A stretch of 64,000 bases of DNA from Thermodesulfobacteriota bacterium (GTDB lineage Bacteria; Desulfobacterota; UBA8473): NCBI GenBank assembly GCA_040757775.1, contig JBFLWQ010000001.1, forward strand, positions 58,917 through 122,916. The letters run 5' to 3'. Positions 1-64,000 of the stretch are shown in pieces. Under the pieces are notes generated by a model. The model saw only the letters and a program-made list of their open reading frames with translations. It was not told the DNA's origin and did no database searches. How positions within the stretch are numbered: position 1 is the first letter of the stretch; every line of letters begins with the position of its first letter. Both the position numbers and the translations under genes were made by a program.

Positions 1-985
1 TTACGCCGTTCTCCGTTGCAAAGTACTTTGCCATACTGGTCTCCAGGGTATTACGCCGTCCCTGGTCTTTCTGAACAGCACACCTGTAAGTCAGTAACCT
101 GGCGGCTTCAGTCCCCACAACCATGTCGGCTATTACCTCTTGGTTCATCTGAAAGTTACCGATAAGCTGCCCGAACTGTTCCCTCTCATTGCAGTATTTT
201 ACACAGGCATCTATACATGCCTGAGCAACTCCAACTGCCCCAGCAGCACAGCTCAGGCGAGTACAGTCGAGGTCAGCCATAACTATAGCAAAACCCTGGC
301 CTATTTTTCCCAGCAGGTTTTCTTTTGGAACCTTTACATCTTCCATAATAACCTCGCCTGTAGGACAGGCATGCCATCCAAACTTATCAGCAATTTCAGG
401 GGTTGAAATACCTGGAGACTTCATATCCATTACAAATGCAGACATGCCTTTGTGTTTAAGGCTCCTGTCTGTATAGGCGAACATCACGGCTACATCCGCA
501 ACCGTAGCATAGGTAATCCATGTCTTTGTGCCATTTAGAACAAAATGATCTCCTTTTTCCACAGCAGTTGTCTTCATTGATGCCACATCTGACCCTGCAT
601 TTGGTTCAGTAATGGCAAAGGCACCTAACCATTCGGCGCTCACCAATTTGGGAATATACTTCTTCTTCTGTTCCTCATTTCCAAACTTCAGTATTGTCAT
701 AGAAGTACCCATGGTTTGCATATTAAAAGGGGCTCTCAGGGAACCGCTGACTCTCGCAATCTCCTCTGTTACTATGGCATGCCCCAAAAATCCTACACCG
801 GAACCACCGTACTCCTCAGGAATAGGACAGCCCAAGAACCCCAACTCCCCCATCTTTCTTACAATCTCCCTCTGAAACCTGTGGGCTTTTTCATCAGCAT
901 CAACCACAGGTGCAATCTCTTTCTCTGCAAAGTCTCTTGCCAATTTCTGCATCGCCAACTGTTCTTCCGTAAGATCAAAATCCAT
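1..985 (-). CDS. acyl-CoA dehydrogenase (C-terminus outside the window)
   Basis: Reverse translation from ATG 983-985 gives MDFDLTEEQ... then ...FAITEPNAGSD...; strong RBS (aagggggggaaataATG). The ORF runs off the window at position 1, so it is absent from the track. Confidence 0.8.
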   Translation of the reverse strand, partial: MDFDLTEEQLAMQKLARDFAEKEIAPVVDADEKAHRFQREIVRKMGELGFLGCPIPEEYGGSGVGFLGHAIVTEEIARVSGSLRAPFNMQTMGTSMTILKFGNEEQKKKYIPKLVSAEWLGAFAITEPNAGSDVASMKTTAVEKGDHFVLNGTKTWITYATVADVAVMFAYTDRSLKHKGMSAFVMDMKSPGISTPEIADKFGWHACPTGEVIMEDVKVPKENLLGKIGQGFAIVMADLDCTRLSCAAGAVGVAQACIDACVKYCNEREQFGQLIGNFQMNQEVIADMVVGTEAARLLTYRCAVQKDQGRRNTLETSMAKYFATENGV

Positions 986-1170
986 TATTTCCCCCCCTTA
1001 AGAATTGTGTAACCGTTCACGGTTCTCAGTTTACAGTTTGTGTTCTAGTAACCGTTAACTGCAAACCGTAAACTGTGAACTCTTACTCTTACTGAATAAC
1101 CATTCATTTTAACGATTAACATACAGGTACTGTTTTGTCAAGGTTTTTAGTAGAATCATAGACAAAACTG

Positions 1171-2655
1171 TCATGCAGCAATTTGCCCTGTTAATCTATC
1201 AGAGAGTGCCATGAGGTCTTTAGACACTTCATTGTCTGTTTTTATCATGTGGAAAGGTATTGCATACTCCCTTCCTGAAAGTACAGCCGGCATTAACCGG
1301 GAGGTGCCAACCTTTAAATAGGAAGCAACATTGTAAGCCATTCTTTGGGCGAGCGTAATGTCCTGATTATTAGGTGCTGCACCCCTGATGTCTCTTGAGA
1401 AAGGCTCACACACCACTCTTTTATTGATCTTTATACCTGTCTGTTTCAGTTCCTCGTAAAAATATTCTGCTGCATTCATCTTTTCCCCTTTTGCTTCCCT
1501 TTCATCCCTCTTATAGCCCTCAGCTACAACAATTACGCACTCTTCTCTCTTATTAATTGCATCTGCTACCTTTTTATGGTCTATTTCGCTACTGGGAAGA
1601 ACAGCCAGGTGGGCACGTGCTCCAAGGCAAGAATTCAAAGCATGGAATCCGCCTCGGGCGCCCATCATCTCTACAATGTAAACTCTTTTATGGGTTCTTG
1701 CATCTGCCATATATGACCTTATCTTTTCAGAACCAACCTCTATCCCTGTATGCTGTCCTATACAATCGGTTCCGGATAAATCACTATCGATTGTTACTGG
1801 GATAAAAAATGTTTGAACAGAAGCCGGAATAAACTCGCACAGTGAGCACAACCCTTTAAGCGTACCATCGCCGCCAATGGCAATTATGCTTTTTGCCTTT
1901 TTCTTTTTGACTGTTATGGCAGCTTTTTCTGCCATCCCTTTATTTTTAAACTCATTGTATCGCTCACTCCTCAACATTGCACCCCTGGCTTCAGAAAGGG
2001 GAGCCGCATGGTAAACTCCAGTGACATGATCCAGTTTCTTGAAAAGAACAGGGTCATACACTAAGCGTATAAAATCATCGTCCCCTCCCAGTACCAATGA
2101 TTTAAAGCCTTCCCTGGCAGCATAGACTTCTCTTCCCTGATCTTCCAGATGTTGGGTTATAAAAGCAGTAACAGAATTATATCCCGGGGCACATCCGCCG
2201 TCCTGTATAAGCAAAACATCAAACTCAGAGAACATCTTTTTCCATTCAAAGGCTGACTTTTTAATCTTAGATATCACCTTCTGAGCTATCCTAAGCCTTA
2301 CTTGAAGCTCCCCGGCATCAACTGGCTTAGTTAAATAGTCATCTGCTCCTTCGTTCATAAATTTAATCATCTCCCCCTTCTCCTCTAAGGGGGCTGTTAC
2401 TATGAAATATATCCCGGAATACGGGGAATCAGGATCGTCTTTCAAACGTTTGCACAAGTCTCTTGCGTCTATTCCTGGCATTTTAAGAGAGCAGATAACA
2501 ATATCGGGGACTGCCTTTTCCGATATCTTTACTGCCTCTTTACTACTCTTTGCTTCCCATAATAAGTAATCCTTTTTTTTTCCAAGTTGATTCATATACA
2601 TTTTTCGTGTTTCTACATCATTTTCCACCACTAAAATGCGACACTTTTCTATCAT
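1171..2655 (-). CDS. receiver-like domain fused to a phosphofructokinase-family (PFK-A) domain
   Basis: N-terminal ~120 aa is CheY-like (VVENDV, conserved Lys in YLTKP), but the phospho-acceptor position reads ICSLKMPG, i.e. Ser in place of Asp. C-terminal ~370 aa carries PFK-A motifs: DGGCAPGYN, IAIGGDGTL, PVTIDSDLSGTD, EMMGARGG. Confidence 0.6.
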   Translation of the reverse strand: MIEKCRILVVENDVETRKMYMNQLGKKKDYLLWEAKSSKEAVKISEKAVPDIVICSLKMPGIDARDLCKRLKDDPDSPYSGIYFIVTAPLEEKGEMIKFMNEGADDYLTKPVDAGELQVRLRIAQKVISKIKKSAFEWKKMFSEFDVLLIQDGGCAPGYNSVTAFITQHLEDQGREVYAAREGFKSLVLGGDDDFIRLVYDPVLFKKLDHVTGVYHAAPLSEARGAMLRSERYNEFKNKGMAEKAAITVKKKKAKSIIAIGGDGTLKGLCSLCEFIPASVQTFFIPVTIDSDLSGTDCIGQHTGIEVGSEKIRSYMADARTHKRVYIVEMMGARGGFHALNSCLGARAHLAVLPSSEIDHKKVADAINKREECVIVVAEGYKRDEREAKGEKMNAAEYFYEELKQTGIKINKRVVCEPFSRDIRGAAPNNQDITLAQRMAYNVASYLKVGTSRLMPAVLSGREYAIPFHMIKTDNEVSKDLMALSDRLTGQIAA

Positions 2656-2947
2656 TTATATCCTCCTTTCAATAAATGTTCTGACAGGTAAGACACCTGT
2701 CCTACTGATTGATTTCTGTTTTTCATATTATGTTTCTGTTTTTCATAAAGCTTTTGAGATTACCATTTCAATCGTATTGTCAAAACCTCCCAAGAATCGG
2801 CACTGACTTCCTCTAATTTCCCCCTCCCCTCAATCCCCTCCCACCAAGGGAGGGGATATTTTAGTTGACTGGATAGTCTTTTTTTGTTATTCTTACAGCC
2901 CGTGTTAATTCATTGATAAATTATTTATATCCCTGAGGTAAAAAACA

Positions 2948-3844
2948 ATGATGAAGGAACCAAAATACCTATTAGGGCCAATGCGCTTCCCTTTTCTTAT
3001 CTTAACACCAGCCTGCGTTTTTTTGGGGTTTGGAACTGCCATCTGGAGAACCCATGAGGTAAACATCTTTTACCTTGTTTTAGCCTTAGTTGGGGCTGTT
3101 TGTGCACACATCAGTGTCAATGCTCTTAATGAATACTTTGATTTCAGGAGTGGTTTAGACTTCAAAACAGAGCGAACTCCCTTCAGCGGCGGCAGCGGAA
3201 CCCTGCCTGAAAAGCCTGACATGGCACGTTCAGCTTTGAAGACAGGACTGATAACCTTTACCATTACAGGCATGATTGGGGTATACTTTGTTTATATAAG
3301 GGGTTTATTGCTTTTACCATTGGGCATTCTTGGACTGATAACCATATTTACCTATACTATCTGGATTACCCGTTATCCAATTTTGTGCCTGATTGCCCCG
3401 GGGTTGGGCTTTGGGACGTTTATGGTAATGGGTACGGACTTTGTCCTTACAGGCCAATATTCATGGACAGCGTTTATTGCCTCACTCGTGCCATTCTTTT
3501 TGGTAAGCGACCTCTTGCTTTTGAACCAATTCCCCGACACCGAGGCAGATCAGAGCATAGGCAGAAAACACTTTCCCATTCTTGTTGGCAGACAAACCAG
3601 CAGCCTTATCTACGGGATATTTCTCCTGTCAGCATATCTGTCTATCATATTTGGTGTTAACCTTGGATACCTGCCCAAAATCAGCCTCGTAGGGCTTGCT
3701 ACAATTGTTATAGCTGTGCCTGCCTTTGTTGGTGCATTTCGACATGCTGAAGACATAAAGAAGCTAACGCCTTATATGGGTTTGAACGTGATCATAAACA
3801 TAGCAACGCCGGTACTGGTTGCTACAGGACTGTTTATTGGATAG
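2948..3844 (+). CDS. UbiA-family polyprenyltransferase (MenA/UbiA-like membrane protein)
   Basis: 298 aa, multi-pass hydrophobic, Asp-rich motif NALNEYFDFRSGLD typical of UbiA prenyltransferases. Confidence 0.65.
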   Translation: MMKEPKYLLGPMRFPFLILTPACVFLGFGTAIWRTHEVNIFYLVLALVGAVCAHISVNALNEYFDFRSGLDFKTERTPFSGGSGTLPEKPDMARSALKTGLITFTITGMIGVYFVYIRGLLLLPLGILGLITIFTYTIWITRYPILCLIAPGLGFGTFMVMGTDFVLTGQYSWTAFIASLVPFFLVSDLLLLNQFPDTEADQSIGRKHFPILVGRQTSSLIYGIFLLSAYLSIIFGVNLGYLPKISLVGLATIVIAVPAFVGAFRHAEDIKKLTPYMGLNVIINIATPVLVATGLFIG

Positions 3845-3878
3845 GCGCTTAAAACAGAAGATGCAGGGCAGTCATCCA

Positions 3879-4748
3879 CTATCCTATCAGCTCCCTATAT
3901 GCCTTAGCTATACTTTTATATATCGGACCGGGGCTGCCGTCCTTTATCTTTTTATTATTTACTTCAACAACCGGCATTACTTCCATTATAGAATTTGTCA
4001 AGAATACCTCATCCGAGGTGAAGAGTTCATATGGTACAATTTTCTTTTCAGCTACCTCGAGGTTTAATTCATGAATAATACCCAGTACTGCCTTCCTTGT
4101 TACACCAGGTAATAAATGGCTTGAAACAGGGGGGGTAAAAATCTTCTCAGACTTTACTGTAAAGACATTGCTTGTAGCACCCTCTGTTACTTCTCCCTCA
4201 GAATTCAATAAGATAGCTTCAAATGCCCCTTTTATTCTGGCTTCTTCCTTTGCCAGGATGTTGTTAAGGTAGCTCAAGGATTTATGCTGGGGCAAAGGAG
4301 AAAATGAATTCTGTCTGATGCCTGATATTATTACATTAACACCTTGAGTATAGTATTCTTGAGGATATGGGGAGATTTCCTTTGCCATGATGACAACAGT
4401 GGGGTCATAGCTGTCATTGAAAGTCAGAGTGTCACGGTGGAGCCCCCTGGACACAGTAAGTCTTATATAGGCATCGGATAAGCGGTTGAGTTCTATCAAT
4501 CTGTCTATATCCGATTTCAGTTCTTCTTTATCCTTCCTGAGAGGAATCCGTAGCTTATCAAGGGAGTCGAATAATCGTGAGAGATGTCCGTCCAGCATAA
4601 AGACCCTGCCCGAATATGCCCTCATAGTCTCAAATAATCCATCTCCGTATAAAAATCCCCTGTCGAACACAGAGATTTTAGCTTCTTCCTTTGACACAAA
4701 ATCCCCGTTCAGATATACGTAATTGTTCATAATAACGATTCTCCGCAA
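3879..4748 (-). CDS. pabC: class IV PLP enzyme, probable aminodeoxychorismate lyase
   Basis: 289 aa; fold-type IV aminotransferase-like N-terminus (VFDRGFLYGDGLFET). Lies immediately downstream of the pabA/pabB-like genes on the same strand. Confidence 0.5.
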   Translation of the reverse strand: MRRIVIMNNYVYLNGDFVSKEEAKISVFDRGFLYGDGLFETMRAYSGRVFMLDGHLSRLFDSLDKLRIPLRKDKEELKSDIDRLIELNRLSDAYIRLTVSRGLHRDTLTFNDSYDPTVVIMAKEISPYPQEYYTQGVNVIISGIRQNSFSPLPQHKSLSYLNNILAKEEARIKGAFEAILLNSEGEVTEGATSNVFTVKSEKIFTPPVSSHLLPGVTRKAVLGIIHELNLEVAEKKIVPYELFTSDEVFLTNSIMEVMPVVEVNNKKIKDGSPGPIYKSIAKAYRELIG

Positions 4749-4969
4749 GACCTGAAAAACTATTTAGTTGGCACTGAAAAATTCCCTTTTCCGCTCTCTG
4801 GTGCAGGTTTTTTGACCCATCTATGACTTGCTCCAGGCATTTTCAGGAACTCTCCGCCTACGGCGGATCAAATCCGCCAAAGGCGGACTTATCTTCCGCT
4901 TCGTCAAGATGGGTACCCCAAAAATCCTGCTCATATTCGCTCCAAAGGAAATTTTTCGATGAACTATCT

Positions 4970-6409
4970 TCAACTGGTCAGGGCTTCAATCAATGCCTTT
5001 GCCTTATCCAGGGTTTCATCAAATTCCCCTTCCAGGGTAGAATCAGCAACTATCCCCCCGCCTACCTGGAAATAGACATCATCCCCCTTTATAAGGAAGG
5101 TACGAATAGCGATATTCAGGTCTATATGATTATTAAAGCCCAGATATCCGATAGACCCTGTATATACGCTTCTGGCAGTAGGTTCCAGCTCATCTATTAT
5201 CTCCATTGCCCTAATCTTCGGAGCACCTGTTATAGAACCTCCGGGGAAACATGCCTTTAACAAATCTATGTAATTATACCTGGGGAGCAACGTTCCTTCT
5301 ACTGTTGAAACCAGGTGAAAAACCGTAGCATAGGTCTCAGCAATAGCATGCTCCGTTACTCTGACTGAGCCATAGTCACATACCCGTCCCAGGTCATTTC
5401 GTTCCAAATCCACAATCATATTTAGCTCTGCCCTGTCTTTTTCGCTTTTTATAAGTTCTTCTTTCAACCTCTCGTCTTCACCATGGTCTTTTCCCCTTGG
5501 CCGGGTACCTTTTATCGGTCTTGTCTGGACCCTATCACCTTCTACTTTCAGGAACCTCTCCGGAGAAGAGCTGACTATTGTCACATCACTTAAGTTCAGG
5601 TAGCAGGCAAAAGGGGCTGGATTGACACTGCGGAGTTTCTTATACAATTGATAATGCCCCATGGGAAGCTTTGCATGAAACCTCTGAGACAGGTTCACCT
5701 GGTATATATCCCCGGCAAAGATATACTCTTTGGCCTTTTCTATAGCCTTTAAATAGTTTTCTCTCGTGAAGTTTGATTCAAGGGCCACTTTGGGTCTTGT
5801 TGCATTCATGGGATTTGATGGGTTTACCCCAGTATTTTTTAGCACAACCAATATCTCCTCTTCAAACTTTCTTATCCTGTCTTCAGTCGTCTTTTTTGTC
5901 ATAAAATCCTGGGTCCCATCAAAACGAGTCAAGCAGATATACCATCTGTTCTCCTGATGGTCATAGGCTAATATCCTATCATAGAAGCAGAAATAACAAT
6001 CTGGGAGGCTCAGGTCATCAACCACAGTTTTTGGTAACCTTTCAATAAAATGGCAGAGGTCATACGAAAAATAGCCAACCCCTCCACCGATAAAGGGAGG
6101 ATTGGCAAGGTCAGATTTAATCTTATAGCGCCTGATGATGCTATCAATGATATGGAATGGGTTACCCGTTATGGTATACTTATCGCCCCCAATGGCAATT
6201 TCTATCCTGTTACCTTTGCTCTTCAATATTAAAAAAGGGGCATACCCCATGAAGGAATATCTTCCAAGTTTGTACCTGTCCATGCCGCTGTCCAGAAAGA
6301 AACTGAAAGGCATTGAGTGAATCCTGTCGAAAACAGATTCAGGTGGTAAAAAGATGTTAAGCTCTCTTACTACAGGTCTCCCAATTTTTACCCCATTTAA
6401 AAAATTCAC
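4970..6409 (-). CDS. pabB: aminodeoxychorismate (or anthranilate) synthase component I
   Basis: 479 aa chorismate-binding enzyme (GGGVGYFSYD; PGGSITGAPK; ...SIGY). Operon context with a glutamine amidotransferase and a class IV lyase. Confidence 0.6.
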   Translation of the reverse strand: MNFLNGVKIGRPVVRELNIFLPPESVFDRIHSMPFSFFLDSGMDRYKLGRYSFMGYAPFLILKSKGNRIEIAIGGDKYTITGNPFHIIDSIIRRYKIKSDLANPPFIGGGVGYFSYDLCHFIERLPKTVVDDLSLPDCYFCFYDRILAYDHQENRWYICLTRFDGTQDFMTKKTTEDRIRKFEEEILVVLKNTGVNPSNPMNATRPKVALESNFTRENYLKAIEKAKEYIFAGDIYQVNLSQRFHAKLPMGHYQLYKKLRSVNPAPFACYLNLSDVTIVSSSPERFLKVEGDRVQTRPIKGTRPRGKDHGEDERLKEELIKSEKDRAELNMIVDLERNDLGRVCDYGSVRVTEHAIAETYATVFHLVSTVEGTLLPRYNYIDLLKACFPGGSITGAPKIRAMEIIDELEPTARSVYTGSIGYLGFNNHIDLNIAIRTFLIKGDDVYFQVGGGIVADSTLEGEFDETLDKAKALIEALTS

Positions 6410-6419
6410 AGATATGCCT

Positions 6420-7004
6420 CTAAAGGTCTATAAAGTTCCTGACAATCTTCTTCCCCTCACCGGTAAGAAACGATTCCGGATGAAACTGCACCCCTTCTAT
6501 TGTATAATCCCTGTGCCTTGTGCCCATTATAATGCTATCCTCTGTCCTTGCTGTAATCTCAAGACAGGGAGGGAATTCATCGTTTGACACAATAAGAGAA
6601 TGATACCTGGTGGCCTCAAAAGGATTTTCAACTCCCCTATAGACACCCTTTCCATCATGATAGATCATGGAGGTTTTGCCGTGCATAACTACATCTGCCC
6701 TTTTAACCTTACCTCCAAAAACTTCTCCTATGCATTGATGGCCCAGACAGACACCAAGTATACATTTCTTTTCTCCAAAATACCTGATGACGTCTTTCGA
6801 TATGCCAGCATCGTCCGGTGTACATGGACCAGGGGAGATGACTATCTTGTCCGGGTTTATATCTTCTATACCTTCCAGGGTTATCTTATCGTTCCTTATC
6901 ACCTTGAGTGTCACTCCAAGCTCACCGAAGTGCTGGACAAGGTTATAGGTAAAGGAATCGTAATTGTCTATCATCAGTATAAGCATCTTTTTCCCCTGGT
7001 GCAC
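6420..7004 (-). CDS. pabA: glutamine amidotransferase component II (PabA/TrpG type)
   Basis: 194 aa, MLILMIDNYDSFTYNLVQ, class-I GATase Cys in GVCLGHQ, and HPESF near the C-terminus. Confidence 0.7.
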   Translation of the reverse strand: MHQGKKMLILMIDNYDSFTYNLVQHFGELGVTLKVIRNDKITLEGIEDINPDKIVISPGPCTPDDAGISKDVIRYFGEKKCILGVCLGHQCIGEVFGGKVKRADVVMHGKTSMIYHDGKGVYRGVENPFEATRYHSLIVSNDEFPPCLEITARTEDSIIMGTRHRDYTIEGVQFHPESFLTGEGKKIVRNFIDL

Positions 7005-7125
7005 AACTATACCATTTCTTCTTAAGGTTTTCCAGTGGTTTTATAAAAAGAGCGCTAAAATACAAAAAAGGCTGGATTTTACCCAGTAATTGAGGTATAT
7101 CTATTTCTCGTAACTGGAGGATATT

Positions 7126-8493
7126 ATGATGCCCGTCAAACCAACCTATGAAGAGTTGGAGCAAAGAATAAAAGAATTAGAAACAGAAGCTATTAAACAT
7201 AAGAATATAGACAGGGCATTTAGGGAGAGTGAAGAACGGTTCCGAACCCTGTCGGAGGCTACTTTTGAAGGAATAGCAATCCATGAAGGGGGTGTACTTC
7301 TTACAGCAAATGAACAATACTTTCGGATGTTTGGGTATGATCCGCAAGAACTGATCGGGCAGCAGGTAATACCATTGACAGTGGCTCCTTTGTCCAGAGA
7401 ATTTATTGAAAAACAGATTAAATCTGGAGTCACAGGATCTCATGAGATTATGGGGCTTAAGAAAGACGGGACAGAGTTTCCGATAGAGACTAATGTGAAG
7501 TCTATGGAATATCAGGGACGTTTGGTCAGGGTAGTAGCAATCAGAAATATTTCTGAACGTAATCGAACCGATAAAGAACTGATAGAGGGCGAAGAGAGAT
7601 ATCGTACAATTTTAGATTCTAATCCTGATCCAGCGGTTATTTATGACATGGATGGCAAAGTAGTCTATCTTAATCCTGCATTTACAAGCGTGTTCGGGTG
7701 GACACAGGAGGAACGTCTGGGGAAAAAAATGGACAACTTTATCCCGGAGGAAGAATGGCCCATACTCCAAAAATTATTCGAAGAAGGCAATACCAATGCA
7801 TGTTTCCTGGATGTCGAGAGTAGAAGATATACCAAGGAAGGTAAAATTCTTGATGTCAGTATAAGCGGAGCATTTTTTAAGGATTCTAAAGGAATGCCGG
7901 CAGGAAGCTATGTTACTTTACGAAACATAACTGAAAATAAGAAGATGGAGAAGGCTTTGCGGGAAAGCGAGGAGAAATTTAGACGTCTTTCCTACATGGA
8001 TGATTTGACAGGTGTGGCAAATCGGCGTTATTTTGAAGAGATCTTTAATGTAGAGTGGGGACGTGGAGCACGTGACAGGTCTCCAATGTCACTGATCATG
8101 TGCGACATCGATTTTTTCAAGGCTTATAATGACAGACTGGGGCATCAAAGTGGTGATGATGCTCTGAAACAGGTAGCAGACTTATTGAGAAGTACGCTCC
8201 GCCGCCCCGGAGACATGGCGGCACGTTATGGCGGTGAGGAATTTGTGGTTGTGCTGCCGGATACGGATAAAAAGGGAGCTGCTCTTGTGGCAGAGCTATT
8301 GCGGGCTAATGTGGAGGTTTCAGGAATTGCACACCCTGACTCACCAATCTGTAAATCAGTAACCATCAGTATAGGGGTTGCCACTACAATCCCAGGTGGT
8401 AGGCATAAACCTGCTTCACTGATTTCAAAAGCAGACCATGCTATGTATCAGGCAAAAAAAGAAGGGCGTAACAGGGTTAAAATATCTGATTAA
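7126..8493 (+). CDS. PAS/PAC sensor diguanylate cyclase (GGDEF)
   Basis: 455 aa; two PAS-like segments followed by a GGDEF domain with active-site RYGGEEF. RBS ggagga lies upstream of the ATG pair at 7126/7129. Confidence 0.8.
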   Translation: MMPVKPTYEELEQRIKELETEAIKHKNIDRAFRESEERFRTLSEATFEGIAIHEGGVLLTANEQYFRMFGYDPQELIGQQVIPLTVAPLSREFIEKQIKSGVTGSHEIMGLKKDGTEFPIETNVKSMEYQGRLVRVVAIRNISERNRTDKELIEGEERYRTILDSNPDPAVIYDMDGKVVYLNPAFTSVFGWTQEERLGKKMDNFIPEEEWPILQKLFEEGNTNACFLDVESRRYTKEGKILDVSISGAFFKDSKGMPAGSYVTLRNITENKKMEKALRESEEKFRRLSYMDDLTGVANRRYFEEIFNVEWGRGARDRSPMSLIMCDIDFFKAYNDRLGHQSGDDALKQVADLLRSTLRRPGDMAARYGGEEFVVVLPDTDKKGAALVAELLRANVEVSGIAHPDSPICKSVTISIGVATTIPGGRHKPASLISKADHAMYQAKKEGRNRVKISD

Positions 8494-8577
8494 CGCGTAG
8501 TTTATAGAGGGCATCGCCACAGGAAACTTCAAACACAGGAACCCTTTGCCTATGGCAGGTCAACTTATATAAAATAT

Positions 8578-8606
8578 TTGACAAACCATATTGAAGGTGT
8601 TAATAA
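8578..8606 (+). promoter_or_regulatory. sigma70-like promoter for the tRNA (TTGACA-17 nt-TAATAA)
   Basis: TTGACA at 8578-8583, 17-nt spacer, TAATAA at 8601-8606, about 28 nt upstream of the tRNA 5' end. Confidence 0.4.
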
Positions 8607-8634
8607 AACATCCTCGAAATCATTAAATAACCGA

Positions 8635-8711
8635 GCCCCCGTAGCTCAGGTGGATAGAGCAAGGGATTCCTAATCCCTGTGCCGCGTGTTCGAGTCACGC
8701 CGGGGGCACCA
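8635..8711 (+). tRNA. tRNA-Arg (anticodon CCT), 77 nt with encoded CCA
   Basis: Cloverleaf read by hand: acceptor GCCCCCG/CGGGGGC, D-arm GCUC/GAGC, anticodon stem AGGGA/UCCCU with loop UUCCUAA (anticodon CCU), T-arm GCGUG-UUCGAGU-CACGC, discriminator A, then CCA. Confidence 0.85.
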
Positions 8712-8763
8712 TCCCATCAATAATTTCCTACGTTTTATTCAATAGTTAGCTTGTTTACCCATT

Positions 8764-8790
8764 TTCCACACTGTTCCACAGAATTCCAAA
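8764..8790 (+). repeat. three direct heptamer repeats at exact 10-bp phasing (TTCCACA, TTCCACA, TTCCAAA)
   Basis: Copies at 8764-8770, 8774-8780 and 8784-8790, about 55 nt 3' of the tRNA. Same-face spacing suggests a protein-binding array. Confidence 0.4.
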
Positions 8791-8890
8791 AAGTCGCATA
8801 TTTTTGACAAAGTTTTGGGTCAGGATTGGGTCAAAAAAATTATGCCTTAAAACCGCCACTGTAATTGTTGAATTAACTGGAAGGAAATTT

Positions 8891-9919
8891 ATGGAGAGAA
8901 CAGTAATTTATTGTCCAAGGGACAAACAGAGAAAGTTTTTGGTGATCTGTATACAAACGTGTAAGTCTAAGTCCGGGTGCGAAAGTATAAGAAATATTTC
9001 TCAAGAAACAATCGACGGAGAGCTGGAGGACTACAAAGGAAAAGAGGAAACTGTCAATGCCGTGAGGCAGGAATGCTCTCTTGAAAAGGATGAAAATGGT
9101 ATCTGCTCTCACCTGTGGGGAATGTCGTCTTGTATTGAAAGAGTAAAGTGCTGTTGTGAGTGTGAAAAGGAATTCTGTAACTCTCGATGTAGCAACTCTG
9201 AACCGAAAAAAGCAACGGTACCTGCCGTGATGGAAAAAGGTACAGATATAGAGAGGTCTGTTTATTGCAAGGAAAAGGCAGAGGAACTTTGCAATCGGAT
9301 CGAGGATAGTTATTATGAGTTGGCAATGATCCTGCGCGAGATTGAGAAGGAACAGTATTACATGAATTGGGGATATTCAGGCTTTGTGGAGTACGTAAAG
9401 GAGTGTTTAGGTTTTAAGGAGCGAAAGGCAAGATATTTGATAGCGATTGCGGATATGTGCCAGCGGTATAATATCACGAAGGATGAAAGAATAGGAATTG
9501 AGTGGTCAAAACTTAAGGAGTTACCTGGAGTAATCAATGAGGAAAATAAAGAAGAATGGCTTGGCAAAGCCCGGGAGAGTACTACAACCAATTTACAGGA
9601 TGAGGTAAGAAAGGCACGTGGGATTAGTCCAGGTGAAATGAAGTCGTTTATTACTTTTTCCCTTGCAGAAGGGCAAAAGCTGGTGGTTGAGAGTGCGTTG
9701 GACCTGGCAGGAAAATTAACTGGATCTGAGGTAAGGTCATATCTTCTTGAGGTCATATGCCAGGAGTTTGTCGGTACCTATATGAATATGGACGAACTTG
9801 CAATTAAAGCATTTGAGAGGTCTCATGGACTACAAGAAGATGAAGTTCCCGAAACAGGGGAAAGTGGTATTAAAAGGTATAGACTACGTGAGGTTCAAAA
9901 GATGGATTCACGAGCGTGA
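8891..9919 (+). CDS. hypothetical Cys-rich protein (first gene of the phage-like region)
   Basis: The track starts at a TTG at 8804; ATG 8891 has RBS ggaaggaaa. The N-terminal half is Cys-rich (CxxC/CCCEC clusters). No integrase motifs are present. Confidence 0.4.
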   Translation: MERTVIYCPRDKQRKFLVICIQTCKSKSGCESIRNISQETIDGELEDYKGKEETVNAVRQECSLEKDENGICSHLWGMSSCIERVKCCCECEKEFCNSRCSNSEPKKATVPAVMEKGTDIERSVYCKEKAEELCNRIEDSYYELAMILREIEKEQYYMNWGYSGFVEYVKECLGFKERKARYLIAIADMCQRYNITKDERIGIEWSKLKELPGVINEENKEEWLGKARESTTTNLQDEVRKARGISPGEMKSFITFSLAEGQKLVVESALDLAGKLTGSEVRSYLLEVICQEFVGTYMNMDELAIKAFERSHGLQEDEVPETGESGIKRYRLREVQKMDSRA

Positions 9920-10130
9920 TAGATGGACGTGTAAAAACCCATTCTGTAGATCGAGAAAGAATCTGACCCTAGCTCATTATGTGCCCAGGTCGAAATTAAG
10001 GCTTGATACACAGGAAAACTGTTACACGCTCTGCGTTGAGTGCCATGAACTCGAGGAGAGAGGAGATCTCATTGTTGAAAAGGTTGGACGTAACATGTAC
10101 CGATTTTGCTATAGAAACAGGAATAAATGA
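9825..10130 (+). CDS. HNH endonuclease (free-standing)
   Basis: CKNPFCRSRKNLTLAHYVPRS...NCYTLCVECHELEE is an HNH/zinc-finger nuclease motif. The start is uncertain (ATG 9825, 9840 or 9903); it overlaps the end of the upstream gene. Confidence 0.55.
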   Translation: MDYKKMKFPKQGKVVLKGIDYVRFKRWIHERDRWTCKNPFCRSRKNLTLAHYVPRSKLRLDTQENCYTLCVECHELEERGDLIVEKVGRNMYRFCYRNRNK

Positions 10131-10230
10131 GATGTAACTTATTGATATTGTTGATATTTTATACTTGACAACCTGATCCCCATTCTGTATAATATCCTCA
10201 TAAATCCATAAAATGTAAGGGAGGGATATA

Positions 10231-11121
10231 ATGGTTAATTTAGAGTTTGGAATGAGCAAGGAAGAGGTTAAAAAGGAACTGCAGGAAGAACAAAAGAAGG
10301 CCAAGTATGAGACGATGGGCTATAACCAAAAAGATGTTATTAGTGCTCTTATAAAGGAAATGAGGCTTGGTAACGTTGAGAATGCTCTATATTGGCTTCA
10401 AGTAACACAAGAAGCAGGAGATAGCTGGTGGTATATAGGCAGAAGACTTCTCATTTTTACGTATGAGGACTGTTTCGGGGTAGAAGCAGCTATCTACTCT
10501 AATGCTGCGTGGCAGGCTCTCAATTTTACGAAAGACTCAGAGAATATCCTCTTTGCCTGGGTAGAAAGGCTGTGTAAGCTCACAAAGTTTTGGGAAGTCG
10601 AGGATGGTCAGGAGAGGGAATGGGCATGGCATCGTGGAAGGAAGGATATAGAAAGTGGTAAGTACAGACCAATTCCATCCTACGCAAAGGATCGTCACTC
10701 CAAATCGGGTTGGGATGAAGTTAAGGCTGGTGGGAGTTTTGATGAGAGGTTTAGCGGAACGCTCAGTGGGCGAATAAATATGATAAAGCAATTTAAGTTG
10801 AATGGTTGTTTACTGTCTGCAAGTTCAAACGAAAGTCCGGAGAAAGAACGTAATGAGAGACCTGACGACATAGAATTGTTTAGTCCAAAGGAAATTAATG
10901 GAAGATATCGTCCTCGCATAGTAGTTGACAATAGACCAGGAATTTACAGCGTTGAAAGTGAAACAACAAATGATGTGACCTATATTGTAGACCTAAACGA
11001 ACCAAGTTGTGAGTGCCCCCACCACCAGACAAGGAAAGCGATATGCAAGCACTTGAGGGCTGTTGATGGAGCGATCAGGAGAAAAGAGCTTGAGGATACA
11101 AGGAAAGGGAGGCTTGTATGA
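10231..11121 (+). CDS. SWIM zinc-finger protein
   Basis: C-terminal CECPHHQTRKAICKHL matches the SWIM CxCxnCxH pattern; RBS aagggaggg precedes the ATG. Confidence 0.5.
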   Translation: MVNLEFGMSKEEVKKELQEEQKKAKYETMGYNQKDVISALIKEMRLGNVENALYWLQVTQEAGDSWWYIGRRLLIFTYEDCFGVEAAIYSNAAWQALNFTKDSENILFAWVERLCKLTKFWEVEDGQEREWAWHRGRKDIESGKYRPIPSYAKDRHSKSGWDEVKAGGSFDERFSGTLSGRINMIKQFKLNGCLLSASSNESPEKERNERPDDIELFSPKEINGRYRPRIVVDNRPGIYSVESETTNDVTYIVDLNEPSCECPHHQTRKAICKHLRAVDGAIRRKELEDTRKGRLV

Positions 11122-11306
11122 GTTATGATGTTGGGATGAAACTTTTTATGAGGTATGGAAAGGATGTACTTGTGCATATGGCTAATCAATATGGTATCTG
11201 TCCAGATGGCTCTAAGAAAGATCTGGCGAAGCGAATAGCACAAGAAGAGGACAAGAGGTTTGATGAAAAGTGGCGCAAGATTATTAAGCCTCACGAAATA
11301 TATTGA
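11118..11306 (+). CDS. hypothetical small protein
   Basis: ATGA start/stop overlap with the upstream gene; 62 aa. Confidence 0.3.
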   Translation: MSYDVGMKLFMRYGKDVLVHMANQYGICPDGSKKDLAKRIAQEEDKRFDEKWRKIIKPHEIY

Positions 11307-11498
11307 TGGTGGAATATTTTTTTTACAAAGAGTACTTAGTAATTTATATGTTACTACCAAGTTGTTGGGAAGCAGAGGGATGTGGGAATGATGACAGACT
11401 CAAGGAGGGCTAACGATAGAGCTAACGCGCCGGAGCGTAGCGGAGGTCGCCGTTGAGCGATTTGTTATGCACGGCCTTTCATTCATTAAGGAGGATTT

Positions 11499-11894
11499 AT
11501 GAAATTGTATGATTATGTTTCAGCCTATGCAGAAAGGGGAGCTTGTACCTGTGGAAGATGCTATGATGCACCAGAGAACCCCGAAGAAACACAACCGGAC
11601 GGCCATACCGTTGACTTGACCTTCTTCAAGGTGGCAGCAAAGGGTGGCGACAAAGACACGTTTTTGTCTTTGGTTCGTGCTGAACATCCCGGCTGGCTGG
11701 ACGGCAAAGAACACAGCTATATTCATGTAGGCGCCGAGATGGGAGATCAGGGGATTGCCTTGATGACGATAGGGCTCGGTCATCTTTTGGGCGCATGGAA
11801 GGCCCTTTCACCGGATACGATGATGCCGTTTCTTCCTTCTGACTTAAAGCAGCAGATGGCAGGACGCGGCATGGTGAGTTTGCAGAGTGCATAA
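11499..11894 (+). CDS. hypothetical protein (locally GC-richer gene)
   Basis: RBS aaggagg + ATG; 131 aa; composition differs from neighbouring genes. Confidence 0.35.
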   Translation: MKLYDYVSAYAERGACTCGRCYDAPENPEETQPDGHTVDLTFFKVAAKGGDKDTFLSLVRAEHPGWLDGKEHSYIHVGAEMGDQGIALMTIGLGHLLGAWKALSPDTMMPFLPSDLKQQMAGRGMVSLQSA

Positions 11895-12109
11895 CAAGGA
11901 GTTAAGTTGCGAGCGAAGCGAGACAATCTTGAACGATTAGTTAGCGTTTGCACTGCCTATGTTAAAAATAAGGATGGTACAGCTATCATCGCAGAATATA
12001 GACTGCAACATGGTTTACGGTTTACATTATATGAAATGAAACAATGGATATTGCAGAATCCTAAAGTTGAAAGCGTGAAATTTTTAAAACGCTAACCAGG
12101 AGTTTAGAC

Positions 12110-12796
12110 ATGACCGAACTGTTTAGGAAATGCATGGTTATTGTCCCTCACTGTGATGACGAATGCATCTCCGTAGCTGGAACGATTGCGAAAATAAAGG
12201 AGGTTGGTGGAGAGGTCTCCGTTATTGTTCTGGTTGCAGGAGATATATTTTTTTGTCACGCGGAGGAGAAGGTGACTGCAGAGACAAGAATCAGAGAGTT
12301 TGAAAATGCTATGAAGTATCTTGGAGTGGATTATTATGATGTTCTGTATCGGACAGGAGACCTAGAGTCTAGGTTGGATACGATTCCGATAAGGGATATT
12401 GTTCACCGAATTGATCGACTGATTGTAGAGCATCAAGCAAGCACTGTGTTTATTCCAAGAAAGTCATTCCACCAGGACCATATCGTAGCTCATCAGGCTG
12501 CCTTCGCTGCTTGTAGACCAAGCCCGGATAAAGCTACACCACGGTATGTTCTGGAACACGAGTATCCGGCTAGCACATGGAATCTGTCTGGAGAAGATAG
12601 TTGGGCAAACTTCTTCGTTGATATAGAGGACTATATCGAAAAAAAAGTGAAGGCAATAGAATACCACCAGTCACAGTTGAGAAGTAATCTCCACACTATA
12701 AGTATTGAAACGTGTGTACTTTGGGCTAAAACAAGAGGGCGAATTGTTGGGATTGAGTACGCCGAAGCGTTTCGGCTATTGAGGTATGTAGGATGA
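12110..12796 (+). CDS. PIG-L/LmbE-family sugar N-deacetylase
   Basis: VIVPHCDDECISVAGTI... (PHxDDE motif) plus HQDHIVAH; RBS aggag. Confidence 0.65.
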   Translation: MTELFRKCMVIVPHCDDECISVAGTIAKIKEVGGEVSVIVLVAGDIFFCHAEEKVTAETRIREFENAMKYLGVDYYDVLYRTGDLESRLDTIPIRDIVHRIDRLIVEHQASTVFIPRKSFHQDHIVAHQAAFAACRPSPDKATPRYVLEHEYPASTWNLSGEDSWANFFVDIEDYIEKKVKAIEYHQSQLRSNLHTISIETCVLWAKTRGRIVGIEYAEAFRLLRYVG

Positions 12797-13479
12797 GGGT
12801 AACCATAAATCAGCCGTTGTTTTTTCAGAGATTGCACATGTTTAATCGTATTGCGGAATGCGATATCGCAGTGGTACTTCATTCCGCACAATTCGTGAGG
12901 AATGGAGACCAGCCTAAGCTGTTTCTGAAGTCTGCAAACCGTTTGCAGGAAATGAAGGTCCCTACCCTTCACGACGGAAGACAGTCAATAAAAGATACCA
13001 GGATTGATTACGGTCAGCAGTGGCAAAGAAAGATGATAAGGACAATAGAAATGAATTATGGAAAAACACCCTTCTTCTCTACCTACTTCGATGCGATTAA
13101 AAAGATTATATGTCAAACATACGCCTCTATAGGCGAATTAAACATTGCAACCCTCAGGTATGGCATGGCGGTCCTTGGCATCGACGTTAAGCTTGTACTA
13201 GATGATGAGCTTGATATTGATCCGTATGACAATCCGTCAGATTGGATGTTAAATATCTGCAAGGCACTCCACGCAACTGAATACCATTGTGGGAAGGTTG
13301 CTGCTGACAAGTACCTGGATTACGACAGGTTTCGTAAGGTAGGAATAAAGGTTTTTCCACAGGACTGGACAGCACGGGAGTACGAACAACCGTATAAGCC
13401 GTTTATTGGGAATCTGTCTGTAATTGACCTGCTGATGAATGTTGGCGGAGGAGATGCAGGAAAGGAGATGTTAAGGTGA
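12793..13479 (+). CDS. WbqC-like family protein (O-antigen-cluster associated)
   Basis: MRVTINQPLFFQRLHMFNRIAECDIAVVLHSAQF matches the WbqC-like N-terminus; ATGA overlap with the upstream gene. Confidence 0.55.
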   Translation: MRVTINQPLFFQRLHMFNRIAECDIAVVLHSAQFVRNGDQPKLFLKSANRLQEMKVPTLHDGRQSIKDTRIDYGQQWQRKMIRTIEMNYGKTPFFSTYFDAIKKIICQTYASIGELNIATLRYGMAVLGIDVKLVLDDELDIDPYDNPSDWMLNICKALHATEYHCGKVAADKYLDYDRFRKVGIKVFPQDWTAREYEQPYKPFIGNLSVIDLLMNVGGGDAGKEMLR

Positions 13480-14069
13480 ATAAATCGTGGGATATAGGAT
13501 ACTTGTATGATGAGGTCTTTGAAAAGGAAGGAGATAGCTACAAGTCACTGTTGTGGGGAGGACAGAACCGACAGTTTGTAACGTATAGGACAATCTGTCA
13601 GGAGATCGATTTCAACGGTACTTCGATATTGGATGTCGGCTGTGGATTTGGTGACTTCTACGAGTTTTTGTATGAAAGGACTGGATGGTTGAAACGGTAT
13701 GTAGGGATAGACATTAAAAAGGAGTTTGTGGATATTGCCCGAAAACGATACTGTACAGGCCCGGAGTTAATGTTTGCCTGCTGTGATATTGACTCAATGC
13801 CTAAAGTAAAGGTTGATTATGCCCTTGCGATAGGAACGCTGGCAACGAAAGATATATTTGATGATTTGATACCTAAAATGTGGAAGATCGCCGATCTTGG
13901 AATCGTTTTTACGTGCCTGAGTGATATAGATTATAAAGGATCACTGGTTTCGTACCATCCCGACAGGATCCTTGCGACCTGTTTTGTGCTGTCACCCCAT
14001 GTGGTAATGAGGCATGATTATGGGGAACAGGAAGCAACCTTTTTTGTATTTAGAAAAGAAAGACGTTAG
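13476..14069 (+). CDS. class I SAM-dependent methyltransferase
   Basis: Motif I ILDVGCGFGDF; GTGA start/stop overlap (GTG start). Confidence 0.6.
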   Translation: MNKSWDIGYLYDEVFEKEGDSYKSLLWGGQNRQFVTYRTICQEIDFNGTSILDVGCGFGDFYEFLYERTGWLKRYVGIDIKKEFVDIARKRYCTGPELMFACCDIDSMPKVKVDYALAIGTLATKDIFDDLIPKMWKIADLGIVFTCLSDIDYKGSLVSYHPDRILATCFVLSPHVVMRHDYGEQEATFFVFRKERR

Positions 14070-14287
14070 TCAAAACAAGCTTACAAAAGGGAAAAACATT
14101 GTTTATACGTGTATTTTATGATGGAAAAGAAACTCGATATTGAAACAAATAGACAAAAACTACTGATTTTTTGTAATATTTAATAATATCAAGCACTTAA
14201 GGAACGCACACAATCGCCTACAATGATTTTTTTTATCGAACCTCTTATTATCCCATTCACTGGATACGACTTGAGGAGGTAAACTGA

Positions 14288-14881
14288 ATGGAAGTGATCA
14301 CAGCACCGCCAAGGGCATCTAGTAGGACGGCAGTTTTTCAGAAGATGTTTGATATATGCAAGTCTGTAAAAGCGGCAGGACCTTACCTGATTGTTGAGAT
14401 AGGAACATTCAGGGGAGATTTTGAGGGAGATGGAGGCAGCACTTATTTTTTTGCTAAGTGGCTTTCTGAAAATGGAGGTGGGAAACTTCACAGCGTAGAC
14501 AATAACCCACAAGCAATTGAGATTTCCAGAAACGTATGCAAAGAATTTGATCGGTACATTGAATGGCACAACATGAGGTCTGAGGATTTTTTGAGAACAT
14601 TTCATGAGCATATTGACATGGTTTACCTCGATAGTATCGGATGGCGTAAGGATGGTGTAGATCAGTTTACGTGCCAGTATCAGCATTTGAAGGACTGGAT
14701 GCTTGTAAAGGATCGGTTGAATGGAGCGTTAGGGATTGATGATACCGATGGACTAAAGTATGGAAAAGGAGCGCAGATTGTAGCGTATTTGAACGGGAAA
14801 GGAGTGCCATGGCAGACCGTATACTGTGTCGAGCATGGAAAATGGCCTTGTGGAGTGGTTGCGGAATGGAGGTATAGATGA
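14288..14881 (+). CDS. SAM-dependent O-methyltransferase-like (family 3/TylF-like)
   Basis: LIVEIGTFRGD ... MVYLDS resembles class I O-methyltransferase motifs; RBS gaggagg. Confidence 0.45.
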   Translation: MEVITAPPRASSRTAVFQKMFDICKSVKAAGPYLIVEIGTFRGDFEGDGGSTYFFAKWLSENGGGKLHSVDNNPQAIEISRNVCKEFDRYIEWHNMRSEDFLRTFHEHIDMVYLDSIGWRKDGVDQFTCQYQHLKDWMLVKDRLNGALGIDDTDGLKYGKGAQIVAYLNGKGVPWQTVYCVEHGKWPCGVVAEWRYR

Positions 14882-15078
14882 GGAGAATAAGGAGGATAGA
14901 GATGAAAAGCAAAGATTCAAAAAGAAAGGTCTCAAAAATGATTAAGCCAAAGTTTCGGAAGTATCAGGAGCTTACAGTTGAACAACGAACTGATCCTGAT
15001 TATCGGGTAAAGGAGTTAATGAAGCTCAGTGGAGATGAATCCTTCATTGGATGTACCAAGTGCCATCATTGCCGATAG
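14878..15078 (+). CDS. small basic hypothetical protein
   Basis: 66 aa, Lys/Arg-rich, C-terminal CTKCHHC. Confidence 0.25.
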   Translation: MRRIRRIEMKSKDSKRKVSKMIKPKFRKYQELTVEQRTDPDYRVKELMKLSGDESFIGCTKCHHCR

Positions 15079-15098
15079 AGAAAAGGAAGATGAACTAA

Positions 15099-16535
15099 GT
15101 GAGACTGTTGCTAGTGCCCCATACAGGGCTAAGAAATATCCATAGCGACTCGAACTATCTGTTGTTTCTGGACCTGGCTCGTTACCTTACCGAAAGTGGT
15201 CATTGGTGCTACATGCTGGTACCAGGCTTTGCTAAAGAAAAGGTATACAGAATGAAAAGGTTGATGTACGTATTCCATGACTTCATTCGATATGATTATT
15301 ACACGGCATACAATCTGATCGATGAGGATTGGTTGATAAAGACGTTTTCGAGAAGGTATGGGAGCGAGATCATAGATGCGATTATCACATCTAAAGCATC
15401 AGTTGTCCCACAGTGGCAGGCGATCCTTTCTGATTATGTACGGTGCAGGGATATTGAGTGTTGTATAATTGAACCAGGAGTTTTCGACCGGGAAAGTGGT
15501 GGAGCATTACGTGGGGACATCGGACTTGCACTGATGAGTCTTGGCTATTCTCAAGCAACGACAGTATTTTTGACCGAGTACGAGAGGGAGCGGGCAAAGA
15601 AACTTGCGTCGGAGTATGTATCGGCTGCACGTATCAAGAAGATCCACGAACAGGCAGTTGTGAGGTCTGTTGGAATCGATACTGAATATATTGATAAGAA
15701 GACTGAAGGGATCACAAGAGCGAAAAAATTCACACTCATATATGCGGCTAGGCTAAATTCGGTGAAGAAACCGGATAGGATTCTGGAGCTGTATGACACG
15801 ATGTACCGGAGCGGAAGGAATGTGAATATCGTTGTAACTACCGGGACTCAGCAGCTTCCTGTCAAACGACGTATGGATAAAATTCTGAAAGGAAGACCTG
15901 AAATTGTGGTTCATTACGGATGTCCAAAGGATGACTACCTTAAGATTGCCAAATCAGCTCATGCTTTCGTATGCTGGAGTGAATCGGAAGGCTTCCCTGT
16001 AGGGTATTACGAGCAGATGTATTTAGGCGCGGTAGGAATTTTCCCCAAAAAGAAGTGGGCTTTGAAGCAGTTGCCGCCTGAGTATAAATGGATGTTCTCG
16101 AGAAAAGAAGAAGCATACTCGATGCTCATGGAGATATACGACCACTATGACAAGATTTCGCAGGAAATGGATTGGATGAAGGAATTCATTGCCAAAAGTT
16201 ATGGATATAGAGAGGTATATTCGATACTCGAAAAGGCAGTATCTGGCAGGTTGAAATTGAAGAACTCGTATATCAGGCCGAATGGAATCAGGCAACTGCT
16301 CGACACGATTGTCCCAAGTCTACCGGATGAGTTCAGCCTCGATCTGGTAATCAGGTCTCTCGGCAAATACGGCAGGTGCTTTCTTGAAGACAGGTATGCG
16401 AGAGGAGGAACGTTCAGGTATCCGTCTGACTATGATATCCACCGAATGTTGACGGATGAATATGGATGTATCGACCTGTGCAATAGAAACAGACCAGTTT
16501 ATAGAAAAGGAGACATATATGGCAAGAAAGGCTAA
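15099..16535 (+). CDS. GT-B fold glycosyltransferase-like protein (GT4-like)
   Basis: 478 aa; an E-x7-E motif near the C-terminal lobe (SESEGFPVGYYEQ); GTG start. Confidence 0.4.
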   Translation: MRLLLVPHTGLRNIHSDSNYLLFLDLARYLTESGHWCYMLVPGFAKEKVYRMKRLMYVFHDFIRYDYYTAYNLIDEDWLIKTFSRRYGSEIIDAIITSKASVVPQWQAILSDYVRCRDIECCIIEPGVFDRESGGALRGDIGLALMSLGYSQATTVFLTEYERERAKKLASEYVSAARIKKIHEQAVVRSVGIDTEYIDKKTEGITRAKKFTLIYAARLNSVKKPDRILELYDTMYRSGRNVNIVVTTGTQQLPVKRRMDKILKGRPEIVVHYGCPKDDYLKIAKSAHAFVCWSESEGFPVGYYEQMYLGAVGIFPKKKWALKQLPPEYKWMFSRKEEAYSMLMEIYDHYDKISQEMDWMKEFIAKSYGYREVYSILEKAVSGRLKLKNSYIRPNGIRQLLDTIVPSLPDEFSLDLVIRSLGKYGRCFLEDRYARGGTFRYPSDYDIHRMLTDEYGCIDLCNRNRPVYRKGDIYGKKG

Positions 16536-17286
16536 AAAGGATAACGAGACTCCTGTTGGAAAGATAGATCATCCCCATCCAGAGACGATATTGATAGATG
16601 TCGGCATGATAGACAGAGCTGAGTGGAACCCTAACGTAATGAAGGACAGAAAGTTTAATAAACTGGTTGAACAGATTAGGGAAGTGGGGATTCTCGAAAA
16701 TATTGTGGTGAGAAAAACTGAGAAGGATAGGTATGAGGTGGTAAGCGGACATTGGAGATATGATGCTGCGAAAGTCGCAGGTTATGAAAAAGTCCCATGT
16801 GTTATAAGAGAAGATTGGGATGATGATAAAGCAAAGATACAGAATATGAGGTTTAATGTCCTCAAAGGAGATATAGACCCGCTCAAGTTCAGTAAGATGT
16901 GGGACGACATAGCGAAGAGCTATGATAATGAAGAGCTTAAGGCGTTGATGGGATTTGTGGAAGACAGAGAATTTGAGAGACTGTATATTGACATCAAAAA
17001 ATCGTTACCAGACGAAGTAGCTGGTAAGCTTGATAAGGCTAAGAATGAAATCAAGACAGTAGACGATCTGTCCAATATCGTTAACGAGTTGTTTACGAAG
17101 CACGGAGATACATTGGACAGGTCATATATGATATTCAGCTATGGAGGCAAGGAGCATCTGTATATTGTGATGGGCAAGGAGTTACGAAAGAAAATGGAGT
17201 TTGTGAAGGAAAAAAGCTCTGCGGAGGATAGGGATATTAACGAAGTAATGCTTGAAATGATGAGGGACGGAGGAACTGGACAATGA
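16519..17286 (+). CDS. ParB-like nuclease domain protein
   Basis: ATG 16519 with RBS aaaggag (the track's 16456 start lies inside the upstream gene). ILIDVGMIDRAEWNPN...VVSGHWRYDAAKVAGYEKVPCVIRE matches the ParB/Srx N-domain. Confidence 0.55.
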   Translation: MARKAKKDNETPVGKIDHPHPETILIDVGMIDRAEWNPNVMKDRKFNKLVEQIREVGILENIVVRKTEKDRYEVVSGHWRYDAAKVAGYEKVPCVIREDWDDDKAKIQNMRFNVLKGDIDPLKFSKMWDDIAKSYDNEELKALMGFVEDREFERLYIDIKKSLPDEVAGKLDKAKNEIKTVDDLSNIVNELFTKHGDTLDRSYMIFSYGGKEHLYIVMGKELRKKMEFVKEKSSAEDRDINEVMLEMMRDGGTGQ

Positions 17287-17480
17287 ACTGGATATATTTT
17301 GTGGTTTCGTTATGTATTGCTTTTGTGCTGGGAGGTGTCGTTGAATGGTTGACTGGAGGAGAGAGGTACTGTCCGAACTGCAGAAGCAGGATGACGTCAT
17401 ACTGTCCAGAATGTCTGAAGGATAGGATAATAAAAGGACAGATCAGGAGGAAGCAGGAGAAAATAGAAGAGGAGAAGTAG
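17283..17480 (+). CDS. small membrane protein with zinc ribbon
   Basis: One TM helix followed by CPNC...CPEC. Confidence 0.3.
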   Translation: MNWIYFVVSLCIAFVLGGVVEWLTGGERYCPNCRSRMTSYCPECLKDRIIKGQIRRKQEKIEEEK

Positions 17481-17482
17481 GC

Positions 17483-17659
17483 ATGGACATCGACAGAGCG
17501 GAAAGGATAATCCACTACCTTGAGGACTTCACCGAACAGATGAGCAAGTGGGAACAGAAGTTTTATGCAAACATGTGCAGAAGAGTAGAGGAACTGAATC
17601 AGGAGCCTACCGATGCACAGATGGGTGCACTTGAACGACTCTATGATAGGTTTCTATAA
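17483..17659 (+). CDS. hypothetical small protein (not in ORF track)
   Basis: MDIDRAERIIHYLEDF...; 58 aa; tightly packed between neighbours. Confidence 0.25.
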   Translation: MDIDRAERIIHYLEDFTEQMSKWEQKFYANMCRRVEELNQEPTDAQMGALERLYDRFL

Positions 17660-17668
17660 GACAGTAAA

Positions 17669-18280
17669 ATGGCAAGAAAACGTAAAAAAAGGAAGAAGTA
17701 CAAAAGTTTTGTAAGGCTGAAAAAGTTGAAGTGTTTTTCTGAGGTTGACGTTCGTTTGCGTTGTGGAGCATCGCCAGAAAAGGTAGCCAGTTTTATCCAG
17801 CAGGAAATGAATGAATACGAAGACGTTAAATGGGTGTCGCTTGTCAGGCAACTGTACAAGTACAAGAAATCGATACCTGTAACCCAGGTTCTTAGCCCAA
17901 CGTATATTGATAGAGCGGTAAAACAGATAGAGATGTACATAGATATTGCCAATGATGAAGCAAAGTTGATTCAGTACCAGAAAATAAGATTAGCGTACTA
18001 CGGACAAAGAGAAGAAGTCATGAACGTACCCATTCACGAACAAAGTCGGAATATCGAATTGCTTGCGAATCTGTTGAAACAGCATCGGGATACGCTAATC
18101 GAGCTAGGAATCGTCAAGAGACAGCCAATTGAAATCGAAGAGAGGGTTGCTGGAAGGCTTGAACTTGAGCACAAGCATAAGCTATCGCCCCAAGAGACTC
18201 AAAGAGTGACATCAGAGGCACGAAAACTTCTGAAGTTATTAAAGGGTGGTAAGGATGAACGTGAGAGAAATACCGCCTAG
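17669..18280 (+). CDS. putative terminase small subunit
   Basis: 203 aa, basic N-terminus (MARKRKKRKKYK). Sits immediately upstream of and overlapping the large terminase; assigned on position only. Confidence 0.3.
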   Translation: MARKRKKRKKYKSFVRLKKLKCFSEVDVRLRCGASPEKVASFIQQEMNEYEDVKWVSLVRQLYKYKKSIPVTQVLSPTYIDRAVKQIEMYIDIANDEAKLIQYQKIRLAYYGQREEVMNVPIHEQSRNIELLANLLKQHRDTLIELGIVKRQPIEIEERVAGRLELEHKHKLSPQETQRVTSEARKLLKLLKGGKDERERNTA

Positions 18281-20186
18281 TTATGAATACGCTGTAACTG
18301 AGACACTGGCGAATCTGAGGTCAGAACAAGAGAAGGAATACCTCATCAAAATTCTTGAAGAGGTATCGACGAGGGGTGAGTCGCAAACACTTCATGAGCT
18401 GGAGGAAATAAAGTACATTGAGCGACCGGTTGACATTGAGACATTCGTAACAGAACCGTATTATCTCGGTACCCATGGCGTTGACCTCTATCCAAAGCTG
18501 AAGGATGATCTTATTGAGTTGTTTGAAGGAAAGTATAATATAGTTATTTTAAGTGGTTCTATTGGCTGGGGAAAGGACTTCTTTACGTCATTTGTAATTT
18601 CGAGGCTTCTGTATGAGGTAAGTTGTCTAAGAAACCCGCAGAGAACGTATGGCTTGGCACAGGATTCGTCCCTTGTCTTTTTGAATCTCTCCATCAATGC
18701 TACAAAGGCTAGAAAGGTACTGTTTAAGGAAATTGCTACGAAGATAAAAGCATCCCAATACTTTAAGGAAAAGTTTCCGTATGAATCGCACATCATGTCT
18801 GAACTGCGCTTCCCGAAGGATGTTAGAGTTGAGCCCGGTAACTCTCTTGAGACGTCGATTATAGGAGAGAACGTATTCGGGACGGCAATCGATGAGGTCA
18901 ACTTCATGGCTTATGTAGAAGGTAGCAAAATGGCCAGAGGCAGGAAGGTTTATGACCAGGCTGAACTGTTGTTTAGTGCTGCACAGAGGAGAATGAAATC
19001 CAGACTGCCACTTGGGGACCCACCAGGCATGTTGATTGCTCTCTCGTCTAAGCAGTACCCGGATGATTTTATCGAACGTAAAAAAGATGAGTTAAGAGAC
19101 GACCCAAAGGTGTTTGTTAGAGAATATGCAGAATGGGAGACCAAACCTGCTTCGAGGTATTTAGGTAAAACGTTTAAGGTGGAGGTATCTGGCAGGCATG
19201 GTATGTCGAGGGTCCTTGTTGGAAATGAAGAGAACATTGAAGGTAAGGTAATAGATGTTCCGATTGAATATAGGCACGACTTTGAAACTGATCTTGAAGG
19301 ATCGATCAGGGATATTGCAGGAATTTCTGTCCTTTCGGTGGAGCCGTTTATTATGCAACGAAATAAGATATATGACTGCATTCAGAATGAGAGAGAGCAC
19401 CCCTTCACCATGGTAGAAAGCACGCTACAGGACGGTGGAAGTATAAGGCGTGAAATATTGTGTGAGCATGATGAGGAACTGGGAAGGTGGACGCCAAGGA
19501 TGAATCCTGAAGCACGACGGTTTATTCATATTGATCCGTCTTTGTCTGGAGATGCGACCGGTTTCGCAATGGGCCATGTTTATAAGTATGTGAATGTGGT
19601 TAGAACTGGAAGGGTCAGACAACCTAATGAGGATGAGCAGGAATCTAGTAGGTCTGAGATTCACGTTGAGTTTGCCCCTGTCATCTATATTGATTTTATG
19701 CTGCGGATCATCCCACCGCCTGGTGGGGAAATTATACTTGGTGATGTAAGGACTCTCGTATATGAACTGAGCGTTCTTGGGTTCAAGATACATACGGTAA
19801 GCCTTGATTCCTTTCAGTCAGCGGACAGCCTTCAGCAGCTTGGACAAAAAGGTTATAATACCGAATTGCTAAGTGTTGATACTGATATTACCCCATACTC
19901 AATGACGAAAATGGCATTGTATGAGGATCGGTTGATGCTCTACAACTATGAGTGGGTGAGATATGGAAGAACGTATGGTATTGTTGAGGAGTTGAAGAGG
20001 CTAGAACATAATAAGAAGAAAAGGAAGGTAGATCACCCTGCCCAGTATTGGAAGGATCTCGGAGATTCGCTTGCTGGTGTGGTGTATCATTGCGAAACGA
20101 AACGTCACGATGAACCAGTTGGGCCAAGTAAGGGGTACACCGATGATGAGAGAGGAGTAGAGTTCCTTGAAAGAAAGCATAGATAG
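18255..20186 (+). CDS. terminase large subunit
   Basis: About 640 aa; ATPase Walker-A-like ILSGSIGWGKD near the N-terminus and nuclease-like acidic residues in the C-terminal half. Followed downstream by the portal gene. Confidence 0.6.
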   Translation: MNVREIPPSYEYAVTETLANLRSEQEKEYLIKILEEVSTRGESQTLHELEEIKYIERPVDIETFVTEPYYLGTHGVDLYPKLKDDLIELFEGKYNIVILSGSIGWGKDFFTSFVISRLLYEVSCLRNPQRTYGLAQDSSLVFLNLSINATKARKVLFKEIATKIKASQYFKEKFPYESHIMSELRFPKDVRVEPGNSLETSIIGENVFGTAIDEVNFMAYVEGSKMARGRKVYDQAELLFSAAQRRMKSRLPLGDPPGMLIALSSKQYPDDFIERKKDELRDDPKVFVREYAEWETKPASRYLGKTFKVEVSGRHGMSRVLVGNEENIEGKVIDVPIEYRHDFETDLEGSIRDIAGISVLSVEPFIMQRNKIYDCIQNEREHPFTMVESTLQDGGSIRREILCEHDEELGRWTPRMNPEARRFIHIDPSLSGDATGFAMGHVYKYVNVVRTGRVRQPNEDEQESSRSEIHVEFAPVIYIDFMLRIIPPPGGEIILGDVRTLVYELSVLGFKIHTVSLDSFQSADSLQQLGQKGYNTELLSVDTDITPYSMTKMALYEDRLMLYNYEWVRYGRTYGIVEELKRLEHNKKKRKVDHPAQYWKDLGDSLAGVVYHCETKRHDEPVGPSKGYTDDERGVEFLERKHR

Positions 20187-20460
20187 AAAAAGTATTGATA
20201 CTGAGATTAAGAAACTGATAAACCAATCCAATGATCTGGAAAGGCAATGGAAAGAAACAGCAGTTGTTGAGCGTAAGCGGGAGATTCAGAGGGAAATTGA
20301 TAGAATTGACCGAAAAATAGACAGGCTCAAGCAAAAGAAGATGGATGAAGAGAAGAATGCAAAACGAGAGTTGGAAAACAACGAACTTGATGATGAGCTT
20401 GTTGAGTACGAGCCGGGGAAGTTTATAAAACGGAGAGAGTATGACTGGTTAATGGAGTAA
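20167..20460 (+). CDS. hypothetical coiled-coil protein
   Basis: 97 aa, highly charged KE/R-rich repeats. Confidence 0.3.
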   Translation: MKESIDRKSIDTEIKKLINQSNDLERQWKETAVVERKREIQREIDRIDRKIDRLKQKKMDEEKNAKRELENNELDDELVEYEPGKFIKRREYDWLME

Positions 20461-20484
20461 AAAGAATAGAAGAGGAGGAATGAA

Positions 20485-20769
20485 ATGGGAGGGAAAACTG
20501 ACGATACTGATAAGAGTGTCGAAGCTGCTGAGAAGGATGAGGAAGAGATAAGTATAGTAATACAGATCGGGATACGGAGGAAGGATGGAGGCATGGCGGT
20601 GTCGTCGGCGTTGCCTTTGAATGTATGTCAAATGTATCTCGATCAGGCAGCTAGAATGATAACGACTAAGATTGTTGCTGGTGAGGTAGCAAATATGCTT
20701 ATGAGGTCAGAAAGGAAGCAACCGCTTGTCGCCGTACCGTCAAGGTTCGGGCGTATTGCTGATATGTGA
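20485..20769 (+). CDS. hypothetical protein
   Basis: RBS gaggagg + ATG; 94 aa. Confidence 0.25.
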   Translation: MGGKTDDTDKSVEAAEKDEEEISIVIQIGIRRKDGGMAVSSALPLNVCQMYLDQAARMITTKIVAGEVANMLMRSERKQPLVAVPSRFGRIADM

Positions 20770-20776
20770 GCTGAAT

Positions 20777-20998
20777 ATGATTGAGAGCAACAGGTTTCTA
20801 TATGTTTATACAGTGGCTAAAACGCTTGCGTGCAGTCCTGGATTGGTCTATCAGCTTGTCAAACGTGGTGAATTGGATGCTATAAAGGTAGGGAAAAGAG
20901 GGATACGAATTAGTAGGAATAGTCTTGAACTGTACATCGAACGAAATTTATTACGCACAGAGCGCACAGAGCGCATGGAGTGTCGTGGAGGAAGTTGA
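20777..20998 (+). CDS. helix-turn-helix DNA-binding protein (excisionase/MerR-like HTH)
   Basis: ATG 20777 (the track's TTG at 20726 is probably spurious). YVYTVAKTLACSPGLVYQLVKRGELDAIKVGKRGIRI is an Xis-family HTH. Confidence 0.5.
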   Translation: MIESNRFLYVYTVAKTLACSPGLVYQLVKRGELDAIKVGKRGIRISRNSLELYIERNLLRTERTERMECRGGS

Positions 20999-21088
20999 AA
21001 TTATGTTGTTGTGCTGGTATGCTTGTGTTGAGGTATACGTAAGGACTTGGGAGTCCTTTGTCACATATCTGTTATGGTCTGCTTGAAG

Positions 21089-21122
21089 CCAAAGGACTTG
21101 TTGTCCTTTGGCTTTTCTGTTT
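21089..21122 (+). terminator. rho-independent terminator-like hairpin
   Basis: CCAAAGGAC-ttgtt-GTCCTTTGG (perfect 9-bp stem) followed by CTTTTCTGTTT. The track's TTG start for the portal (21108) lies inside this hairpin. Confidence 0.45.
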
Positions 21123-21137
21123 GAAAGGTACTCAGGC

Positions 21138-24100
21138 ATGTGGTTGATAGATAGAATTACTGATCTTCTGACGAAGGCCAAGTACGATCCGTCCGGAGTT
21201 GATGGTCCTGGAACTACGAGAACTGGTAATGAGCAGAACGGATGGTATTATAATCTGATAAAGCTCGAGGAGACACGAAAGGCACGATACAAAGATTATG
21301 ACACGATGGATGATGAGTTCCCGGAAATATCCTGTGTTACAGGAGACACAATAGTTCACTGTTTAGATGGAGATTTTACGATTAAGGAATTGACAGAGAA
21401 CAAGAAAGATGAAATGTTCTTGGTTTACAGTTGCGATGGGAATAGAATAGTTTTTGATGAAGCGTATGCTCCACGACTCTCAGGTAGAAAAGTAAAAGTT
21501 ATTCGCGTAAGGTACAGAAGCAACAACCGATGGACCCATGAACTACGAGTTACTGGCGACCATAAATTTATGATGAGGGACGGTAGCATGAAAATGGCTG
21601 GAAAGTTAAGGTCAGGAGATAGCCTAATGCCGTTCAACGCTCAGTATGTAAATGATAGGCGGGTCATTAAAGATTTGGATGGTAGGAAGGTCTATGCGTC
21701 CCATCTGGTATTTGAGCAATACGCCAATAGAGCAGTTGATCTTGGCAAAGTGATTCACCACATTGATGGGAACCGGAGAAACGACAATCCACTAAATTTG
21801 CATGAATTATCGCTTGAAGAACATTGCCGTAAGCATAGCATGGGGAATCAGCATACATTGGGAATGATATGGAACGATGATACTGAACGAGTGGAAAAGC
21901 ATAGAAAGCGGATGCTTGGGAATAAGCATAAAAAGGGGAAGGCCAATAGTATAGAAACACGAATGAAGATGAGGAAAGCTCATGCTGAAAGACGACTGCT
22001 AGGGCTAAAACGAAACAGAGAATATGGAAAGCCATGGAACAAGATACAAATTACGCCGGAAGATTTGGTAAATGCTGTTGAAAGAACGAATGATTATAGA
22101 GAAGCAAGCGAACTGTTAGGAATTTCAGTTCCTGTGTTTTTCAGGCGTGTGAAGGATTTTGGTTTAAGGGGAGCTGTTGATTATAATCATGTGGTAGTAG
22201 GTATCGAAGATGGAGGGTTTGAGGATGTTTATGATTTGACGACACGGCGTACTCATAAGTTTGCTGCGAATCACCTAATTATATCGAATTCGAGTATCGA
22301 TATATATTCAGACAATGCGACACAGTCGGTTGATGGAACGCATGAGTCGTTTTGGATAGAATCCGAAGACCAGAAAGTAAAGGATGTTCTGACCAGGATT
22401 AACGAGGAGACTGGACTGCAAGATTCGATTTGGTCTATTGGGCGAAATCTGGTTAAGTATGGAGATGATTTTGAGGAAATAGTATTAAACTCAAGTATGT
22501 TCGTAGTAGATATAAAAGGATTGCCCTGTGAGCAGATGTACAGGAATGAGGATGAATACGGCAGGTTGCTAGAGGATGGTGCGTTCACGCAGAGAGACGT
22601 AAGCACAAACAAGGAGCTTGCAGAGTTTAAGAGCTGGCAGATCGTCCATTTCAGAAATGTGGTGAAGAGAGGGACGAAATACGGGAGGAGTTTACTGTAT
22701 CCTGCAAGAAAGGTATTCAAACAGTTACAGATGATGGAAGACGGTATGGTGATTGCGAGGCTGACCAGGAGCAACATGAGGTACAAGTGGAAAATCGATG
22801 TCGGCAATATGTCTGCAAATGAGGCACGTACATTCCTGAGAGATGTCAAGATGGAGCTCAGAAAGAAGCGCGTTATTGACCCTGCTACGGGCAAGTTTAA
22901 ACTGACCGATAATCCATTAAAAGATGAGGAAGATTTTTTTGTGGCTGTAAGGGATGGATCTCCGGCTGACGTTGATGCCATACAAGGTTCTGCAACGCTT
23001 GGTACTATTGGTGATGTAGAGTATTTTCAGAATAAGCTGTTTTCGATGCTGAAGGTACCGAAGGCGTATCTTGGATTGGAGAGAGATGTGAATGCTAAAT
23101 GTTTGGCTGGCGATACCCCGATATGTCTTGCAAATGGGAAAGATATGCCGATTCGTGAATTAGTAAAGCTTTATAGTAATGGGCAAAGGTTTTACGTGTA
23201 TTCATGCCGTAGAGATGGTGAGATAGTAATAGCAGAAGCACATTCCCCAAGGATAACAAGAAGAAATGCCGAAATGGTAAAAGTGACGCTCGATAGTGGG
23301 GTGAGCTTCAGGTGTACACCTGACCATCCGATAATGTTGCGCTCAGGTTCTTTTTGTCAGGCGAAAGATATTAAGAATGGCACAAGCATTATGCCTTTGT
23401 ATAGAAAGATCTCCGAGAAACCTGAGAATAGTATTAGCGGATACGAGTTACATAGAAATCCACGAACGGGCCAATGGAGATATACGCATAGGCTTGTTGG
23501 AAGACATCTTCCCAGGCCGATCGGTGAAAAGCGTTGGGTCATGCACCATGTTGATTTTGATAAGAGAAATAACTCGCCAGACAACCTTGTTCTCATGACG
23601 TGGGACGATCATGTAAAGCTACACATGGCTTTTGTAGCGTTGTTGCATACCGAAGAAGTTAAGAAGCGTAGCAGAGAGGGCGTTTTGAAATCTGCAAAAT
23701 TCAAAAAAAGACTGTTGAGCATGAATAGCAGCCTTTGGAAGAGAGCGAAGTCTAGCAAGACATTGAGACGATTGTATGCTGAAGGCGTTATGAATGTAAA
23801 GGGTGTCCTAAATCCAAGATACAGAAAGGATGTCACGGTTGAAAGTATAGCGAATGCAGCTCGAGAAGCAAAATGTTCATCTGCAAAAGAGATACAAGAA
23901 AAAACTGGAATTAATTATTCGTTGTTAAGAAGACGACTTGACAAGTTGGGACTAAGTTATCAAGAGTTTGCAGATAAAGTTTTGGAAGCGGGGTATAGAA
24001 AAACTGGATGGCATCGCCCTGACTTAAGTCTTGAAAAAATAGGTGAAGCCATCGCTTCCTTCGCAACAGTAAAAGAGGCAGCAGAAAAATTAGGTGTTAA

Positions 24101-24752
24101 CCGGCCTGACCTTTACCAGATATGTAAAAGAAGAGGGACGACTGTTCAGGAATTGCGGGCATCCAACCATAAAGTAGTGAGCGTTGAACCCGACGGCGTG
24201 GATGCCGAAACGTACGACTTAACTGTAGATAACTATCATACGTTTGCAATAGGGTGTGGTATCTTTGTTCATAATAGCACCCTGACCGTACAGGATGTAC
24301 AATTCGCAAGGACTGTCCGTAGGTATCAGAAGATATTAACGAATCAGATAAGATCGATATACAATCTAGGGCTAATCTTGCAATCATTGGATCTTGCGAA
24401 GTCTCCGTATTATGTTTTCTTTCCACCTATAAATACTGTTGATGAGCTTGCTAGGTGGCAAACCGAAAAGGTAAAGGCTGAGATAGCAAAGATTTACGGG
24501 ATTGATATTAACTGCGTGTCTGAGGAATTTATTCTGTCCTATTATCTTGGACTGACTGACAATGAGATTAAGGATGTTTCAGGACAGACGAAACCGGTAC
24601 GGCAGGGCAAGGAGCAGCAGGTAGTAGAAACGATCACGACTTCCAACATCGAACCGCATGAGCTACTAGAGCTTGGAAATCTACTGGAAGCTCTGAGAGA
24701 CCTTGTTGAAATTGAACTGGAGAAGAAGGAACAAGAACGATGGGAGCATTAG
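21138..24752 (+). CDS. portal protein interrupted by two HNH-type inteins
   Basis: First ATG after the hairpin. Removing the two inteins leaves an extein of about 500 aa, typical for a portal, in the position after the terminase. Confidence 0.55.
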   Translation: MWLIDRITDLLTKAKYDPSGVDGPGTTRTGNEQNGWYYNLIKLEETRKARYKDYDTMDDEFPEISCVTGDTIVHCLDGDFTIKELTENKKDEMFLVYSCDGNRIVFDEAYAPRLSGRKVKVIRVRYRSNNRWTHELRVTGDHKFMMRDGSMKMAGKLRSGDSLMPFNAQYVNDRRVIKDLDGRKVYASHLVFEQYANRAVDLGKVIHHIDGNRRNDNPLNLHELSLEEHCRKHSMGNQHTLGMIWNDDTERVEKHRKRMLGNKHKKGKANSIETRMKMRKAHAERRLLGLKRNREYGKPWNKIQITPEDLVNAVERTNDYREASELLGISVPVFFRRVKDFGLRGAVDYNHVVVGIEDGGFEDVYDLTTRRTHKFAANHLIISNSSIDIYSDNATQSVDGTHESFWIESEDQKVKDVLTRINEETGLQDSIWSIGRNLVKYGDDFEEIVLNSSMFVVDIKGLPCEQMYRNEDEYGRLLEDGAFTQRDVSTNKELAEFKSWQIVHFRNVVKRGTKYGRSLLYPARKVFKQLQMMEDGMVIARLTRSNMRYKWKIDVGNMSANEARTFLRDVKMELRKKRVIDPATGKFKLTDNPLKDEEDFFVAVRDGSPADVDAIQGSATLGTIGDVEYFQNKLFSMLKVPKAYLGLERDVNAKCLAGDTPICLANGKDMPIRELVKLYSNGQRFYVYSCRRDGEIVIAEAHSPRITRRNAEMVKVTLDSGVSFRCTPDHPIMLRSGSFCQAKDIKNGTSIMPLYRKISEKPENSISGYELHRNPRTGQWRYTHRLVGRHLPRPIGEKRWVMHHVDFDKRNNSPDNLVLMTWDDHVKLHMAFVALLHTEEVKKRSREGVLKSAKFKKRLLSMNSSLWKRAKSSKTLRRLYAEGVMNVKGVLNPRYRKDVTVESIANAAREAKCSSAKEIQEKTGINYSLLRRRLDKLGLSYQEFADKVLEAGYRKTGWHRPDLSLEKIGEAIASFATVKEAAEKLGVNRPDLYQICKRRGTTVQELRASNHKVVSVEPDGVDAETYDLTVDNYHTFAIGCGIFVHNSTLTVQDVQFARTVRRYQKILTNQIRSIYNLGLILQSLDLAKSPYYVFFPPINTVDELARWQTEKVKAEIAKIYGIDINCVSEEFILSYYLGLTDNEIKDVSGQTKPVRQGKEQQVVETITTSNIEPHELLELGNLLEALRDLVEIELEKKEQERWEH
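21333..22289 (+). mobile_element. intein 1 (319 aa) with HNH homing-endonuclease domain
   Basis: Begins ...PEIS|CVTGDTIVHCLDG (block A); block B TGDHKF; HNH core HHIDGNRRNDNPLNLHEL...EEHCRKH; ends VYDLT...THKFAANHLIISN|S (blocks F/G, Ser+1). Confidence 0.5.
23100..24275 (+). mobile_element. intein 2 (392 aa) with HNH homing-endonuclease domain
   Basis: Begins ...NAK|CLAGDTPICLANG; HNH core HHVDFDKRNNSPDNLVLMTWDDHVKLH; ends TYDLTVDNYHTFAIGCGIFVHN|S (canonical HN + Ser+1). Confidence 0.6.
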
Positions 24753-25891
24753 CACAACTAGGTATCGAGGACCTAAGAAAACTGAAAGAGATGACGGGAA
24801 CTGCACTTGGAGCGGTATATGGTCTTGAGGAAGGCAAGGTATATGGCACGAGACGTTCTGTATCTCAGGTAAAGGCTTCGTTGGCTACGACAGGAAGACA
24901 AATTTCTCCATCACAAAGAAAGTTCCAGAAAAAGGCAAAGAGGGATTTTGAAAGGATAAAGACTGAATTTAGCTCTAAAATGTTCAACGGAATAAATGAT
25001 TTTGCTGCTGACAAGATAACTCACACGCAGGCTTCGATGATATTAAAGGATGCTATACGAATCGGTTATGAGAACGCATACGTAGCCGGGATGGAAGCCG
25101 TAGGTAATTTCCAAGGATTGTATCCTGAGGATATTGCCTGGCTGAAAGGAGCCAGGCAGCAAGAGTTTCGATACCTGAACAGGTTTATTGACGATGTTAA
25201 GTCAGGCAATCTGAAAATGCCCCTTGAAGATAGAATGCAAATGTACGTTGATACGCTCAATTTTACATATGACCATGCTCGAGTCGAGAGTTCGCCTGAC
25301 AATGTGATGATAGTATGGAACCTGCAATCGTTTAACCCATGTCCTGATTGTATTGAAAGAGCTAGTGGGAGCCCATATACGAAGGAAACACTGCCGTCTG
25401 TTCCTCGGGATGGAAGTACACGATGCCTGTCAAGATGTTACTGCTCATTGACTATAAGAACCGTTCCAATTGATAAGATGCCCCCTGCTGTTGTAAAAAG
25501 GCCCACTTCTGTACCTGCTGTATCGCCTGTGAAGACTGCAAAGATTCCTTCCGGCTATAAGAAGCCGAGTGTTGACCAGTTGGCCAAAATTGACGCTATG
25601 ATAATGTCAGCTAGGTTCTATCGAGAAATGGTTAGACAGGTATCGGCGGCAGAGAGGGTGAGTATTGTAGCTATGAGAAAGAAAGTCACTGATGAACTCG
25701 CAGATTATGTTCAGGATAACATGCTGTTTGTTCCTCCACGAGTGACGTCTGCGGATGTGGCTGTGGATATGGAGACAAGAAAACGGATAGTAAGACGTTC
25801 GTTGACTGGAGCTGCCTTAATTGCTATGACTGTAAAGGAGTTTGACAGATACCTTGAGAGCATTGATGAGGAAGGGTACGCGGAGGAGTAA
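24740..25891 (+). CDS. head morphogenesis / minor capsid protein (SPP1 gp7 / Mu F-like)
   Basis: Located directly after the portal; a CPDC...G-containing C-terminal region resembles the Mu-F/SPP1 gp7 family. Confidence 0.4.
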   Translation: MGALAQLGIEDLRKLKEMTGTALGAVYGLEEGKVYGTRRSVSQVKASLATTGRQISPSQRKFQKKAKRDFERIKTEFSSKMFNGINDFAADKITHTQASMILKDAIRIGYENAYVAGMEAVGNFQGLYPEDIAWLKGARQQEFRYLNRFIDDVKSGNLKMPLEDRMQMYVDTLNFTYDHARVESSPDNVMIVWNLQSFNPCPDCIERASGSPYTKETLPSVPRDGSTRCLSRCYCSLTIRTVPIDKMPPAVVKRPTSVPAVSPVKTAKIPSGYKKPSVDQLAKIDAMIMSARFYREMVRQVSAAERVSIVAMRKKVTDELADYVQDNMLFVPPRVTSADVAVDMETRKRIVRRSLTGAALIAMTVKEFDRYLESIDEEGYAEE

Positions 25892-26161
25892 GTGTTACGA
25901 ATATACTATTACAGGATGCTTGATATGAGGAGCCTGTTCCGAGGTTTCAAGGCAATCGCCAGGTTTGTCCGTGAAAAGAAGGTTAAGGATGTAATGCTTG
26001 GCCCTGGTGATAGCGAAATGCTGATTGACCACGGTATCTGGATTGAAGGAGAAGAAAAGGTAGTTAGTTGGCTGTTGAAGGAAATTGAACAGATCTTTGA
26101 TAGGATGAAGATTGTGTGGGTGAGAGGTCAATGGAAGGAAGGAGCTACTACGAATGAATGA
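25892..26161 (+). CDS. hypothetical protein
   Basis: GTG start after RBS ggaggag; 89 aa. Confidence 0.25.
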   Translation: MLRIYYYRMLDMRSLFRGFKAIARFVREKKVKDVMLGPGDSEMLIDHGIWIEGEEKVVSWLLKEIEQIFDRMKIVWVRGQWKEGATTNE

Positions 26162-26426
26162 TAGGGATGCTCGCAATGTTCGATCTCTGGTTGATGTTGA
26201 GGAGATAAAGAGGTTGGCTATCAGGCAACTACGAAGGAGTGACTGCAAGGGGAACATAAGTGTTCCAACGTCAGGCAAAAAGGTCGGACAGATAAAACTG
26301 GAATTGTTCATTGATTTGAAGGATGGAGGGACTCACGATAAAGGCTGGAGAAATGACGGAAGGACTGGCACACGTCTCCTTATGGAAGGAAAAAAGGAAG
26401 ATACAAGGAATTACAATGAATTTTAA
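26154..26426 (+). CDS. hypothetical protein
   Basis: Overlapping start; 90 aa. Confidence 0.25.
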   Translation: MNDRDARNVRSLVDVEEIKRLAIRQLRRSDCKGNISVPTSGKKVGQIKLELFIDLKDGGTHDKGWRNDGRTGTRLLMEGKKEDTRNYNEF

Positions 26427-26505
26427 CAGGCGCATATTGGTCTGGTAATATCTTCCACTTAAAATTAATACTGCAAGCGGTTTGCAGGCGGGTAATAGTA
26501 ATGAC

Positions 26506-26556
26506 TAGCCCGGTTGATTTGCTATCTGTGTATAGCAATTAACCGGGCTTTTTTAT
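26506..26556 (+). terminator. rho-independent terminator
   Basis: TAGCCCGGTT...AACCGGGCT stem followed by TTTTTTATT. Confidence 0.5.
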
Positions 26557-26559
26557 TGG

Positions 26560-27144
26560 ATGGATAGTATGCCCTACCCTAATGAACATTCAGCGAGGAT
26601 TGAGGATCCAAGTAATTTTAAAAAAGATAGTTTTAGAACAAAGGAAATTGCCCCTGGGGTAACAATAATTATTGCGAAACGCACCGGAGATAAAAATGGA
26701 TCGATGATTACCCAGGCTTACAGGTTTGATAAGACTAAGTTTACGGTCAAACAGGCAAAGGACTGGTTAAAGAAGTACAAGGTTAAGTACATTATGTTTG
26801 AACCGGCTAAGGAGGAGGAAAGCATTATGAAAAATGATATGTTATCAGAGCAAAGGATTGAAGGGAGCTTTGAAAAGTTACGGGATGATCTTACCATTAT
26901 TGCTAAGAACAGTGGTAAGTTCGGAAAGTATCCTTGGATTGTTGCAACGTTTCCGAAGTATTTCATCATTAAGGATGACGAGTTTGAAAAGACGTATAGA
27001 GTTGACTGGACTTTGACTGATGGGCAGTACGTTCTTGGAGATGTCGTTCAGGTAACTGAAAAGACGCAGTACGTTAAGGTCGAATCGCTTGGTCAGGTGC
27101 GGGATCTTGTTAAACAACAGGTTCTCAAAGAACTTAGAATATGA
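26560..27144 (+). CDS. hypothetical protein
   Basis: 194 aa; ATG directly after the terminator. Confidence 0.35.
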   Translation: MDSMPYPNEHSARIEDPSNFKKDSFRTKEIAPGVTIIIAKRTGDKNGSMITQAYRFDKTKFTVKQAKDWLKKYKVKYIMFEPAKEEESIMKNDMLSEQRIEGSFEKLRDDLTIIAKNSGKFGKYPWIVATFPKYFIIKDDEFEKTYRVDWTLTDGQYVLGDVVQVTEKTQYVKVESLGQVRDLVKQQVLKELRI

Positions 27145-27153
27145 GGTGATGTT

Positions 27154-28446
27154 ATGGAATGGCTAATTGAGACTTTGCCCGCTCGCCTCGAGATCGTTGA
27201 AGAGGCGACTGAGGCAAACGGTGGAAGGATGAAGGTTCGTGGCAAGTTCCAGGAAGCCGACGTGATAAATGGCAATGGTAGGGTTTATCCACGAAAGATA
27301 TTGAAAAGGGAAGTGGAAAGGTTGAAGCAGGACGTAGCTGAGCGGAGAGCGTTTGGAGAAGGAGACCACCCAAAAGATGGGAGGTCCACGATTTCTGGAA
27401 CGGTAAGTATCCTGACAGATATTGACATGCCTGACAATGAGGTATTCGGAGAGGCTATAATCCTGAATACCGCAAAGGGCAAAGACCTTCAGGAGATAAT
27501 TCGAGCCGGTGGTCGAGTTGGTGTGTCTAGCAGGGGCAGTGGAACAACAAAGAGAGGTAGATGGAATGGAGAAATGGCCGATGAGGTGGGGGAAGACTTT
27601 AGACTGAAAACGTTTGATTTTGTGATAGGCGCAAGCGTCAAAGGTGCTGAGGTGGGTTCATACACAGAACAGCAGCTTGATGTAATAAACATTCTCTCTG
27701 ATAGCCAGCGTGAGTTGGGAGAGGAGCAAAAAGGGGAAAAGGAGGAGGTTATGAAACTAGGAGAATTGAAGGAAAAGTATCCAGAGCTGGTGAAGCAACT
27801 GGATGAGGAGGTCACTGCTAGAGTGACTGATGAAATCACCAAGAAGGTAACCGAGGAAGTCACGAAAAGACTGTCCGATGACTTTGATAAGAAAGTCACC
27901 GAGGCAATTGATCAGCAAAGACAGGAGATTGTGAAACAGGTACGAGTGGAAATAGAGGGGTCGCCTGAGTTCAAAGCTGGTAATGACGTGCTTCGCAAGA
28001 TAATCGAATCGGTGAAACCACTACTCGGAGAAAACAAAGCAGATGATACCGATGATGAGAATAAGAAGATTATCGAGGGCTTGAAGGCATCCATTGAGGA
28101 GCAGGAAAAGAAGATTGAGAAGTTAGATAACCAGGTTAAGTCGCTGACTGGCCAGCTCTCTGAGGAAAAGTCTAAGGTTGAGGTAAAGGCATACATCGAG
28201 GAGAAGACCAAGGGCGAGGTTTTACGAAATAGCCTGATGGAGCGACTTGGTGACTGCAAGACAAAGGAAGAGGTTGATGAGCGGTTGCCCAAGGAAAAGG
28301 AAGCTATCAAGAAGGTAATCGATGAGTCCAAGCGTCCCCCAGGACATGGTAAAGTGCTGGATGAAGATAAGGAAGAGAAAGGGCTTACGGAAAACCAGAA
28401 AAGGCAACGTAGGGCTGCCGGTATCAAGGAGAAGTCCGACAAGTAG
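27154..28446 (+). CDS. prohead protease-like domain fused to a coiled-coil scaffolding domain
   Basis: N-terminal ~130 aa resemble the HK97-type (S78/U35) prohead protease (VRGKFQEADVINGNGRVYP; GEGDHPKDG; VGVSSRGSG). The C-terminal ~300 aa are E/K-rich heptad coiled coil. Lies upstream of the capsid gene. Confidence 0.45.
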   Translation: MEWLIETLPARLEIVEEATEANGGRMKVRGKFQEADVINGNGRVYPRKILKREVERLKQDVAERRAFGEGDHPKDGRSTISGTVSILTDIDMPDNEVFGEAIILNTAKGKDLQEIIRAGGRVGVSSRGSGTTKRGRWNGEMADEVGEDFRLKTFDFVIGASVKGAEVGSYTEQQLDVINILSDSQRELGEEQKGEKEEVMKLGELKEKYPELVKQLDEEVTARVTDEITKKVTEEVTKRLSDDFDKKVTEAIDQQRQEIVKQVRVEIEGSPEFKAGNDVLRKIIESVKPLLGENKADDTDDENKKIIEGLKASIEEQEKKIEKLDNQVKSLTGQLSEEKSKVEVKAYIEEKTKGEVLRNSLMERLGDCKTKEEVDERLPKEKEAIKKVIDESKRPPGHGKVLDEDKEEKGLTENQKRQRRAAGIKEKSDK

Positions 28447-28488
28447 TAACGTTTGAACGAGAAGAATATAAATAAGGAGGTTCAAATC

Positions 28489-29592
28489 ATGAAAGAGAGG
28501 AAACGATTATCACTGCCAGGTGTTGCACCTGCGTGGTTGAATGAGGATGAGGAAAGAAGGGAAAGATGGGCGTATCTGACAGAAGATATAAAGGATGATC
28601 TGCTAAGACGACAGGTCGAGACGATGTTGGATAACGAAGCATGGTACATGGATTATCTTGAAGAGACATCGCAGACCTCTAACGTAGGTACGTTTACTAC
28701 GTTTGCGTTCCCGCTCGTCAGAAGGATTTATCCAAAGCTGATCGCAACAGAGCTGGTTTCGGTTCAACCCATGACCCAGCCTACAGGCAAAATCTTCTAC
28801 CTGGATTTCAAGTACAATACCGGAGGTCAGAGAATCGACACGAATCCAGATAAGACCTATGCCAATGCAACCGAGGGCGGTGCAGTAAAGGAGATTAACT
28901 TTGATATCACCTCTGTGACTGTTGAGGCAGGAGAAAAGAAGCTCAAGGCAAAATGGACTATCGAGGCTCAGCAAGACTTGATGGCGTACCATGGCCTTGA
29001 TGCTGAAACTGAGTTAATGGGCGTCTGTGGAGATGAAATTACAAGAGAGATTGACAGAGACATCATAGACGATGTTGTTGCTCAGGCTTCTGCTGGTAAC
29101 GTCAACTGGTCAAAGACGATTCCGACAACTGCGCCATGGAACGTATTGGATCCAAAGGTCTACAAGGAAACCTTGTACGATGCGATCATCGATGCGAACA
29201 ACATGATTTTCAAGAAGAGGTATAGGAATGCTTCCTGGATTGTGGCCGACCCCGATACCTGTACCAGATTTGAGAAGCTCGAGAAATTCAAGTTGTTCGA
29301 AGGGGCTGATGACGCCACAATGAATATGGGAGTGATCAGATTCGGTACCCTTGCTAACAAGTATCGAGTCTATAAAGATCCGTGGTTCGCTGCCGACAAG
29401 ATACTGTTAGGTTACAAGGGGCCTACGTGGTTGGAGACAGGGTACGTCTATGCGCCGTACATTCCGTTGTACGTGACGCCTTTGATAATCGACCCTAATG
29501 ATTTCATACCAAGACGAGGGATGATGAGTCGGTTTGCCAAGAAGGTAGTTAGTGGCGACTTCTTCGCAACGGTAACGCTGACCGGGTCATAA
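28489..29592 (+). CDS. major capsid protein (putative)
   Basis: ATG 28489 with RBS aaggagg (the track's TTG at 28453 rejected). About 367 aa, following the scaffold/protease. Confidence 0.5.
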   Translation: MKERKRLSLPGVAPAWLNEDEERRERWAYLTEDIKDDLLRRQVETMLDNEAWYMDYLEETSQTSNVGTFTTFAFPLVRRIYPKLIATELVSVQPMTQPTGKIFYLDFKYNTGGQRIDTNPDKTYANATEGGAVKEINFDITSVTVEAGEKKLKAKWTIEAQQDLMAYHGLDAETELMGVCGDEITREIDRDIIDDVVAQASAGNVNWSKTIPTTAPWNVLDPKVYKETLYDAIIDANNMIFKKRYRNASWIVADPDTCTRFEKLEKFKLFEGADDATMNMGVIRFGTLANKYRVYKDPWFAADKILLGYKGPTWLETGYVYAPYIPLYVTPLIIDPNDFIPRRGMMSRFAKKVVSGDFFATVTLTGS

Positions 29593-29593
29593 A

Positions 29594-30631
29594 ATGCTGA
29601 TGTGGAATTGGACTCCTGTACCTCAAGTCTTCTATGACGAGGTACAGGAGCCGTTCGCCGTGCTGCCCGGATTTTGCATCGACCACCAACTGGTACGAAA
29701 TGCAGAAAGCGAATATCTCCGACCTGCCCCCGTTCTAGCCAAGTTTCTTGCAAGTCGGAAGACTGCCAGTGTGTGTCTTGTAAGAGGGTATGCACTCGGC
29801 GACCTGATAATGCTAACACCCGTCATTGAACAGTTGAAGGAAGACTATCCTGGAGTCAAGATTTCGCTGGTAGTACAGGATAGGTACAAGGAACTGTTTC
29901 GGTATTATCGTAGCGTTGAGGACGTACTGGACTACAAAAGGGTCGGATCAAGGACGTTTGACTATGGGGTAATGCTGGATGGTGTTTTGGAGGTTGACCA
30001 TAGGAAAAGCTGTAAGAATAGGTCTCATAGAAGTGACATGTATGCAAGGTTTCTTGGTATGACGCTCATGAAGCACGTATTTCGACTTCCGATTTCTGAC
30101 CTTGACCGAAAGTGGGCTTTTAGGTTTCTTGCTGAGGCGGGAGTTGGCAAGGATGAACGGATCGTTGCTATACAAATCAAAGGGTCTACACCTGTTAAGA
30201 CGCTGCCGAAAGAAAAGGTAGTAAGGATATGTAAGGCGATTGTCGCTCTTGGTGCAAAGGTACTACTCATCGACCATGATAGAAACACTGGCTGGGAAGG
30301 AACTGGAATAATCAATGCCTGTGGGAAAACGAATGTACATCGGCTAGTAGCATTGCTTGAAAGAAGCAATCTCGCTGTTTGTATGGATAGTGGAGTGCTG
30401 CACCTGACTCACTGTACTGGGACCCCCACCGTAGCTTTGCTCGGAGCGACAAGGCCTCAAGATCGAACGGTATACCATCCTGATTGTGTAGCTGTTGAGC
30501 TAAATAAGGAAATAGGATGCGAGTCATGTTTTGAGGCGATGAGTGCATGTGGAGGTAGGGCAAATTGCATGGTTGCTGCAAATGAGAAAACAATTATACA
30601 GGCAATCGAAAGGAGAATTGCTAATGATTGA
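29594..30631 (+). CDS. glycosyltransferase family 9 (ADP-heptose heptosyltransferase-like)
   Basis: N-terminal GYALGDLIMLTPVIEQLKEDYPGVKISLVV; C-terminal NLAVCMDSGVLHLTHCTGTPTVALLGAT; terminal CxxC...C cluster. Confidence 0.65.
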   Translation: MLMWNWTPVPQVFYDEVQEPFAVLPGFCIDHQLVRNAESEYLRPAPVLAKFLASRKTASVCLVRGYALGDLIMLTPVIEQLKEDYPGVKISLVVQDRYKELFRYYRSVEDVLDYKRVGSRTFDYGVMLDGVLEVDHRKSCKNRSHRSDMYARFLGMTLMKHVFRLPISDLDRKWAFRFLAEAGVGKDERIVAIQIKGSTPVKTLPKEKVVRICKAIVALGAKVLLIDHDRNTGWEGTGIINACGKTNVHRLVALLERSNLAVCMDSGVLHLTHCTGTPTVALLGATRPQDRTVYHPDCVAVELNKEIGCESCFEAMSACGGRANCMVAANEKTIIQAIERRIAND

Positions 30632-31007
30632 AATGATGCAAGCTGTAGCGCCGGTTGTCAATTTTTCGCTCGTTATTGTCCTTGTAGCTTATATATGGAA
30701 GGCCAGGTCTCAAGGAATTGATGCCATGCAGCAAAAGATCGATATGGCAGCGACCCGCACCGAACTTGATAAGGTTGAGACCAGGCTTGGCGATTATGCC
30801 AGAAAGCAGGACTTGGATATGGTAATCAAGACGCTGGAAACGCTGGATGAAAAATGGGAACGAAGAGAGGAACGAATTATGACACGTCTTGATGATGGCA
30901 ACAAGGAGTTCAGGAAGATTGGTGAATGCATTGCTAGTCTTGACACACTGACAGACCTGTTGAAGAGGCAGGTAAACAGTATAACTGGAGCAAGAACTTG
31001 TGGTTAG
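30624..31007 (+). CDS. membrane-anchored coiled-coil protein
   Basis: ATG 30624 with RBS aaggaga (the track's 30543 start is inside the GT gene). One N-terminal TM helix followed by coiled coil. Confidence 0.3.
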   Translation: MIEMMQAVAPVVNFSLVIVLVAYIWKARSQGIDAMQQKIDMAATRTELDKVETRLGDYARKQDLDMVIKTLETLDEKWERREERIMTRLDDGNKEFRKIGECIASLDTLTDLLKRQVNSITGARTCG

Positions 31008-31041
31008 GTGGGTTAAATAACGAAAGAAAAAAGGGGGAAGT

Positions 31042-31239
31042 ATGCAGGTACAGACCGTAAAGATTAAGAACCATAGCAGAATTGACCAGATCGTTTACGA
31101 CAGGGCTTTTGATCCGACCATTGTCAGGCCTGGCGATACCGTTGAAGGAGAGTTTTTTGTCGAGAAGACGAAGGGACTGACCATAACAAAGGTCAAGAGT
31201 TCCGATGTGAAGATGAGGCAGAAAAAAGAAGAGGAATAG
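31042..31239 (+). CDS. hypothetical small protein
   Basis: RBS aaggggga + ATG; 65 aa. Confidence 0.3.
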   Translation: MQVQTVKIKNHSRIDQIVYDRAFDPTIVRPGDTVEGEFFVEKTKGLTITKVKSSDVKMRQKKEEE

Positions 31240-31242
31240 AAT

Positions 31243-31860
31243 ATGGCATACTGTACTGAGGATATTGTGTCTCTATGGGTAAGCCTGACCGGAAAGTCCA
31301 CTACTGTCAAAAACGTCCTGATGGAGGCAGCAACTGAGTATGTTGATAATGCTACAGGAGACAAGTTTGTAAAAGAGGACGGGGCAGCAAAGCTGTTTGA
31401 CGGAATGGGCAGTGAGGTTCTGAAAGTCTGGCCCAAGCTCAGGTCGATTACCAAACTTGAGGTTATGGATGATGCTGGTGATTGGGAAGAGGTGTCAAGT
31501 GATGAGTACAGGATTGCTGACAACTGGATTGAGCGTACTGATGGGACATTCCCGAATGGAATTGACAATGTGAGGGTTACTGGTAATTGGGGCTGGACCT
31601 CTACGCCGAACATAATAAAGCTGGTGACCGGCAGAATTGCTGCGGTAATGCTGGAGCAGAAAGGACAGATAACGAGTGAGACGATTGGAGCGTATTCTGT
31701 GACCACCGGAAAGGATGGAGCGATCACTGTTGAGCAGGTATTGAATATGTACAGACTTCACGCTCCTGTTGATATGGGAACGATACCGTTTAGGAGAGAG
31801 ATTGAACTCGCTGATGAGACTATTGACGATTTTTACAGGGACATATTGAGAGGACTGTGA
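31243..31860 (+). CDS. hypothetical virion protein (possible head–tail connector)
   Basis: 205 aa in the late structural module; no motif recognised. Confidence 0.3.
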   Translation: MAYCTEDIVSLWVSLTGKSTTVKNVLMEAATEYVDNATGDKFVKEDGAAKLFDGMGSEVLKVWPKLRSITKLEVMDDAGDWEEVSSDEYRIADNWIERTDGTFPNGIDNVRVTGNWGWTSTPNIIKLVTGRIAAVMLEQKGQITSETIGAYSVTTGKDGAITVEQVLNMYRLHAPVDMGTIPFRREIELADETIDDFYRDILRGL

Positions 31861-32855
31861 TGATTGGGATTGACCAAATAGACTACGATTTGAGGACAAT
31901 GGAGCCTATCATCAGGCGTGCACAGCCGGTGAAAAAACCGGAGGGGTCTAAAGGAGTTAGTCCTATTGATGATGGACATATGTTCTACCCGCGTGTGGCA
32001 TGGGTTCAGGACTGGTCGACGACAGGTGGTGCTGAGCTAAGTAATCTCGAAGTTATCCGAGTCGGTAGACTGCTTGGGTTTAGTATTCAGCAGATAACAC
32101 CTAAGAATTTTGATCTGAAATGGCTCAGGAGTGCCGACCTGATAGTAATCAATAATTTTTTCCAGTTCAAGGATGACCAGGCGAAGAAAGTACTCGAGCT
32201 GATATTTGAAAAGAATGTCCCGTATGTCAAGTACGAACATGACCACAGGGAGATAGAAAGGCTTGGGCTATCCAGACGACTCTTTGGAAAATCGAGGCTG
32301 AACGTGTTTATTTCCCCACTACAGGAGAAAGGTCATAGGAAAGTTATCGAGGTGGATCCCTGTATCGTGCTGCCTCTCGCATACGATACGCACAGGTTTT
32401 GCAATGGTGGAGAGGACGTAAGGAAAAAGAACACTGTTGTGTCAACGACCGGCAAGCTATGGAATAGTAAAGGACTGATGAATATCTACGCATTTGTAAT
32501 GAATAGGCCTGATTTGATCTTCGATGTGTACTCGATAAAGAACGATATTATTTCCCAGTTGCTTGGGAACAAGAAGAATGTGAGGCTGCATGAGCCAATT
32601 CCGATTGAGCAAATGCCCAATGTTTACAGACAGGCTGAATATGTAATTCACCTACCAACGTATCCAGAAGCATGTGGGAGGAGTGTTGTTGAAGGTGTCC
32701 TATGTGGATGTAAGCCAGTAGTTAATGAGCTATGTGGCGTTGCTTCTTACGATTGGTGGGGAGATAGAAAGAAACTCGTTGATGCTGTCAAAAAGGCTCC
32801 GTATAAGTTTTGGAAAGCTATTGACAGCATAGAAAGGTGGAAGTCATGCACATGA
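31857..32855 (+). CDS. GT-B glycosyltransferase (GT4-like)
   Basis: EACGRSVVEGVLCGCKPVV is an E-x7-E retaining-GT motif; ATGA overlap with the upstream gene. Confidence 0.5.
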   Translation: MMIGIDQIDYDLRTMEPIIRRAQPVKKPEGSKGVSPIDDGHMFYPRVAWVQDWSTTGGAELSNLEVIRVGRLLGFSIQQITPKNFDLKWLRSADLIVINNFFQFKDDQAKKVLELIFEKNVPYVKYEHDHREIERLGLSRRLFGKSRLNVFISPLQEKGHRKVIEVDPCIVLPLAYDTHRFCNGGEDVRKKNTVVSTTGKLWNSKGLMNIYAFVMNRPDLIFDVYSIKNDIISQLLGNKKNVRLHEPIPIEQMPNVYRQAEYVIHLPTYPEACGRSVVEGVLCGCKPVVNELCGVASYDWWGDRKKLVDAVKKAPYKFWKAIDSIERWKSCT

Positions 32856-33460
32856 AAGAGTATTGGATCAGTAGATTCAAGTCACAAGGTCCGACTATGG
32901 TTGAGGGGACTCCAAGCGAGTATGAGACCAGAACGAAACAGAAGGTTGCCCTGCTTAGTGGGCTGATCAAGATGCACTTCACAAAGAAGTCGTTGCTGCT
33001 TGACTATGGATGTTGTAACGGAAGACTTGCGCATCCGTTGTCGGAGCTGGTGCAAAAGGTGTACGGAGTGGATATCGTGCCGGATGCGATAGCGATGGCG
33101 AAAGCTGTGGACAATAAGAAAGCAGATTTTTTTCTACTTGAGGAAGGTCCCCTACCCTTCCGAACAGGGTTCTTCAGTGGTGCGTATGCGATCACTACGC
33201 TTGCACATGTCCCACATGATGAAATAGGACAGGTAGCTCAGGAAATAAAGAGGGTTGTGCGGAAAAACGGGATTATGATTCTCTACGAGAATGTCTCGTA
33301 CTGGATTGAGAAACCAAAGAGCCATATGTTTTTCAGATCTGTTAAAAAGTATGCCGAGCTTTTTGGACCCTGTGAGGTAATCGAAGGGGTTGATAAACCA
33401 CGACCGGATGACCTCATGAAAGAAGAACACGTAGTAATGATATTCAGGAACTTGAAGTGA
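32846..33460 (+). CDS. class I SAM-dependent methyltransferase
   Basis: Motif I LLLDYGCCNGRLA. Start ATG 32846 or 32852, overlapping the upstream stop. Confidence 0.6.
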   Translation: MHMKEYWISRFKSQGPTMVEGTPSEYETRTKQKVALLSGLIKMHFTKKSLLLDYGCCNGRLAHPLSELVQKVYGVDIVPDAIAMAKAVDNKKADFFLLEEGPLPFRTGFFSGAYAITTLAHVPHDEIGQVAQEIKRVVRKNGIMILYENVSYWIEKPKSHMFFRSVKKYAELFGPCEVIEGVDKPRPDDLMKEEHVVMIFRNLK

Positions 33461-34389
33461 GAACAGATCAGGTAAGGAAAATAGCGGTTCACTTCCAGAA
33501 TGGCATAGGGAACTGGATCATGTTCACTCCATCAGTGCAGGCTCTGAAATCACTGTACCCGAATGCTACCATGACAGTGGTCCTTGACTCTGGTTGGCAG
33601 GATAATAGAAAGAATGCTATCAGAGAGCTTGTTGGATCCCTGGATGTCGTTGATAAGGTAATAGAGTACCCGAAACAATCAGTTGACGGATACGATCTGT
33701 ACTTTGCGAATAATTGGGGAGAGCCATGTGATACACACAGGCTTTTTGTGGAGAAAGGATTCAAACAAAGGCAGCCTGAATGGAGAACAAGACTGATTCA
33801 TGAAACTGAGTTTTACATGGAAGATGTGTACGCTCTTGGCTATCGAGGCCCAATGCCGAAACAGCATGTGTCTGTTGCTGCTATGCCTGTAGTGAAAAAG
33901 AATGGGATGAGAATAGGTCTTTGTAATGGTTACTTTAAGGATAGTGGTAGATGGAACTGGAAGAGGAAGGCATGGGACAAATTTCCCGAGCTTGCAAGTG
34001 TACTGAAGTTGTATTTTGATGCCGAAATAGTCCTGTTCGGCAATGCGGATGAGCTTGAAGGAGTGGAAGGAGATATTGATTATAGGGGTAAGCTGAAAAT
34101 AACCGAGACGGCAAAGGCAATATCTCAGTGCGACCTGATGGTAAGTAGTGATAGTGGGCTTATGCACGTAGCTGATGCGTTGGAGGTACCGCTTGTAGCC
34201 ATTTTTGGGGCCACGCTGTGTTCAAAGAATGGGCCGATACAGACCAAGAATGTTGTAGTGAGGTCTCCTGTTGCATGTGCTCCATGTCAGTTTACGTTTG
34301 TATTCAGGGCGTGCAGTGATTTCGTGTGTATGAGAGCTATTCAGGTAGGGGATGTTATGGCTGCTGTCCGCCAGTTGATTAAGGATTAG
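33457..34389 (+). CDS. glycosyltransferase family 9 (heptosyltransferase-like), second copy
   Basis: KIAVHFQNGIGNWIMFTPSVQALKSLYPNATMTVVLD; SSDSGLMHVADALEVPLVAIFGAT; terminal CAPC; GTGA overlap with the upstream gene. Confidence 0.65.
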   Translation: MRTDQVRKIAVHFQNGIGNWIMFTPSVQALKSLYPNATMTVVLDSGWQDNRKNAIRELVGSLDVVDKVIEYPKQSVDGYDLYFANNWGEPCDTHRLFVEKGFKQRQPEWRTRLIHETEFYMEDVYALGYRGPMPKQHVSVAAMPVVKKNGMRIGLCNGYFKDSGRWNWKRKAWDKFPELASVLKLYFDAEIVLFGNADELEGVEGDIDYRGKLKITETAKAISQCDLMVSSDSGLMHVADALEVPLVAIFGATLCSKNGPIQTKNVVVRSPVACAPCQFTFVFRACSDFVCMRAIQVGDVMAAVRQLIKD

Positions 34390-34393
34390 AGCT

Positions 34394-34723
34394 ATGAGTT
34401 TTGGATCTCTGTTGAACATGAAAGGGACAATAACACGGTATACAGTGACGTATCCTGAAGACAAAATGGGAGCTGCAACCAAGACCCCAACCCCAACAGT
34501 AATTGCAACTGATGTTCCATGTACGATACAGCCTAAGAGTGGCAGGCTGAGGGCTATAGAGTATGGTCAGACGCTCCAAGCAATGTATATCGGATTCTTC
34601 CTTATTGGAACAGACCTTCAGGAGGCTGATGAGGTAGAGGTTAATAGTGTAGTGTACAAGGTCAAGTTTGTGAGTGATGCGGCTGGTAGAAGTCACCATA
34701 TTGAAGCAGACCTATCGAGGTAG
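34394..34723 (+). CDS. head–tail adaptor-like small protein
   Basis: 109 aa; RBS aaggatta; position between the glycosyltransferase block and the gp10-like gene. Confidence 0.3.
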   Translation: MSFGSLLNMKGTITRYTVTYPEDKMGAATKTPTPTVIATDVPCTIQPKSGRLRAIEYGQTLQAMYIGFFLIGTDLQEADEVEVNSVVYKVKFVSDAAGRSHHIEADLSR

Positions 34724-34725
34724 AT

Positions 34726-35121
34726 ATGGCATTTGATAAGACGAAGACTATGGTTGACATCGAACGGGAACTTGAGAAGCGGTGCATTCTCGGTGCGAAG
34801 AAACTCTCCGAAATGCTTGAGTACGAACAGAAGGTGCCTGCTAGGGTCAAAACCGGAAGAATGAAACATAGCGTTGCAGGGAATTACACCGGAAGTGGCA
34901 TTACAAGGACGAAGGTATTTCAGGGTGAGGTTGTCACCGTTGTACCTGAACCGAAGGAAGGGAAGTATGTATTTACGGCTATAAGCGATACGCAGGTGTA
35001 CTATGCTAAGTTTGTGGAGTTTGGTACGAGAAGAAGCAGGCCGTACCCGTTTATGAGGCCCGGGTATGAAAAGGTTAGACAACAGGCTAATAGAATTTGG
35101 ACCGAGGCATTACGAGGATGA
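34726..35121 (+). CDS. HK97 gp10-family head–tail joining protein
   Basis: AKFVEFGTRRSRPYPFMRPGYEKV is the characteristic gp10-family C-terminal motif. Confidence 0.55.
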   Translation: MAFDKTKTMVDIERELEKRCILGAKKLSEMLEYEQKVPARVKTGRMKHSVAGNYTGSGITRTKVFQGEVVTVVPEPKEGKYVFTAISDTQVYYAKFVEFGTRRSRPYPFMRPGYEKVRQQANRIWTEALRG

Positions 35122-35552
35122 AGGAGATTAAGGATTTTCTATATAAGTTGATTAGAAATGATGCAACGTTTAAGAGTTTGACCGGCGCGGACAGCAAGGA
35201 TCCACGAATATACTTTTTCTATCCACCTGATGACGTTGTGGTATCGGATGAAAAGCCATGCTATGTGACGTATTACCTCGGAGCAGGAGCCGGGCTGCCG
35301 GATCCACACGTTAACAGTGTTCAAAGGCCGGATGAAGTATACACGTTTGATATATGGGGTAAGGATATTGATGTTATTGAGGATGTTTTTGAGCGGATTG
35401 ATGCGTTGTTCTTTGAAACGAATCGATTCGAAACGAGTGGATACAGGATATTGCGGGCCTCGAGAGAGAGACAAAACGATTTGCCAGATCCTGACGATGA
35501 GTTCCGACGTAAGATAGTGGAATATCGGATCGGGCATATTATGAAAAAGTAA
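35118..35552 (+). CDS. tail completion/terminator-like protein
   Basis: ATGA overlap start; 144 aa; assigned on position only. Confidence 0.3.
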   Translation: MKEIKDFLYKLIRNDATFKSLTGADSKDPRIYFFYPPDDVVVSDEKPCYVTYYLGAGAGLPDPHVNSVQRPDEVYTFDIWGKDIDVIEDVFERIDALFFETNRFETSGYRILRASRERQNDLPDPDDEFRRKIVEYRIGHIMKK

Positions 35553-35579
35553 CGAAGTTAAAAGTAAAGGAGGTTTGAA

Positions 35580-36077
35580 ATGGGAGCTGAGAACATTGAA
35601 TTGGGGTATTGTGAGGCAAAGTATAACAATATAGACCTCGGTCTGACAAAGGGTGGGTGTGTAGTAACCATAACTCCGAATCTGTACGAGATCACCGTAG
35701 ACAAGTATGGGAAGACTCCGATAGATGATAGGGACCTAGGCTATAGTGTTAAAGCTACGGTACCGTTGGTAGAAAAGACGCTATCGAACCTGAAGGTTGC
35801 ATTCCCGTTCGGAGATCTGTCAGGTGGGAAGCTAAAGTTGGGTGGTAAGCTTGGAGGAAGCATAGCAAAGTACGAACTGAATCTCCATCCTGCAGAGATG
35901 GATGCTGGAGATAAGTCTAGGGATGTCACCATCTACAAGGCTGCATCGGTCAATGAAGTTGCTATCGGACATACTAACGAAGGTGAGAGAATAATTCAGG
36001 TCACGTTCAAAGGATACATTGACACGACACGACCGAAGGGTGACCAGCTTGTAAGGTTTGGATTGGATGGCAGTTAG
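35580..36077 (+). CDS. major tail (tube) protein
   Basis: 165 aa immediately before the chaperone G/GT pair and the tape-measure gene; RBS aaggagg. Confidence 0.5.
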   Translation: MGAENIELGYCEAKYNNIDLGLTKGGCVVTITPNLYEITVDKYGKTPIDDRDLGYSVKATVPLVEKTLSNLKVAFPFGDLSGGKLKLGGKLGGSIAKYELNLHPAEMDAGDKSRDVTIYKAASVNEVAIGHTNEGERIIQVTFKGYIDTTRPKGDQLVRFGLDGS

Positions 36078-36112
36078 TGTTAAGCCTTAACAATTAAATA
36101 ATTGGAGGATCT

Positions 36113-36523
36113 ATGCCTGTTAGAGATTACGACCAGTTAGTAGGCAAGAGTACGTACGTCAAACTGTTTGGAAAAGAGTATGAGGTTTCAGTGCCAACGC
36201 TTGATGCAGTGCTGAAGTTTGAGGAACTGTCAAATGAACTCAGGACGCCTGAAGTTATTAAAAGCGTAAAGGCTAGTGTTGAAACCACTATCAGAGCGAT
36301 TAAGACGATCTACAGTGAAATCCCTGACGAAGACTTCAGGCGTCTTACAATAGAACAGTTGGGACAGATGGCTAAAGATGTTGCGACGCTCATATACAGT
36401 TCGCTTTTGCTTAGTGGACCTGGGTCTGAAAAGGAAGGGGATAAGCCAGGAGTGCCGAAAAAAAAAGTGGCGAAGCCGAAGGGAAAAGTAAGCACACCTT
36501 CGGCTGGTACTGCTCACGCCTAG
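36113..36523 (+). CDS. tail assembly chaperone (G product)
   Basis: 136 aa, upstream of the tape-measure gene; RBS ggagga. Contains a slippery A9 run near its 3' end. Confidence 0.55.
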   Translation: MPVRDYDQLVGKSTYVKLFGKEYEVSVPTLDAVLKFEELSNELRTPEVIKSVKASVETTIRAIKTIYSEIPDEDFRRLTIEQLGQMAKDVATLIYSSLLLSGPGSEKEGDKPGVPKKKVAKPKGKVSTPSAGTAHA

Positions 36524-36798
36524 CACGGTTCTATGGATGGACACACTCTCAGATAATGTCATTAACTCCAGGGCAGTATCGGTTTTACCTGTCTGGTATG
36601 GACAGACTTAATGCTAGTGAACGCCTTGAGGAAATTGTTGTTCATTCAATTCCATATCTTAGTTCTGGAAGTAGAGCTGGTATTGTTCAAAGGTATCGAA
36701 ATGAACTTATGAACGATCTATGCGAACCATACGAACCATGTCTCGATGAAACTGCTTTTTTAAATATAAAAAGACGACTGCCTAGAGGACGTGCATAA
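36458..36798 (+). CDS. tail assembly chaperone -1 frameshift extension (GT product, 36113..36466 joined to 36466..36798)
   Basis: Slippery A_AAA_AAA at 36460-36466 (within the A9 run 36458-36466). The -1 frame is open from the slip site through the 36556 ORF to 36798, where ATGA couples to the tape-measure start. Confidence 0.5.
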
Positions 36799-39700
36799 TG
36801 TTTGACGCTGGTAGTTTAGTTTCTAAGCTCACGCTTGATGCGACTGAATATTTCAAAAAGCTTGGTGAAGCCTTGTCCAAGTTTGAAGGACTTGGTACGT
36901 CTATCGGCAAAGAAATGGATAAAATCCAAAAGGATGGACAGATTGCAGCCGATAAGATGGCTAGCTCCTGGAATAAGGCACTGAAGGACATTGAAAAGAA
37001 TTCCGATATGTTCAAGAGCATCGGAATGAAGATAAGTGCTATCGCTGCGGCTGGTACTGCTGGACTAACAGCGACTGTTATGGCGTCGTCGAAATTCGAG
37101 GCGTCCCTTGCTAATGTGTCTACTCTGGTTAATACGAGTGAAGTCAGCATGGCAAAGCTAAAGCAAGGTATCATGGATTTGCCTCCTGAACTTGGGCGGG
37201 CAACCATGTTGAGTGAAGGCTTGTATCAGGCGTTGTCTGCTGGAGTAAAGCCTGCTGAGGCGATAGGTTTTGTCACTGCTGCGGCTAAGGCGGCAAAGGC
37301 AGGTTTGACTGATGCGTTTACCGCTGTCGATGCTGGAACAACGATCCTGAACGCGTTTGGAATGCAGACTTCCGACGCTGGCATAGCTTTTGATCAGATG
37401 TTCAAGACTGTTGAGCTTGGCAAGGTCACATTTGAAGGTTTGGCAGTAACGGTTGGAAATGTAGCACCTACGTTTGCCACTGCAAAGCTGTCCACCGAAG
37501 AGATGTTCGCCGCCATAGCGACCTTGACTGCTGGCGGTATTGACGCTGCACGTGCTACTACGTCATTGAACAGTGTAGTTTTAAATATAATCAGGCCACA
37601 GGAAAATGCTATTGAAGTTGCACGACAGTACGGGATTGATTTGAGCCTGGCTGGACTACAGGCGAAGGGGTTCAGTGGATTTTTGAAAGAGCTTCAGGAT
37701 AAAGTTGGAGGTAATACTGAGGCACTCGTTAAGATTATACCCAACATCGAAGCCTTACGAGCTATCCTGCCGTTGGTTGGAACACAGGCTAATATGTTTG
37801 GAGAAGCCCTGGACGCTATCGGAGCGAAATCAAAAGGTGCTATTGACAAAGCTTTCTTAAAACAGATGGACACAACTAAGGAGTCATTTGCTGCTCTTGG
37901 AGTTAGTGTTGAAAAGTTTGCGATTGCTATTGGAGACAAGCTTGCACCTGTCATAAGGGTTGTAACAGAGCGTGTAACGGATATGGTTAAATGGTTCAAT
38001 GACTTGAACGATGGATGGAAAACTGCCATCGGTCTCTCGGTAGCTCTTGGTACTGGACTGGCTGCTATTACTGGTCCTGCACTTCTGCTGATAGGATACC
38101 TTCCACGAATAGCGGAAGGTATTGCGATGATAGGTACTTTTATTGCTGCGCACCCGATCGGGCTGGCGATCACTGGGATTGCTGCAGCGATAGGTGCGCT
38201 TACTATTGCGTTTTTGTCATATAAAGCAGCCCTAGCCGATGTGACCCCATTTCAGGAATATTCACATAATCTTGCCGTTGTAGATAAAGAGCTAGAAAGA
38301 TTGAGGGGACGAGTTGAGACCCTAGAAAAACAACCATGGATTTTCGGACCAACGAAGGGCATGATTCAGGAGACACTGGATCGGATTAAAGAACTGGAAG
38401 AGAAAAGGCAACAGATCATACGTGACTTTGCCAAGATAGGAGACAAAGAAGAGGAGGATAGGAAGAAGGCAAAAGAGGAAAAAGAGAAGCTGGAAAAGGA
38501 GAAAAAGAGAATAGAGGAGCAAGAGGAAAGGAATAGACGAAAGCAATTAAAGTCGCAAGCAGATGATGAGGCAAGAAAGGAACGAGTGAAGCTCAACCGT
38601 GAACTAGAGTTGTCTCTTATGAACGAGAAGGAAAAAGCCATTGCCATAATGAATGAAAAGGTTGAGGCGTTCAGGAAGGCTGGTCTGGATGAGACTAAGA
38701 TTCAGGGATATATTGATCAGGAAAAGCTTGAAATTGAGCAAAAGTATACAGGGTTGACACAAAAAGAGTACGATAAGCTCGTGGAACACTGGAGGCAGGC
38801 TAATAAGTACAAGGCAGAACTGGCTGGGAAGGCCCTTGAAGAAGAACTCAGAGAGACTGATAATGCTATTAACCAGCAGGAAGCCATGTATCGTGATTTG
38901 TTCTACAAGTCAGGTCAATATGCTAAGGAATATACATACTTTAGAGAGCTTCAAATCGATATTGAAACCGATGACTTGATAGAGTCCCTGACAAAGAATG
39001 TTCGAAGCATAGAAGAAGCTAATGAAATCATCTTGCTTATAGAACAGCAAGCGGTAGAAAAGAAGAGACAACTCCATCTAGAAACCAATAAGGCAATGCT
39101 TCAGTATTCAAATGATTTTGTTATGGGGTGGAGTATAGGACTGGATGAAATGCTAGCAAAGCAATACACCTGGGGACAGGCGGGCTATGATGTGTTCAAA
39201 GCCTTTACGGATGGTGCAAAGACTATGTTCTCCAGTATGTTTATGGACTTTTTCACGAGCGATCTCAAGACGTTTGGGGATTACTGGGAGTCGTTTTGGA
39301 ACTCTATGCAAAGAAAGTTCTCGGAAATTTTGTCACAGATGCTGGTGGAATGGATGATGACGCAAGGAAGGATGCAATATGCCACAGGCGGCGGATATAC
39401 ACAGACTGGAGCAGGAGGACAGGTCGTACAGACCAGCTATGGGATGTTGTCAGGGGCAGCATTGGCTGGGATTCCTGCAGGTTCCGAGGTTGCGTTCGTG
39501 CCTCTATCCGAATTGTCTCAGGCAGAAATCACGGCGGCCGTGCAGCAGGGGGCGAACATTACCACCACATCAGAGGGTGTCCAGGGGCTTGCGGTGACAA
39601 AAGTTGCGGAGGCTGGGTTCTGGCAATACGCCGGGACGGCGGGTATTAGCTATATGGGGTCTAATCTTGTTGCTTCTCTTTTGGGAACGGAAAAGGGAAG

Positions 39701-40193
39701 TGCTGAAGACCTGGCAACAAGAGCTTTGTCAGGAGCAGCAACAGGGGCTGCTTGGGGCACATGGGTAATGCCTGGTGTAGGTACAGGCATAGGTGCAATC
39801 ATAGGAGGGATTACAGGACTGCTCGGTGGTTTGTTCCATGAGGGTGGCATCATCAAGGCTCATGGAGGGCTGAAGATAGGAAGTGCTATCTCCGATATGA
39901 TGTCATCTGTTTTTAAGCCAAGAGAAAAGCTAGTCCTTACTGAAGTTGGCGAAGGGATCCTACCTGTTCCAGTCATGGATAGACTTGGTGACATAGGTTT
40001 TGAGAGCCTACGGAGTGGGAACTTTGAGATTAAATCCGAACGTAGCTCTGTATCAGGAACTGGAAACCATTTCTATATTGATAAGTTGGTAGCGATTGAA
40101 GGTGACTACCACGTGTTTGATGATAGGTTTATTGAAAATCTGACCAGAAAGGTAAGAACTGAATTACAAAATCTTGCAGAACTGAGGCACTAA
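36798..40193 (+). CDS. tail tape-measure protein
   Basis: 1131 aa; N-terminal TP901-type region, long EK-rich coiled coil, Gly-rich hydrophobic C-terminal segments. Confidence 0.8.
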   Translation: MFDAGSLVSKLTLDATEYFKKLGEALSKFEGLGTSIGKEMDKIQKDGQIAADKMASSWNKALKDIEKNSDMFKSIGMKISAIAAAGTAGLTATVMASSKFEASLANVSTLVNTSEVSMAKLKQGIMDLPPELGRATMLSEGLYQALSAGVKPAEAIGFVTAAAKAAKAGLTDAFTAVDAGTTILNAFGMQTSDAGIAFDQMFKTVELGKVTFEGLAVTVGNVAPTFATAKLSTEEMFAAIATLTAGGIDAARATTSLNSVVLNIIRPQENAIEVARQYGIDLSLAGLQAKGFSGFLKELQDKVGGNTEALVKIIPNIEALRAILPLVGTQANMFGEALDAIGAKSKGAIDKAFLKQMDTTKESFAALGVSVEKFAIAIGDKLAPVIRVVTERVTDMVKWFNDLNDGWKTAIGLSVALGTGLAAITGPALLLIGYLPRIAEGIAMIGTFIAAHPIGLAITGIAAAIGALTIAFLSYKAALADVTPFQEYSHNLAVVDKELERLRGRVETLEKQPWIFGPTKGMIQETLDRIKELEEKRQQIIRDFAKIGDKEEEDRKKAKEEKEKLEKEKKRIEEQEERNRRKQLKSQADDEARKERVKLNRELELSLMNEKEKAIAIMNEKVEAFRKAGLDETKIQGYIDQEKLEIEQKYTGLTQKEYDKLVEHWRQANKYKAELAGKALEEELRETDNAINQQEAMYRDLFYKSGQYAKEYTYFRELQIDIETDDLIESLTKNVRSIEEANEIILLIEQQAVEKKRQLHLETNKAMLQYSNDFVMGWSIGLDEMLAKQYTWGQAGYDVFKAFTDGAKTMFSSMFMDFFTSDLKTFGDYWESFWNSMQRKFSEILSQMLVEWMMTQGRMQYATGGGYTQTGAGGQVVQTSYGMLSGAALAGIPAGSEVAFVPLSELSQAEITAAVQQGANITTTSEGVQGLAVTKVAEAGFWQYAGTAGISYMGSNLVASLLGTEKGSAEDLATRALSGAATGAAWGTWVMPGVGTGIGAIIGGITGLLGGLFHEGGIIKAHGGLKIGSAISDMMSSVFKPREKLVLTEVGEGILPVPVMDRLGDIGFESLRSGNFEIKSERSSVSGTGNHFYIDKLVAIEGDYHVFDDRFIENLTRKVRTELQNLAELRH

Positions 40194-40196
40194 CTG

Positions 40197-41276
40197 ATGG
40201 GTAGTTGTAGGTTCATGTACCAAAACGAAATCACTGATGCGTCACTGATAACGGTATCATCCTTGCTGTATGGAACTATAGGTGGGGTTTTTGCGGAACA
40301 GTTGGGGTCTGCAACGGTTCAGAATGGTGGTGTGTACTCTGGTAATATTGATCGTCAATTTGTTGTTGAGATAGATAGCGTTGCTGGAGGCAAAGAGGTT
40401 GGTCAGGCAACGTTCAAGTGGTCTGATACAGGAGGGGTGACATGGAATGAAACAGGAGTGTTGACGCAGACCGATCCGTACTTGATGAGTTATGGTGTTA
40501 CGGTTAAGTTTACTACCGGAAGTGGAGATGACTTTGAACTCGAAGACAGGTGGTCATGGATATGCTCGAATAATTATGGTACGCAGAAATTGATAGACCT
40601 GGATAGGGAGTATTGGTATCAGTCTCGGTCTCTCGATAACCCCAACACGATTACGGTGGATTTAGGTAGTGCTAAGAATATTAAGGCATGTGAGATTTTC
40701 GACCATAACTTCTCTTCCGTAGCAGTAATTACGTTAATGGCTAATGATGCTGATTCATGGGGTTCCCCCTCTTATTCACGTGTCCTGACATGGAATGACG
40801 AAAAGATTGGTGTGTACCTTGATGAGACGTATAGGTATTGGAGATTGCAAGTTTCTAACCAGACTAACCCTGATGGATATATCAGGGTGGGAGAATTGTA
40901 TCTTGGATCCTATATGGAACTGTCACGCAACTTCGAGCTGGGACGTGGACAGAAAACCGTTGCATCGGAAAGCAGTCAACGGTCTAAAGCAGGAATTGAA
41001 AGAAGAGAGCTTAACTATCTTCAGGAGGTATTTGGTATTACGTTTAAGGACCTTGTTGAGAATGACATAACTCTTCTGTTAGCAATGTTTAAGCAATTGA
41101 AGAGCGTGTCTCAAAGAAAAAGTTTACCGTTTTTTTTCAATGTAGACTGCGAGAATCCAAACGATACGTTTTTAGTTCATATTGAGAAAGAACTTGATCG
41201 GTCGAATATACGGCAGTACCTAGACCTGTACGATGTTAGTATGACATTAACGGAGGTAAGTAAGTCAAGTGCATAA
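40197..41276 (+). CDS. distal tail protein (Dit-like)
   Basis: 359 aa directly after the tape-measure gene. Confidence 0.4.
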   Translation: MGSCRFMYQNEITDASLITVSSLLYGTIGGVFAEQLGSATVQNGGVYSGNIDRQFVVEIDSVAGGKEVGQATFKWSDTGGVTWNETGVLTQTDPYLMSYGVTVKFTTGSGDDFELEDRWSWICSNNYGTQKLIDLDREYWYQSRSLDNPNTITVDLGSAKNIKACEIFDHNFSSVAVITLMANDADSWGSPSYSRVLTWNDEKIGVYLDETYRYWRLQVSNQTNPDGYIRVGELYLGSYMELSRNFELGRGQKTVASESSQRSKAGIERRELNYLQEVFGITFKDLVENDITLLLAMFKQLKSVSQRKSLPFFFNVDCENPNDTFLVHIEKELDRSNIRQYLDLYDVSMTLTEVSKSSA

Positions 41277-41331
41277 TAGGTCTCTAGCGTTTGCTACAAG
41301 ACAAAACAGAGGGGAGCGGGAAGTAGTTGTT

Positions 41332-41781
41332 ATGCGGATTACTAACACTGCTGGACTACGTATATTCTCGGAAAGACGTCCACCAGAAAACATAGTTCAA
41401 GTAACTGAAATTGCGCTCTTCGATGGAAGCTATACGTTCAACGGTGACATACTTTACGGAGATGGATATGAAGCAATATTGGACTTTGGTGGACGTGTAC
41501 TGAACTGGGGAGAGTTACGAAATACCCTATTGCCCGGTGGTAATGACCTTTTTTCGAGTCTGCAGTCACAGGAAATATCCACCATCTCAATTAGTATGGA
41601 CAACACGGATAAGTATTTCTCCAAAATCCTTGGAACTGAAAATCTGCTGTCTGCTGGTGTTGAGGTACTAGTTGGGTTTGATGGTATTGCCAGGGATGAA
41701 TTTATAAAACAGTTCACAGGAATAGTTCAGAAAGTCTCTCTTGGTGATGGAAAAACTACTCTTAACCTTCGTGCTGTATAG
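41332..41781 (+). CDS. hypothetical tail-associated protein
   Basis: ATG 41332 with RBS aggggagcggg (the track's GTG at 41269 overlaps the upstream gene). Confidence 0.3.
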   Translation: MRITNTAGLRIFSERRPPENIVQVTEIALFDGSYTFNGDILYGDGYEAILDFGGRVLNWGELRNTLLPGGNDLFSSLQSQEISTISISMDNTDKYFSKILGTENLLSAGVEVLVGFDGIARDEFIKQFTGIVQKVSLGDGKTTLNLRAV

Positions 41782-41790
41782 GATTTAGTA

Positions 41791-43839
41791 ATGAGCATCA
41801 ATTTGCAAGAAACGTTTAAGCTAGGTCATGCGTGGCGGTACAGTAATCCCCGCACTCCGACTGATTATTTGCCTTTGGTTTACGGATACATGAAAGGTGG
41901 GAGCAAAGGAATATGGAATTGTCCATGTATTGATACTGTGAATTTCTACTACCTCATCTCTGATAGCACGATACTGAGTGCAGGAGATGGGAATAGCTTT
42001 ACGGTTTACGACAAGGATGGAAATGTTATTGACCCTGCAGATTACACCATTGTTGACGACCACACCGATGAGAATGGTAAGCATATAGCAATCATTGATT
42101 TTGTTGCAGACCAGGCTACGAAAGAGCCTATATCAATTAGATGTAAGGGTAAGAATAGTAGTTCATCGCTCATAGAGAATCCGATTGAGGTCATAGAAGA
42201 TTTTGTTGTTAATGTTGTTGGTGGTGCATCCTCAGATTTCGATGCCTTTGCTTTGCAGAAGGCAAAGGATATCTGTAGCGGATACGAATGTGCTGGGTTA
42301 ATAAATGGAGACAGGTCTATAGGTACTACGCTGTCCGAGATTCTCTATTCTTTTAATGGTGAGTGGTGGAAGAATAACGTTGGTAAAATAGTAATATTGA
42401 TTAATACCATCAACCAGGTGTTTGACCATAAGGGCGAAGTATTCGAGAAGTATGTAAGTAATCTGGTGGCTACACAAGATGAGAAAAATCTCTGCAACCA
42501 GGCAGAAGTTCTCTATGCCTATAACTACAGGCTGAATACGTATGAGGAAGGAGATGATGGTAACTCCACTAAGGATCAGTTATCGCAGAGTATACACGGA
42601 GCCAAGATTAAGACGTGTGAATTTAAATGGTGCAGGGACTTAAGTACGGCAAATGCTGTTCAGTCGGTTATAGTTGATAGGTTTAAAGACTCTGTATGGA
42701 TGATCAGTTTTGATGATGCTACGCTGAGGAATGTTCATTTTGAGACAGGAGACTTTGTTCTGTTTAGCCACTCTGAGCTTTATGATAAGACACGAAGTCC
42801 GTTTCAGAATAGAATTGTTCAGGTGATGTCGAAAGTTGTTAGTCTCAATGAGGGGTTCGTCTCGTTTGAGGTTGTTGATAAGAATGTATCTTATCACAGC
42901 TTTGAGGAGACGTTTGAAGACGTTGTTAATGTTTCGGAACTAATCTCAAAGACTTTTGGCAAGGGTGCGTTTGAGCAGATTGGCATATCAGAGCTTATTG
43001 CGATGGCGGTTACTAAGGTAGCGGCCGATGGAGTATCTATAAGTGAGGCAGTAGCTAAGGATGTCCATAAGATAGGAAGAAATGTTGTTACCTCTCTTGG
43101 TTCTATTACTTGTAACCTATCCCTAGTCAATGGGGTTGCCTTTGTAACCAATCCGTCAGTGGACTTAACTCCTTATATTGGAAAGTTACTTACCTTGAAG
43201 GCAGGAGGTAAAACTCTAACGGGCTGGATCAAGGCGGCAGGGACTGGGGAAACATATGGTTCAGAAACACTTTCAAATCCAGAATTCATTGATGCGAGTG
43301 CATGGAATACTGTATTGACTGGATGGACATTAGGGGGAGGAGTTGCCACATATGCACCCGGAGACGTGTATGCACATATATATCAGGCTACATCTCCATC
43401 TGTGGGCAGTCTGATGAGAGTAGTTGTTATCGCTAATTCAGTTTCTGCAGGTTGGTTCATTCTGGATTGGCCGGTTTCGTATTTTTATAATACGGCAGGC
43501 ACTAAAATTATTTATGGGGTTGCTACGGGTGGGTTAGATAATAAACTGATAGCATATTATAGTTTGATAGCGGAATTTGAGAGTTATTCAGTTAAACAAG
43601 TTTTAACCCCTTCGCCTACAGGTGTTACGATAGTATCTACCAAGGGTGGGTCAGTATATAACTGGGCATCAAATGACGGTATAGACCCTAATGCAGTAGC
43701 TTTTGATGCTTATATTGGAGATGAAGCAGAGAAGGTTTGGCTCTCTGAGCAGGCATGGAAAAACTGGTTCAAGTATGATGGGGTGTATGACCATAATGGA
43801 GCAATCTATTACGGAAAGGATTATGGGGTGCTGGTATGA
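41791..43839 (+). CDS. tail-associated lysin/baseplate (Tal-like) or fibre protein
   Basis: 682 aa; largest baseplate-region gene. Confidence 0.4.
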   Translation: MSINLQETFKLGHAWRYSNPRTPTDYLPLVYGYMKGGSKGIWNCPCIDTVNFYYLISDSTILSAGDGNSFTVYDKDGNVIDPADYTIVDDHTDENGKHIAIIDFVADQATKEPISIRCKGKNSSSSLIENPIEVIEDFVVNVVGGASSDFDAFALQKAKDICSGYECAGLINGDRSIGTTLSEILYSFNGEWWKNNVGKIVILINTINQVFDHKGEVFEKYVSNLVATQDEKNLCNQAEVLYAYNYRLNTYEEGDDGNSTKDQLSQSIHGAKIKTCEFKWCRDLSTANAVQSVIVDRFKDSVWMISFDDATLRNVHFETGDFVLFSHSELYDKTRSPFQNRIVQVMSKVVSLNEGFVSFEVVDKNVSYHSFEETFEDVVNVSELISKTFGKGAFEQIGISELIAMAVTKVAADGVSISEAVAKDVHKIGRNVVTSLGSITCNLSLVNGVAFVTNPSVDLTPYIGKLLTLKAGGKTLTGWIKAAGTGETYGSETLSNPEFIDASAWNTVLTGWTLGGGVATYAPGDVYAHIYQATSPSVGSLMRVVVIANSVSAGWFILDWPVSYFYNTAGTKIIYGVATGGLDNKLIAYYSLIAEFESYSVKQVLTPSPTGVTIVSTKGGSVYNWASNDGIDPNAVAFDAYIGDEAEKVWLSEQAWKNWFKYDGVYDHNGAIYYGKDYGVLV

Positions 43840-44282
43840 AAAGTACGATAAAGATCAAGGGTAAGGTAAAGATAGAATTGTTTGATAAAGATGGCAAGCT
43901 GAAGGATGTCAGGGATATCGCTGGCAATCTAGTTGTGGATGATGGACTTAGTCATATAGCTGACCAGATGAGTGACCAGGGGGAGGCGCAGATGTCGCAC
44001 ATGGCGATTGGAGTAGGAACGACTGCCCCTGATCCTAGCGATACGGCTCTTGAATCAGAACTCGATAGGAATGCACTAACGTCTGTAACCCAAACAGATA
44101 ATGAAGTCGAGTATATCGGTGATTGGGCTGCTGGTGACGGAACCGGTGCAATAACCGAAGCTGGAATTTTCAACGATCCGGCTGCAGGAACAATGCTTGC
44201 CAGAATAACTTTTGCCGTAATCAACAAAGCTGCCAATGATCAGCTCAGGATAACCTGGACGCATACATATAGTGCAGCATAG
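43836..44282 (+). CDS. tail fibre-associated protein
   Basis: ATGA overlap; 148 aa. Confidence 0.3.
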   Translation: MKSTIKIKGKVKIELFDKDGKLKDVRDIAGNLVVDDGLSHIADQMSDQGEAQMSHMAIGVGTTAPDPSDTALESELDRNALTSVTQTDNEVEYIGDWAAGDGTGAITEAGIFNDPAAGTMLARITFAVINKAANDQLRITWTHTYSAA

Positions 44283-44293
44283 GAGAATAGAAT

Positions 44294-45160
44294 ATGGAAA
44301 CTCCATCTTGGATACAATATACAGAATCAGTGGTAGGAGAGAATCATCCCTCACTGGCTGATGTTGCCAACAGGCCGGCAAAGACGATACACACAAATCA
44401 CTTGAGTTTGCTTCTTGGGCTAAGAATCAAGCATTCCATCCTGAAATATGTCGATGATGATGAATTTAAAGTTTCGTTTCCTTTCACACCACCTGGTGAA
44501 TCGGCTTGGTCAGATGTCACCCTGAAGCTTGCCCTTGTTGCAGGTGGTGGACAACTTAAGGCAGGTGATGCAGTCACAGCCCATGAGTTTTATGTCGTCT
44601 ATATTGCTAACACCGTAACCGAACAGCCCATTGCTGGTGATTTTGTTATACGAGAGGGGCAGACGACTACCGAATCAGGTTACGCAAAGATTGGAGTAAT
44701 CTACAACACCCAAGTAACAAATGCAGTTATCAGAGCGTTTGACATGGCTGAGCACAATGTATATATGTGGCGGGATGGAAAAGATCTTAGACCATTGGAT
44801 ACTGGTGCTCAAACGAGCTGGACAGATGTTGATCTTGATCCCGCTGTAGGGTCAACACGTTATGCTCCATCAACGGCTCGGCAAGCAATCATGTTTGCTG
44901 TTTTGGTAATTAGAGTTACTGATTATCAATATGGAATAGCATGGGCTCGAAAAGATGGTGGGGCTGGTAATGGAAGATATGTAGCCTTTGCTCAGCAAAA
45001 TAGTAATGGAGATATAGCTAGGGATGCTAATGAGTTTAGAATTGAATTGGTTAATGGAGTTTTTGAGTATAAGCTTTCAGGAGATGCAGCAACTTTATTA
45101 ACAGTTGATATATATTGCCACGGTTTTGTGGATTCAGACAGCGTAAGCGTAAGTGATTAG
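44294..45160 (+). CDS. tail fibre / receptor-binding candidate
   Basis: 288 aa; RBS aggaga. Confidence 0.3.
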   Translation: METPSWIQYTESVVGENHPSLADVANRPAKTIHTNHLSLLLGLRIKHSILKYVDDDEFKVSFPFTPPGESAWSDVTLKLALVAGGGQLKAGDAVTAHEFYVVYIANTVTEQPIAGDFVIREGQTTTESGYAKIGVIYNTQVTNAVIRAFDMAEHNVYMWRDGKDLRPLDTGAQTSWTDVDLDPAVGSTRYAPSTARQAIMFAVLVIRVTDYQYGIAWARKDGGAGNGRYVAFAQQNSNGDIARDANEFRIELVNGVFEYKLSGDAATLLTVDIYCHGFVDSDSVSVSD

Positions 45161-45168
45161 GAGGCAAT

Positions 45169-45375
45169 ATGGCAGTACATTGGGGGTATGTAGAAAAAAG
45201 ACTGGCTGACGGAAAAATAGTTGGGTGGATATGCTCTCCCAAACCACCAGAGGCAAGAAAAGGGTACGACTGGGTGGAGGTGGAAGATCAACCCGTGGTT
45301 GAGGGAGAAACACTACTGGTTAGGGATAAAAAGGTTGGAGAACGGGTGAGTTCTGATGAATTAAAGGTTATATGA
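45169..45375 (+). CDS. hypothetical small protein
   Basis: RBS aggagg + ATG; 68 aa. Confidence 0.3.
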   Translation: MAVHWGYVEKRLADGKIVGWICSPKPPEARKGYDWVEVEDQPVVEGETLLVRDKKVGERVSSDELKVI

Positions 45376-45397
45376 ATGATTTAAGCTTAGAAAGAAA

Positions 45398-45799
45398 GTG
45401 ATACGAATTATGAAAACAAAGATAGTTAGACTTGAAGAAAGTACTCAGGGAGCCTTGGGGGTATTGCTAATTGATGATGTTATCTTCTGTTTTACATTAG
45501 AACCAGACAGAAATGAAAAAGGAAAGTTATATATCCCACAAGGAGAATATCATTGTAAGAGATTTCACGGTACAAAGTGGAAGAATACCTTTGAGATAGT
45601 AGTACCTGGTCATACAGCAGTTTTATTCCATTCAGGAAATACCGAAGCCGATACTCTGGGTTGTATTCTTCTTGGTGCCACTACTGGTAAACTAAAGGGG
45701 AATAGGGCTGTTTTAAATAGTGGAGAGACGTTTAAAAACTTCTTAGACAGAACCAAAGATGTTAATGAGTTTCCTCTTATTATTGAAGATAGCTATTAA
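45398..45799 (+). CDS. L,D-transpeptidase-fold (YkuD-like) protein, candidate cell-wall hydrolase
   Basis: HSGNTEADTLGCILLG resembles the His...(S/T)xGC(I/V) catalytic signature of YkuD domains. Weak, motif-level only. Confidence 0.3.
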   Translation: MIRIMKTKIVRLEESTQGALGVLLIDDVIFCFTLEPDRNEKGKLYIPQGEYHCKRFHGTKWKNTFEIVVPGHTAVLFHSGNTEADTLGCILLGATTGKLKGNRAVLNSGETFKNFLDRTKDVNEFPLIIEDSY

Positions 45800-45967
45800 A
45801 CATTGGGTAAGCTATGTATGTGAGGGGCTGGAAGATTAGAAGTGCATGGTATTGGAGCGAGTTAAAGATTGGTATTGTCATTGATATTAGTCGCAACCGA
45901 ATAGAAATCGAACTCCAGCCTTTTCCTTGTTGGTGTATTTCAGTATGGAAAAGACGGAAATCACATA

Positions 45968-46336
45968 ATGGAGGTTGAGCCAATGGAAGGATTTGGTCGT
46001 CATTTTACTTTTGATGGAGTAATCAAGGATATAAGTTTGATTGAACCAGAAAGGGTAAGAGATTTTCTTAATAAATGCCCTGATGAAATAGAGATGACCA
46101 AGATTACACTTCCATCGGTGTATGAAATAGGCGGTAAAGTTATTGGGATGGTTATTATAGCTGAAAGCCATATAAGTTTTCATGGAAACCTGAACACAGG
46201 ATTAATAAATATTGATGTATTTTCCTGCATGTTTTTCAGTTTTAAAACAGCCTTTGATACAGCAGAAAAATATTTCCCTTGCAACAGGGTTAAAACCAAT
46301 TTTATTGAAAGAGGTTTAGAATTTGTAAGAACCTAG
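45968..46336 (+). CDS. S-adenosylmethionine decarboxylase-like pyruvoyl enzyme (small SpeH/SpeD class 1a type)
   Basis: 122 aa; ...GKVIGMVIIAESHISFHGNLNTGLINIDVFSC aligns with the AdoMetDC proenzyme core (ESH self-cleavage site ... DVFTCG). Confidence 0.55.
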   Translation: MEVEPMEGFGRHFTFDGVIKDISLIEPERVRDFLNKCPDEIEMTKITLPSVYEIGGKVIGMVIIAESHISFHGNLNTGLINIDVFSCMFFSFKTAFDTAEKYFPCNRVKTNFIERGLEFVRT

Positions 46337-46349
46337 AAAGGAGGACAAT

Positions 46350-46901
46350 GTGGATTGGTCAGATGTAGTCGATGTCATAAAGAAGGTAGCTCCAACAGCA
46401 GAGGGATTATTGTCTGCTTTTGGAGGTCCACCAGGGATGATAGCTGCGGGGGCGATTAAGGCAGCAGCGATGGCTTTTGGATTATCCGAGACCGCTAAGC
46501 CAGATGAGTTAGTTTCAGCAATAGCTAATGATCCTCAAGCCGCTTTAAAACTTGCGCTAGCCGATCAGGATTTCAAGCTGAAAATGAGAGAGCAGGATAT
46601 TGAAGAGATAAAGACTAAGCTTGTGGATGTTCAAAATGCTCGTAATATGAATGTTGAAGGAGTTAAAGCGACTGGAAAAAGAGATGTGGAAGATAAAGTT
46701 TTTGACTGGTTCCTCATTATTGGTTTCTTTACAATACTTGGACTTATGCTTTGGTTAAAGCCGCCTGAAAGTACCAATCTAGGATTAATGATAGGGGCGG
46801 TTATTATGGCATTCGGACAAGTAGTCAATTTTAGGAAGGGAACAACAGTAAATAGTTCGAGAAAAACAGAATTGCTTGCGAAAGCGGAACCAATATTTTA
46901 A
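46350..46901 (+). CDS. membrane protein (holin-like candidate)
   Basis: GTG start after RBS aaggagg; two C-terminal TM helices (FDWFLIIGFFTILGLMLWL; LGLMIGAVIMAFG). Confidence 0.35.
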   Translation: MDWSDVVDVIKKVAPTAEGLLSAFGGPPGMIAAGAIKAAAMAFGLSETAKPDELVSAIANDPQAALKLALADQDFKLKMREQDIEEIKTKLVDVQNARNMNVEGVKATGKRDVEDKVFDWFLIIGFFTILGLMLWLKPPESTNLGLMIGAVIMAFGQVVNFRKGTTVNSSRKTELLAKAEPIF

Positions 46902-47119
46902 CTAAGAAAACTAAGAAATTTATCGATAAAAAAAGGATTACAACGCTTTTTATCGCTTTACGTAGTATCAACAGTAAAGCATCTGTAAAAATATCGGGGC
47001 TTTTCTGAAAACATCAATAACATTAACTACTTACATGATGTCTAAAAACGCCTACAATGAATTTTCTTTTTTAAACCCATATAAACCTACCTTTGTTTGA
47101 CATCCATTGATTTTGTTCC

Positions 47120-47240
47120 AGATCAATACCATCAACTGTTTACCGATTCAACAATATCAATACTTCACCGTCCATAGTCACCGAATCAATAAAATCAAGC
47201 CTTTACCGATTCAATAATATCAAGTATTTACCGTCAAGAA
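47120..47240 (+). repeat. iteron-like direct repeat array (TCAAYAAYATCAA core, >=4 copies)
   Basis: TTTACCGATTCAACAATATCAA at 47139-47160 and TTTACCGATTCAATAATATCAA at 47202-47223 (21/22 identical), with degenerate copies at ~47121, ~47178 and another ~46987. Confidence 0.45.
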
Positions 47241-47277
47241 AAACGGCATAAGTACTTAAAATCATTGCATTTTTTTC

Positions 47278-47306
47278 TTGACACCAGTTTATCTGTATGC
47301 TAGAAT
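47278..47306 (+). promoter_or_regulatory. sigma70-like promoter P1 (TTGACA-17-TAGAAT) with conserved leader
   Basis: TTGACA at 47278-47283, 17-nt spacer, TAGAAT at 47301-47306; downstream leader GAAATCATAAAACATAAATCACAAAGG, then RBS + ATG 47346. Confidence 0.55.
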
Positions 47307-47345
47307 GAAATCATAAAACATAAATCACAAAGGGGGAAAAAGGAG

Positions 47346-47555
47346 ATGCCAAGCCAGGAAGCAATTGAGGAGATTGAGAACATAACCGAGTATCTCATAA
47401 GGTTCGCAACCAGGCCCCCAAAGGGCTCCCTTACACCTTACCTAATCGGTACTAAGCTCCTAAATGAGGGATTGAACAACCCTTCAAATCTCGCAATAGT
47501 AATGGCTGATCTTAAGAAAGCAGGAGTAAAGATTCAATCTGCCAGAAGGTATTAA
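47346..47555 (+). CDS. hypothetical early protein
   Basis: RBS aaaaaggag + ATG; 69 aa. Confidence 0.35.
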   Translation: MPSQEAIEEIENITEYLIRFATRPPKGSLTPYLIGTKLLNEGLNNPSNLAIVMADLKKAGVKIQSARRY

Positions 47556-47556
47556 G

Positions 47557-47733
47557 ATGATGGAAATAGAAAGAAGTATAGTCAAGAAAAAATTGATGGA
47601 CGCTGAAGGATACTTCCTTGATAGGAAAATGATAGCGTTCGATGGAACTGGAGACCTTCATATTCAGTGGCTACTGGCAATAGTGAAATTAATAGTGGCA
47701 GGAAAGCTAACCCTAAAAGGAGAATTAGAATGA
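47557..47733 (+). CDS. hypothetical small protein (not in ORF track)
   Basis: 58 aa; ATGA coupling to the next gene. Confidence 0.25.
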   Translation: MMEIERSIVKKKLMDAEGYFLDRKMIAFDGTGDLHIQWLLAIVKLIVAGKLTLKGELE

Positions 47734-47951
47734 GGTCAATTGAAGAAATTGTTGAAAGTGTTCTTATGGAAGAAAAGAAATTGTTTCCACAGGAGTCTGA
47801 CACAGAGAGGCTAAAAGCAACAAAGCATCTCTGCAAAAGATGCGAATCCCCTGTTATCAATGGACGCATTATCTGTCCAAGGCTCGAAAGGGAGATAGCA
47901 CTTGAAGGATGCAACCGCATTTATGGAGGTAACTGTGCACCAGTTTTATAA
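47730..47951 (+). CDS. zinc-ribbon small protein
   Basis: ATG 47730 with RBS aaaaggag (the track's GTG at 47667 rejected); CKRCESP...CPRLE. Confidence 0.3.
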   Translation: MRSIEEIVESVLMEEKKLFPQESDTERLKATKHLCKRCESPVINGRIICPRLEREIALEGCNRIYGGNCAPVL

Positions 47952-48420
47952 CGAAATTGAAGGATGGTTAACTGATTCAAAATTGAAGGTAAATGGCTGC
48001 CCGGACTTCCCGAGAAAGATCGCTCTTGATTGTTTGGTGTTAGGAGGTCCTGAAAAATATGGAGTTGCCAAGAAAATGTGGCGAAGTGCTTATGAGAACG
48101 TGAGACATCTTCTCACCGATGAAGCCTTTGCTGATTTTGCTTCCGTTGGATTAACAGTTTGGATAGCGGAGCAAGGACTTGATGGAACGCTGACCGAATT
48201 CATAATGGACTATGTTGCTTACCTGGTTGAGAAAGACCTAGAGGTTGAGATCAAGGGAAATACGACATCGAAGAAATCAATGGGGGTTAGAATTAGAGGC
48301 AAAACCCCTGAAATTGCAAATTTAGTATATCAGAAAATGATGGATGGTGCTTTGAAACTGGTTGGGAGCATCGATGAGGTATTTGCTAATCTTCTCAATA
48401 CCATAATTCTAGCAAGATAA
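47902..48420 (+). CDS. hypothetical protein
   Basis: 172 aa, no motif recognised. Confidence 0.3.
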   Translation: MKDATAFMEVTVHQFYNEIEGWLTDSKLKVNGCPDFPRKIALDCLVLGGPEKYGVAKKMWRSAYENVRHLLTDEAFADFASVGLTVWIAEQGLDGTLTEFIMDYVAYLVEKDLEVEIKGNTTSKKSMGVRIRGKTPEIANLVYQKMMDGALKLVGSIDEVFANLLNTIILAR

Positions 48421-48430
48421 GGAGAAATGT

Positions 48431-48811
48431 ATGAAAAAAGGTACGTACTATATAGGGGATCCAGGTTACGTCTTCGATGAGTCTTGGGAAGATTTTTTAG
48501 AAGAAACGGAATACTGCGAAGATGGGATATATGAATATACAGGGGAAATGGTATGTGTTGGCAAAACGGCTTATGGAGATGGTGCTTACTATGATATGCA
48601 GAGAAGGAGGTATGCGGTTGACTCTGGTTCGTTGGGTATTTTACCAGTTTCTTTGCTAGAGATGGATAATATAGAGACCGTTGAAAGTATCAAAAGCAAA
48701 TGCTTTTCCCATATCGTAGAAATGAAAGAAGATTTTGATTGCAACGTAAAAAATGGGGTTTTTAGGTTTGGAAATATTGTAATTGATACAAAAGATGATG
48801 GAGAAGAATAA
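48431..48811 (+). CDS. hypothetical protein
   Basis: 126 aa; YIGDPGYVF...GDGAYYD...VDSGSLG motifs, family unknown. Confidence 0.3.
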   Translation: MKKGTYYIGDPGYVFDESWEDFLEETEYCEDGIYEYTGEMVCVGKTAYGDGAYYDMQRRRYAVDSGSLGILPVSLLEMDNIETVESIKSKCFSHIVEMKEDFDCNVKNGVFRFGNIVIDTKDDGEE

Positions 48812-48821
48812 GGAGGAAGTT

Positions 48822-49049
48822 ATGGCTTACGATCCGGACTTAGATAAGGTGGTGAAGGAGTTTACGCATGAGAATGGTCTCTGTGTATCGATAAACCGCT
48901 ACAATGGTGGAGACGAGAAGGTACAGATAGGACCAAGGGTTATTGGAAAGGGGACTATCGCCGAAAAAAAAGTGAAGGCTGGAAGGCTGTCTAAGGAAGA
49001 GTTTGAATGGGTTTGCTCATTGAGAGAGAAGATAGAGAAGTGTTTGTAG
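48822..49049 (+). CDS. hypothetical small protein
   Basis: ATG 48822 with RBS aaggagg (the track's TTG at 48783 rejected). Confidence 0.3.
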   Translation: MAYDPDLDKVVKEFTHENGLCVSINRYNGGDEKVQIGPRVIGKGTIAEKKVKAGRLSKEEFEWVCSLREKIEKCL

Positions 49050-49092
49050 TCATTGCAAACTGATTGCAGGATGATAGATGAAAGGAGACAAA

Positions 49093-50505
49093 ATGGCTAC
49101 AGGTGATAATTGGCTTGAGGTTTCAAGAAGTGGCCTCAGAGAGTTACAGGAAGGTAAGCCGAAGCACTTTATTGTCCGGGAACTTGTGCAGAACGCTTGG
49201 GATGAAAAGGTAACGTACTGCAAGCTGACCACAAGTTGGAATAAAGGTGTTGCTAAGATTGAGGTTGAAGATGATAGCCCGGAAGGATTCAGAGATTTAT
49301 CGGATGCCTTTACGTTGTTTTCCCATACATACAAGAGGTCTGATCCTGAGAAGCGTGGTAGGTTTAATCTTGGCGAGAAGGAAGTTCTAGCGATGTGTGA
49401 TTATGCCTTGATACGGACTACGAAAGGGACCCTAGTTTTTGATAATAACGGGAGGCATAGGTCTGGTCGAAAGCGGATAGCTGGTACGGTTATAATGGTA
49501 CATGTCAAGATGAAGAAGTTCGAGTACGATGATATGCTGAAGGCACTACGAAAGTACATGGTGCCTGATGGAATCAGGTTTAGTGTCAACGGAGAAGAGG
49601 TCTTGTATCGTCGACCGTTCAAGGTATTTGAGGCTACGCTTCCTACAGAATACGTAGTGAATGGTGTGTTTACAAGGACAAGAAGAAAGACTCGAATCCA
49701 TGTTATGCATCGTAACCCTGAAAGCGGTGCAATGTTGTATGAATTAGGAATCCCGGTCTGTGAGATTGAGTGTCTATACGACATTGATGTTCAGCAGAAG
49801 GTTCCGCTGTCAACCGACAGGAGTATGGTTCCCGAAAGCTATTTGTCAAACGTCTATGCGGAAGTGCTCAATGCGGTATACGAGGTTGTGCCTGAAGAGT
49901 GTGCATCTGAGCAATGGATTAGAGAGGCGATTGGGAATAGCAGAATAGGACGTGAGGCACTCAAGGATGTTATTGAAAAGAGATTTGGAGACAAGGTTGT
50001 AGTTGCCAACCAGTGGGATAGAACGTCTATTGATAGAGCTGTTTCGGAAGGATATAGAGTAATTAGGGGGCAGGATCTCTCAAAGGCTGAATGGACGAAT
50101 GTACATCAGTATGAACTGATTAAGTCATCGAGCGTTCTGTTCGGTACGAGGTTTGTAGGATTCACGGAAGTGGACCCCGATGATAACATGAGGAAGGTAG
50201 CCGAGCTTGCCCGAAAGATTGCGAAAGGATATCTTGGGGTGGATATTCTGGTTAAGTTTGCTCGATGGGAAGGGAATACAGGAGCAGAGTATGGCAATAA
50301 GGAGTTGTCGTTTAATGTTGCATGTCTTGGCGTGGGTTTTTTCAATCCACCACTGTCCGAAAAGGTAATAGATCTGATTGTTCACGAAATATGTCACGAG
50401 CGTGGTTTGCACACGCAGGCAAGTTATCATAATGCACTGACTGGGGTTTGTGGAATGCTGGTTATGATTGCTTTGAAGGAACCTGAATTCTTTGAAGTTG
50501 ATTAA
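49093..50505 (+). CDS. GHKL/HATPase-like ATP-binding domain protein with C-terminal HExxH motif
   Basis: ATG 49093 with RBS aaaggagac. N-terminus FIVRELVQNAWDE...IEVEDDSPEGF...GRFNLGEKEV matches a Bergerat-fold N-box/G1/G2 layout of the sacsin/HATPase_c_3 type; C-terminus LIVHEICHERGLH. Confidence 0.45.
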   Translation: MATGDNWLEVSRSGLRELQEGKPKHFIVRELVQNAWDEKVTYCKLTTSWNKGVAKIEVEDDSPEGFRDLSDAFTLFSHTYKRSDPEKRGRFNLGEKEVLAMCDYALIRTTKGTLVFDNNGRHRSGRKRIAGTVIMVHVKMKKFEYDDMLKALRKYMVPDGIRFSVNGEEVLYRRPFKVFEATLPTEYVVNGVFTRTRRKTRIHVMHRNPESGAMLYELGIPVCEIECLYDIDVQQKVPLSTDRSMVPESYLSNVYAEVLNAVYEVVPEECASEQWIREAIGNSRIGREALKDVIEKRFGDKVVVANQWDRTSIDRAVSEGYRVIRGQDLSKAEWTNVHQYELIKSSSVLFGTRFVGFTEVDPDDNMRKVAELARKIAKGYLGVDILVKFARWEGNTGAEYGNKELSFNVACLGVGFFNPPLSEKVIDLIVHEICHERGLHTQASYHNALTGVCGMLVMIALKEPEFFEVD

Positions 50506-50529
50506 ACAGATAGTAAAGGAGGTGAAAAG

Positions 50530-50778
50530 ATGTTTTGTAAAAAATCGGATCACCAGTACGCTGAGAAGGAATGCCCGCAGTGTGGACAGGAGTTTTGCTA
50601 CGCCTGTTGTAACGGGACAAACGTAGACCAGGAAGGAAATTATGACCCTGATTACATGAACTGTCCCTATTGTGGAGCAGACTACTACGGAGCAGATTAC
50701 TACACTCCTGTCCGTGATATAGCAGGGCAAATTGTAAACGGATTGCAAAAAAGCTCGGTACCCCACCCCAAACGTTAA
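50530..50778 (+). CDS. zinc-ribbon protein
   Basis: CPQCGQEFCYACC...CPYCGADYYGADYY; RBS aaggaggtg. Confidence 0.35.
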   Translation: MFCKKSDHQYAEKECPQCGQEFCYACCNGTNVDQEGNYDPDYMNCPYCGADYYGADYYTPVRDIAGQIVNGLQKSSVPHPKR

Positions 50779-50795
50779 AGGAAGGAGAATGAGAA

Positions 50796-51005
50796 GTGGA
50801 AATAACAAAAGAAGCAATGGAACAATATGAGAAAGTTAGGGCAAGCGGGATTTGTAATATGTTTGATATGAATTGTGTCGCTACGGTATCCAAGAAGCTG
50901 AAATTCAAAGAATTATACAAGATAGTTCAAAGCAGGAAAGAATATGGAAATTTATTGGAGAATTTCAGCGTTCTAATGAAAAAATATGGAATAAAACAGA
51001 GATAA
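50796..51005 (+). CDS. hypothetical small protein
   Basis: GTG start after RBS aaggaaggagaa. Confidence 0.3.
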   Translation: MEITKEAMEQYEKVRASGICNMFDMNCVATVSKKLKFKELYKIVQSRKEYGNLLENFSVLMKKYGIKQR

Positions 51006-51078
51006 GAGGTAAGCCCATGGTAAACCAAACATAGGGTGCAAAAATTTGCTAAGTATTTGATATTACGTCATTTTTTAT

Positions 51079-51107
51079 TTGACAACTAAATTTTTTTCTG
51101 CTAGAAT
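51079..51107 (+). promoter_or_regulatory. sigma70-like promoter P2 (TTGACA-17-TAGAAT), near-identical module to P1
   Basis: TTGACA at 51079-51084, 17-nt spacer, TAGAAT at 51102-51107; leader GAATCATAAACCACAAATCATAAGG parallels the P1 leader. Confidence 0.55.
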
Positions 51108-51154
51108 GAATCATAAACCACAAATCATAAGGCAATGGAAGGAAGGTGAGCGAA

Positions 51155-51568
51155 ATGGCATTGGTTAAGCAAACTGGAACATTGGAAGAAGTGGTTGATA
51201 ATGCAAGGATTGATATTGAAGAACTGCGTGATGAAATGGAAAGTTGGCGGGACAATATATCCGGGACTGGACTGGAATCTACCGAGAAGTATGAAAGAGT
51301 CGACGATACTGCTGATACACTTGATAGAATTGTTGATGCCCTGAATGATATTACATGGATGGATATTAGGGAAAGTGAGGTTAAGTTTCAAGTTGATCAA
51401 AGGAAAAAGGCTCCACGATGGCTTAGACTACAGAATTCGGTATCTGCTCTTAATGCGGCATCTGAGGTTATTGACAATATTATTGAAAACCTTAACGATA
51501 TTAAAGAGAGTCTTGATACTGCAGTCTCCGAGGCAGATGGTGTTGATTTCCCCACAATGTACGGTTAG
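51155..51568 (+). CDS. hypothetical acidic protein
   Basis: ATG 51155 with RBS aggtga; 137 aa. Confidence 0.3.
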   Translation: MALVKQTGTLEEVVDNARIDIEELRDEMESWRDNISGTGLESTEKYERVDDTADTLDRIVDALNDITWMDIRESEVKFQVDQRKKAPRWLRLQNSVSALNAASEVIDNIIENLNDIKESLDTAVSEADGVDFPTMYG

Positions 51569-51579
51569 GAGGTGCTTGA

Positions 51580-51945
51580 ATGGCAATGGATAAGGAAATA
51601 TGTGCCGAGTGTGGCAAAAGTGTGGCTCCTGGTTCGGGAAGGTTTGTTAATAGGATATTTGTATCAGATAATTATGAATATCGAAAAGAGATGGGATATC
51701 CATTCCCTGATGGAGAGCATATCTGTGAGGAATGCGAAGATGAGGTCTGTTGTGAAAGCAATGAGATGGAGGGGAACAGTGTTCGGGATGTAATGAAGGA
51801 TAGCATTAGAGAGGTTCTGGCGCAAAACTACAATATTTCCACAGAAGAGGTTGATACCGACCTCGTTGCTCATTTGGCTGATGAGGCGTTTCGTGTCTGT
51901 GGTATCGGCGATAAAGAGCAGGACGAACTCTGGAAGAAGGAATAA
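51580..51945 (+). CDS. zinc-ribbon protein
   Basis: CAECGKS...CEECEDEVC; RBS aggagg. Confidence 0.35.
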   Translation: MAMDKEICAECGKSVAPGSGRFVNRIFVSDNYEYRKEMGYPFPDGEHICEECEDEVCCESNEMEGNSVRDVMKDSIREVLAQNYNISTEEVDTDLVAHLADEAFRVCGIGDKEQDELWKKE

Positions 51946-51954
51946 GGAGGAGTC

Positions 51955-52566
51955 ATGGGATGGTATATAGAAATTAGTGGTACCGTAACTGGCTTATCTG
52001 AAAAAGCATGGCTGTTTATTCAAGATAAAGTTGAGAACAGATTCGAGACAGTAGAGTGGACACCTGAAAATGGTGGCACACTTGAGGTTGATACATATGG
52101 AAAATGGGATATGTTAAACGATAAGGATTTCTTGAAGATGTTGGCATTCTCTCTATCTGAAGGTGGTTGGGGGGAGTTTACGTTGAGTGACGACGATGGA
52201 AAGAGCTGTGTGTTCATTGGAGCCCCTACGAAGGATGATCCGTATGGAAAGGTTGTTGTTGATTTTGTCAGGGAAGTGTGGCCTGAAAATCCATTCCGAA
52301 AAGGAAGGCTCTTCGCTTTCACGCTAGAAGAGAGGAATGGAGAGCAAGAATACAGCTATGACCATCTGGTGAGGGCTGGTAGCATTGAAGAGGCAATACA
52401 AAAGGCTGAAGACTACGCTAGTAGGTTCTATGGGGTTGAGGGTGATGATGAAGATGGAGGGTATTACTTCTTTGGTGGTTGCCTGTTTGTTAAGGTAAGG
52501 GATGTCCGGGAGATGAACGAGAGCGACTGGTGTCTTGAGATGTACCGTAAGTGCTCGATTGATTGA
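51955..52566 (+). CDS. hypothetical protein
   Basis: RBS aaggagga + ATG; 203 aa. Confidence 0.3.
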   Translation: MGWYIEISGTVTGLSEKAWLFIQDKVENRFETVEWTPENGGTLEVDTYGKWDMLNDKDFLKMLAFSLSEGGWGEFTLSDDDGKSCVFIGAPTKDDPYGKVVVDFVREVWPENPFRKGRLFAFTLEERNGEQEYSYDHLVRAGSIEEAIQKAEDYASRFYGVEGDDEDGGYYFFGGCLFVKVRDVREMNESDWCLEMYRKCSID

Positions 52567-52596
52567 GGGGAATGGCATAAGTAAAGGAGGGGTGTA

Positions 52597-53016
52597 ATGC
52601 CAAGGATGAAGAAAGTTGTAGAAGAAATCCTTACGAACCATGGGCTGATAGATAAGTTTAGAAAGGATGAGTTTTTCCATGCAAGAATTGAAAGTCCTGG
52701 GTTTATGAGACTTGTGATTGAAAGATTGGGTGGAGGACGGGTATCTGTTGCTCACTACTACGAGCAGAACGGTGACCTCATGGCGGACCCTGACATCGTG
52801 TTTGATATGATGGATCATGATTGGGTACCAGTGGAGTACACACAGCATAATCTTGGGATTTATCAAAGAGTTGTACATGATAAAGGTGGTCAGGAGTTTG
52901 TAGACATAAAATTGCAGAAAAGTATTGCAAGTTTTGCGAATGGTCTATGGGCAAAGAACTTGAAACATCAAGGCTTCGCTGATCCTAAGCAATCAGTAGT
53001 AGCGGAGAGGTTGTGA
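52597..53016 (+). CDS. hypothetical protein
   Basis: RBS aaggagggg + ATG; 139 aa. Confidence 0.3.
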   Translation: MPRMKKVVEEILTNHGLIDKFRKDEFFHARIESPGFMRLVIERLGGGRVSVAHYYEQNGDLMADPDIVFDMMDHDWVPVEYTQHNLGIYQRVVHDKGGQEFVDIKLQKSIASFANGLWAKNLKHQGFADPKQSVVAERL

Positions 53017-53020
53017 GATT

Positions 53021-55138
53021 ATGGGAATAGAAAAGATAAGAGAGGAAATGAGGAAAGACTTTGTTGAACGGTCTGAGCTTGTTGATGGATGCCTTGTTGC
53101 TGTGTTGGCAAAACAGCACTTATTGATGATAGGTCCTCCAGGAACGGCTAAGAGTTTGCTCTGCAATGATCTCTGTCTCAGGGTGGATGGTGCCGTGTAT
53201 TTCCAGTGGCTACTCACGAAGTTCAGTACACCGGAAGAGATATTTGGGCCGATTTCGCTAAGCCACCTGGAGAAGGATGAGTACAAAAGGATAACTGCAG
53301 GGAAGTTACCGGAAGCTCATATTGGGTTCTTGGACGAAGCTCTTGACTTGGATACTCCACTAGCAACGCAGGAAGGATGGAGCACGGTAGGACAGGTTAA
53401 AATAGGAGATACGATCTTCGGAGCAAATGGAAGTCTAGTCAATGTAATAGGCATGACGGAGATAGCAGCAAATAGAGACTGTTATAAAGTGACTTTACAG
53501 AATGGAGAGTCTATTGTAGCTGATGCTGGGCATAACTGGCTATGTCGAAGAGGTAGAGGTCATCATAGGGTTCCTTTCAAGGTTAGAACGACTTTGGAAA
53601 TGGCAAATGAACTTAAGAAGAACGGATTCTTGCAGCTTCCACTTCCTAAGCCTGTCCAGCTACCGGAGCAAGACTTACCAATAGACCCGTATGTTTTAGG
53701 GCTATGGTTGGGTAATGGTAATTCGTGGAACGGTGAAATTTTAATGCGGAGAGAGTGGGCCGATGCTGCTCTAGCAGAGATACGGAAGTCACTGCCAAAG
53801 GCAAGAATAGTTGAAAGGGCAAATTGTTCCAAACAGTTGAGAACTATTTCCGTGGGAGATACTGGCTTACGATCCAAATTGGGAGATGCAGGATTGCTGC
53901 TTTCCAGAAGTGTTTACAGGGGGAGTGGCAAGAGCGTCCCGTTGGTATATTTACGTAGCTCGCTTGGTCAGCGCTTGCGATTAGTACAGGGGTTAATGGA
54001 TACGGATGGATATATGCAAAAGGGAGGAACATGTACGTTTAGCAATACGAATGAGAACATCGTTGACGGCATAGTTGAACTGCTTAATAGCTTAGGAATC
54101 AGGTGTTCAAAAAGGCTAACCAACGATAAAAGGGTAGGAGCTAAAGGGCGGCATAAGAGATGTTGGAAGGTAAATTTTAGGGCAACGCCGGGTATGCCTC
54201 CGTTTCTGGCTAGGAAAGTTTATATTCCCCCTTTGAAACAGCGACGCCATATCAGAGTTGTGTCTGTCAAAAAGGTAAAGTCACGTCCGGTAAGATGTAT
54301 TGCGGTTGACTCAAAGGATCATCTGTTTTTGGCTGGCAGAGTGATGGTGGTTACGCATAACTGTTTCAAGGCAAACTCGGCCATCCTGAATAGCTTACTG
54401 AGCATCGTAAACGAGCGTGTTTACCACAACGACTCGAAGCCAATGCCTGTTCCACTGTTCTCGTTGTTTGGTGCTAGCAACGAGTTACCCCATGGAGAGG
54501 AGCTTGGAGCACTGTACGATAGGTTTCTGCTTCGGTATGAGGTTGGATACATAGGAGAGGATTCAGGCTTCAAGGAGATGCTGCTGTTGGAAGAAAGACC
54601 TACGAAGGAGATGATGAGCCTTCAGGAGTTGGAAAAACTACAGGCCGAGGTTGTGAAAGTTGAAATCCATGATGATTTGATTGAAATGGTTATCAAGCTA
54701 CGTGGTGAATTGAAGAAGGAAGGTATCATCGTATCCGATCGTAGGTGGAAGCATAGCCTGACATGTCTTCAGGCGTTTGCACTGTTGAATGGGCGTAGCA
54801 AGGTTGTTGAAGAGGACCTTGAAATTCTACATCACATTCTGTGGTCGTACCCTGAACAGAAAAAGGTTGTAACCAGGATTGTTAACTCGATTGCAAATCC
54901 GTTGAACCAGAGAGCAATGGAAATATTGGACCAGGCTACCGAAATCTACAACGATGCAGTGGTTAATGGCACAACAGAGCTTGGGATCGAGGCAAATGCA
55001 AAACTGAAGAAACTAAGAGCTGAGATCGATAGTCTGATTAAGAACGCAACTGGTGGTATGACAAAGGCTGAAGAAGTACGAGAGAAGGTGAAGGAGTTCA
55101 ACAAGGTCATAGTCCAGAAGTGCCTCGGTCTCGAATAG
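53021..55138 (+). CDS. MoxR-type AAA+ ATPase interrupted by an intein
   Basis: Walker A MIGPPGTAKSLL; Walker B HIGFLDE, then a 341-aa insertion, then CFKANSAILNSLLSIVNER (MoxR sensor region). The extein is about 364 aa. Confidence 0.6.
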   Translation: MGIEKIREEMRKDFVERSELVDGCLVAVLAKQHLLMIGPPGTAKSLLCNDLCLRVDGAVYFQWLLTKFSTPEEIFGPISLSHLEKDEYKRITAGKLPEAHIGFLDEALDLDTPLATQEGWSTVGQVKIGDTIFGANGSLVNVIGMTEIAANRDCYKVTLQNGESIVADAGHNWLCRRGRGHHRVPFKVRTTLEMANELKKNGFLQLPLPKPVQLPEQDLPIDPYVLGLWLGNGNSWNGEILMRREWADAALAEIRKSLPKARIVERANCSKQLRTISVGDTGLRSKLGDAGLLLSRSVYRGSGKSVPLVYLRSSLGQRLRLVQGLMDTDGYMQKGGTCTFSNTNENIVDGIVELLNSLGIRCSKRLTNDKRVGAKGRHKRCWKVNFRATPGMPPFLARKVYIPPLKQRRHIRVVSVKKVKSRPVRCIAVDSKDHLFLAGRVMVVTHNCFKANSAILNSLLSIVNERVYHNDSKPMPVPLFSLFGASNELPHGEELGALYDRFLLRYEVGYIGEDSGFKEMLLLEERPTKEMMSLQELEKLQAEVVKVEIHDDLIEMVIKLRGELKKEGIIVSDRRWKHSLTCLQAFALLNGRSKVVEEDLEILHHILWSYPEQKKVVTRIVNSIANPLNQRAMEILDQATEIYNDAVVNGTTELGIEANAKLKKLRAEIDSLIKNATGGMTKAEEVREKVKEFNKVIVQKCLGLE
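53339..54361 (+). mobile_element. intein (341 aa) with LAGLIDADG homing-endonuclease motifs, Ala at position 1
   Basis: Starts FLDE|ALDLDTPLAT (block-A-like with Ala1); LAGLIDADG-like YVLGLWLGNGN and RLVQGLMDTDGYM; ends VMVVTHN|C (HN + Cys+1), inserted at Walker B. Confidence 0.55.
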
Positions 55139-55169
55139 AAAAAAAGAGGCTGTAGGTTTGTTGGAGAAG

Positions 55170-56672
55170 ATGATGGATAAAAATAATGGAGAGTTTGTAA
55201 TCAGAAATGATGCTTACGATAGGCTGTCCTTTGGTTCGATTAAGGAAGAGTCGAAAGAGTTGAAACGGCTTGAAGAGGATGGTAGTGCGTTCTTTTCGAC
55301 GTTCAGCCCACTCATGCAGGATTTCTACTCTGCGCTGTACAAGATAACACCACGGATGTCTGAGGAACTGTTTCCCGCATACGAGCTGAATAGGGTGCTG
55401 CTTGAGGAAGCCATGGGAACGCAAGAGTTTAGGAACCTAAAAGAATTTACGAAGCTTGATGATTTTAATTCTGCTATGGGGGTGCTAAGCGTTGGAGGCA
55501 AGGTGTTGTCGCAACTTCCCGAAGATGTCACTGATGAAACAAATATGATGATGAAAGCTCAGAGGTTTCTTGAAGGTATGATGACAGAAGTTGATAGCTT
55601 GGATGACCTATCAAGTCAGGCTAAAGGCAAGAAAAAGCAGAAGTACCATGGAATGATTGAAAACTTGAATAAGCAGATTAATGAGGTAGAAGCCTTAGTA
55701 AGAAATCATGGAGAGAAAATTGAAAAGTTACTCGATGGCAAAAAGGACGATATTAGACGAATAATGAGAAAGGTGTGTCAGGAAGCTATGAATGACGTGC
55801 AGGAGACATCTGAGTTCCTGGACACATGGGGGTCTGAGCCGGGTAAGCCTTGCCTGTTACCTGTTGACCAGAAGCTCGAATTGGGCAGGGAGATTATGAG
55901 ATCGAATAAGCTGAAACAGATTGCGAAGATAGCTGGACGATTTCAGAGGATTGCTTTGCATAAGCAGGCTACGAAGACGAAGCATGGAGTTGATGAGATA
56001 GTTGAGCTTGAAATTGGGAATGATCTTGGAAGAATTGTTCCTTCTGAACTGGTAAGGCTTGCCCACCCTATTCTTAAGATGGACTTCATGAGGAAGTACC
56101 ACGAACGACAGCTCTTGCAGTACCGAATGGAAGGAGTTGAAAAGAAAGGAAGAGGTCCGATAGTCTTCTGTTGTGATAGCAGTGGTTCTATGGAAGGAGC
56201 GAATGAGATATGGAGCAAGGCTGTTATGCTAGGGCTTTTGACTATTGCTCGCAAGGAAAAACGTAATATGGCTGTTATCCATTTTGGAAACAAGGATCAG
56301 ATTAAGACGTTCGAGTTTGTTAATGGACAGACTGACCCACATATTGTTGTTGAAGCTGCATCGTGGTTTTTCGGTGGTGGTACTGATTTTGAAGCTCCGC
56401 TTCATAAATCGATGGACTTGATCAGTCAATCTGAATGGAACAAGGCTGATATCGTATTCTGTACTGATGGTGAATGTGGTGTTAGCGAAGAGTTTCTTGC
56501 CGAGTATCTGGAGATTAAGAAAAGCAAGGAGTTTAAGTGCTTCTCGATTTTGCTCAATGTCGGTATTAACCCGAATAGCGATTACACACTGAAGTTGTTC
56601 TCTGATGATGTTGCGACACTGACGGATTTGTCAAGGGATGGTGAAGCAATTGATCTGGCGTTCACAATATAA
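55170..56672 (+). CDS. von Willebrand factor A (VWA) domain protein, MoxR partner
   Basis: MIDAS motif IVFCCDSSGSMEG in the C-terminal third; directly downstream of the MoxR ATPase. Start ATG 55170/55173 (the track's TTG at 55158 rejected). Confidence 0.6.
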   Translation: MMDKNNGEFVIRNDAYDRLSFGSIKEESKELKRLEEDGSAFFSTFSPLMQDFYSALYKITPRMSEELFPAYELNRVLLEEAMGTQEFRNLKEFTKLDDFNSAMGVLSVGGKVLSQLPEDVTDETNMMMKAQRFLEGMMTEVDSLDDLSSQAKGKKKQKYHGMIENLNKQINEVEALVRNHGEKIEKLLDGKKDDIRRIMRKVCQEAMNDVQETSEFLDTWGSEPGKPCLLPVDQKLELGREIMRSNKLKQIAKIAGRFQRIALHKQATKTKHGVDEIVELEIGNDLGRIVPSELVRLAHPILKMDFMRKYHERQLLQYRMEGVEKKGRGPIVFCCDSSGSMEGANEIWSKAVMLGLLTIARKEKRNMAVIHFGNKDQIKTFEFVNGQTDPHIVVEAASWFFGGGTDFEAPLHKSMDLISQSEWNKADIVFCTDGECGVSEEFLAEYLEIKKSKEFKCFSILLNVGINPNSDYTLKLFSDDVATLTDLSRDGEAIDLAFTI

Positions 56673-56698
56673 TAAACCACAATAGAGGAGGTAACAAG

Positions 56699-57625
56699 AT
56701 GGAGAAAAGATTTGAGCTAGAAAAGGTAAAAGGGCAGTATCAAAATTTCCCAAAGATTGGTGACATAGTCTGGTGGTCGTTAAGTAACATAAAGGTTAGG
56801 AGAGATGATATTGAGAATATGTTCAGGCAGGTTGGCCTCGGGGAAAACTACTTGCCGGCGGTAATAACGAATGATTCCGCTTACAGGAAGGCAATCAAGT
56901 ACAATCGAAAAGTATCTGATCCGCAGCTTCTCAGGTTGATCTTGGACGATAGTGACATAATCGTCCACGGCATTGTCAACGAAAAGGCCGATATGGAAAA
57001 CATGAACCTCGACTATGCGCTTGAGGCAAGGGTGTCTCTGGACAAAGGAACTGGAGTATTCCACAGTACGACTGAGACAGATAAAACCAAGAAGATCCAT
57101 GAAGACTATGACTTTTACATGCTGTATTACACAACGGATGATGTCAGGAGTATAGTCGTCCGGGTGATAAGGAGCCTGAACCCAACAGTAATCCGGGAAG
57201 GCGGTGGTGTCTACTTTGTGCCTGTTACGTATGAGGATACCGTCAAGAAACTTGAGCAGTTGATCCCAATGATGTCGTGGTCTTCTGTCGTGTATTCGCT
57301 CCCTATTATTGACACGGAGAAGACAAGGAAGAACATCTTTGCGGTTTATACGACCCAAGTTGAGAAGGAGATAGAAAGAGTTGTAGCTGAACTTGAAGGG
57401 TTCGATAACCCCACTGTTGATGTATTGAAAAACAGGGTTGAGAAATTTAATGCTATTCGTTTAAAGGCGGAAATGTACGAGGATCTGATAAAGATGTCAG
57501 CAGATGGGATTAGGTCCAGAATAGATTCGGCTGTTGATGCTGTGACGAAAATAATGTTGGGAACAAAAGGCGATGCGGAGCAATGTAGTCTCAGTATTGG
57601 CAACGTTGCAGGAGGAGCACTATGA
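56699..57625 (+). CDS. hypothetical protein co-transcribed with MoxR–VWA
   Basis: RBS gaggaggt + ATG; 308 aa; no motif recognised. Confidence 0.35.
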   Translation: MEKRFELEKVKGQYQNFPKIGDIVWWSLSNIKVRRDDIENMFRQVGLGENYLPAVITNDSAYRKAIKYNRKVSDPQLLRLILDDSDIIVHGIVNEKADMENMNLDYALEARVSLDKGTGVFHSTTETDKTKKIHEDYDFYMLYYTTDDVRSIVVRVIRSLNPTVIREGGGVYFVPVTYEDTVKKLEQLIPMMSWSSVVYSLPIIDTEKTRKNIFAVYTTQVEKEIERVVAELEGFDNPTVDVLKNRVEKFNAIRLKAEMYEDLIKMSADGIRSRIDSAVDAVTKIMLGTKGDAEQCSLSIGNVAGGAL

Positions 57626-57795
57626 CACTAGCCGAGATGGGGGAAAAGATACTTGCTAGCGATCTGGATGATGAAACGAAAGCTGAGTTGCTTGAGGTGT
57701 TGTGTGAGTATTCACGAAGGGCAAAGGAAGAATGGCATGGGTATGACGATAATTGTACATGCAAGGCGTGTCAGGCTGAACAGACTGGACCATAG
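57622..57795 (+). CDS. hypothetical small protein (not in ORF track)
   Basis: RBS ggagga, ATGA-type coupling; 57 aa, C-terminal CTCKAC. Confidence 0.3.
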   Translation: MTLAEMGEKILASDLDDETKAELLEVLCEYSRRAKEEWHGYDDNCTCKACQAEQTGP

Positions 57796-57893
57796 GGTTT
57801 TCTTACCGATGAAAATTCCTGACTCTAAATGACAAAACAAAGGAAAAACAGGAGGGTAAACTCTTACCCCCTACCCTACCATTCCCCCAACTT

Positions 57894-57908
57894 TGCAAAC
57901 GGTTTGCA
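57894..57908 (+). promoter_or_regulatory. perfect palindrome TGCAAAC-G-GTTTGCA upstream of the clamp gene (candidate operator)
   Basis: 7-bp inverted arms around a single nt; followed by TAGAATGAAAATAAG (57931-57945), a -10/leader resembling P1/P2. Confidence 0.35.
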
Positions 57909-57966
57909 GCTAAAATAATTTGACATTGGATAGAATGAAAATAAGTTAAGGAAAACGAGGTGATAG

Positions 57967-59043
57967 ATGAAAATTAAAATTGGAAGAAAGGAATTAAAAG
58001 GCAAATTGCCTATGCTTAAAAAGGTAGCTGGTAGTAAAGCATCGCTGTCTATCCTTACGCATAGTCTTCTTGAGGTTAAAGATGATGGCATATTCATTAT
58101 TGCGACAAACCTTGAAACAGGTATGTGCATAAAGTTAAGAAATGTTGAGGTGCATGAAAAAGGACAGGTAGTTTTAGATCATGCTATGTTATTGAAAATC
58201 GCTACAAACGTTAATAGTGAATATCTTGAAGTCGAAACAGGTGATGACTGTGCTCATGTTCATGCCGGGACATATAAGGCTAAGATGCCTATAAACTTTA
58301 CACCTGAGGACTTTCCGAAAATGCCTGATATGCCAGAAGATTGCATGAAACCTATACTGAAAAGTGAGTTTCTAGAGGCAGTCGGGAAGGTCATGCATGC
58401 ACTTCCTTCAGATGCATACTACGCTAATGTTAGGTTTAATGGTGTTTATGTTGGTAAGGATGTGGTTGCTATGGATGGTCATAGAATGGCAGTGGTTAGA
58501 AAGGATTTTGGTTTGGGAAATATTCTTGTTCCCAAAGACTTTATGGATAATCTCCAGTGGTTAGAAGACGAGGAAGGCGATGAGATAAAAGTTACAGTTA
58601 ATAAAGGTACGATAGTTTTTGAGTGTGGTGACATTATATTGTTTGGAAGATTGATAGAGGGGGAATACCCTGATTATGAAAGCATTGTCTCAGATGAAAC
58701 TACGAAAACCGTAGTTTTTGAGAGAAGAGAACTGGCAAGAACTATAAAAATGTTAAAGGCTGTAGGATCGTTCAGCAGGATCGTGATTGAGTTTGGAGAT
58801 GGTGATATGGGTAGCGTTAATATAAGGTCATTTGATAATTCTGGCGTAGGAACAAATGAAATCCCTGTCACATATATTGGCAATGAATCGTTGGCGATAG
58901 CGTTCAACGGCAAGTATCTTCTGGATATGCTTAATGTTGGAAATGGAAAGGAAGAGTTTGTTGTAAAGATGAGCGATAATAGGTCTGTTGTCATCGTTGA
59001 GGAAGAAGATGCAGTATTTTGCATAATGCCTATGTCTCTGTAA
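57967..59043 (+). CDS. dnaN: DNA polymerase III beta subunit (sliding clamp)
   Basis: 358 aa; N-terminus MKIKIGRKELKGKLPMLKKVAGSKASLSILTHSLLEV... parallels DnaN; three-domain length. Confidence 0.6.
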   Translation: MKIKIGRKELKGKLPMLKKVAGSKASLSILTHSLLEVKDDGIFIIATNLETGMCIKLRNVEVHEKGQVVLDHAMLLKIATNVNSEYLEVETGDDCAHVHAGTYKAKMPINFTPEDFPKMPDMPEDCMKPILKSEFLEAVGKVMHALPSDAYYANVRFNGVYVGKDVVAMDGHRMAVVRKDFGLGNILVPKDFMDNLQWLEDEEGDEIKVTVNKGTIVFECGDIILFGRLIEGEYPDYESIVSDETTKTVVFERRELARTIKMLKAVGSFSRIVIEFGDGDMGSVNIRSFDNSGVGTNEIPVTYIGNESLAIAFNGKYLLDMLNVGNGKEEFVVKMSDNRSVVIVEEEDAVFCIMPMSL

Positions 59044-59061
59044 GAATAATTGGAGAATAAA

Positions 59062-59496
59062 ATGGAGATTCAAATAAAAGAGGGAATGAAAATAACCAAA
59101 CCTCAAAAAGTAGCAAAAGTACTTCAATTGATTTTAAACGGAGAGAACGATTTAGATCAAGACAAGGAACACTTTTGGGTAGTAGGGCTCACTGCAGCTA
59201 GCTGCATTAAATATGTCGAATTGGTAACTCTTGGCATATTAAACCAAAGCGTAGTACATCCTCGGGAAATTTTTAGAATGGCGATCCTCAAAAGTGTTGT
59301 TGCACTAATTGTTGGACATAACCATCCATCAGGAAAAGTAGCTCCATCTGATACTGATAAACGTATAACAGAGGTGATAGCGTCTGCTGGTGATATAATT
59401 GGTATTAAGCTGGTAGATCACATAATAATTGGCAATAACACAAAAAGATATTACTCGTTTAAGGAGGATGGTTTTGAAGATAATAGGCAGACATAA
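59062..59496 (+). CDS. RadC-like JAB/MPN domain protein
   Basis: GHNHPSGKVAPSDTDKRIT is the JAB HxHPxG...PSxxD signature. ATG 59062 with RBS tggag (the track's TTG at 59050 rejected). Confidence 0.7.
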   Translation: MEIQIKEGMKITKPQKVAKVLQLILNGENDLDQDKEHFWVVGLTAASCIKYVELVTLGILNQSVVHPREIFRMAILKSVVALIVGHNHPSGKVAPSDTDKRITEVIASAGDIIGIKLVDHIIIGNNTKRYYSFKEDGFEDNRQT

Positions 59497-59731
59497 ATGT
59501 GTAGCAGGAGCCACTATCACAGAAAGCTATGATGAAAAAAGAGAAGGATACAAGGACATATTATATAGACGTTTCACTGCCACTATACGAGGCTGGCAAA
59601 ACTGGAAACTTTTCGAGGGGTATATAGAAGAAGATACCTTTGAAAAAGTAGTAAATAAGGCAATAGAAATTCGAGTTCGTATAGATAGCGGAGATGAAAC
59701 CGTTTTTGAACACAAGGGATTTTGGCTATAA
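59468..59731 (+). CDS. hypothetical protein
   Basis: ATG after aaggagg; start ambiguous (the track's 59429 start overlaps the RadC-like gene). Confidence 0.25.
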   Translation: MVLKIIGRHKCVAGATITESYDEKREGYKDILYRRFTATIRGWQNWKLFEGYIEEDTFEKVVNKAIEIRVRIDSGDETVFEHKGFWL

Positions 59732-59760
59732 GCAGGAAAGTGAAGGAGGTTAGGATAGCT

Positions 59761-60006
59761 ATGGATATTTATGACTTGGATCACAACAAGATGGTTGTTC
59801 ACGCTCCAACAACGGACGTTCTTGACATGCTTCACGCACGTGCCTACAAGAGGACTGTCTTCTGCCTGGATATGGATGACGTTGAATGGCTAAAGGAAGA
59901 ACATGAAAGTGCCGATGGAATGACAAAGGGGCAAATTGATCTGATCCTGAAGGCTCTTGAGGGGATAAATGATGGTTTTGCGTTTCTTAACCTGATGGTT
60001 GAATGA
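59761..60006 (+). CDS. hypothetical protein
   Basis: ATG 59761 with RBS gaaggaggt. Confidence 0.3.
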   Translation: MDIYDLDHNKMVVHAPTTDVLDMLHARAYKRTVFCLDMDDVEWLKEEHESADGMTKGQIDLILKALEGINDGFAFLNLMVE

Positions 60007-60061
60007 TTATGATGGACAGAACCAAGAACAATATGGTTTGCTATGAGAAAGGAAATAACCC

Positions 60062-61636
60062 ATGATAAATGATACTTTTTATCCTACTCCAAGACCATTA
60101 ATAGAAAAGATGGTAGGCAAAATAACACGAAAAAGCGGATTAATGATCCTCGAACCTAGTGCCGGAAAAGGGGATATTGTTGAATATTTACAAAACAACT
60201 GGGATTATAGGGGTATTCAAATTGACGCTATAGAGATAGATGAGACCCTACGAGCTACATTGTGGGGGAAATATATTAATGTAGTTGATAGTGATTTTCT
60301 TAACTTTGTTGGGCTAGATAAATACGATGTAATAATAGCAAATCCTCCCTTTGATGAAGGGGATAAACATTTACTCAAAGCTATTGAGATAATGTATTGT
60401 GGGGAGATAATTTTTCTCTTGAATGCAGAAACCATTAAAAACCCATATACAAATACTAGAAAAGAACTTGTAAAGCAGTTAAATAAATTAGGGGCAGAGA
60501 TTGAATATATCCAAAATGGTTTTATGGACGCAGAGAAAAAAACCGGTGTTGAGGTAGCTTTGGTTTATATCAAGATAGTAAAGAGTGTTGAAGAAGATTT
60601 ATTTGAGGGAGCAAATGATAAAGCCAAGGATACGCAAGAAACGATAGAGACCCCTTATGAAATAGCAACGCTGAACAATATACAAAACATGGTGGATGAT
60701 TTCAACAGAGTTGTTTCCGTGGGAAGTGAAACCCTGATTAACTACTACAAAAACTACAAACACATATCGAAGTTCATAAAGTTAGCCAGCAAAGATGGAA
60801 AATGCCAGGAATACTATAATGATGAAACCTTAACTCAGATCATGCAAGACAAGCTAAATGTTTTTTTAAGAGAGGTAAGAAAGTCGTATTGGGAAGAGGT
60901 GTTAAATCTCGACGTAATTAAAAATAGACTGACCAGAGCAAAAAGAGATATTTTTTATCATCAGTTAAAGGCTCGGTCTTATATGGATTTTACAGAAAAC
61001 AATATTAGGACTTTTGTCCTCAATATAATTAATGGATTTGGGAAGACCCTCACAGAGGCAGTTGTCGAGCTATTTGACATGATGACAATAAAGCATTCAT
61101 GGGATAAGAATAAACTTTACGAAGAAAACATCCATTATTTTAATGGATGGCAAACCAATAAAGCCTTTTATGTAAATCAGAAAGTCATTTTGCCCTATTT
61201 CTATTTTTGGGACAATATATTCAATAAGTGGAGAATGGGCTATGATACAGAGCGAAAGTTAAGTGATATTGATGTGGTTATGAATTATTTTGATGGTATG
61301 AATAATCGTTATTTGTCAATAGCTCAAGCATTAAGAGGGGCTTTTGATAGGGGACAAACCAAGAAAGTGCTATCTACCTATTTTGAGATTACGGTCTATA
61401 AAAAGGGGACAATACATCTGGTTTTTAGGAATGAAGGAATGAGGCGTAGATTTAATATTACTGCTTGTAAAGGCAAACATTGGCTCCCTGCAGATTATGG
61501 GGTTAAGCCTTTTGAACAACTGCCGGCTCCTGAGCAAGAAATAGTAATGTCGTTTGAAGGGAAAGAAACTTATGATAAAAATGTTGGTGATTGTTTTTAT
61601 ATTCCTACGATAGAATCTAATCTGTTAACAATATAA
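60062..61636 (+). CDS. N6-adenine DNA methyltransferase
   Basis: Motif I LEPSAGKGDIV, motif IV IIANPPF; 524 aa (extra C-terminal region likely target recognition). Confidence 0.7.
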   Translation: MINDTFYPTPRPLIEKMVGKITRKSGLMILEPSAGKGDIVEYLQNNWDYRGIQIDAIEIDETLRATLWGKYINVVDSDFLNFVGLDKYDVIIANPPFDEGDKHLLKAIEIMYCGEIIFLLNAETIKNPYTNTRKELVKQLNKLGAEIEYIQNGFMDAEKKTGVEVALVYIKIVKSVEEDLFEGANDKAKDTQETIETPYEIATLNNIQNMVDDFNRVVSVGSETLINYYKNYKHISKFIKLASKDGKCQEYYNDETLTQIMQDKLNVFLREVRKSYWEEVLNLDVIKNRLTRAKRDIFYHQLKARSYMDFTENNIRTFVLNIINGFGKTLTEAVVELFDMMTIKHSWDKNKLYEENIHYFNGWQTNKAFYVNQKVILPYFYFWDNIFNKWRMGYDTERKLSDIDVVMNYFDGMNNRYLSIAQALRGAFDRGQTKKVLSTYFEITVYKKGTIHLVFRNEGMRRRFNITACKGKHWLPADYGVKPFEQLPAPEQEIVMSFEGKETYDKNVGDCFYIPTIESNLLTI

Positions 61637-61663
61637 TTGTAAAGGACATGGGGTGGTGGATTA

Positions 61664-61843
61664 ATGAAGCGCAAGTTAAAGGTGATAGAAAGGTACTACG
61701 ATAACGAATTTCGAGGTGGGGGTCACTCTGAAATCAGGCTAAAGGGTAAATGGCTTTTGAAGTTTGGGTTCAAGCCAGGAGCTAAGGTGGAAGTGGTGCC
61801 TGAGGATGGTAGGTTGGTTATTCAGTTGATAAAAGATGGTTGA
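61664..61843 (+). CDS. SymE-like / AbrB-fold small protein (not in ORF track)
   Basis: 59 aa; IRLKGKWLLKFGFKPGAKVEVVPEDGRLVIQLI resembles the SymE-family core (LxGxWLxxxGFxxGxxVxV...GxLxI); RBS ggggtggtgga. Confidence 0.35.
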   Translation: MKRKLKVIERYYDNEFRGGGHSEIRLKGKWLLKFGFKPGAKVEVVPEDGRLVIQLIKDG

Positions 61844-61912
61844 TGTTTCCGATAGATTCCACTTGACATAAAGTATAAAACATATTACCTTCTGTTGCAG
61901 GAGGTAATTAGA

Positions 61913-62380
61913 ATGCGGAGGATGCGAATGTATGGTAATCCAAAGGTACTAGCGGAGAGGTTAAATGCGGTTTATGGTAATATGGAGTCTCCTGTCTATC
62001 TAAGAATTAAAGTGAAAGGGTTTTCTGATGTTCTTGTTTTGAAGGCTCGCTCTAATAGTTCCTGGATGGTCTCTAACGAAAGTATGGCTCCTGATATGTT
62101 CAAGGATTATGATAATTCTGAATTTTCTGGATATGATGAGAATGAGGTAATATTACAGCTTGAGGATCGAATTAGCCGAATATGGTTGGATGACAAGACA
62201 GTGTTTAGTACCTGGGCTGACTTTATTGACTGGCTTGATGATCTTGATGTCCGTGAACCAGAGTTCAGGACCACGGTTCACCTGCCCATGTCTGTTACTG
62301 TTGCACTGAGAGCATTGAAGGATAAGACCGGTAAGGATATGAGGCATATAATCTGTGATGCTGTAAAAGCGTACTTGTAG
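61913..62380 (+). CDS. hypothetical protein
   Basis: ATG 61913 with RBS gcaggaggt (the track's TTG at 61895 rejected). Confidence 0.35.
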   Translation: MRRMRMYGNPKVLAERLNAVYGNMESPVYLRIKVKGFSDVLVLKARSNSSWMVSNESMAPDMFKDYDNSEFSGYDENEVILQLEDRISRIWLDDKTVFSTWADFIDWLDDLDVREPEFRTTVHLPMSVTVALRALKDKTGKDMRHIICDAVKAYL

Positions 62381-62393
62381 AGGGGAAAGGAAT

Positions 62394-62654
62394 ATGGATT
62401 CTAATAAAATTTATCGTTTAAATTATATTATTGAAAAAAACATTAAGATTCCTGAAATACAGGAGTTTCAATTCCCTTTCACTAAGATGGAAATTGATGA
62501 TTCTTTTTTTATTCCATTACTTGATTGGGTATCTATGGGGGTGGTAAATAGGCGGAGTGGTTTTTGGGAATGCGTACAAAAATATTCGCCTAAAGGCAGA
62601 GAATATGAAGTGAGAACTGTCGATGGTGGATTTAGAGTATGGAGAATAAAATAA
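62394..62654 (+). CDS. hypothetical protein
   Basis: RBS gggaaagga + ATG; 86 aa. Confidence 0.3.
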   Translation: MDSNKIYRLNYIIEKNIKIPEIQEFQFPFTKMEIDDSFFIPLLDWVSMGVVNRRSGFWECVQKYSPKGREYEVRTVDGGFRVWRIK

Positions 62655-62675
62655 GGAAGAAAAGAAACGATTAAA

Positions 62676-63002
62676 ATGGTAAGAGATAGCCTGTGCTACG
62701 AGGTTGTTGAGCAGAAGGATATAAGTTATGCCGGGACACCACGAATAGCGCTCAAGGCTGTTGTTCAGGCAGATGGTATTCCAAGCAAAGAGCAGCTAGA
62801 ACAAACAGCTAGTCAGATATATCGCCAGTGTATCAAGAAGATGAAGGTACGCAAAAAGAAGCGTGATGAAGTAGAGGTGACTGTATTTATATATCTGCCT
62901 GATATGGATACGGCTTGGTCCGCCTACGGAGTGGCAGAATTCAAGGAGACTGATGGTCTTAAGAAATTTTGGATTAATGATAGTGTGCTTATCTCTCTCT
63001 GA
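62676..63002 (+). CDS. hypothetical protein
   Basis: 108 aa. Confidence 0.3.
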   Translation: MVRDSLCYEVVEQKDISYAGTPRIALKAVVQADGIPSKEQLEQTASQIYRQCIKKMKVRKKKRDEVEVTVFIYLPDMDTAWSAYGVAEFKETDGLKKFWINDSVLISL

Positions 63003-63028
63003 TAGGTCCTGACTCTTATATTTCACCG

Positions 63029-63235
63029 TTACCTCTTTTTAATCCTGTCTATCTCACCTTTTAGCATCTTTTCCTTTACAGCCTGTATTTCCTCAAGTAC
63101 TTCTGCTTTGGTGATTATGCCTTTCCTATCTAGAACGTTTATAAGTGCCTCGGTTGTTACCATTTCTGACACCAAAAGGTCTTCAGTACTCACCATTTCT
63201 CGAATGTCTAATTTTTCTGCCATGGGGTACCTCAT
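63029..63235 (-). CDS. hypothetical small protein (minus strand)
   Basis: 68 aa; RBS (revcomp) precedes ATG at 63233-63235; strand switch relative to the upstream phage genes. Confidence 0.35.
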   Translation of the reverse strand: MRYPMAEKLDIREMVSTEDLLVSEMVTTEALINVLDRKGIITKAEVLEEIQAVKEKMLKGEIDRIKKR

Positions 63236-63320
63236 TTATCAGAAAAGTAGGAGTGCCTGATGTCTATCAAACTTTCCGTTAGAGTAACACAAACTCTTGA
63301 TTCTTGTTCCCCCGTTACGT

Positions 63321-63938
63321 TTATTTATCAAGAACATTTGCGATTAATATTATTCCAGGATAGTAGCAACCCTTATATTCTAGTTGACGCACAATCTTGG
63401 GAAAACACCAAGCAATTGCATGATCTTGTCTTGGAAGAATCATATTTATGAAGGCTTGGATATCATTGTCCAGGTTTGTTGCTTCCTCTTTTTTGATACA
63501 GGGTTCAATGAAAGCAACACCGACCCCAATACCACCATTGCAACGGACACGTTTAATGTCATCAATTGCTTTAAGGATTGTCTTTTCTATCTGACTCGAA
63601 GCCTGTAAAGTCTTTAAATTAACTCCATCGTACTTCGTTTCAATAGACCACTCTTCCTCACTGGTGCCTATCCATAAATCGACTCTTCCCTTATAGATTT
63701 CTTCTGATTCAGCAGTCACCTTTTTTTCATCCGAATATGCCTCTACGGCCACAAAGCCTGAACGCCAAGCTGCAGCAGCAAGCATACTAGTATTTGCTCT
63801 TTCATTGTACCAGTAAGGTGCATCACCTTTACAAACTGTTACATATTTCTCAACTACCCAAATCCAGTCTTTCAAAAGAAAACCCCAAGGCTCTAACGAT
63901 GCATTATTAATAAGATAACCATCAATTGATTGAACCAT
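63321..63938 (-). CDS. hypothetical protein (minus strand)
   Basis: 205 aa; RBS aggaggtag (revcomp of 63939-63950) upstream of the start. Confidence 0.4.
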   Translation of the reverse strand: MVQSIDGYLINNASLEPWGFLLKDWIWVVEKYVTVCKGDAPYWYNERANTSMLAAAAWRSGFVAVEAYSDEKKVTAESEEIYKGRVDLWIGTSEEEWSIETKYDGVNLKTLQASSQIEKTILKAIDDIKRVRCNGGIGVGVAFIEPCIKKEEATNLDNDIQAFINMILPRQDHAIAWCFPKIVRQLEYKGCYYPGIILIANVLDK

Positions 63939-64000
63939 GGAAACTACCTCCTATTTTCGTTTCCTATGTTTCCCCCACAACCCCAACCCCTTTTCCCTCG

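Follow-up and report, generated by a model that had tools for sequence, protein, structure and literature searches.

We find that a 494-residue protein encoded on the minus strand joins a receiver (REC) domain, with serine at its phospho-acceptor position, through a conserved helix to a divergent phosphofructokinase (PFK)-like domain. Judged from alignments with relatives and known structures, this protein (hereafter the query) most likely acts as an orphan regulator whose output is a sugar-phosphate kinase and which, in its own lineage, does not depend on phosphorylation. By homologue search, the REC-PFK architecture is a conserved family, not peculiar to the genome that contributed the window (the whole 64,000-nucleotide stretch analysed here). 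The family is large and unstudied, and it is found in uncultured sulfate-reducer relatives.

A REC-PFK-like reading frame

The open reading frame is real: it is a single frame encoding 494 aa that aligns end to end with homologues at 61–92% identity. Look-up in public assemblies returned no exact copy of the 494-aa protein, and the gene contexts described below come from relatives. The features of the locus, all on the minus strand, are as follows.

1171..2655, minus: whole reading frame, REC plus linker helix plus PFK-like domain (ORF list, Pfam, homologues)
1171-1173, minus: stop codon of the reading frame
2662..2666, minus: ribosome-binding site GGAGG, 7 nt 5′ of the ATG (read from the sequence)
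2281..2643, minus: REC domain, residues 5-125, aspartate-less (pseudo-receiver) (Pfam PF00072, PDB match, AF2)
2617..2625, minus: Glu11-Asn12-Asp13, degenerate acidic pair (MAFFT against CheY, Spo0F and PhoB)
2488..2490, minus: Ser56 codon TCT at the phospho-acceptor position (aligned with PleD Asp53 and CheY Asp57)
2326..2328, minus: Lys110 of the K-P motif, the conserved pocket lysine, kept in the query (alignments)
2218..2280, minus: conserved amphipathic linker, residues 126-146 (AF2 secondary structure, 164 sequences)
1189..2217, minus: divergent PFK-A family (PFK-like) kinase domain, residues 147-489 (Pfam PF00365, Foldseek)
2182..2199, minus: G153-G154-C155-A-P-G, corresponding to the GGD-x-PG nucleotide loop, with Asp12 (Bacillus numbering) replaced by Cys (HMMER alignment to 3pfk)
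1864..1875, minus: G261-G262-D263-G264, the GGDG motif with the Asp103 equivalent (alignment)
1780..1794, minus: T288-I-D290-S-D292, the TIDxD motif with the Thr125, Asp127 and Asp129 equivalents; Asp290 is the presumed catalytic base (alignment)
1654..1665, minus: M331-G332-A333-R334 at the canonical MGR motif, with Arg171 replaced by Ala (gapless HMMER alignment)
1381..1398, minus: S420-R421-D-I-R424-G, corresponding to the G-H249-x-Q-R252-G sugar-6-phosphate loop (HMMER alignment to 5xoe and 1zxx)
1..985, minus: downstream neighbour, the 5′ part of an acyl-CoA dehydrogenase gene running past the left end of the window (six-frame translation)

The receiver lacks its phospho-acceptor aspartate

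Residues 7-121 match the Pfam Response_reg model (E 9e-16, 58.5 bits against a cut-off of 30.2). AF2 predicts the (beta-alpha)5 secondary-structure pattern of the receiver fold with a pLDDT of ~80-90, and the best PDB match of the domain is the receiver of PleD. The initial annotation of this DNA had read a serine where the acceptor Asp is expected, and this reading stands: Ser56 lies opposite PleD Asp53 in the HMMER alignment and opposite CheY Asp57, Spo0F Asp54 and PhoB Asp53 in the MAFFT alignment, in a column that is Asp in the family profile. As the two methods agree, misalignment is ruled out, and the Asp is not shifted to a neighbouring residue. The serine codon TCT differs from GAY at three positions if Y is C and at two if Y is T, and serine is common to several independent MAGs, so that a sequencing error is ruled out as well. 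Since the acceptor Asp is absent, the receiver cannot be phosphorylated in the classical manner, as the annotation also held.

The acidic pocket, described in the annotation as kept, is only partly so. Glu11 is found opposite CheY Asp12, but Asn12 is opposite CheY Asp13 (MAFFT), leaving the Mg2+-binding acidic pair (CheY Asp12/Asp13) incomplete at a site where the family consensus is D-D-D. The conserved lysine is indeed present (Lys110-Pro111, at the positions of CheY Lys109 and the cis-Pro), as are Thr87 and Tyr107, but the lysine is Thr in four relatives that are 90-92% identical (L006, L007, L011 and L059) and Arg in two others (L009 and L010). MAFFT aligns Thr87 with CheY Thr87; HMMER places PleD Thr83 opposite Ala88, at a position where the family conserves Ser. 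The query also keeps the REC residues that are specific to the family (Cys68, Lys72, Tyr83, Gly103, Asp105, Asp106, Pro111, Glu116 and Leu117). By its aligned residues, the domain is an aspartate-less receiver, or pseudo-receiver (ALR/PsR).

Loss of the aspartate is recurrent in the aligned family and the receiver remains under selection

The acceptor Asp is kept in 130 of the 164 REC-bearing family members and absent in 34, with ~16 parsimony changes on a neighbor-joining (NJ) tree of the 164, a rough count made without bootstrap. With the Asp present in the majority of members, the aspartate-less receiver is a derived feature of the lineage, and on this tree it appears to be both derived and recurrent within the family. 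In the query's clade, the acceptor position holds S, P, H or Q, often together with loss of the pocket lysine. Serine is common to the seven closest Ser-bearing relatives (P0001, P0003, L006, L007, L008, L011 and L059); Pro is found in P0002 (88% identical), His in P0004, P0007, L009 and L010, and Gln in P0005. Across the family, Lys110 is kept in 127/130 Asp-bearing versus 16/34 Asp-less members, and the second acid in 96/130 versus 13/34.

These distributions bear on the suggestion, made in the annotation, that Ser56 is a new acceptor. A Hanks-type Ser/Thr kinase would then modify Ser56, and the phospho-Ser would mimic phospho-Asp and switch the PFK-like domain. The serine does occupy the precise acceptor position, recurs in the seven relatives named above, and is accompanied in the query by Thr87, Tyr107 and Lys110. 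Members of the same clade nevertheless carry Pro, His or Gln there and Thr or Arg in place of the pocket lysine (Thr in the 90-92% identical relatives), so the serine is not a conserved acceptor, and the Mg-binding second acid is Asn. A search for Ser/Thr kinase partners, which the annotation had proposed, gave no protein kinase domain in the host part of the window or among 126 neighbours at related loci. We regard phosphorylation of Ser56 as very unlikely.

Alternatively, the receiver could be without function and decaying, as a domain on the path to deletion or as part of a pseudogenised regulator. In favour of this, the query's clade has lost, or no longer constrains, several of the five conserved receiver residues, and within the Asp-less clade REC evolves faster (dN/dS 0.15-0.31) than the PFK-like domain (0.05-0.12). 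These REC values nonetheless lie well under 1 and are comparable to those of Asp-bearing relatives (0.05-0.22 in Asp-bearing pairs), indicating that the pseudo-receiver is still under purifying selection. The reading frame is intact in all relatives, the family-specific REC residues are kept in the query, and AF2 predicts the receiver fold with confidence. Decay of the receiver is thus extremely unlikely.

A conserved amphipathic helix links the two domains

AF2 predicts the linker as a continuation of REC helix alpha5, in an unbroken helix from residue 114 to 141 (pLDDT 82-92). Hydrophobic residues are conserved at positions 127, 131, 136, 141, 142 and 145 across the 164 sequences. Residues 117-145 of the query show a neat 4-3 hydrophobic spacing, but positions 134, 135 and 138 are not hydrophobic at the family level. 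We therefore describe the linker only as a conserved amphipathic helix, not as a coiled coil.

The kinase domain departs from canonical PFK-A enzymes

Residues 147-445 match the Pfam PFK model (E 7e-49, 167 bits against a cut-off of 30.9), and the top Foldseek matches are bacterial ATP-PFKs (21-25% identity, probability 1.0). Foldseek against the PDB confirms the fold; the global superposition is poor (TM 0.3-0.45, rmsd 11-13 Å) because of the extra domain and low-confidence loops. The domain misses all NCBIfam PFK cut-offs (NF002872, 142.5 bits against 253; TIGR02483, 122.7 against 430.55; TIGR02482, 115.6 against 371.35).

The initial annotation described a complete PFK-A catalytic core bearing GGDG, TIDxD and MGR. 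The first two motifs are present (GGDG at 261-264, TIDSD at 288-292); the third reads M-G-A-R. Ala333 aligns without a gap opposite Arg171 of the Bacillus and S. aureus enzymes (HMMER) and is Ala in 120/121 family members; the following Arg334 is not conserved and is mostly Ser or Asn in the family. Other family-wide departures are Asp12 to Cys (121/121 sequences), Gly124 to Val, Asn128 to Ser and His249 to Arg. With MGR absent and these departures in place, and with scores far under the NCBIfam cut-offs, the core is not complete in the canonical sense.

The phosphoryl-transfer residues are retained. TIDxD is invariant (121/121 sequences), as are Thr288, Asp290, Asp292, Arg232 and Glu379 (equivalent to Thr125, Asp127, Asp129, Arg72 and Glu222) in the 121 sequences. 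Three of the four 6-phosphate ligands are also kept, with Arg162, Arg243 and Arg252 as Arg324, Arg413 and Arg424 and His249 replaced by Arg421; position 413 is Lys or Arg across the family, and Arg421 and Arg424 are invariant. The ATP-type Gly104 is kept as Gly264, and the adenine side is preserved as Tyr233 for Phe73 and Lys237 for Arg77. Two new invariant residues, Arg229 and Glu231, adjoin the Arg72 equivalent, and an insertion of ~17 residues (roughly 191-215) is seen relative to bacterial PfkA.

At the Asp103 equivalent the query has Asp (GGDG); 92% of the family (111/121) has Asn (GGNG). GGDG is found in 10/34 Asp-less and 7/130 Asp-bearing members. This excess comes almost wholly from the query's clade and is therefore phylogenetic; it does not speak for a coupling between loss of the receiver Asp and restoration of GGDG.

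The alignments indicate that the classical ADP/PEP effector site of bacterial PfkA is lost. Arg21, Arg25, Arg154 and Glu187 are replaced by Ala164, Gln168, Met316 and His349, the 208-212 loop carrying Arg211 is deleted, and His215 is replaced by Glu372, with Arg370 (for Lys213) the only basic counterpart left. The replacing residues are invariant or nearly so across the family. PPi-dependent PFKs are marked by Asp at 104 and Lys at 124 (GGDD and PKTID). Both determinants are absent here (Gly264 at 104, Val287 at 124), and the NCBIfam PPi-PFK models score far under cut-off.

The PFK-like domain forms a distinct branch with little functional gene context

Conserved REC-PFK-like proteins occur in over 100 MAGs assigned to Desulfobacterales and Desulfatiglandales. 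The best 120 database matches are all REC+PFK (61-92% identity), and a relative is present in 125 species-level genomes. A literature search for REC-PFK, pseudo-receiver-PFK or cNMP-PFK fusions found no relevant study. The annotation's view of the architecture as unusual thus agrees with the literature but not with its conservation in more than 100 species-level genomes.

An exhaustive search of 1.84 billion representatives returned 33 clusters (50% identity) at E<=1e-30, in which the PFK-like domain is REC-fused, fused to a cyclic-nucleotide-binding (cNMP-binding) domain or stand-alone. This clade is clearly apart from canonical PFKs. REC- and cNMP-fused forms share one signature: C155, R229, R232, N/D263, V287, T288, D290, S291, D292, R324, A333, E379, K/R413, R421 and R424. 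On this evidence, the domain is a small, distinct clade of divergent PFK-A.

The gene neighbourhood offers almost no functional clue. ORF clustering of 80 loci and a Pfam census of 126 neighbours revealed only lineage-level synteny: proC is upstream in 22/79 loci, an alpha/beta hydrolase and FTHFS recur near related loci, and the acyl-CoA dehydrogenase neighbour recurs in L002 and L003 and beside close relatives. PEP carboxykinase (PEPCK) adjoins the gene in four related loci, and no glycolytic operon was found in the 80 clustered loci or the 126-neighbour census. A stand-alone relative (P0133) adjoins an NAD-dependent epimerase-like gene, which is uninformative. Histidine kinases are absent from the 25 most frequent Pfam families among the 126 immediate neighbours (~38 loci) and from the individually inspected gene contexts. 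The query gene is an orphan regulator, without an adjacent histidine kinase.

The replacements of Arg171 by Ala, His249 by Arg and Gly124 by Val, and the mostly Asn state at 103, imply that activity or substrate may differ from those of 6-phosphofructokinase. The domain might phosphorylate a different sugar phosphate, take its phosphoryl group from a different donor or have become a pseudo-enzyme that binds a ligand; this would fit the architecture of our preferred explanation, though not a glycolytic role, and the database name '6-phosphofructokinase' would be wrong. Consistent with this are the missed NCBIfam cut-offs, the invariant departures at Arg171, His249, Gly124, Asn128 and Asp12 with Asn for Asp103 in 111/121, the new invariant Arg229 and Glu231, the separation from canonical PFKs and the lack of glycolytic gene context. 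Yet the equivalents of Asp127, Thr125, Asp129, Arg72, Arg162, Glu222 and Arg252 are invariant, which is hard to reconcile with a non-catalytic binder. The ATP-type Gly104 and adenine-side Tyr233 and Lys237 are kept, and PEPCK lies beside the gene in the four loci. To our knowledge the PFK-A family is almost monofunctional, which also counts against another activity. On balance we consider a non-6-PFK function somewhat unlikely and keep fructose 6-phosphate as the default guess for the substrate.

Proposed mechanism and significance

We think it probable that the query is an orphan, aspartate-less member of a conserved response-regulator family, in which a receiver is tied through a conserved helix to a divergent kinase domain of PFK-A type. 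These parts would act as follows. The kinase domain, with the Arg72, Thr125, Asp127, Asp129 and Glu222 equivalents and three of four sugar-6-phosphate ligands, would be catalytic. Control appears to have moved from the effector site to an N-terminal module: Desulfobacterales and Desulfatiglandales have REC in this place, other phyla a cyclic-nucleotide-binding domain. Through the alpha5-linker helix, this module would determine which oligomeric or conformational state the kinase domain adopts; in PFKs, a neighbouring subunit completes the sugar-phosphate site across the interface. For the majority of the family, we propose that an unlinked histidine kinase phosphorylates Asp56. The query's lineage seems to have abandoned phosphorylation chemistry, with Asp56 changed to Ser, the second acid to Asn and Lys110 unconstrained. 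As purifying selection persists all the same, the receiver is probably a phosphorylation-independent structural, dimerisation or partner-binding module, and the query enzyme would be constitutively set or regulated by another cue. The AF2 model is moderate overall (pLDDT 76.5) and falls below 50 in the active-site loops 289-304 and 420-433, and the regulatory route is therefore unsupported by structure.

A broader reading, which we hold tentatively, is that these proteins form an undescribed PFK-A branch in which modular N-terminal domains (REC or cNMP-binding) replace effector-site allostery, the receiver serving mainly as an oligomerisation or scaffolding element for which phosphorylation is dispensable. 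If so, a sugar-phosphate kinase step would be under direct two-component or cyclic-nucleotide control, the step being that of glycolytic PFK or, given Arg171 to Ala, His249 to Arg and Asp103 to Asn, a new reaction, and the ~16 losses of the phospho-Asp would mean that receiver phosphorylation is dispensable. Should the PFK-like domain be active, signalling would act post-translationally and directly on an enzyme of central carbon metabolism, rather than by the usual transcriptional route, in abundant, uncultured sulfate-reducer lineages. The family is also a natural experiment on pseudo-receivers, with ~80% of members phosphorylatable, ~20% Asp-less and a nearly invariant, assayable output domain. 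The automatic name '6-phosphofructokinase' in public records is unjustified by curated thresholds and calls for caution in metabolic reconstructions from MAGs.

Comparison with known systems

Known ALR/PsR proteins such as FrzS, RitR, ChxR and HP1043 likewise match PF00072 without the phospho-Asp (PMC4395418, PMC12632262). Serine accounts for 15% of their Asp replacements, with the first acid, Lys and Tyr usually kept and the second acid usually lost (PMC4395418). The query shows the same pattern: a Ser replacement, first acid, Lys and Tyr kept, second acid lost, and an orphan gene. ALRs arise repeatedly inside families of typical regulators (PMC4395418, PMC12632262), and how pseudo-receivers work without phosphorylation is an open question (PMC12632262). 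The query differs in its PFK-family output, which is mentioned in neither review (PMC4395418, PMC12632262) and is absent from the examined supplementary tables of the ALR census (PMC4395418). It also differs in that the Asp-less state can be traced within one tight family (~16 changes among 164 sequences).

PleD-type REC-GGDEF proteins similarly place an N-terminal REC before an enzyme domain with a long alpha5-linker helix, and the first receiver of PleD is the one most similar to the family's REC (E 1e-28, family profile). Activation of PleD occurs by phosphorylation-driven dimerisation. The query, in contrast, has a single REC that is not phosphorylatable on Asp, and its output has a kinase fold of the central-metabolism type instead of a second-messenger enzyme.

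Bacterial PfkA enzymes (3PFK/4PFK, 1PFK and 5XOE, from B. stearothermophilus, E. coli and S. aureus) share with the query the fold, GGDG, TIDxD, the ATP-type Gly104 and the Arg72, Arg162, Glu222, Arg243 and Arg252 equivalents. The query departs from them at Arg171 (Ala), His249 (Arg), Gly124 (Val), Asn128 (Ser) and Asp12 (Cys), has lost the effector residues Arg21, Arg25, Arg154, Glu187 and Arg211, has a signalling domain at its N terminus and scores under the NCBIfam cut-offs. The PFK of Myxococcus xanthus, which is activated by the Ser/Thr kinase Pkn4, is a precedent in the former Deltaproteobacteria for control of a PFK by protein phosphorylation, but it is a canonical stand-alone enzyme phosphorylated on a Thr of the catalytic domain and has no receiver.

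The uncharacterised cNMP-binding-PFK-like proteins of Chlorobiales, Calditrichota, Leptospiraceae and others carry a cyclic-nucleotide-binding sensor instead of REC, and some of them keep Arg171 (P0125, P0126, P0129 and L075). Their PFK-like domain is 52-61% identical to that of the query, sharing both the signature and the [FY]xx[IM]DVLL[IV]QDGGC junction.

A receiver domain fused to a divergent PFK-like domain

The gene on the minus strand at 1171-2655 encodes a 494-aa protein in a single open reading frame, with a receiver (REC) domain at the N-terminus and a phosphofructokinase (PFK)-like domain at the C-terminus.

Architecture and neighbors of the REC-PFK gene
1171-2655, minus: REC-PFK ORF, 494 aa
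7 nt 5′ of the ATG, minus: GGAGG ribosome-binding site
Residues 7-121: receiver domain, PF00072 (Pfam, E 9e-16)
Residues 147-445: phosphofructokinase-family domain, PF00365 (Pfam, E 7e-49)
Downstream: acyl-CoA dehydrogenase gene
Upstream, divergent: UbiA prenyltransferase gene
Beyond UbiA, in order: pabC, pabB, pabA, PAS-GGDEF gene

In an AlphaFold2 model built with 60 homologues as input (mean pLDDT 76.5), the receiver is a (βα)5 fold whose last helix runs unbroken to residue 141 and is followed by a PFK-type α/β domain with poorly predicted active-site loops (289-304 and 420-433). By Foldseek, the C-terminal domain groups with ATP-PFKs of bacteria and with some PPi-PFKs, sharing 20-26% identity with them.

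The best 120 matches in a 5.8-billion-protein collection all carry REC plus PFK in ~490 aa, at 61-92% identity to the query, and come mostly from Thermodesulfobacteriota MAGs; any database label they have reads "6-phosphofructokinase". Scanning the GTDB species representatives turned up relatives in 125 genomes. There, the REC-fused form is found in Desulfobacterales and Desulfatiglandales, one Eisenbacteria MAG and one Theseobacter MAG, all of them uncultured. When 1.84 billion cluster representatives were searched exhaustively with HMMER, only 33 clusters reached E ≤ 1e-30; REC-fused proteins are among them, together with the other fusions and the stand-alone forms described below.

Conservation in the protein is highest in the PFK-like domain, where 60 aligned sequences show dozens of invariant residues. 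Arg72, Gly104, Thr125, Asp127 (the catalytic base), Asp129, Arg162, Glu222 and Arg252 (Bacillus/E. coli numbering) are invariant in the family alignment, and the Arg243 equivalent is Arg or Lys. Throughout the family Cys takes the place of Asp12, Val of Gly124, Ser of Asn128, Ala of Arg171 and Arg of His249; Asn stands in for Asp103 of the GGDG motif in 111 of 121 members, the query clade retaining GGDG. The initial annotation had read a complete PFK-A core (GGDG, TIDxD, MGR), and this fails at MGR: the query reads M-G-A-R, and HMMER, aligning without gaps, sets Ala333 against Arg171 of the S. aureus and Bacillus enzymes. Arg229, which with Glu231 forms a pair of new invariant residues adjoining the Arg72 equivalent, might compensate for the missing Arg171. 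Six Cys residues are invariant or nearly so (155, 273, 298, 343, 373 and 416), Cys155 lying within the nucleotide loop and Cys416 adjoining the sugar-phosphate loop.

The domain scores far under every curated NCBIfam PFK cut-off, and the query has Gly264 and Val287 where PPi enzymes carry Asp104 and Lys124, so that by sequence it is neither PPi-type nor canonical ATP-type. For effector-site and donor-specificity residues the numbering is that of the PFK literature, combined with HMMER alignments. Effector-site Arg21, Arg25, Arg154 and Glu187 lie opposite Ala164, Gln168, Met316 and His349, the Arg211-bearing loop is deleted, and the replacing residues are invariant or nearly so across the family. 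By these alignments the classical bacterial PFK effector site has been lost.

Interchangeable N-terminal domains

Pfam identifies a cyclic-nucleotide (cNMP)-binding N-terminus in four proteins of the PFK-like clade (P0124, P0126, P0129 and P0132), and these share with the REC-fused form the junction [FY]xx[IM]DVLL[IV]QDGGC. PFK-like domains without REC, at 52-61% identity, occur among GTDB representatives in Chlorobiales, Calditrichota, Leptospiraceae and Bacteroidota MAGs. They lie in loci L068-L085 (matches at ~6001-7100), including Chloroherpetonaceae, Thermochlorobacter and a Prosthecochloris MAG (Chlorobiales); their active-site signature is that of the REC-fused forms, and their N-termini resemble, in sequence, the Pfam-confirmed cNMP-binding ones. 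Two unrelated input-type domains thus occupy one position ahead of an enzyme-like domain that no longer has an allosteric site of its own. This combination of exchangeable fusions and allosteric-site loss is our main argument, and it points to the PFK-like domain as a regulated catalytic output.

Stand-alone clade members are ~375 aa with 35-38% identity. One distant stand-alone member (P0133, locus L086, 6001-7119) directly adjoins an NAD-dependent epimerase/NmrA-like gene. In a single 873-aa protein (P0146) the PFK-like domain is joined by DUF547 plus a VTT membrane domain.

Repeated loss of the phospho-acceptor Asp

The proposed Asp-to-Ser change at the phospho-acceptor site was borne out by two alignments. 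HMMER pairs PleD "PDIILLDVMMPGMD" with query "PDIVICSLKMPGID", which puts Ser56 at the place of PleD Asp53, and MAFFT sets Ser56 opposite CheY Asp57 (reference sequences: CheY and PhoB of E. coli, Spo0F of B. subtilis). The Ser56 codon, TCT (2488-2490), is two substitutions away from GAY, or three where Y is C, and Ser56 is common to several independent MAGs. The acidic pocket, described initially as kept, is so only in its first acid (Glu11); the Mg-binding second acid is gone, CheY Asp13 facing Asn12 in MAFFT. Cys55 directly precedes the acceptor position in most family receivers.

Asp is present at position 56 in 130 of 164 REC-bearing sequences, the other 34 having Ser, Asn, Gly, His, Ala, Pro, Gln, Glu or Cys. 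On a rough neighbor-joining tree of the 164, ~16 changes are needed under Fitch parsimony, likewise a rough count. The query clade (at least 72% identity) is Asp-less except for one protein (P0006), with Ser, Pro, His or Gln at this position. The Asp-less state is therefore, from these sequences, derived within the family. Lys110 is found in 127/130 Asp-bearing versus 16/34 Asp-less members and the second pocket acid in 96/130 versus 13/34, a pattern in which Asp loss is accompanied by decay of the remaining phosphorylation pocket. This co-loss also bears on the suggestion that Ser56 is itself a new, Ser-phosphorylated acceptor: pocket decay across Asp-less members argues against it, as does the replacement of pocket Lys110 by Thr in relatives of 90-92% identity to the query.

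Within the Asp-less clade, dN/dS is 0.15-0.31 for REC versus 0.05-0.12 for the PFK-like domain, and Asp-bearing pairs give a similar REC range (0.05-0.22). By this measure the Asp-less receiver is not in decay.

Genomic context

The REC-PFK gene is an orphan, and synteny around it extends to close relatives only. No histidine kinase was found among the 25 most frequent Pfam families of 126 immediate neighbors at ~38 diverse loci, where the recurrent neighbors are proC, α/β hydrolase, FTHFS and PEP carboxykinase (4 loci). In L018, L019, L021 and L032 the next gene downstream is that for ATP-dependent PEP carboxykinase, and proC (pyrroline-5-carboxylate reductase) is the next gene upstream in 22/79 loci; this adjacency is lineage-level synteny and a weak functional hint.

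Between the REC-PFK stop and the acyl-CoA dehydrogenase start (1009-1086) are repeated and inverted AACCGT(T/A)AAC(T)G-type motifs, with inverted-repeat arms of up to 30 nt, which could be candidate operators for a regulator of the dehydrogenase gene. The divergent REC-PFK/UbiA intergenic region contains a strong terminator-like hairpin (2833-2857, plus; 10 bp stem, 7 G-C pairs, then a T-rich tail), with the UbiA start ~90 nt further downstream. A PAS-PAS-GGDEF diguanylate cyclase gene (7126-8493, plus) sits where the host segment ends; on the syntenic contig of an 89% relative, this neighborhood has a REC-guanylate/adenylate cyclase gene instead.

Within 8635-62400 (plus), a tRNA-Arg(CCT) gene (8635-8711) is followed by an apparent T4-like prophage or phage region that takes up the remainder of the window.

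Features of the phage region
21108-24752, plus: T4 Gp20-like portal protein, 1214 aa
27154-28446, plus: prohead protease S77
28453-29592, plus: Gp23-type major capsid protein
36798-40193, plus: tape-measure protein
53021-55138 and 55158-56672, plus: bpMoxR/AAA_5 ATPase gene, then VWA protein plus DUF6744
57967-59043, plus: DNA polymerase III beta clamp

The region also encodes a ParB_N protein, glycosyltransferases and DUF4942. The portal protein has an N-terminal HNH_3 endonuclease domain and seems to carry an inserted intein (Intein_splicing, residues 673-1056); the ATPase contains an intein-like insertion, a Hom_end homing-endonuclease segment (residues 321-387). The ATPase and VWA genes resemble a MoxR-vWA system.

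Proposed mechanism and comparison with known systems

In PFKs, Arg162 and Arg243 of one subunit complete the sugar-phosphate site of its neighbor. We infer a REC to α5-linker to PFK-like control mechanism, putative kinase activity included, in which the receiver or cNMP domain would act via the conserved α5-linker helix on the PFK subunit interface and could set the assembly or conformation of the sugar-phosphate-site interface. This control would be phosphorylation-dependent in Asp-bearing members; in the query lineage the receiver would work without phosphorylation, constitutively or by another input.

Both pseudo-receivers and response regulators with enzymatic outputs are well established. 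The REC-PFK architecture is already present in databases, where it carries an automatic name only. Literature searches brought up no study of either a REC-PFK or a cNMP-PFK fusion, and PFK is absent from two surveys of aspartate-less receivers (ALRs) and pseudo-receivers (PMC4395418, PMC12632262). The greater interest lies at the family level, in a PFK-like clade of its own whose sensors are modular and in the repeated phospho-Asp loss. Among ALRs the Asp-to-Ser change is nothing unusual: 15% of Asp replacements are Ser, and the first acid, Lys and Tyr are mostly retained and the second acid mostly lost (PMC4395418), statistics with which the pocket co-degeneration in the REC-PFK family agrees.

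Follow-up and report, generated by a model that had tools for sequence, protein, structure and literature searches.

A probable large siphovirus-type prophage in the 3' part of a tRNA-Arg(CCT) gene of Thermodesulfobacteriota

Our analysis suggests, with a probability of about 70%, that the DNA downstream of the tRNA-Arg(CCT) gene studied here represents the left-hand 55 kb of a large prophage of the siphovirus type, with a full size of probably 80-95 kb, which resides in the 3' part of this host gene in a member of the Thermodesulfobacteriota. This phylum is rich in sulfate reducers, and, to our knowledge, few phages have been described for it. The stretch of DNA that was analysed, 64,000 nucleotides in length and referred to as the window, runs continuously and with no gap from host genes through the intact tRNA gene into phage genes. 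tRNA genes are classic phage insertion sites; the phage genome has not been sequenced previously, the type of integration is already known, and with such a textbook pattern the finding is essentially ordinary.

Positions 1-8493 of the window are occupied by ordinary bacterial genes (Table 1), and the PAS-GGDEF protein encoded there corresponds to NCBI entry MEW6613908.1 of a Thermodesulfobacteriota metagenome-assembled genome. The tRNA gene, which was the only non-coding RNA detected by an Rfam scan of the window, is identical at 76-77 of its 77 positions to chromosomal tRNA loci of related bacteria in metagenomes, and part of the upstream leader is common to them as well, which marks the tRNA as the host's own. 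[quoted passage not shown] At the closest of the tRNA loci elsewhere, CCA is separated from a terminator hairpin by no more than about 10 nt; the window has none there, no intrinsic terminator was found in 8712..8890, and directly after CCA phage DNA takes the place of the native terminator of the tRNA. The foreign DNA had originally been predicted to start at 8578, a position which lies in the promoter region of the tRNA, but the statement that phage DNA follows right after the tRNA holds, with foreign sequence from 8712 at the latest. As required for an island in Islander, an intact tRNA gene is located at one end and foreign DNA extends from its 3' part. A search for strains with the site unoccupied gave none: the closest GGDEF homologue (88% identical) is located on a 1.4-kb contig, and the next is 44% identical. 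A phage genome thus adjoins the host DNA where tRNA-Arg(CCT) ends, and integration at the tRNA is well supported, although indirectly. Large phages often carry tRNA genes, and this one might likewise be phage-encoded, which would place the host-phage junction upstream, at 8494-8634. We regard this as very improbable: chromosomal loci flanked by host genes carry matches to the tRNA and to part of its leader, and the examined parts of related phages contain no tRNA genes.

The extent of the attachment site is indicated by at least 15 metagenome loci in which the 45-nt 3' part of the tRNA, from the anticodon loop to CCA, is present and the full tRNA is absent by ARAGORN. [quoted passage not shown] In two loci (L055 and L056) the 45-nt part is followed by the native terminator, as in attR-type scars. 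Tyrosine integrases adjoin the tRNA or a tRNA fragment in three metagenome loci (L017, L028 and L122), and a distance of 26 nt separates the end of the L028 integrase from the tRNA fragment downstream. These loci show that the tRNA is a genuine target of tyrosine integrases in metagenomes, used as attB by integrase-bearing elements elsewhere, and L028 displays the arrangement that the window phage would need, with the integrase on the far side beside the displaced tRNA fragment. In agreement with the prediction that attR is absent inside the window, the 24-mer occurs there once even if 3 mismatches are allowed, and neither exact nor 3-mismatch searches revealed a second copy of the 45-nt core. 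When 8494-9000 was compared by k-mers with the remainder of the window, nothing above chance emerged either, the longest common word being 13 nt. According to our model, a phage-encoded tyrosine integrase would recombine the 45-nt attP core with the tRNA. The phage copy of the core would then complete the tRNA at attL, and the displaced host copy would be found together with the native terminator at attR, beyond the window, where the sequence expected to recur is TTCCTAATCCCTGTGCCGCGTGTTCGAGTCACGCCGGGGGCACCA.

The first intergenic region downstream of the tRNA contains TTCCACA at 8764 and 8774 and TTCCAAA at 8784 (span 8764-8790), followed by TTGGGTCA at 8815 and 8826 and an 11-nt inverted repeat (8798-8808 and 8830-8840). 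Three TTCCACA copies phased by 10 bp and located 55 nt downstream of the tRNA had been described; the phasing was confirmed, but there are two exact copies in addition to TTCCAAA, and the first is positioned 53 nt past the tRNA. TTCCACA shows no enrichment across the window, with 14 copies versus 12.95 expected, but the phased triplet arose in 0 of 100 shuffles. The repeats may be candidate sites for the integrase, of the arm type first suggested, or for a regulator; being imperfect, the repeat might just as well serve the first gene as an operator or promoter element.

Between 8891 and 63002 every plausible gene is located on the plus strand, GC skew is positive across 8-62 kb, and the gene set is that of a tailed phage. 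Nuclease, portal, capsid, tail and early genes were identified by Pfam and PHROGs, and the large terminase by homology, as predicted for the DNA 3' of the tRNA. A full virion module is present, as expected of Caudoviricetes, comprising large terminase, portal, protease, major capsid protein, connector, tail tube and tape measure. The head module is of the T4 type (gp20/gp21/gp23), with scores of 173.5 bits for Portal_T4 (Pfam gathering cut-off 22.9), 227.8 for Gp23 (24.4) and 66.3 for Peptidase_S77 (27), and T4-type capsid proteins of the phage collection show 30-39% identity to the major capsid protein. The IMG/VR relatives L001-L003 likewise have a GT9 gene immediately behind that for the capsid protein. 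The genes at 45398..46901 may constitute the lysis region. The phage genes look intact: obvious pseudogenes are absent, long ORFs follow one another closely, and three inteins, two in the portal (21333-22289 and 23100-24275) and one in the MoxR ATPase, are in frame in their host genes. Together with the two sugar-modification cassettes, these inteins may merit more attention than the att question. Compared with the missing integrase, the three inteins and the glycosylation genes associated with the virion are the more unusual features.

Table 1. Features of the window; positions are counted from its first nucleotide.
Feature	Position	Strand	Basis or remarks
Host chromosome flank	1171..8493		Pfam: PFK with receiver domain, UbiA, pabC/pabB/pabA-like genes (class IV aminotransferase, chorismate-binding enzyme, GATase), PAS-GGDEF diguanylate cyclase
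tRNA-Arg(CCT), intact, proposed attL	8635-8711	+	ARAGORN and Rfam, single call
Predicted att core, 45 nt, anticodon loop to CCA	8667..8711	+	At least 15 metagenome loci with only this tRNA part
Junction and first intergenic region	8712..8890	+	Phased repeats, TTGGGTCA twice, inverted repeat; no intrinsic terminator
First phage gene, Cys-rich (MEW6613909.1, AB1401_00335)	8891..9919	+	phrog_17202, conserved phage family, no recombinase signature
HNH endonuclease	9798-10130	+	Pfam/PHROGs
MgsA_C-like/SWIM protein	10231-11121	+	Pfam/PHROGs
Sugar-modification cassette 1: PIG-L deacetylase, WbqC-like, two methyltransferases, GT1 glycosyltransferase	12110..16535	+	Pfam
ParB-like nuclease	16456-17286	+	Packaging module 16456..20186
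Putative small terminase	17669-18280	+	Position only
Large terminase (TerL)	18246-20186	+	Homology to annotated terminase large subunits
HTH_17 gene	20726-20998	+	Before portal
T4 gp20-type portal with two inteins	21108..24752	+	Portal_T4, Intein_splicing, HNH_3
Prohead protease, S77, gp21-like	27154-28446	+	Pfam
Major capsid protein, Gp23 family	28453-29592	+	Pfam
Sugar-modification cassette 2 inside head module: two GT9, GT1, methyltransferase	29594..34389	+	Pfam, PHROGs
Head-tail adaptor	31243-31860	+	Within cassette 2 region
Siphovirus-type tail module: neck, tail-completion, Ig-domain tube, distal tail, fibre proteins	34394..45160	+	PhageMin_Tail; phrog_5, 2175, 4176, 5417
Tape measure	36798-40193	+	Tail module
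DUF5675 protein, AdoMet-decarboxylase-like protein, membrane protein	45398..46901	+	Pfam, PHROGs
Early/accessory genes	47667..63002	+	Including DUF6908, vWA protein, DUF6744, RadC
HATPase-like protein	49078-50505	+	Early/accessory block
bpMoxR AAA+ ATPase with LAGLIDADG intein (53339-54361)	53021-55138	+	Early/accessory block
Sliding clamp	57967-59043	+	Early/accessory block
DUF4942 methyltransferase	60062-61636	+	Early/accessory block
SymE-like ORF	61664-61843	+	Early/accessory block
Two ORFs, 68 aa and 205 aa	63029-63235; 63321-63938	-	Convergent with plus-strand block; no family match

How far the phage extends beyond the window can be estimated from its relatives. Megablast against 50,697 phage records and a scan of IMG/VR with the methyltransferase gave no matches. 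Three relatives of 83-94 kb were found, namely a circular 90.3-kb metagenomic phage, a 94.3-kb IMG/VR contig, and the 82.7-kb Vibrio phage PG28; the IMG/VR relative (L011) was retrieved with a hand-made degenerate pattern, and a scan based on the SWIM-protein alignment, whose patterns were poor, yielded none. Two long contigs with methyltransferase homologues (L132 and L133) were discarded as relatives, as their contexts are unrelated and plasmid- or island-like. In all three, which are independent of one another, the counterpart of the first phage gene immediately follows RusA, with replication genes also directly upstream, inside a co-directional gene array, which suggests that the window phage is cut at a gene boundary and that RusA, helicase, primase and polymerase are out of view. 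As RusA, helicase loader, helicase, primase and polymerase are present in the relatives and all absent from the window, a further 20-40 kb of phage DNA, at least a third of the expected genome, probably follows beyond the window. The first phage gene is feature 67 (NCBI numbering) on a contig of 266,592 bp, which also encodes MEW6613978.1, so that the contig should extend for well over 100 kb past the window. In the conserved gene order, attP would be positioned between the RusA-type gene and the Cys-rich gene; the right part of the phage should then hold the replication and recombination genes, the integrase and the 45-nt repeat.

The only strand switch was correctly placed in the last 1 kb, where the two convergent ORFs are the sole minus-strand genes. 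There is no sign that this strand switch marks a lysogeny module; neither ORF matches any family. The single homologue found for the 205-aa protein is encoded on a Polyangium chromosome and 26% identical. This, together with the lack of a phage family match and the end of the plus-strand block at 63002, would be in line with a prophage that ends at about 63,010, the minus-strand genes already being host DNA. Such an end appears quite improbable, since 62-64 kb contains neither a copy of the tRNA 3' end nor a direct repeat above chance, and a prophage ending there would lack replication, RusA and lysogeny functions altogether. In addition, the phage contig L005, which shares the methyltransferase, also switches after this gene from a plus-strand block to a minus-strand block, there with SSB, primase and helicase. 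By the gene content of the relatives, the prophage probably runs on for tens of kb past the window rather than for about 1 kb.

As originally noted, no integrase is visible beside the tRNA, and the ORFs of the 55 kb gave no Phage_integrase match. Pfam and PHROGs searches of all ORFs, including small gap ORFs, detected no integrase, excisionase, repressor or transposase, and matches to Phage_integrase, resolvase/recombinase, rve and excisionase were equally absent from ORFs of at least 80 aa and gap-filling small ORFs. Accordingly, the window contains neither the repressor/anti-repressor switch nor the excisionase expected of a temperate phage. The first gene, rightly described as a Cys-rich unknown, belongs to phrog_17202 and gave no match in Pfam or PDB, whether searched singly or as a profile; given its conservation in non-integrated relatives, it was dismissed as an integrase or recombinase. 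The HTH_17 gene was rejected as an excisionase, its counterpart in the circular, non-integrated relative likewise being located before the portal. The simplest and most likely reading is that the integrase is out of view since the window ends before the phage does. An integrated prophage lacking an integrase of its own, either grounded or decaying, or reliant on the integrase of another element, would also explain why none is found at the usual position beside the tRNA or elsewhere in the 55 kb. We consider this rather unlikely, however, as the genes look intact, with the three inteins in frame, a substantial part of the expected genome lies beyond the window, and L028 provides an example, with the same core, of an integrase located next to the displaced fragment.

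The examined parts of the relatives likewise contain no integrase, none is annotated in the whole genome of PG28, and the gene content of PG28 is that of a lytic phage; lysogeny may thus be unusual for this lineage. It might be speculated, with considerable doubt, that a member of this 80-100 kb siphovirus lineage, characterised by its collinear RusA/PIG-L/glycosyltransferase/ParB/TerL arm, turned temperate by acquiring a tRNA-Arg-targeting int-attP cassette exactly between RusA and the Cys-rich gene or, more radically, became chromosomal without an integrase of its own. Alternatively, a free phage, lytic or temperate, may have been joined to the host contig during assembly via a short common sequence at the tRNA. 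The source is a metagenome-assembled genome, lysogeny genes are absent from the 55 kb, and the cultured and metagenomic relatives look like free phages of 83-94 kb, PG28 having no annotated integrase. Such a chimera is nevertheless unlikely, as it requires a tRNA-like sequence exactly at the RusA/Cys-rich boundary, that is, an attP or a phage tRNA, and the relatives have neither there. Moreover, the break coincides exactly with the point at which integrative elements insert at this tRNA, and the G+C content of the phage (42-44%) matches that of the host flank (42.7%), with 33-38% in the relatives. If the prophage reading is confirmed, Thermodesulfobacteriota would gain a large temperate phage, and one of a lineage otherwise known from relatives that look lytic.

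With respect to known systems, the window resembles Islander-type prophages and islands of the anticodon-centred attP class in that an intact tRNA is followed at once by foreign phage DNA. It differs in having neither a displaced fragment nor an integrase, tRNA-adjacent or otherwise, within 64 kb; a 3' tDNA fragment was found in 3760 of 3919 islands (Hudson, Lau and Williams 2015, PMC4383910). The circular phage (ENA ERZ23498665 scaffold_82, L006/L007) and the IMG/VR contig (UViG_3300031578_009495) share the Cys-rich/HNH/SWIM block at 43-60% amino acid identity, the order from HNH to SWIM (9798..11121; 44-60%) being the same in both. Scaffold_82 further shares TerL (42%), the T4-type portal (55%), HTH_17 before the portal and the DUF4942 methyltransferase (63%). 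In contrast to the window, the Cys-rich block of both is internal and preceded by RusA, their G+C content is 37-38%, and scaffold_82 is circularised by a 7,539-bp overlap of 100% identity and contains no host DNA; its intein resides in TerL, whereas the window has inteins in the portal instead. Among Vibrio SIO-2-like siphoviruses of about 80 kb, whose terminase large subunits are 35-36% identical to TerL over 94% of its length, vB_VpS_PG28 (MT735630.2; TerL 35%) has a collinear left arm of RusA, the Cys-rich-family gene, PIG-L deacetylase, WbqC and methyltransferase, GT1, ParB nuclease and TerL, with cassette 1 corresponding to PG28 7711-12976. PG28 differs in having no annotated integrase, no host junction and its own Pol I, DnaB and primase. 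By tblastn, no homologue of the window portal, protease or capsid was found in PG28, and the T4-type gp20/gp21/gp23 head set thus appears not to be common to it. The genes of PG28 are all located on one strand, and the tape measure and DUF5675 proteins are common to both phages; as the left arm, TerL and these two proteins are all that is shared, at 24-35% identity, the window phage is, on the basis of protein comparison, best regarded as a distant mosaic relative of the SIO-2-like phages rather than as a member of this group.

The only tRNA gene that ARAGORN and Rfam detect in the window, tRNA-Arg(CCT), is located between bacterial-type proteins encoded at 1171-8493 (Pfam) and a continuous block of phage genes. 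We consider it likely, at a probability of roughly 70%, that this block is a prophage integrated at the tRNA, with attR and the integrase outside the window. In the host flank, the phosphofructokinase is fused to a response-regulator receiver domain, an unusual domain pairing. One 266,592-bp contig of a Thermodesulfobacteriota MAG in NCBI has entries that match the GGDEF protein and two proteins of the phage at 100% identity; on it, MEW6613908.1 (GGDEF) and MEW6613909.1 (the first phage gene, locus tag AB1401_00335) are consecutive proteins. Based on the locus-tag number, the latter is about the 67th feature, and we infer that the contig extends some 60 kb to the left of the window and well over 100 kb to its right.

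As originally noted, the genes reside on one strand until the last ~1 kb: every credible gene from 8891 to 63002, identified using Pfam, PHROGs and tblastn, is on the plus strand with short gaps in between, GC skew is positive across the whole block, and the two minus-strand ORFs that follow have no family match in Pfam or PHROGs. The large terminase, which lacks a match in Pfam or PHROG, is 35-36% identical over 94% to the annotated TerL of Vibrio SIO-2-like phages. No nucleotide-level relative was found among 50,697 phage records; the phage is new and divergent, while its arrangement is of a well-known kind. Two inteins split the portal gene, whereas the closest relative has its intein in the terminase. 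The intein of the MoxR ATPase directly follows the Walker B motif FLDE; since it starts with Ala, not Cys or Ser, its sequence suggests a non-canonical splicing class. As in MoxR-vWA systems, the ATPase is followed by vWA and DUF6744 proteins. The capsid gene and the head-tail connector genes flank the second sugar cassette, whose GT9 gene directly 3' of the capsid gene is kept in three IMG/VR relatives (L001-L003); taken together, the two cassettes suggest glycosylation of the virion.

Features of the host flank, the tRNA gene and the phage gene block
Feature	Position	Strand	Remarks
Phosphofructokinase with receiver domain	1171-2655	-	host flank
UbiA prenyltransferase	within 1171-8493		host flank
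Class IV aminotransferase	within 1171-8493		host flank
Chorismate-binding enzyme and glutamine amidotransferase	within 1171-8493		host flank
PAS-GGDEF diguanylate cyclase	within 1171-8493		host flank; MEW6613908.1
tRNA-Arg(CCT)	8635-8711	+	
Cys-rich protein	8891-9919	+	conserved phage family
HNH endonuclease, then MgsA_C/SWIM protein	9798-11121	+	
First sugar-modification cassette	12110-16535	+	PIG-L, WbqC, two methyltransferases, GT1
ParB-like nuclease	16456-17286	+	
Probable small terminase	17669-18280	+	by position only
Large terminase	18246-20186	+	by identity to annotated TerL
T4 gp20-type portal	21108-24752	+	two inteins
Portal intein 1	21333-22289		319 aa; HNH_3 endonuclease domain
Portal intein 2	23100-24275		392 aa; Intein_splicing match, HTH motifs
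S77 prohead protease	27154-28446	+	
Gp23-family capsid protein	28453-29592	+	
Second glycosyltransferase/methyltransferase cassette	29594-34389	+	two GT9, GT1, methyltransferase; among head-completion genes
Siphovirus-type tail	34394-45160	+	tape measure 1131 aa
DUF5675, AdoMet-decarboxylase-like and membrane proteins	45398-46901	+	
Early/accessory block	47667-63002	+	HATPase-like, DUF6908, bpMoxR ATPase, vWA, DUF6744, sliding clamp, RadC, DUF4942 methyltransferase, SymE-like ORF
bpMoxR-type AAA+ ATPase	53021-55138	+	
MoxR ATPase intein	53339-54361		341 aa; LAGLIDADG
SymE-like ORF	61664-61843	+	59 aa; SymE toxin/AbrB-fold family, E = 7e-10; directly after DUF4942 methyltransferase
Two minus-strand ORFs	63029-63235, 63321-63938	-	

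The originally noted absence of an integrase from the phage block was confirmed. Pfam and PHROGs scans of the ORFs of at least 80 aa and of the small gap-filling ORFs gave no hit to an integrase, a serine recombinase, a DDE transposase, an excisionase or a CI/Cro-type repressor, and all gaps are too short to conceal an integrase. The HTH_17 protein at 20726-20998 was rejected as evidence of an excisionase, as a non-integrated relative also has an HTH_17 gene just before its portal. The change of strand at 63 kb may be something other than a lysogeny module: in L005, a phage contig sharing the methyltransferase, the plus-strand block after this gene switches to a minus-strand block encoding SSB, primase and helicase. 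The prophage might also be integrase-less or decayed, which we regard as unlikely.

Within the 179-bp intergenic region after the tRNA, two TTCCACA copies (8764, 8774) are followed by TTCCAAA (8784). Of the three phased TTCCACA copies originally proposed, two are thus exact, and the 10-bp phasing holds; the pattern did not arise in any of 100 shuffles, TTCCACA alone being present at chance frequency in the window. Two copies of TTGGGTCA, phased at 11 bp, lie in the same region, as does an 11-nt inverted repeat. These repeats may be integrase arm-type sites or operator/promoter elements of the first gene.

In three independent relatives, the homologue of the first gene directly follows a RusA resolvase in a co-directional array: metagenomic scaffold_82 (ENA ERZ23498665; 90.3-kb circle), the closest found, an IMG/VR contig (94.3 kb) and the cultured Vibrio phage vB_VpS_PG28 (82.7 kb). 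Scaffold_82 (97,882 bp) is a complete 90,343-bp phage genome, circular or circularly permuted, because its end repeats 7,539 bp of its start at 100% identity. Starting at the first gene, PG28 and the window are collinear as far as TerL, with PIG-L, WbqC and methyltransferase and GT1 (the first sugar cassette) and then ParB in between. The host junction would, accordingly placed, split the phage at the RusA/Cys-rich gene boundary. As the sequence derives from a MAG, the join might be chimeric; however, this would require a tRNA-like sequence at exactly this boundary, where the relatives have none, and the phage G+C content (42-44%) fits the host flank (42.7%) and not the relatives (33-38%). We judge a chimera slightly less probable than an integrase-less or decayed prophage, and the remaining readings rank lower still. 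The original interpretation was reasonable but is only partly supported, and it probably underestimated the phage portion past the window: a DnaC-like loader, DnaB, primase and DNA polymerases are present in the relatives or their kin and all missing here, and probably another 20-40 kb remain, which would hold replication and recombination genes. Since PG28 lacks an annotated integrase and the portions of the other relatives that were covered show none either, lysogeny may be atypical for this lineage.

Within the window, no direct repeat of the tRNA 3' end turned up: the terminal 24-mer and 45-nt block are each single-copy in the window even with three mismatches, and no word longer than 13 nt is common to the junction and the rest of the window. 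The tRNA itself was then used as probe. In IMG/VR, the 24-mer matched one contig, L009 (IMGVR_UViG_3300033149_003957), in which a different small capsid-encoding element begins right after the same tRNA and window similarity ends exactly at CCA. This element (1-5359), which looks like a phage satellite, has genes for a 589-aa protease-capsid fusion and for a replication-like and a small-terminase-like protein, and no integrase at its tRNA-proximal end. JGI metagenomes yielded at least 120 loci, and in all of those listed similarity is limited to the tRNA and at most ~18 nt of upstream leader. Where, among the matches listed, tRNA (76-77/77) and leader come closest to those of the window, the hairpin and T-run of an intrinsic terminator are found within ~10 nt of CCA; the window has no such terminator. 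In at least 15 loci, only the last 45 nt of the tRNA (anticodon loop to CCA) are present and ARAGORN detects no complete tRNA (L022, L023, L028, L040, L055, L056, L066, L073, L076, L084, L092, L093, L104, L117, L122), and in several contigs the native terminator follows this partial copy. In L055 and L056 the fragment runs into the same terminator and downstream sequence as in intact loci; by sequence, both are attR-type scars, and the bacteria carrying them have near-identical tRNA loci. Tyrosine integrases are found in L017, 15 nt past a full tRNA, and in L122, 41 nt past a fragment. Partial copies, scars and adjoining tyrosine integrases together indicate that tRNA-Arg(CCT) is a proven integration target, and mark it as a frequent hot spot in anaerobic sediment bacteria. 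The window displays the expected attL signature. For the same core, L028 offers a precedent of an integrase on the far side: there, the gene is co-directional with the displaced fragment beside it and stops 26 nt short of it. Among the tRNA integration classes described for Islander islands (PMC4383910), the 45-nt fragments fit the anticodon-centred one.

Follow-up and report, generated by a model that had tools for sequence, protein, structure and literature searches.

A phage module that links a BshA/MshA-like glycosyltransferase to a ParB-like protein as a candidate DNA hypermodification pathway

The biosynthesis of bacillithiol (BshA, BshB and BshC, then NmbA) and of mycothiol (MshA, MshB, MshC and MshD) follows a common order: a retaining GT4 GlcNAc-transferase, a PIG-L/LmbE zinc deacetylase, a ligase with the class I aminoacyl-tRNA-synthetase fold and, optionally, a SAM methyltransferase. 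The eukaryotic PIG-A/PIG-L pair shows the same folds in the same logical order. Amino acids are attached to exposed sugar amines in the E. coli O121 antigen (N-acetylglycyl-Qui4N) and in the Wbp/Vim pathway, where a deacetylase is followed by amino-acid transfer onto the sugar amine (PMC7468200); both serve cell-surface glycans, which are assembled on sugars linked to nucleotides or lipids. Phages use GT-B transferases, with BshA/MshA-like folds, for sugar hypermodification of DNA (T4 α- and β-glucosyltransferases; arabinosyl-5hoC, PMC13326640), and ParB, terminase, epimerase and O-methyltransferase genes adjoin such DNA glycosyltransferases (Pyle et al. 2023, 10.1101/2023.12.21.572611). Other DNA base-modifying enzymes, too, have phage ParB-like proteins as documented partners or neighbours: ParBs with a Q52 to N substitution and an altered GERR box switch on thymine dioxygenases (clade E 5mYOX; O'Toole et al. 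2025, 10.1101/2025.08.14.668559), and ParBc genes were found in 1,660 contigs with a DNA carboxymethyltransferase, CmoX (PMC12783734).

The window analysed here (the whole stretch of 64,000 nucleotides) contains a prophage that begins at a tRNA-Arg gene. From 8.8 kb onwards its genes form an unbroken, co-oriented array with uniform GC content and GC skew. A cassette of sugar enzymes at 12110–16535 (the first cassette), 1.5–8.5 kb away from the tRNA-Arg junction, comes first in the packaging and structural part of this array. The relevant features are:

8804–9919, + strand: Cys-rich protein, 371 aa (phrog_17202, 1.1e-27)
10165–10193, + strand: promoter-like site, perfect sigma-70 consensus (TTGACA-17-TATAAT)
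10231–11121, + strand: protein ending in a SWIM zinc finger, with a domain resembling the C-terminal domain of RarA/MgsA (Pfam and family profile)
11118–11306, 11499–11894 and 11907–12095, + strand: three small ORFs between the MgsA_C gene and the deacetylase gene
12110–12796, + strand: PIG-L/LmbE-family zinc de-N-acetylase, BshB/MshB-like (PF02585, E=1.4e-19)
12793–13479, + strand: WbqC-family protein, 228 aa (PF08889, E=4.9e-47)
13476–14069, + strand: class I SAM-dependent methyltransferase (Methyltransf_25/31/11; Methyltransf_25, 1.1e-10)
14288–14881, + strand: second SAM methyltransferase, Methyltransf_24 (PF13578, 1.5e-9)
14878–15078, + strand: basic ORF, 66 aa, net charge +11, between the second methyltransferase and the glycosyltransferase
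15099–16535, + strand: GT4-type glycosyltransferase, retaining, GT-B fold, BshA/MshA-like, 478 aa (Glycos_transf_1, phrog_30253)
16519–17286, + strand: divergent ParB/Srx N-domain protein (ParB_N, 3.1e-16; phrog_26387, 7e-63)
17669–18280, + strand: small-terminase-like gene, conserved downstream neighbour
18246–20186, + strand: large terminase, conserved downstream neighbour
29594–34389, + strand: second sugar cassette (GT9, weak GT1, Methyltransf_11, GT9), interleaved with head and neck genes

An earlier note on this DNA had named five co-oriented genes in the first cassette (deacetylase, WbqC-like protein, two methyltransferases and glycosyltransferase) and packaging genes downstream of them. 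Pfam and PHROG matches confirmed the five genes and their domains, and the packaging genes follow as described, here a ParB-like, a small-terminase-like and a large terminase gene. The label 'TylF-like' for one methyltransferase has no specific support, the match being to the generic Methyltransf_24 domain. The gene junctions of the cassette are 4-nt overlaps, apart from an AT-rich gap of 219 nt between the two methyltransferases (14070–14287) and a gap of 20 nt just 5' of the glycosyltransferase, and every start is preceded by a GGAGG-type ribosome-binding site. The cassette does not stand alone as cargo: the unit also takes in the ParB-like gene and the MgsA_C/SWIM gene. The promoter-like site at 10165–10193, the sole 12/12 sigma-70 match within 8500–18400, lies 38 nt 5' of the start codon at 10231 and is likely the start of the transcription unit that holds the module.

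The core enzyme of the module is the glycosyltransferase (Glycos_transf_1, E=3.5e-8; phrog_30253 'glycosyltransferase', 2.3e-30). In an alignment of 50 diverse members, R218 and E305 were invariant, and K223 and E297 were at least 90% conserved; the E-x7-E motif pointed out earlier (E297-x7-E305) is thus present, with both glutamates conserved in the family. The AF2 model (pLDDT 84; the AF2 models were built on shallow alignments, of 12 and 7 sequences) gave BshA as the best Foldseek match in the PDB (8.9e-13), followed by MshA, PimA and sucrose-phosphate synthase. The enzyme differs from BshA and MshA by an additional helical domain at the C terminus (about 110 aa, specific to its family) and by its ParB-type partner. 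It belongs to a distinct phage family of at least 240 clusters (50% identity; E<=1e-30), nearly all full length. No recognisable DNA-binding domain was found in the enzyme, and the family is not systematically basic (median net charge 0). A motif search of the published tables of DNA glycosyltransferases gave no match to this family.

Linkage of the glycosyltransferase and the ParB-like gene was sought from both sides, in glycosyltransferase-seeded and ParB-seeded searches, and was present in all 16 non-redundant loci examined, which belong to phages whose terminases, capsids and hosts are unrelated. The overlap of the two genes is 17 nt in the window and ranges from 8 to 26 nt across the window, loci L001, L005 and L015 and Vibrio phage PG28. 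These data suggest that the ParB-like protein is an obligate, translationally coupled partner of the transferase. Phages often have a ParB gene beside the terminase, and a common position rather than a common function could account for part of the linkage. Alignment of the ParB-like protein of the window with Myxococcus xanthus ParB (7bnk) showed Q52 replaced by N, E93 by H, R94 by W and R130 by G, with R95 kept; the Q52 to N substitution and R95 were found in 17/17 glycosyltransferase-linked ParBs. The changes at Q52, E93 and R130 are also reported for the ParBs that switch on thymine dioxygenases (10.1101/2025.08.14.668559). As in the clade E 5mYOX and CmoX systems, a divergent ParB/Srx N-domain gene adjoins an enzyme that may need it; unlike there, this enzyme is a glycosyltransferase and not a dioxygenase or methyltransferase.

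The deacetylase carries PHCDDE and HQDH metal-site motifs, and its nearest solved structures are diacetylchitobiose deacetylase (1.6e-11) and BshB (1.3e-4). The WbqC protein, modelled closest to BshC and class I aminoacyl-tRNA synthetases, would be a ligase that uses ATP to couple an amino acid to an amino sugar. We know of no demonstration of WbqC activity. The name comes from E. coli O121, in which wbq genes (WbqG) form part of the O-antigen cluster. The O121 antigen has N-acetylglycine joined by an amide link to an amino sugar (PMC7685785), which fits the proposed ligase role, and the amide-linked amino acid on an exposed amine would be common to the O121, Wbp/Vim and phage pathways. The first methyltransferase (motif VGCGFGDF) has phmmer relatives in L001, L013 and L016, and in PG28 a methyltransferase-fold gene occupies the equivalent position (Pfam); it is a recurrent member of the module. 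The second, which also matches the C-terminal part of phrog_24975 (1.4e-18), has no counterpart in L001, the closest relative, in which the gene for the first methyltransferase runs straight into that for the glycosyltransferase with an overlap. This second methyltransferase and the small ORF behind it, which had no match in Pfam or PHROG, are an insertion peculiar to this phage.

Upstream, the 10231–11121 protein matched MgsA_C (5e-5) and SWIM (2e-3) below the Pfam gathering cut-offs, and its family profile matched RarA/MgsA C-domain structures (3ctd, 3.4e-12; 3pvs, 2.3e-6). It is a conserved accessory of the module: homologues lie inside the cassette in L004, L006, L008, L013, L016 and L020, and Arthrobacter phage Kitkat has one about 5 kb upstream. 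The Cys-rich protein gave no informative Pfam or PDB match and is a possible accessory; its homologues adjoin the glycosyltransferase gene on the upstream side in L014 and L015 and are found close by in L005 and PG28. The three small ORFs between 11118 and 12095 had no Pfam, PHROG or NCBIfam match and no relatives in the related loci.

By sequence comparison, the 12110–16535 region is one copy of a conserved module of many unrelated phages. The order glycosyltransferase, ParB, small and large terminase is kept in Vibrio, Arthrobacter, Rhodobacter, Agrobacterium and metagenomic phages, and for the large terminase the matches to annotated phage terminases (Vibrio, Rhodobacter and Agrobacterium) range from 1e-83 to 1e-102; the placement described earlier as unusual is therefore the conserved one. 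Sequenced isolates that carry the module include the cultured Vibrio phages vB_VpS_PG28, V-YDF132 and VH2_2019, Kitkat and Rhodobacter phage RcTiptonus, and with the uninterrupted phage block around it this bears out the claim that the cassette is phage-borne. In L005, L014 and L015 the pair has no adjoining terminase and lies among genes for RecA, RuvC, a DnaC-like protein, endonuclease VII and DNA polymerase A. Tailoring genes vary around the fixed glycosyltransferase–ParB core: PIG-L was present in 8/16 loci and WbqC in 6/16, never without PIG-L; the core pair stands without deacetylase or ligase in Kitkat, RcTiptonus, JP1, L005, L014 and L015; and some loci add a GARS-type ATP-grasp ligase, epimerases or glycosyltransferase paralogues.

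The fold matches of glycosyltransferase, deacetylase and WbqC indicate that the module mirrors three enzyme steps of bacillithiol and mycothiol synthesis, in the same reaction order and followed by methylation. The glycosyltransferase, judged from its fold and motifs, would move a HexNAc, most likely GlcNAc from UDP-GlcNAc, onto an acceptor hydroxyl. The deacetylase would strip the N-acetyl group to give a free amine, as its family, intact metal-site motifs and strict co-occurrence suggest. WbqC, from its fold and its occurrence only with PIG-L, would activate an amino acid with ATP and ligate it to this amine, and one or two SAM methyltransferases would methylate the product. Since the enzyme set matches BshA/BshB/BshC, the outcome would be a single decorated sugar on an acceptor. 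The glycan pathway proposed earlier thus stands as de-acetylated, methylated sugar chemistry, and the gene set does not resemble a polysaccharide pathway.

Gene association and published precedent suggest the phage's own DNA as the most likely acceptor, with the ParB-like partner recruiting or activating the transferase on DNA just before packaging; the resulting base, hypermodified, bulky and cationic, would resist host nucleases. The best reading of the module is a new pathway for hypermodifying DNA, to which we assign a probability of roughly 0.4. Counted in its favour are the enzyme identities, the ParB linkage, the ParB substitutions, the replication-gene setting in three loci, the MgsA_C/SWIM accessory, the soluble products and the inteins present in some family members of both the glycosyltransferase and the ParB; ParB-like, terminase, epimerase and methyltransferase neighbours are shared with known phage DNA-hypermodification clusters. 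The main objection is that no enzyme making an acceptor hydroxyl on DNA was found. The scan of the window from 8.8 to 64 kb, covering all called non-overlapping + strand ORFs of at least 38 aa, yielded no TET/JBP dioxygenase, ThyA/ThyX-type hydroxymethylase or C5 methyltransferase, and no acceptor-making enzyme was found around the glycosyltransferase in L001, L005, L006, L014 and L015; ThyX was found only in L004 and L013. Unlike the known phage clusters for sugar hypermodification of DNA, the module has neither a 5mYOX/C5-methyltransferase pair nor a thymidylate-synthase homologue linked to it, and the deacetylase and aminoacyl-ligase steps are undescribed for DNA glycans. To our knowledge, no PIG-L or WbqC enzyme belongs to any DNA modification pathway. 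Further points against this reading are the glycosyltransferase without a recognisable DNA-binding domain, the median net charge of 0 in its family, the strong acidity of many ParB relatives and the absence of the family from the published DNA-glycosyltransferase tables.

It is possible, but rather unlikely, that the sugar is put on virion proteins (capsid, portal or tail), the GT9/GT1/methyltransferase enzymes of the second cassette perhaps also taking part. GT4 enzymes can O-GlcNAcylate proteins, the first cassette opens the packaging and structural array, and the second places glycosyltransferases among the head genes directly after the major capsid protein gene. The virions would then resemble those of glycosylated mycobacteriophages, for which phage-encoded glycosyltransferase and O-methyltransferase sets are documented. 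It is the second cassette, beside the capsid gene, that resembles these in placement, whereas the first has a deacetylase, a ligase and a ParB partner and lies with DNA-handling genes, in L005, L014 and L015 far from structural genes. Virion glycosylation also leaves an obligate, coupled ParB without a role. No relatives of the second-cassette enzymes were found in loci carrying the first, including the approximately 68 kb of the PG28 genome examined, and we treat the two cassettes as separate units for which we see no functional tie, contrary to the joint pathway of the earlier note. Its tally for the whole phage is borne out, with four glycosyltransferases (at 15099, 29594, 31857 and 33457), three small-molecule-type methyltransferases (13476, 14288 and 32837) and one deacetylase.

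Less probable still is a soluble product (an aminoacyl-glucosaminide, a bacillithiol/mycothiol-like compound or another metabolite) with an auxiliary metabolic or anti-defence function, the ParB/Srx-fold protein then being a nucleotide-dependent enzyme and not a DNA clamp. Each of the three enzymes has its counterpart by fold in the BshA/BshB/BshC and MshA/MshB/MshC sets, the methylation would parallel N-methyl-bacillithiol formation, and the missing acceptor-making enzyme for DNA fits as well. The module is, however, not orthologous to Bsh: scores are far under the equivalog cut-offs (deacetylase versus NCBIfam BshB2/BshB1, 59/57 bits against 195/182), WbqC has less than half the length of BshC (about 540 aa), and the module, unlike the thiol genes, is phage-borne and adjoins the terminase. 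The core pair also occurs without deacetylase and ligase, and the hosts use differing low-molecular-weight thiols. The ParB/Srx fold includes small-molecule kinases, but the match of the window protein to free serine kinase is weak (E=0.012), far poorer than that to true ParB CTPase domains (1e-9).

Modification of a host cell-surface glycan, for lysogenic conversion or superinfection exclusion, is improbable. The place of the cassette near the tRNA-Arg junction is typical of cargo genes, and WbqC and GT4 families are common in O-antigen clusters; yet the S-layer/O-antigen route raised earlier is unlikely because all cassette products are soluble (maximum hydropathy under the transmembrane range), with no membrane-spanning protein, flippase or polyprenol-linked enzyme among them. 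The genes moreover overlap the packaging genes and share their orientation, phages described as lytic (PG28 and V-YDF132) carry the module too, and the ParB coupling is left unexplained. Ordinary sugar genes of the chromosome caught between mobile elements, or an assembly chimera, could be imagined from a 266-kb MAG contig with no integrase or att repeat found inside the window, but are effectively refuted by synteny, as the array is continuous, the closest relatives of every cassette gene lie on phage contigs in the same order and sequenced isolates carry the module.

Domain searches recovered all five genes of the glycan-modification cassette that an earlier note had read from the sequence (a deacetylase, a WbqC-like protein, two methyltransferases and a glycosyltransferase), each at the exact coordinates and with the domains and motifs claimed; the label 'TylF-like' for one of the methyltransferases found no specific support. 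The cassette is real, but the span of 12110–16535 assigned to it was too small: it is part of a bigger, conserved phage unit (the module), which is a variant of the known phage sugar-modification systems.

Features of the window
before ~8.5 kb: host genes (response-regulator/phosphofructokinase fusion, UbiA, class IV aminotransferase, chorismate-binding, GATase, GGDEF protein)
8635–8711: tRNA-Arg(CCT) gene, at the host/phage junction
10231–11121: MgsA_C/SWIM gene
12110–12796: PIG-L deacetylase gene
12793–13479: WbqC gene
15099–16535, plus strand: gene of the 478-aa GT4-type glycosyltransferase
16519–17286: ParB-like gene
phage array, head genes: T4-like portal with apparent inteins, S77 prohead protease, gp23-like capsid protein
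phage array, other genes: tape-measure protein, sliding clamp, RadC, further accessory genes

Host genes occupy the window up to ~8.5 kb, and from 8.8 kb on there is an unbroken array of co-oriented phage genes with constant GC content and a strongly positive GC skew. This region is a prophage, or a phage contig that was binned with the Thermodesulfobacteriota genome; neither an integrase nor a repeat of the tRNA-Arg 3' end was found inside the window. The phage may continue past the window, as no DNA polymerase gene turned up in it. Beyond ~62 kb the GC skew collapses and minus-strand ORFs begin (62–64 kb). Megablast of 12–20.2 kb against phage records gave no match, a scan of IMG/VR with WbqC as the single query protein yielded no relatives, and GTDB genome and JGI metagenome scans with the right-most ORF of the window gave only relatives at 26–37% identity.

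The glycosyltransferase defines a distinct family of homologues, with 240 cluster representatives at E≤1e-30 and 590 when the cut-off is relaxed to E≤1e-10. Nearly all of them measure 450–510 aa and match from end to end, together with a conserved C-terminal domain of ~110 residues (R435, Y445, G456) past the GT-B core. Related loci were examined in metagenomic contigs, IMG/VR contigs and isolate phages (Vibrio vB_VpS_PG28, Arthrobacter Kitkat, Rhodobacter RcTiptonus and Agrobacterium JP1). A ParB-N-domain gene of one subfamily was present downstream of the glycosyltransferase gene in 13 of 13 non-redundant loci found from the glycosyltransferase, either overlapping it by 8–26 nt or with one to three genes between; in the window pair this overlap is 17 nt, with the ParB start at 16519 ahead of the glycosyltransferase stop. 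The reverse search from the ParB protein added three loci, each with glycosyltransferase family members, and the linkage thus holds in 16/16 loci. The carriers of the pair infect hosts as far apart as Actinobacteria and Vibrio, and their terminases, portals and capsids are unrelated. The Vibrio phages vB_VpS_PG28, V-YDF132 and VH2_2019 have the complete module, Kitkat and RcTiptonus just its glycosyltransferase–ParB core. PIG-L is present in 8 of the 16 loci and WbqC in 6 (never without PIG-L, and as two paralogues in PG28); a Methyltransf_25-type enzyme was found in 5 loci, a GARS-type ATP-grasp ligase in 4, and NAD-dependent epimerases and glycosyltransferase paralogues in several. Eight loci encode a protein with a RarA/MgsA C-terminal-like domain. 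Its gene lies within the cassette in six of the related phage loci (L004, L006, L008, L013, L016 and L020) and ~5 kb upstream in Kitkat; the window copy has an added SWIM finger. The promoter consensus TTGACA-17-TATAAT stands 38 nt upstream of this copy, at 10165–10193, as the only perfect sigma-70 match of the region (~0.004 such sites expected by chance in the stretch searched). Compared with the closest relative, L001, in which the first methyltransferase gene overlaps the glycosyltransferase gene directly, window 14070–15098 is an insertion that comprises a 219-nt AT-rich gap, a Methyltransf_24 gene and a very basic 66-aa ORF.

Both ParB and glycosyltransferase family members of other phages contain inteins (L015, 11410–13557; proteins P0118 and P0165), which is unusual in accessory genes and suggests that the proteins are conserved and important. 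The larger family members were rejected as informative domain fusions, their extra length being due to intein insertions. The profile of a 371-aa protein family gave nothing informative against the PDB, and tblastn searches with divergent members of the family brought up no additional isolate phage, nor one with a known modification of its DNA. In the published descriptions of the Vibrio phages PG28 and V-YDF132, the label is lysis protein or endolysin for the PIG-L deacetylase and 'nucleoid occlusion protein' for the ParB partner. By context, the deacetylase and ParB of PG28 (L008, record positions 7711–13718) belong to the glycosyltransferase module, which corrects the lysis-enzyme label in these therapeutic candidates.

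In its AF2 model (pLDDT 84), the glycosyltransferase most resembled BshA and MshA, with other retaining GT4 enzymes next. BshA gave the top structural match in Foldseek (8.9e-13, 12% identity); sequence-level BshA models gave no match. Across the family, R218 and E305 never vary and K223 and E297 hardly do, consistent with a GT4 nucleotide-sugar site. The deacetylase has intact PIG-L metal-site motifs and is nearest to diacetylchitobiose deacetylase and BshB-type enzymes. Its scores are below the NCBIfam equivalog cut-offs (59.4 bits versus 195 for TIGR04000 and 57.4 bits versus 182.5 for TIGR04001) and indicate membership of the superfamily only. The glycosyltransferase, deacetylase and WbqC appear to correspond one for one to BshA, BshB and BshC and to MshA, MshB and MshC, and the methyltransferase step would parallel the formation of N-methyl-bacillithiol. 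In contrast to the bacillithiol pathway, the phage glycosyltransferase has an extra C-terminal domain, and no module enzyme reaches the equivalog threshold of the Bsh proteins. The module would work like the bacillithiol pathway, yet it is not a member of that pathway.

The order of reactions is probably as follows: the glycosyltransferase would transfer GlcNAc to a hydroxyl, the sugar would then be de-N-acetylated, an amino acid would be ligated to the freed amine and, last, the product would be methylated. This order fits with the dependence of WbqC on PIG-L for its occurrence, with the extra glycine-ligase-like ATP-grasp enzyme of some relatives, and with the amide-linked N-acetylglycine of the O121 O-antigen. 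WbqC is presumably named after the O121 O-antigen gene cluster. That cluster carries wbq genes (WbqG), and the N-acetylglycine of the O-antigen is amide-linked to an amino sugar (PMC7685785); for the Wbp/Vim linking sugar, a deacetylase-then-aminoacyl route is established (PMC7468200). Literature searches found no biochemical role for WbqC, no phage set resembling BshA/BshB/BshC and no description of the glycosyltransferase–ParB pair as a unit.

As to the target of the module, most can be learned from the ParB partner. In an alignment to ParB of M. xanthus (7bnk), the window protein shows Q52→N, E93→H and R130→G. All 17 glycosyltransferase-linked ParBs share Q52→N and keep R95; at position 93, 6 of them have H, 7 have E and 4 have a different residue. 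O'Toole et al. showed that certain DNA thymine dioxygenases, which make up one class, need phage ParB-like proteins with exactly these deviations in order to be active (10.1101/2025.08.14.668559); the window ParB, with N, H and G, has their signature (Q52→N, E93→D/H, R130 not conserved). The commonest neighbours of such dioxygenases in their survey are glycosyltransferases, ParBs and terminases (10.1101/2025.08.14.668559), and Yang et al. found ParBc genes in 1,660 contigs with a DNA carboxymethyltransferase (PMC12783734). Phage glycosyltransferases, some with BshA/MshA-like folds, put hexose, HexNAc or heptose on 5hmC and have ParB, terminase, epimerase and methyltransferase genes as neighbours (Pyle et al., 10.1101/2023.12.21.572611); the family motifs and the terms 'deacetylase' and 'WbqC' do not appear in the supplementary tables of that DNA-glycosyltransferase paper. 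The neighbours of the glycosyltransferase in the window and the related loci include DNA-metabolism or packaging genes, ParB, epimerase and methyltransferase, as in DNA-glycosylation clusters, and in L005, L014 and L015 the glycosyltransferase–ParB pair is set among genes for RecA, RuvC, endonuclease VII, a DnaC-like protein and DNA polymerase A. Taken together, the ParB substitutions, the precedents of O'Toole, Pyle and Yang, and the replication-gene setting in these three loci point to phage DNA as the most likely acceptor of the sugar, with a probability of about 0.4. It is put at this value because no acceptor-making enzyme was found, the glycosyltransferase family is not systematically basic and many ParB relatives are very acidic. 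The median net charge of the glycosyltransferase family is 0, an uninformative proxy for DNA binding. Many of the linked ParB relatives (P0023–P0036) are strongly acidic (net charge −14 to −44 over ~250–300 residues), which is not expected of a DNA-binding clamp.

O-glycosylation of DNA requires a hydroxylated base. Pfam searches of 8.8–64 kb (called plus-strand ORFs, with concatenated small ORFs included) gave no match to TET_JBP, Thymidylat_synt, Thy1 or DNA_methylase; 'Serglycin' matches in the concatenated scan were rejected as artefacts of the GS linkers. In five related loci, the surroundings of the glycosyltransferase yielded neither a TET/JBP dioxygenase nor a homologue of thymidylate synthase nor a C5 methyltransferase, and Pfam scans of the neighbours in L014, L015, L005, L006 and PG28 gave no acceptor-making enzyme; ThyX is present in just two lineages. 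The ParB-dependent systems of O'Toole et al. have an adjacent clade E 5mYOX dioxygenase, whereas neither such a gene nor an AADT, P-loop kinase or GATase gene of thymidine hypermodification was found in the window or the related loci. A carboxymethyl handle of the CmoA/CmoX type was rejected, as there was no C5 methyltransferase and the first methyltransferase did not match the CmoA model. A more specific form of the DNA reading seems rather doubtful: a ParB-type nucleotide-switch protein would guide the GT4 glycosyltransferase along DNA, and the BshB-like deacetylase, BshC-like WbqC ligase and methyltransferases would turn the bound GlcNAc into an aminoacylated, methylated glucosamine, attached via a handle from no known TET/JBP or thymidylate-synthase-type enzyme. 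If true, this would be an undescribed class of DNA hypermodification built on the logic of thiol-cofactor biosynthesis.

Glycosylation of virion proteins by the module is unlikely. A placement of glycosyltransferase and methyltransferase genes among virion structural genes is that of the second sugar cassette (cassette 2, 29594–34389; GT9, weak GT1, Methyltransf_11, GT9), which is interleaved with head and neck genes right after the capsid gene; cassette 1 precedes the terminase, and some relatives have it inside replication modules. The two cassettes had been taken as one 'near-complete pathway', a view that found no support; in the loci carrying cassette 1, including ~68 kb of PG28 examined, no relatives of the cassette-2 enzymes were found. 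Cassette 2 is probably a separate unit, for virion glycosylation. A soluble glucosaminide as the product would agree with the likeness to bacillithiol and mycothiol enzymes, and we consider it quite unlikely. Modification of host-envelope glycans is very improbable, because the products are soluble (no 19-residue window in the transmembrane range of hydropathy in any cassette protein), some carriers of the module have been described as lytic phages, and its genes are merged with the packaging operon. Gtr/Oac-type lysogenic conversion systems have a membrane-embedded flippase, polyprenol glycosyltransferase or acyltransferase, whereas cassette 1 has none of these. That the genes are non-phage DNA is hardly conceivable, given the unbroken phage array around them.

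Should the phage-DNA reading hold, the chemistry of the module would be of a new kind among hypermodifications: the amino-sugar steps of deacetylation and amino-acid ligation would join those known from phages, the recently reported role of phage ParB would widen from dioxygenases to glycosyltransferases, and the WbqC family (PF08889) would gain a testable activity as an amino-acid ligase related to BshC. Such a ligase activity would also bear on the making of amino-acylated O-antigen sugars. The Vibrio carrier phages would possibly have modified DNA, affecting sequencing, cloning, restriction and CRISPR sensitivity. Even with a protein or metabolite as target, a glycosyltransferase–ParB pair kept in 16/16 loci of unrelated phages is an unexplained functional unit, and the cultured carrier phages make the module directly testable.

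Several other genes of the phage were observed. The T4-like portal gene (PF07230, 21108–24752) owes its length of 1214 aa to insertions of Intein_splicing and HNH_3 type, which look like two inteins or homing-endonuclease inserts. A MoxR-type AAA+ ATPase gene (53021–55138) is split by a LAGLIDADG/Hom_end segment, probably an intein, and is followed by VWA and DUF6744 genes, giving a MoxR-VWA set within the phage. In cassette 2, the first GT9 gene is separated from the weak GT1 gene by three ORFs without family match (30624–31860), of ~129 aa with one hydrophobic N-terminal segment, 65 aa and 205 aa; the minus-strand ORF at 31095–31727, shown instead among the longest ORFs, is probably spurious. 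The right-hand part of the phage (57967–63002) encodes a DnaN-like sliding clamp and a RadC-like JAB protein; a DUF4942/MTS methyltransferase (60062–61636) is probably a DNA methyltransferase, and a small SymE-toxin-like ORF is located at 61664–61843. After the tail genes there is an S-adenosylmethionine decarboxylase-like ORF (45968–46336; PF02675, E=1.8e-12). A polyamine aminopropyltransferase is encoded by the Vibrio relative PG28, an aminopropyltransferase gene is also present in a published 5hmC-HexNAc cluster, and the decarboxylase-like ORF may be linked to aminopropyl chemistry.
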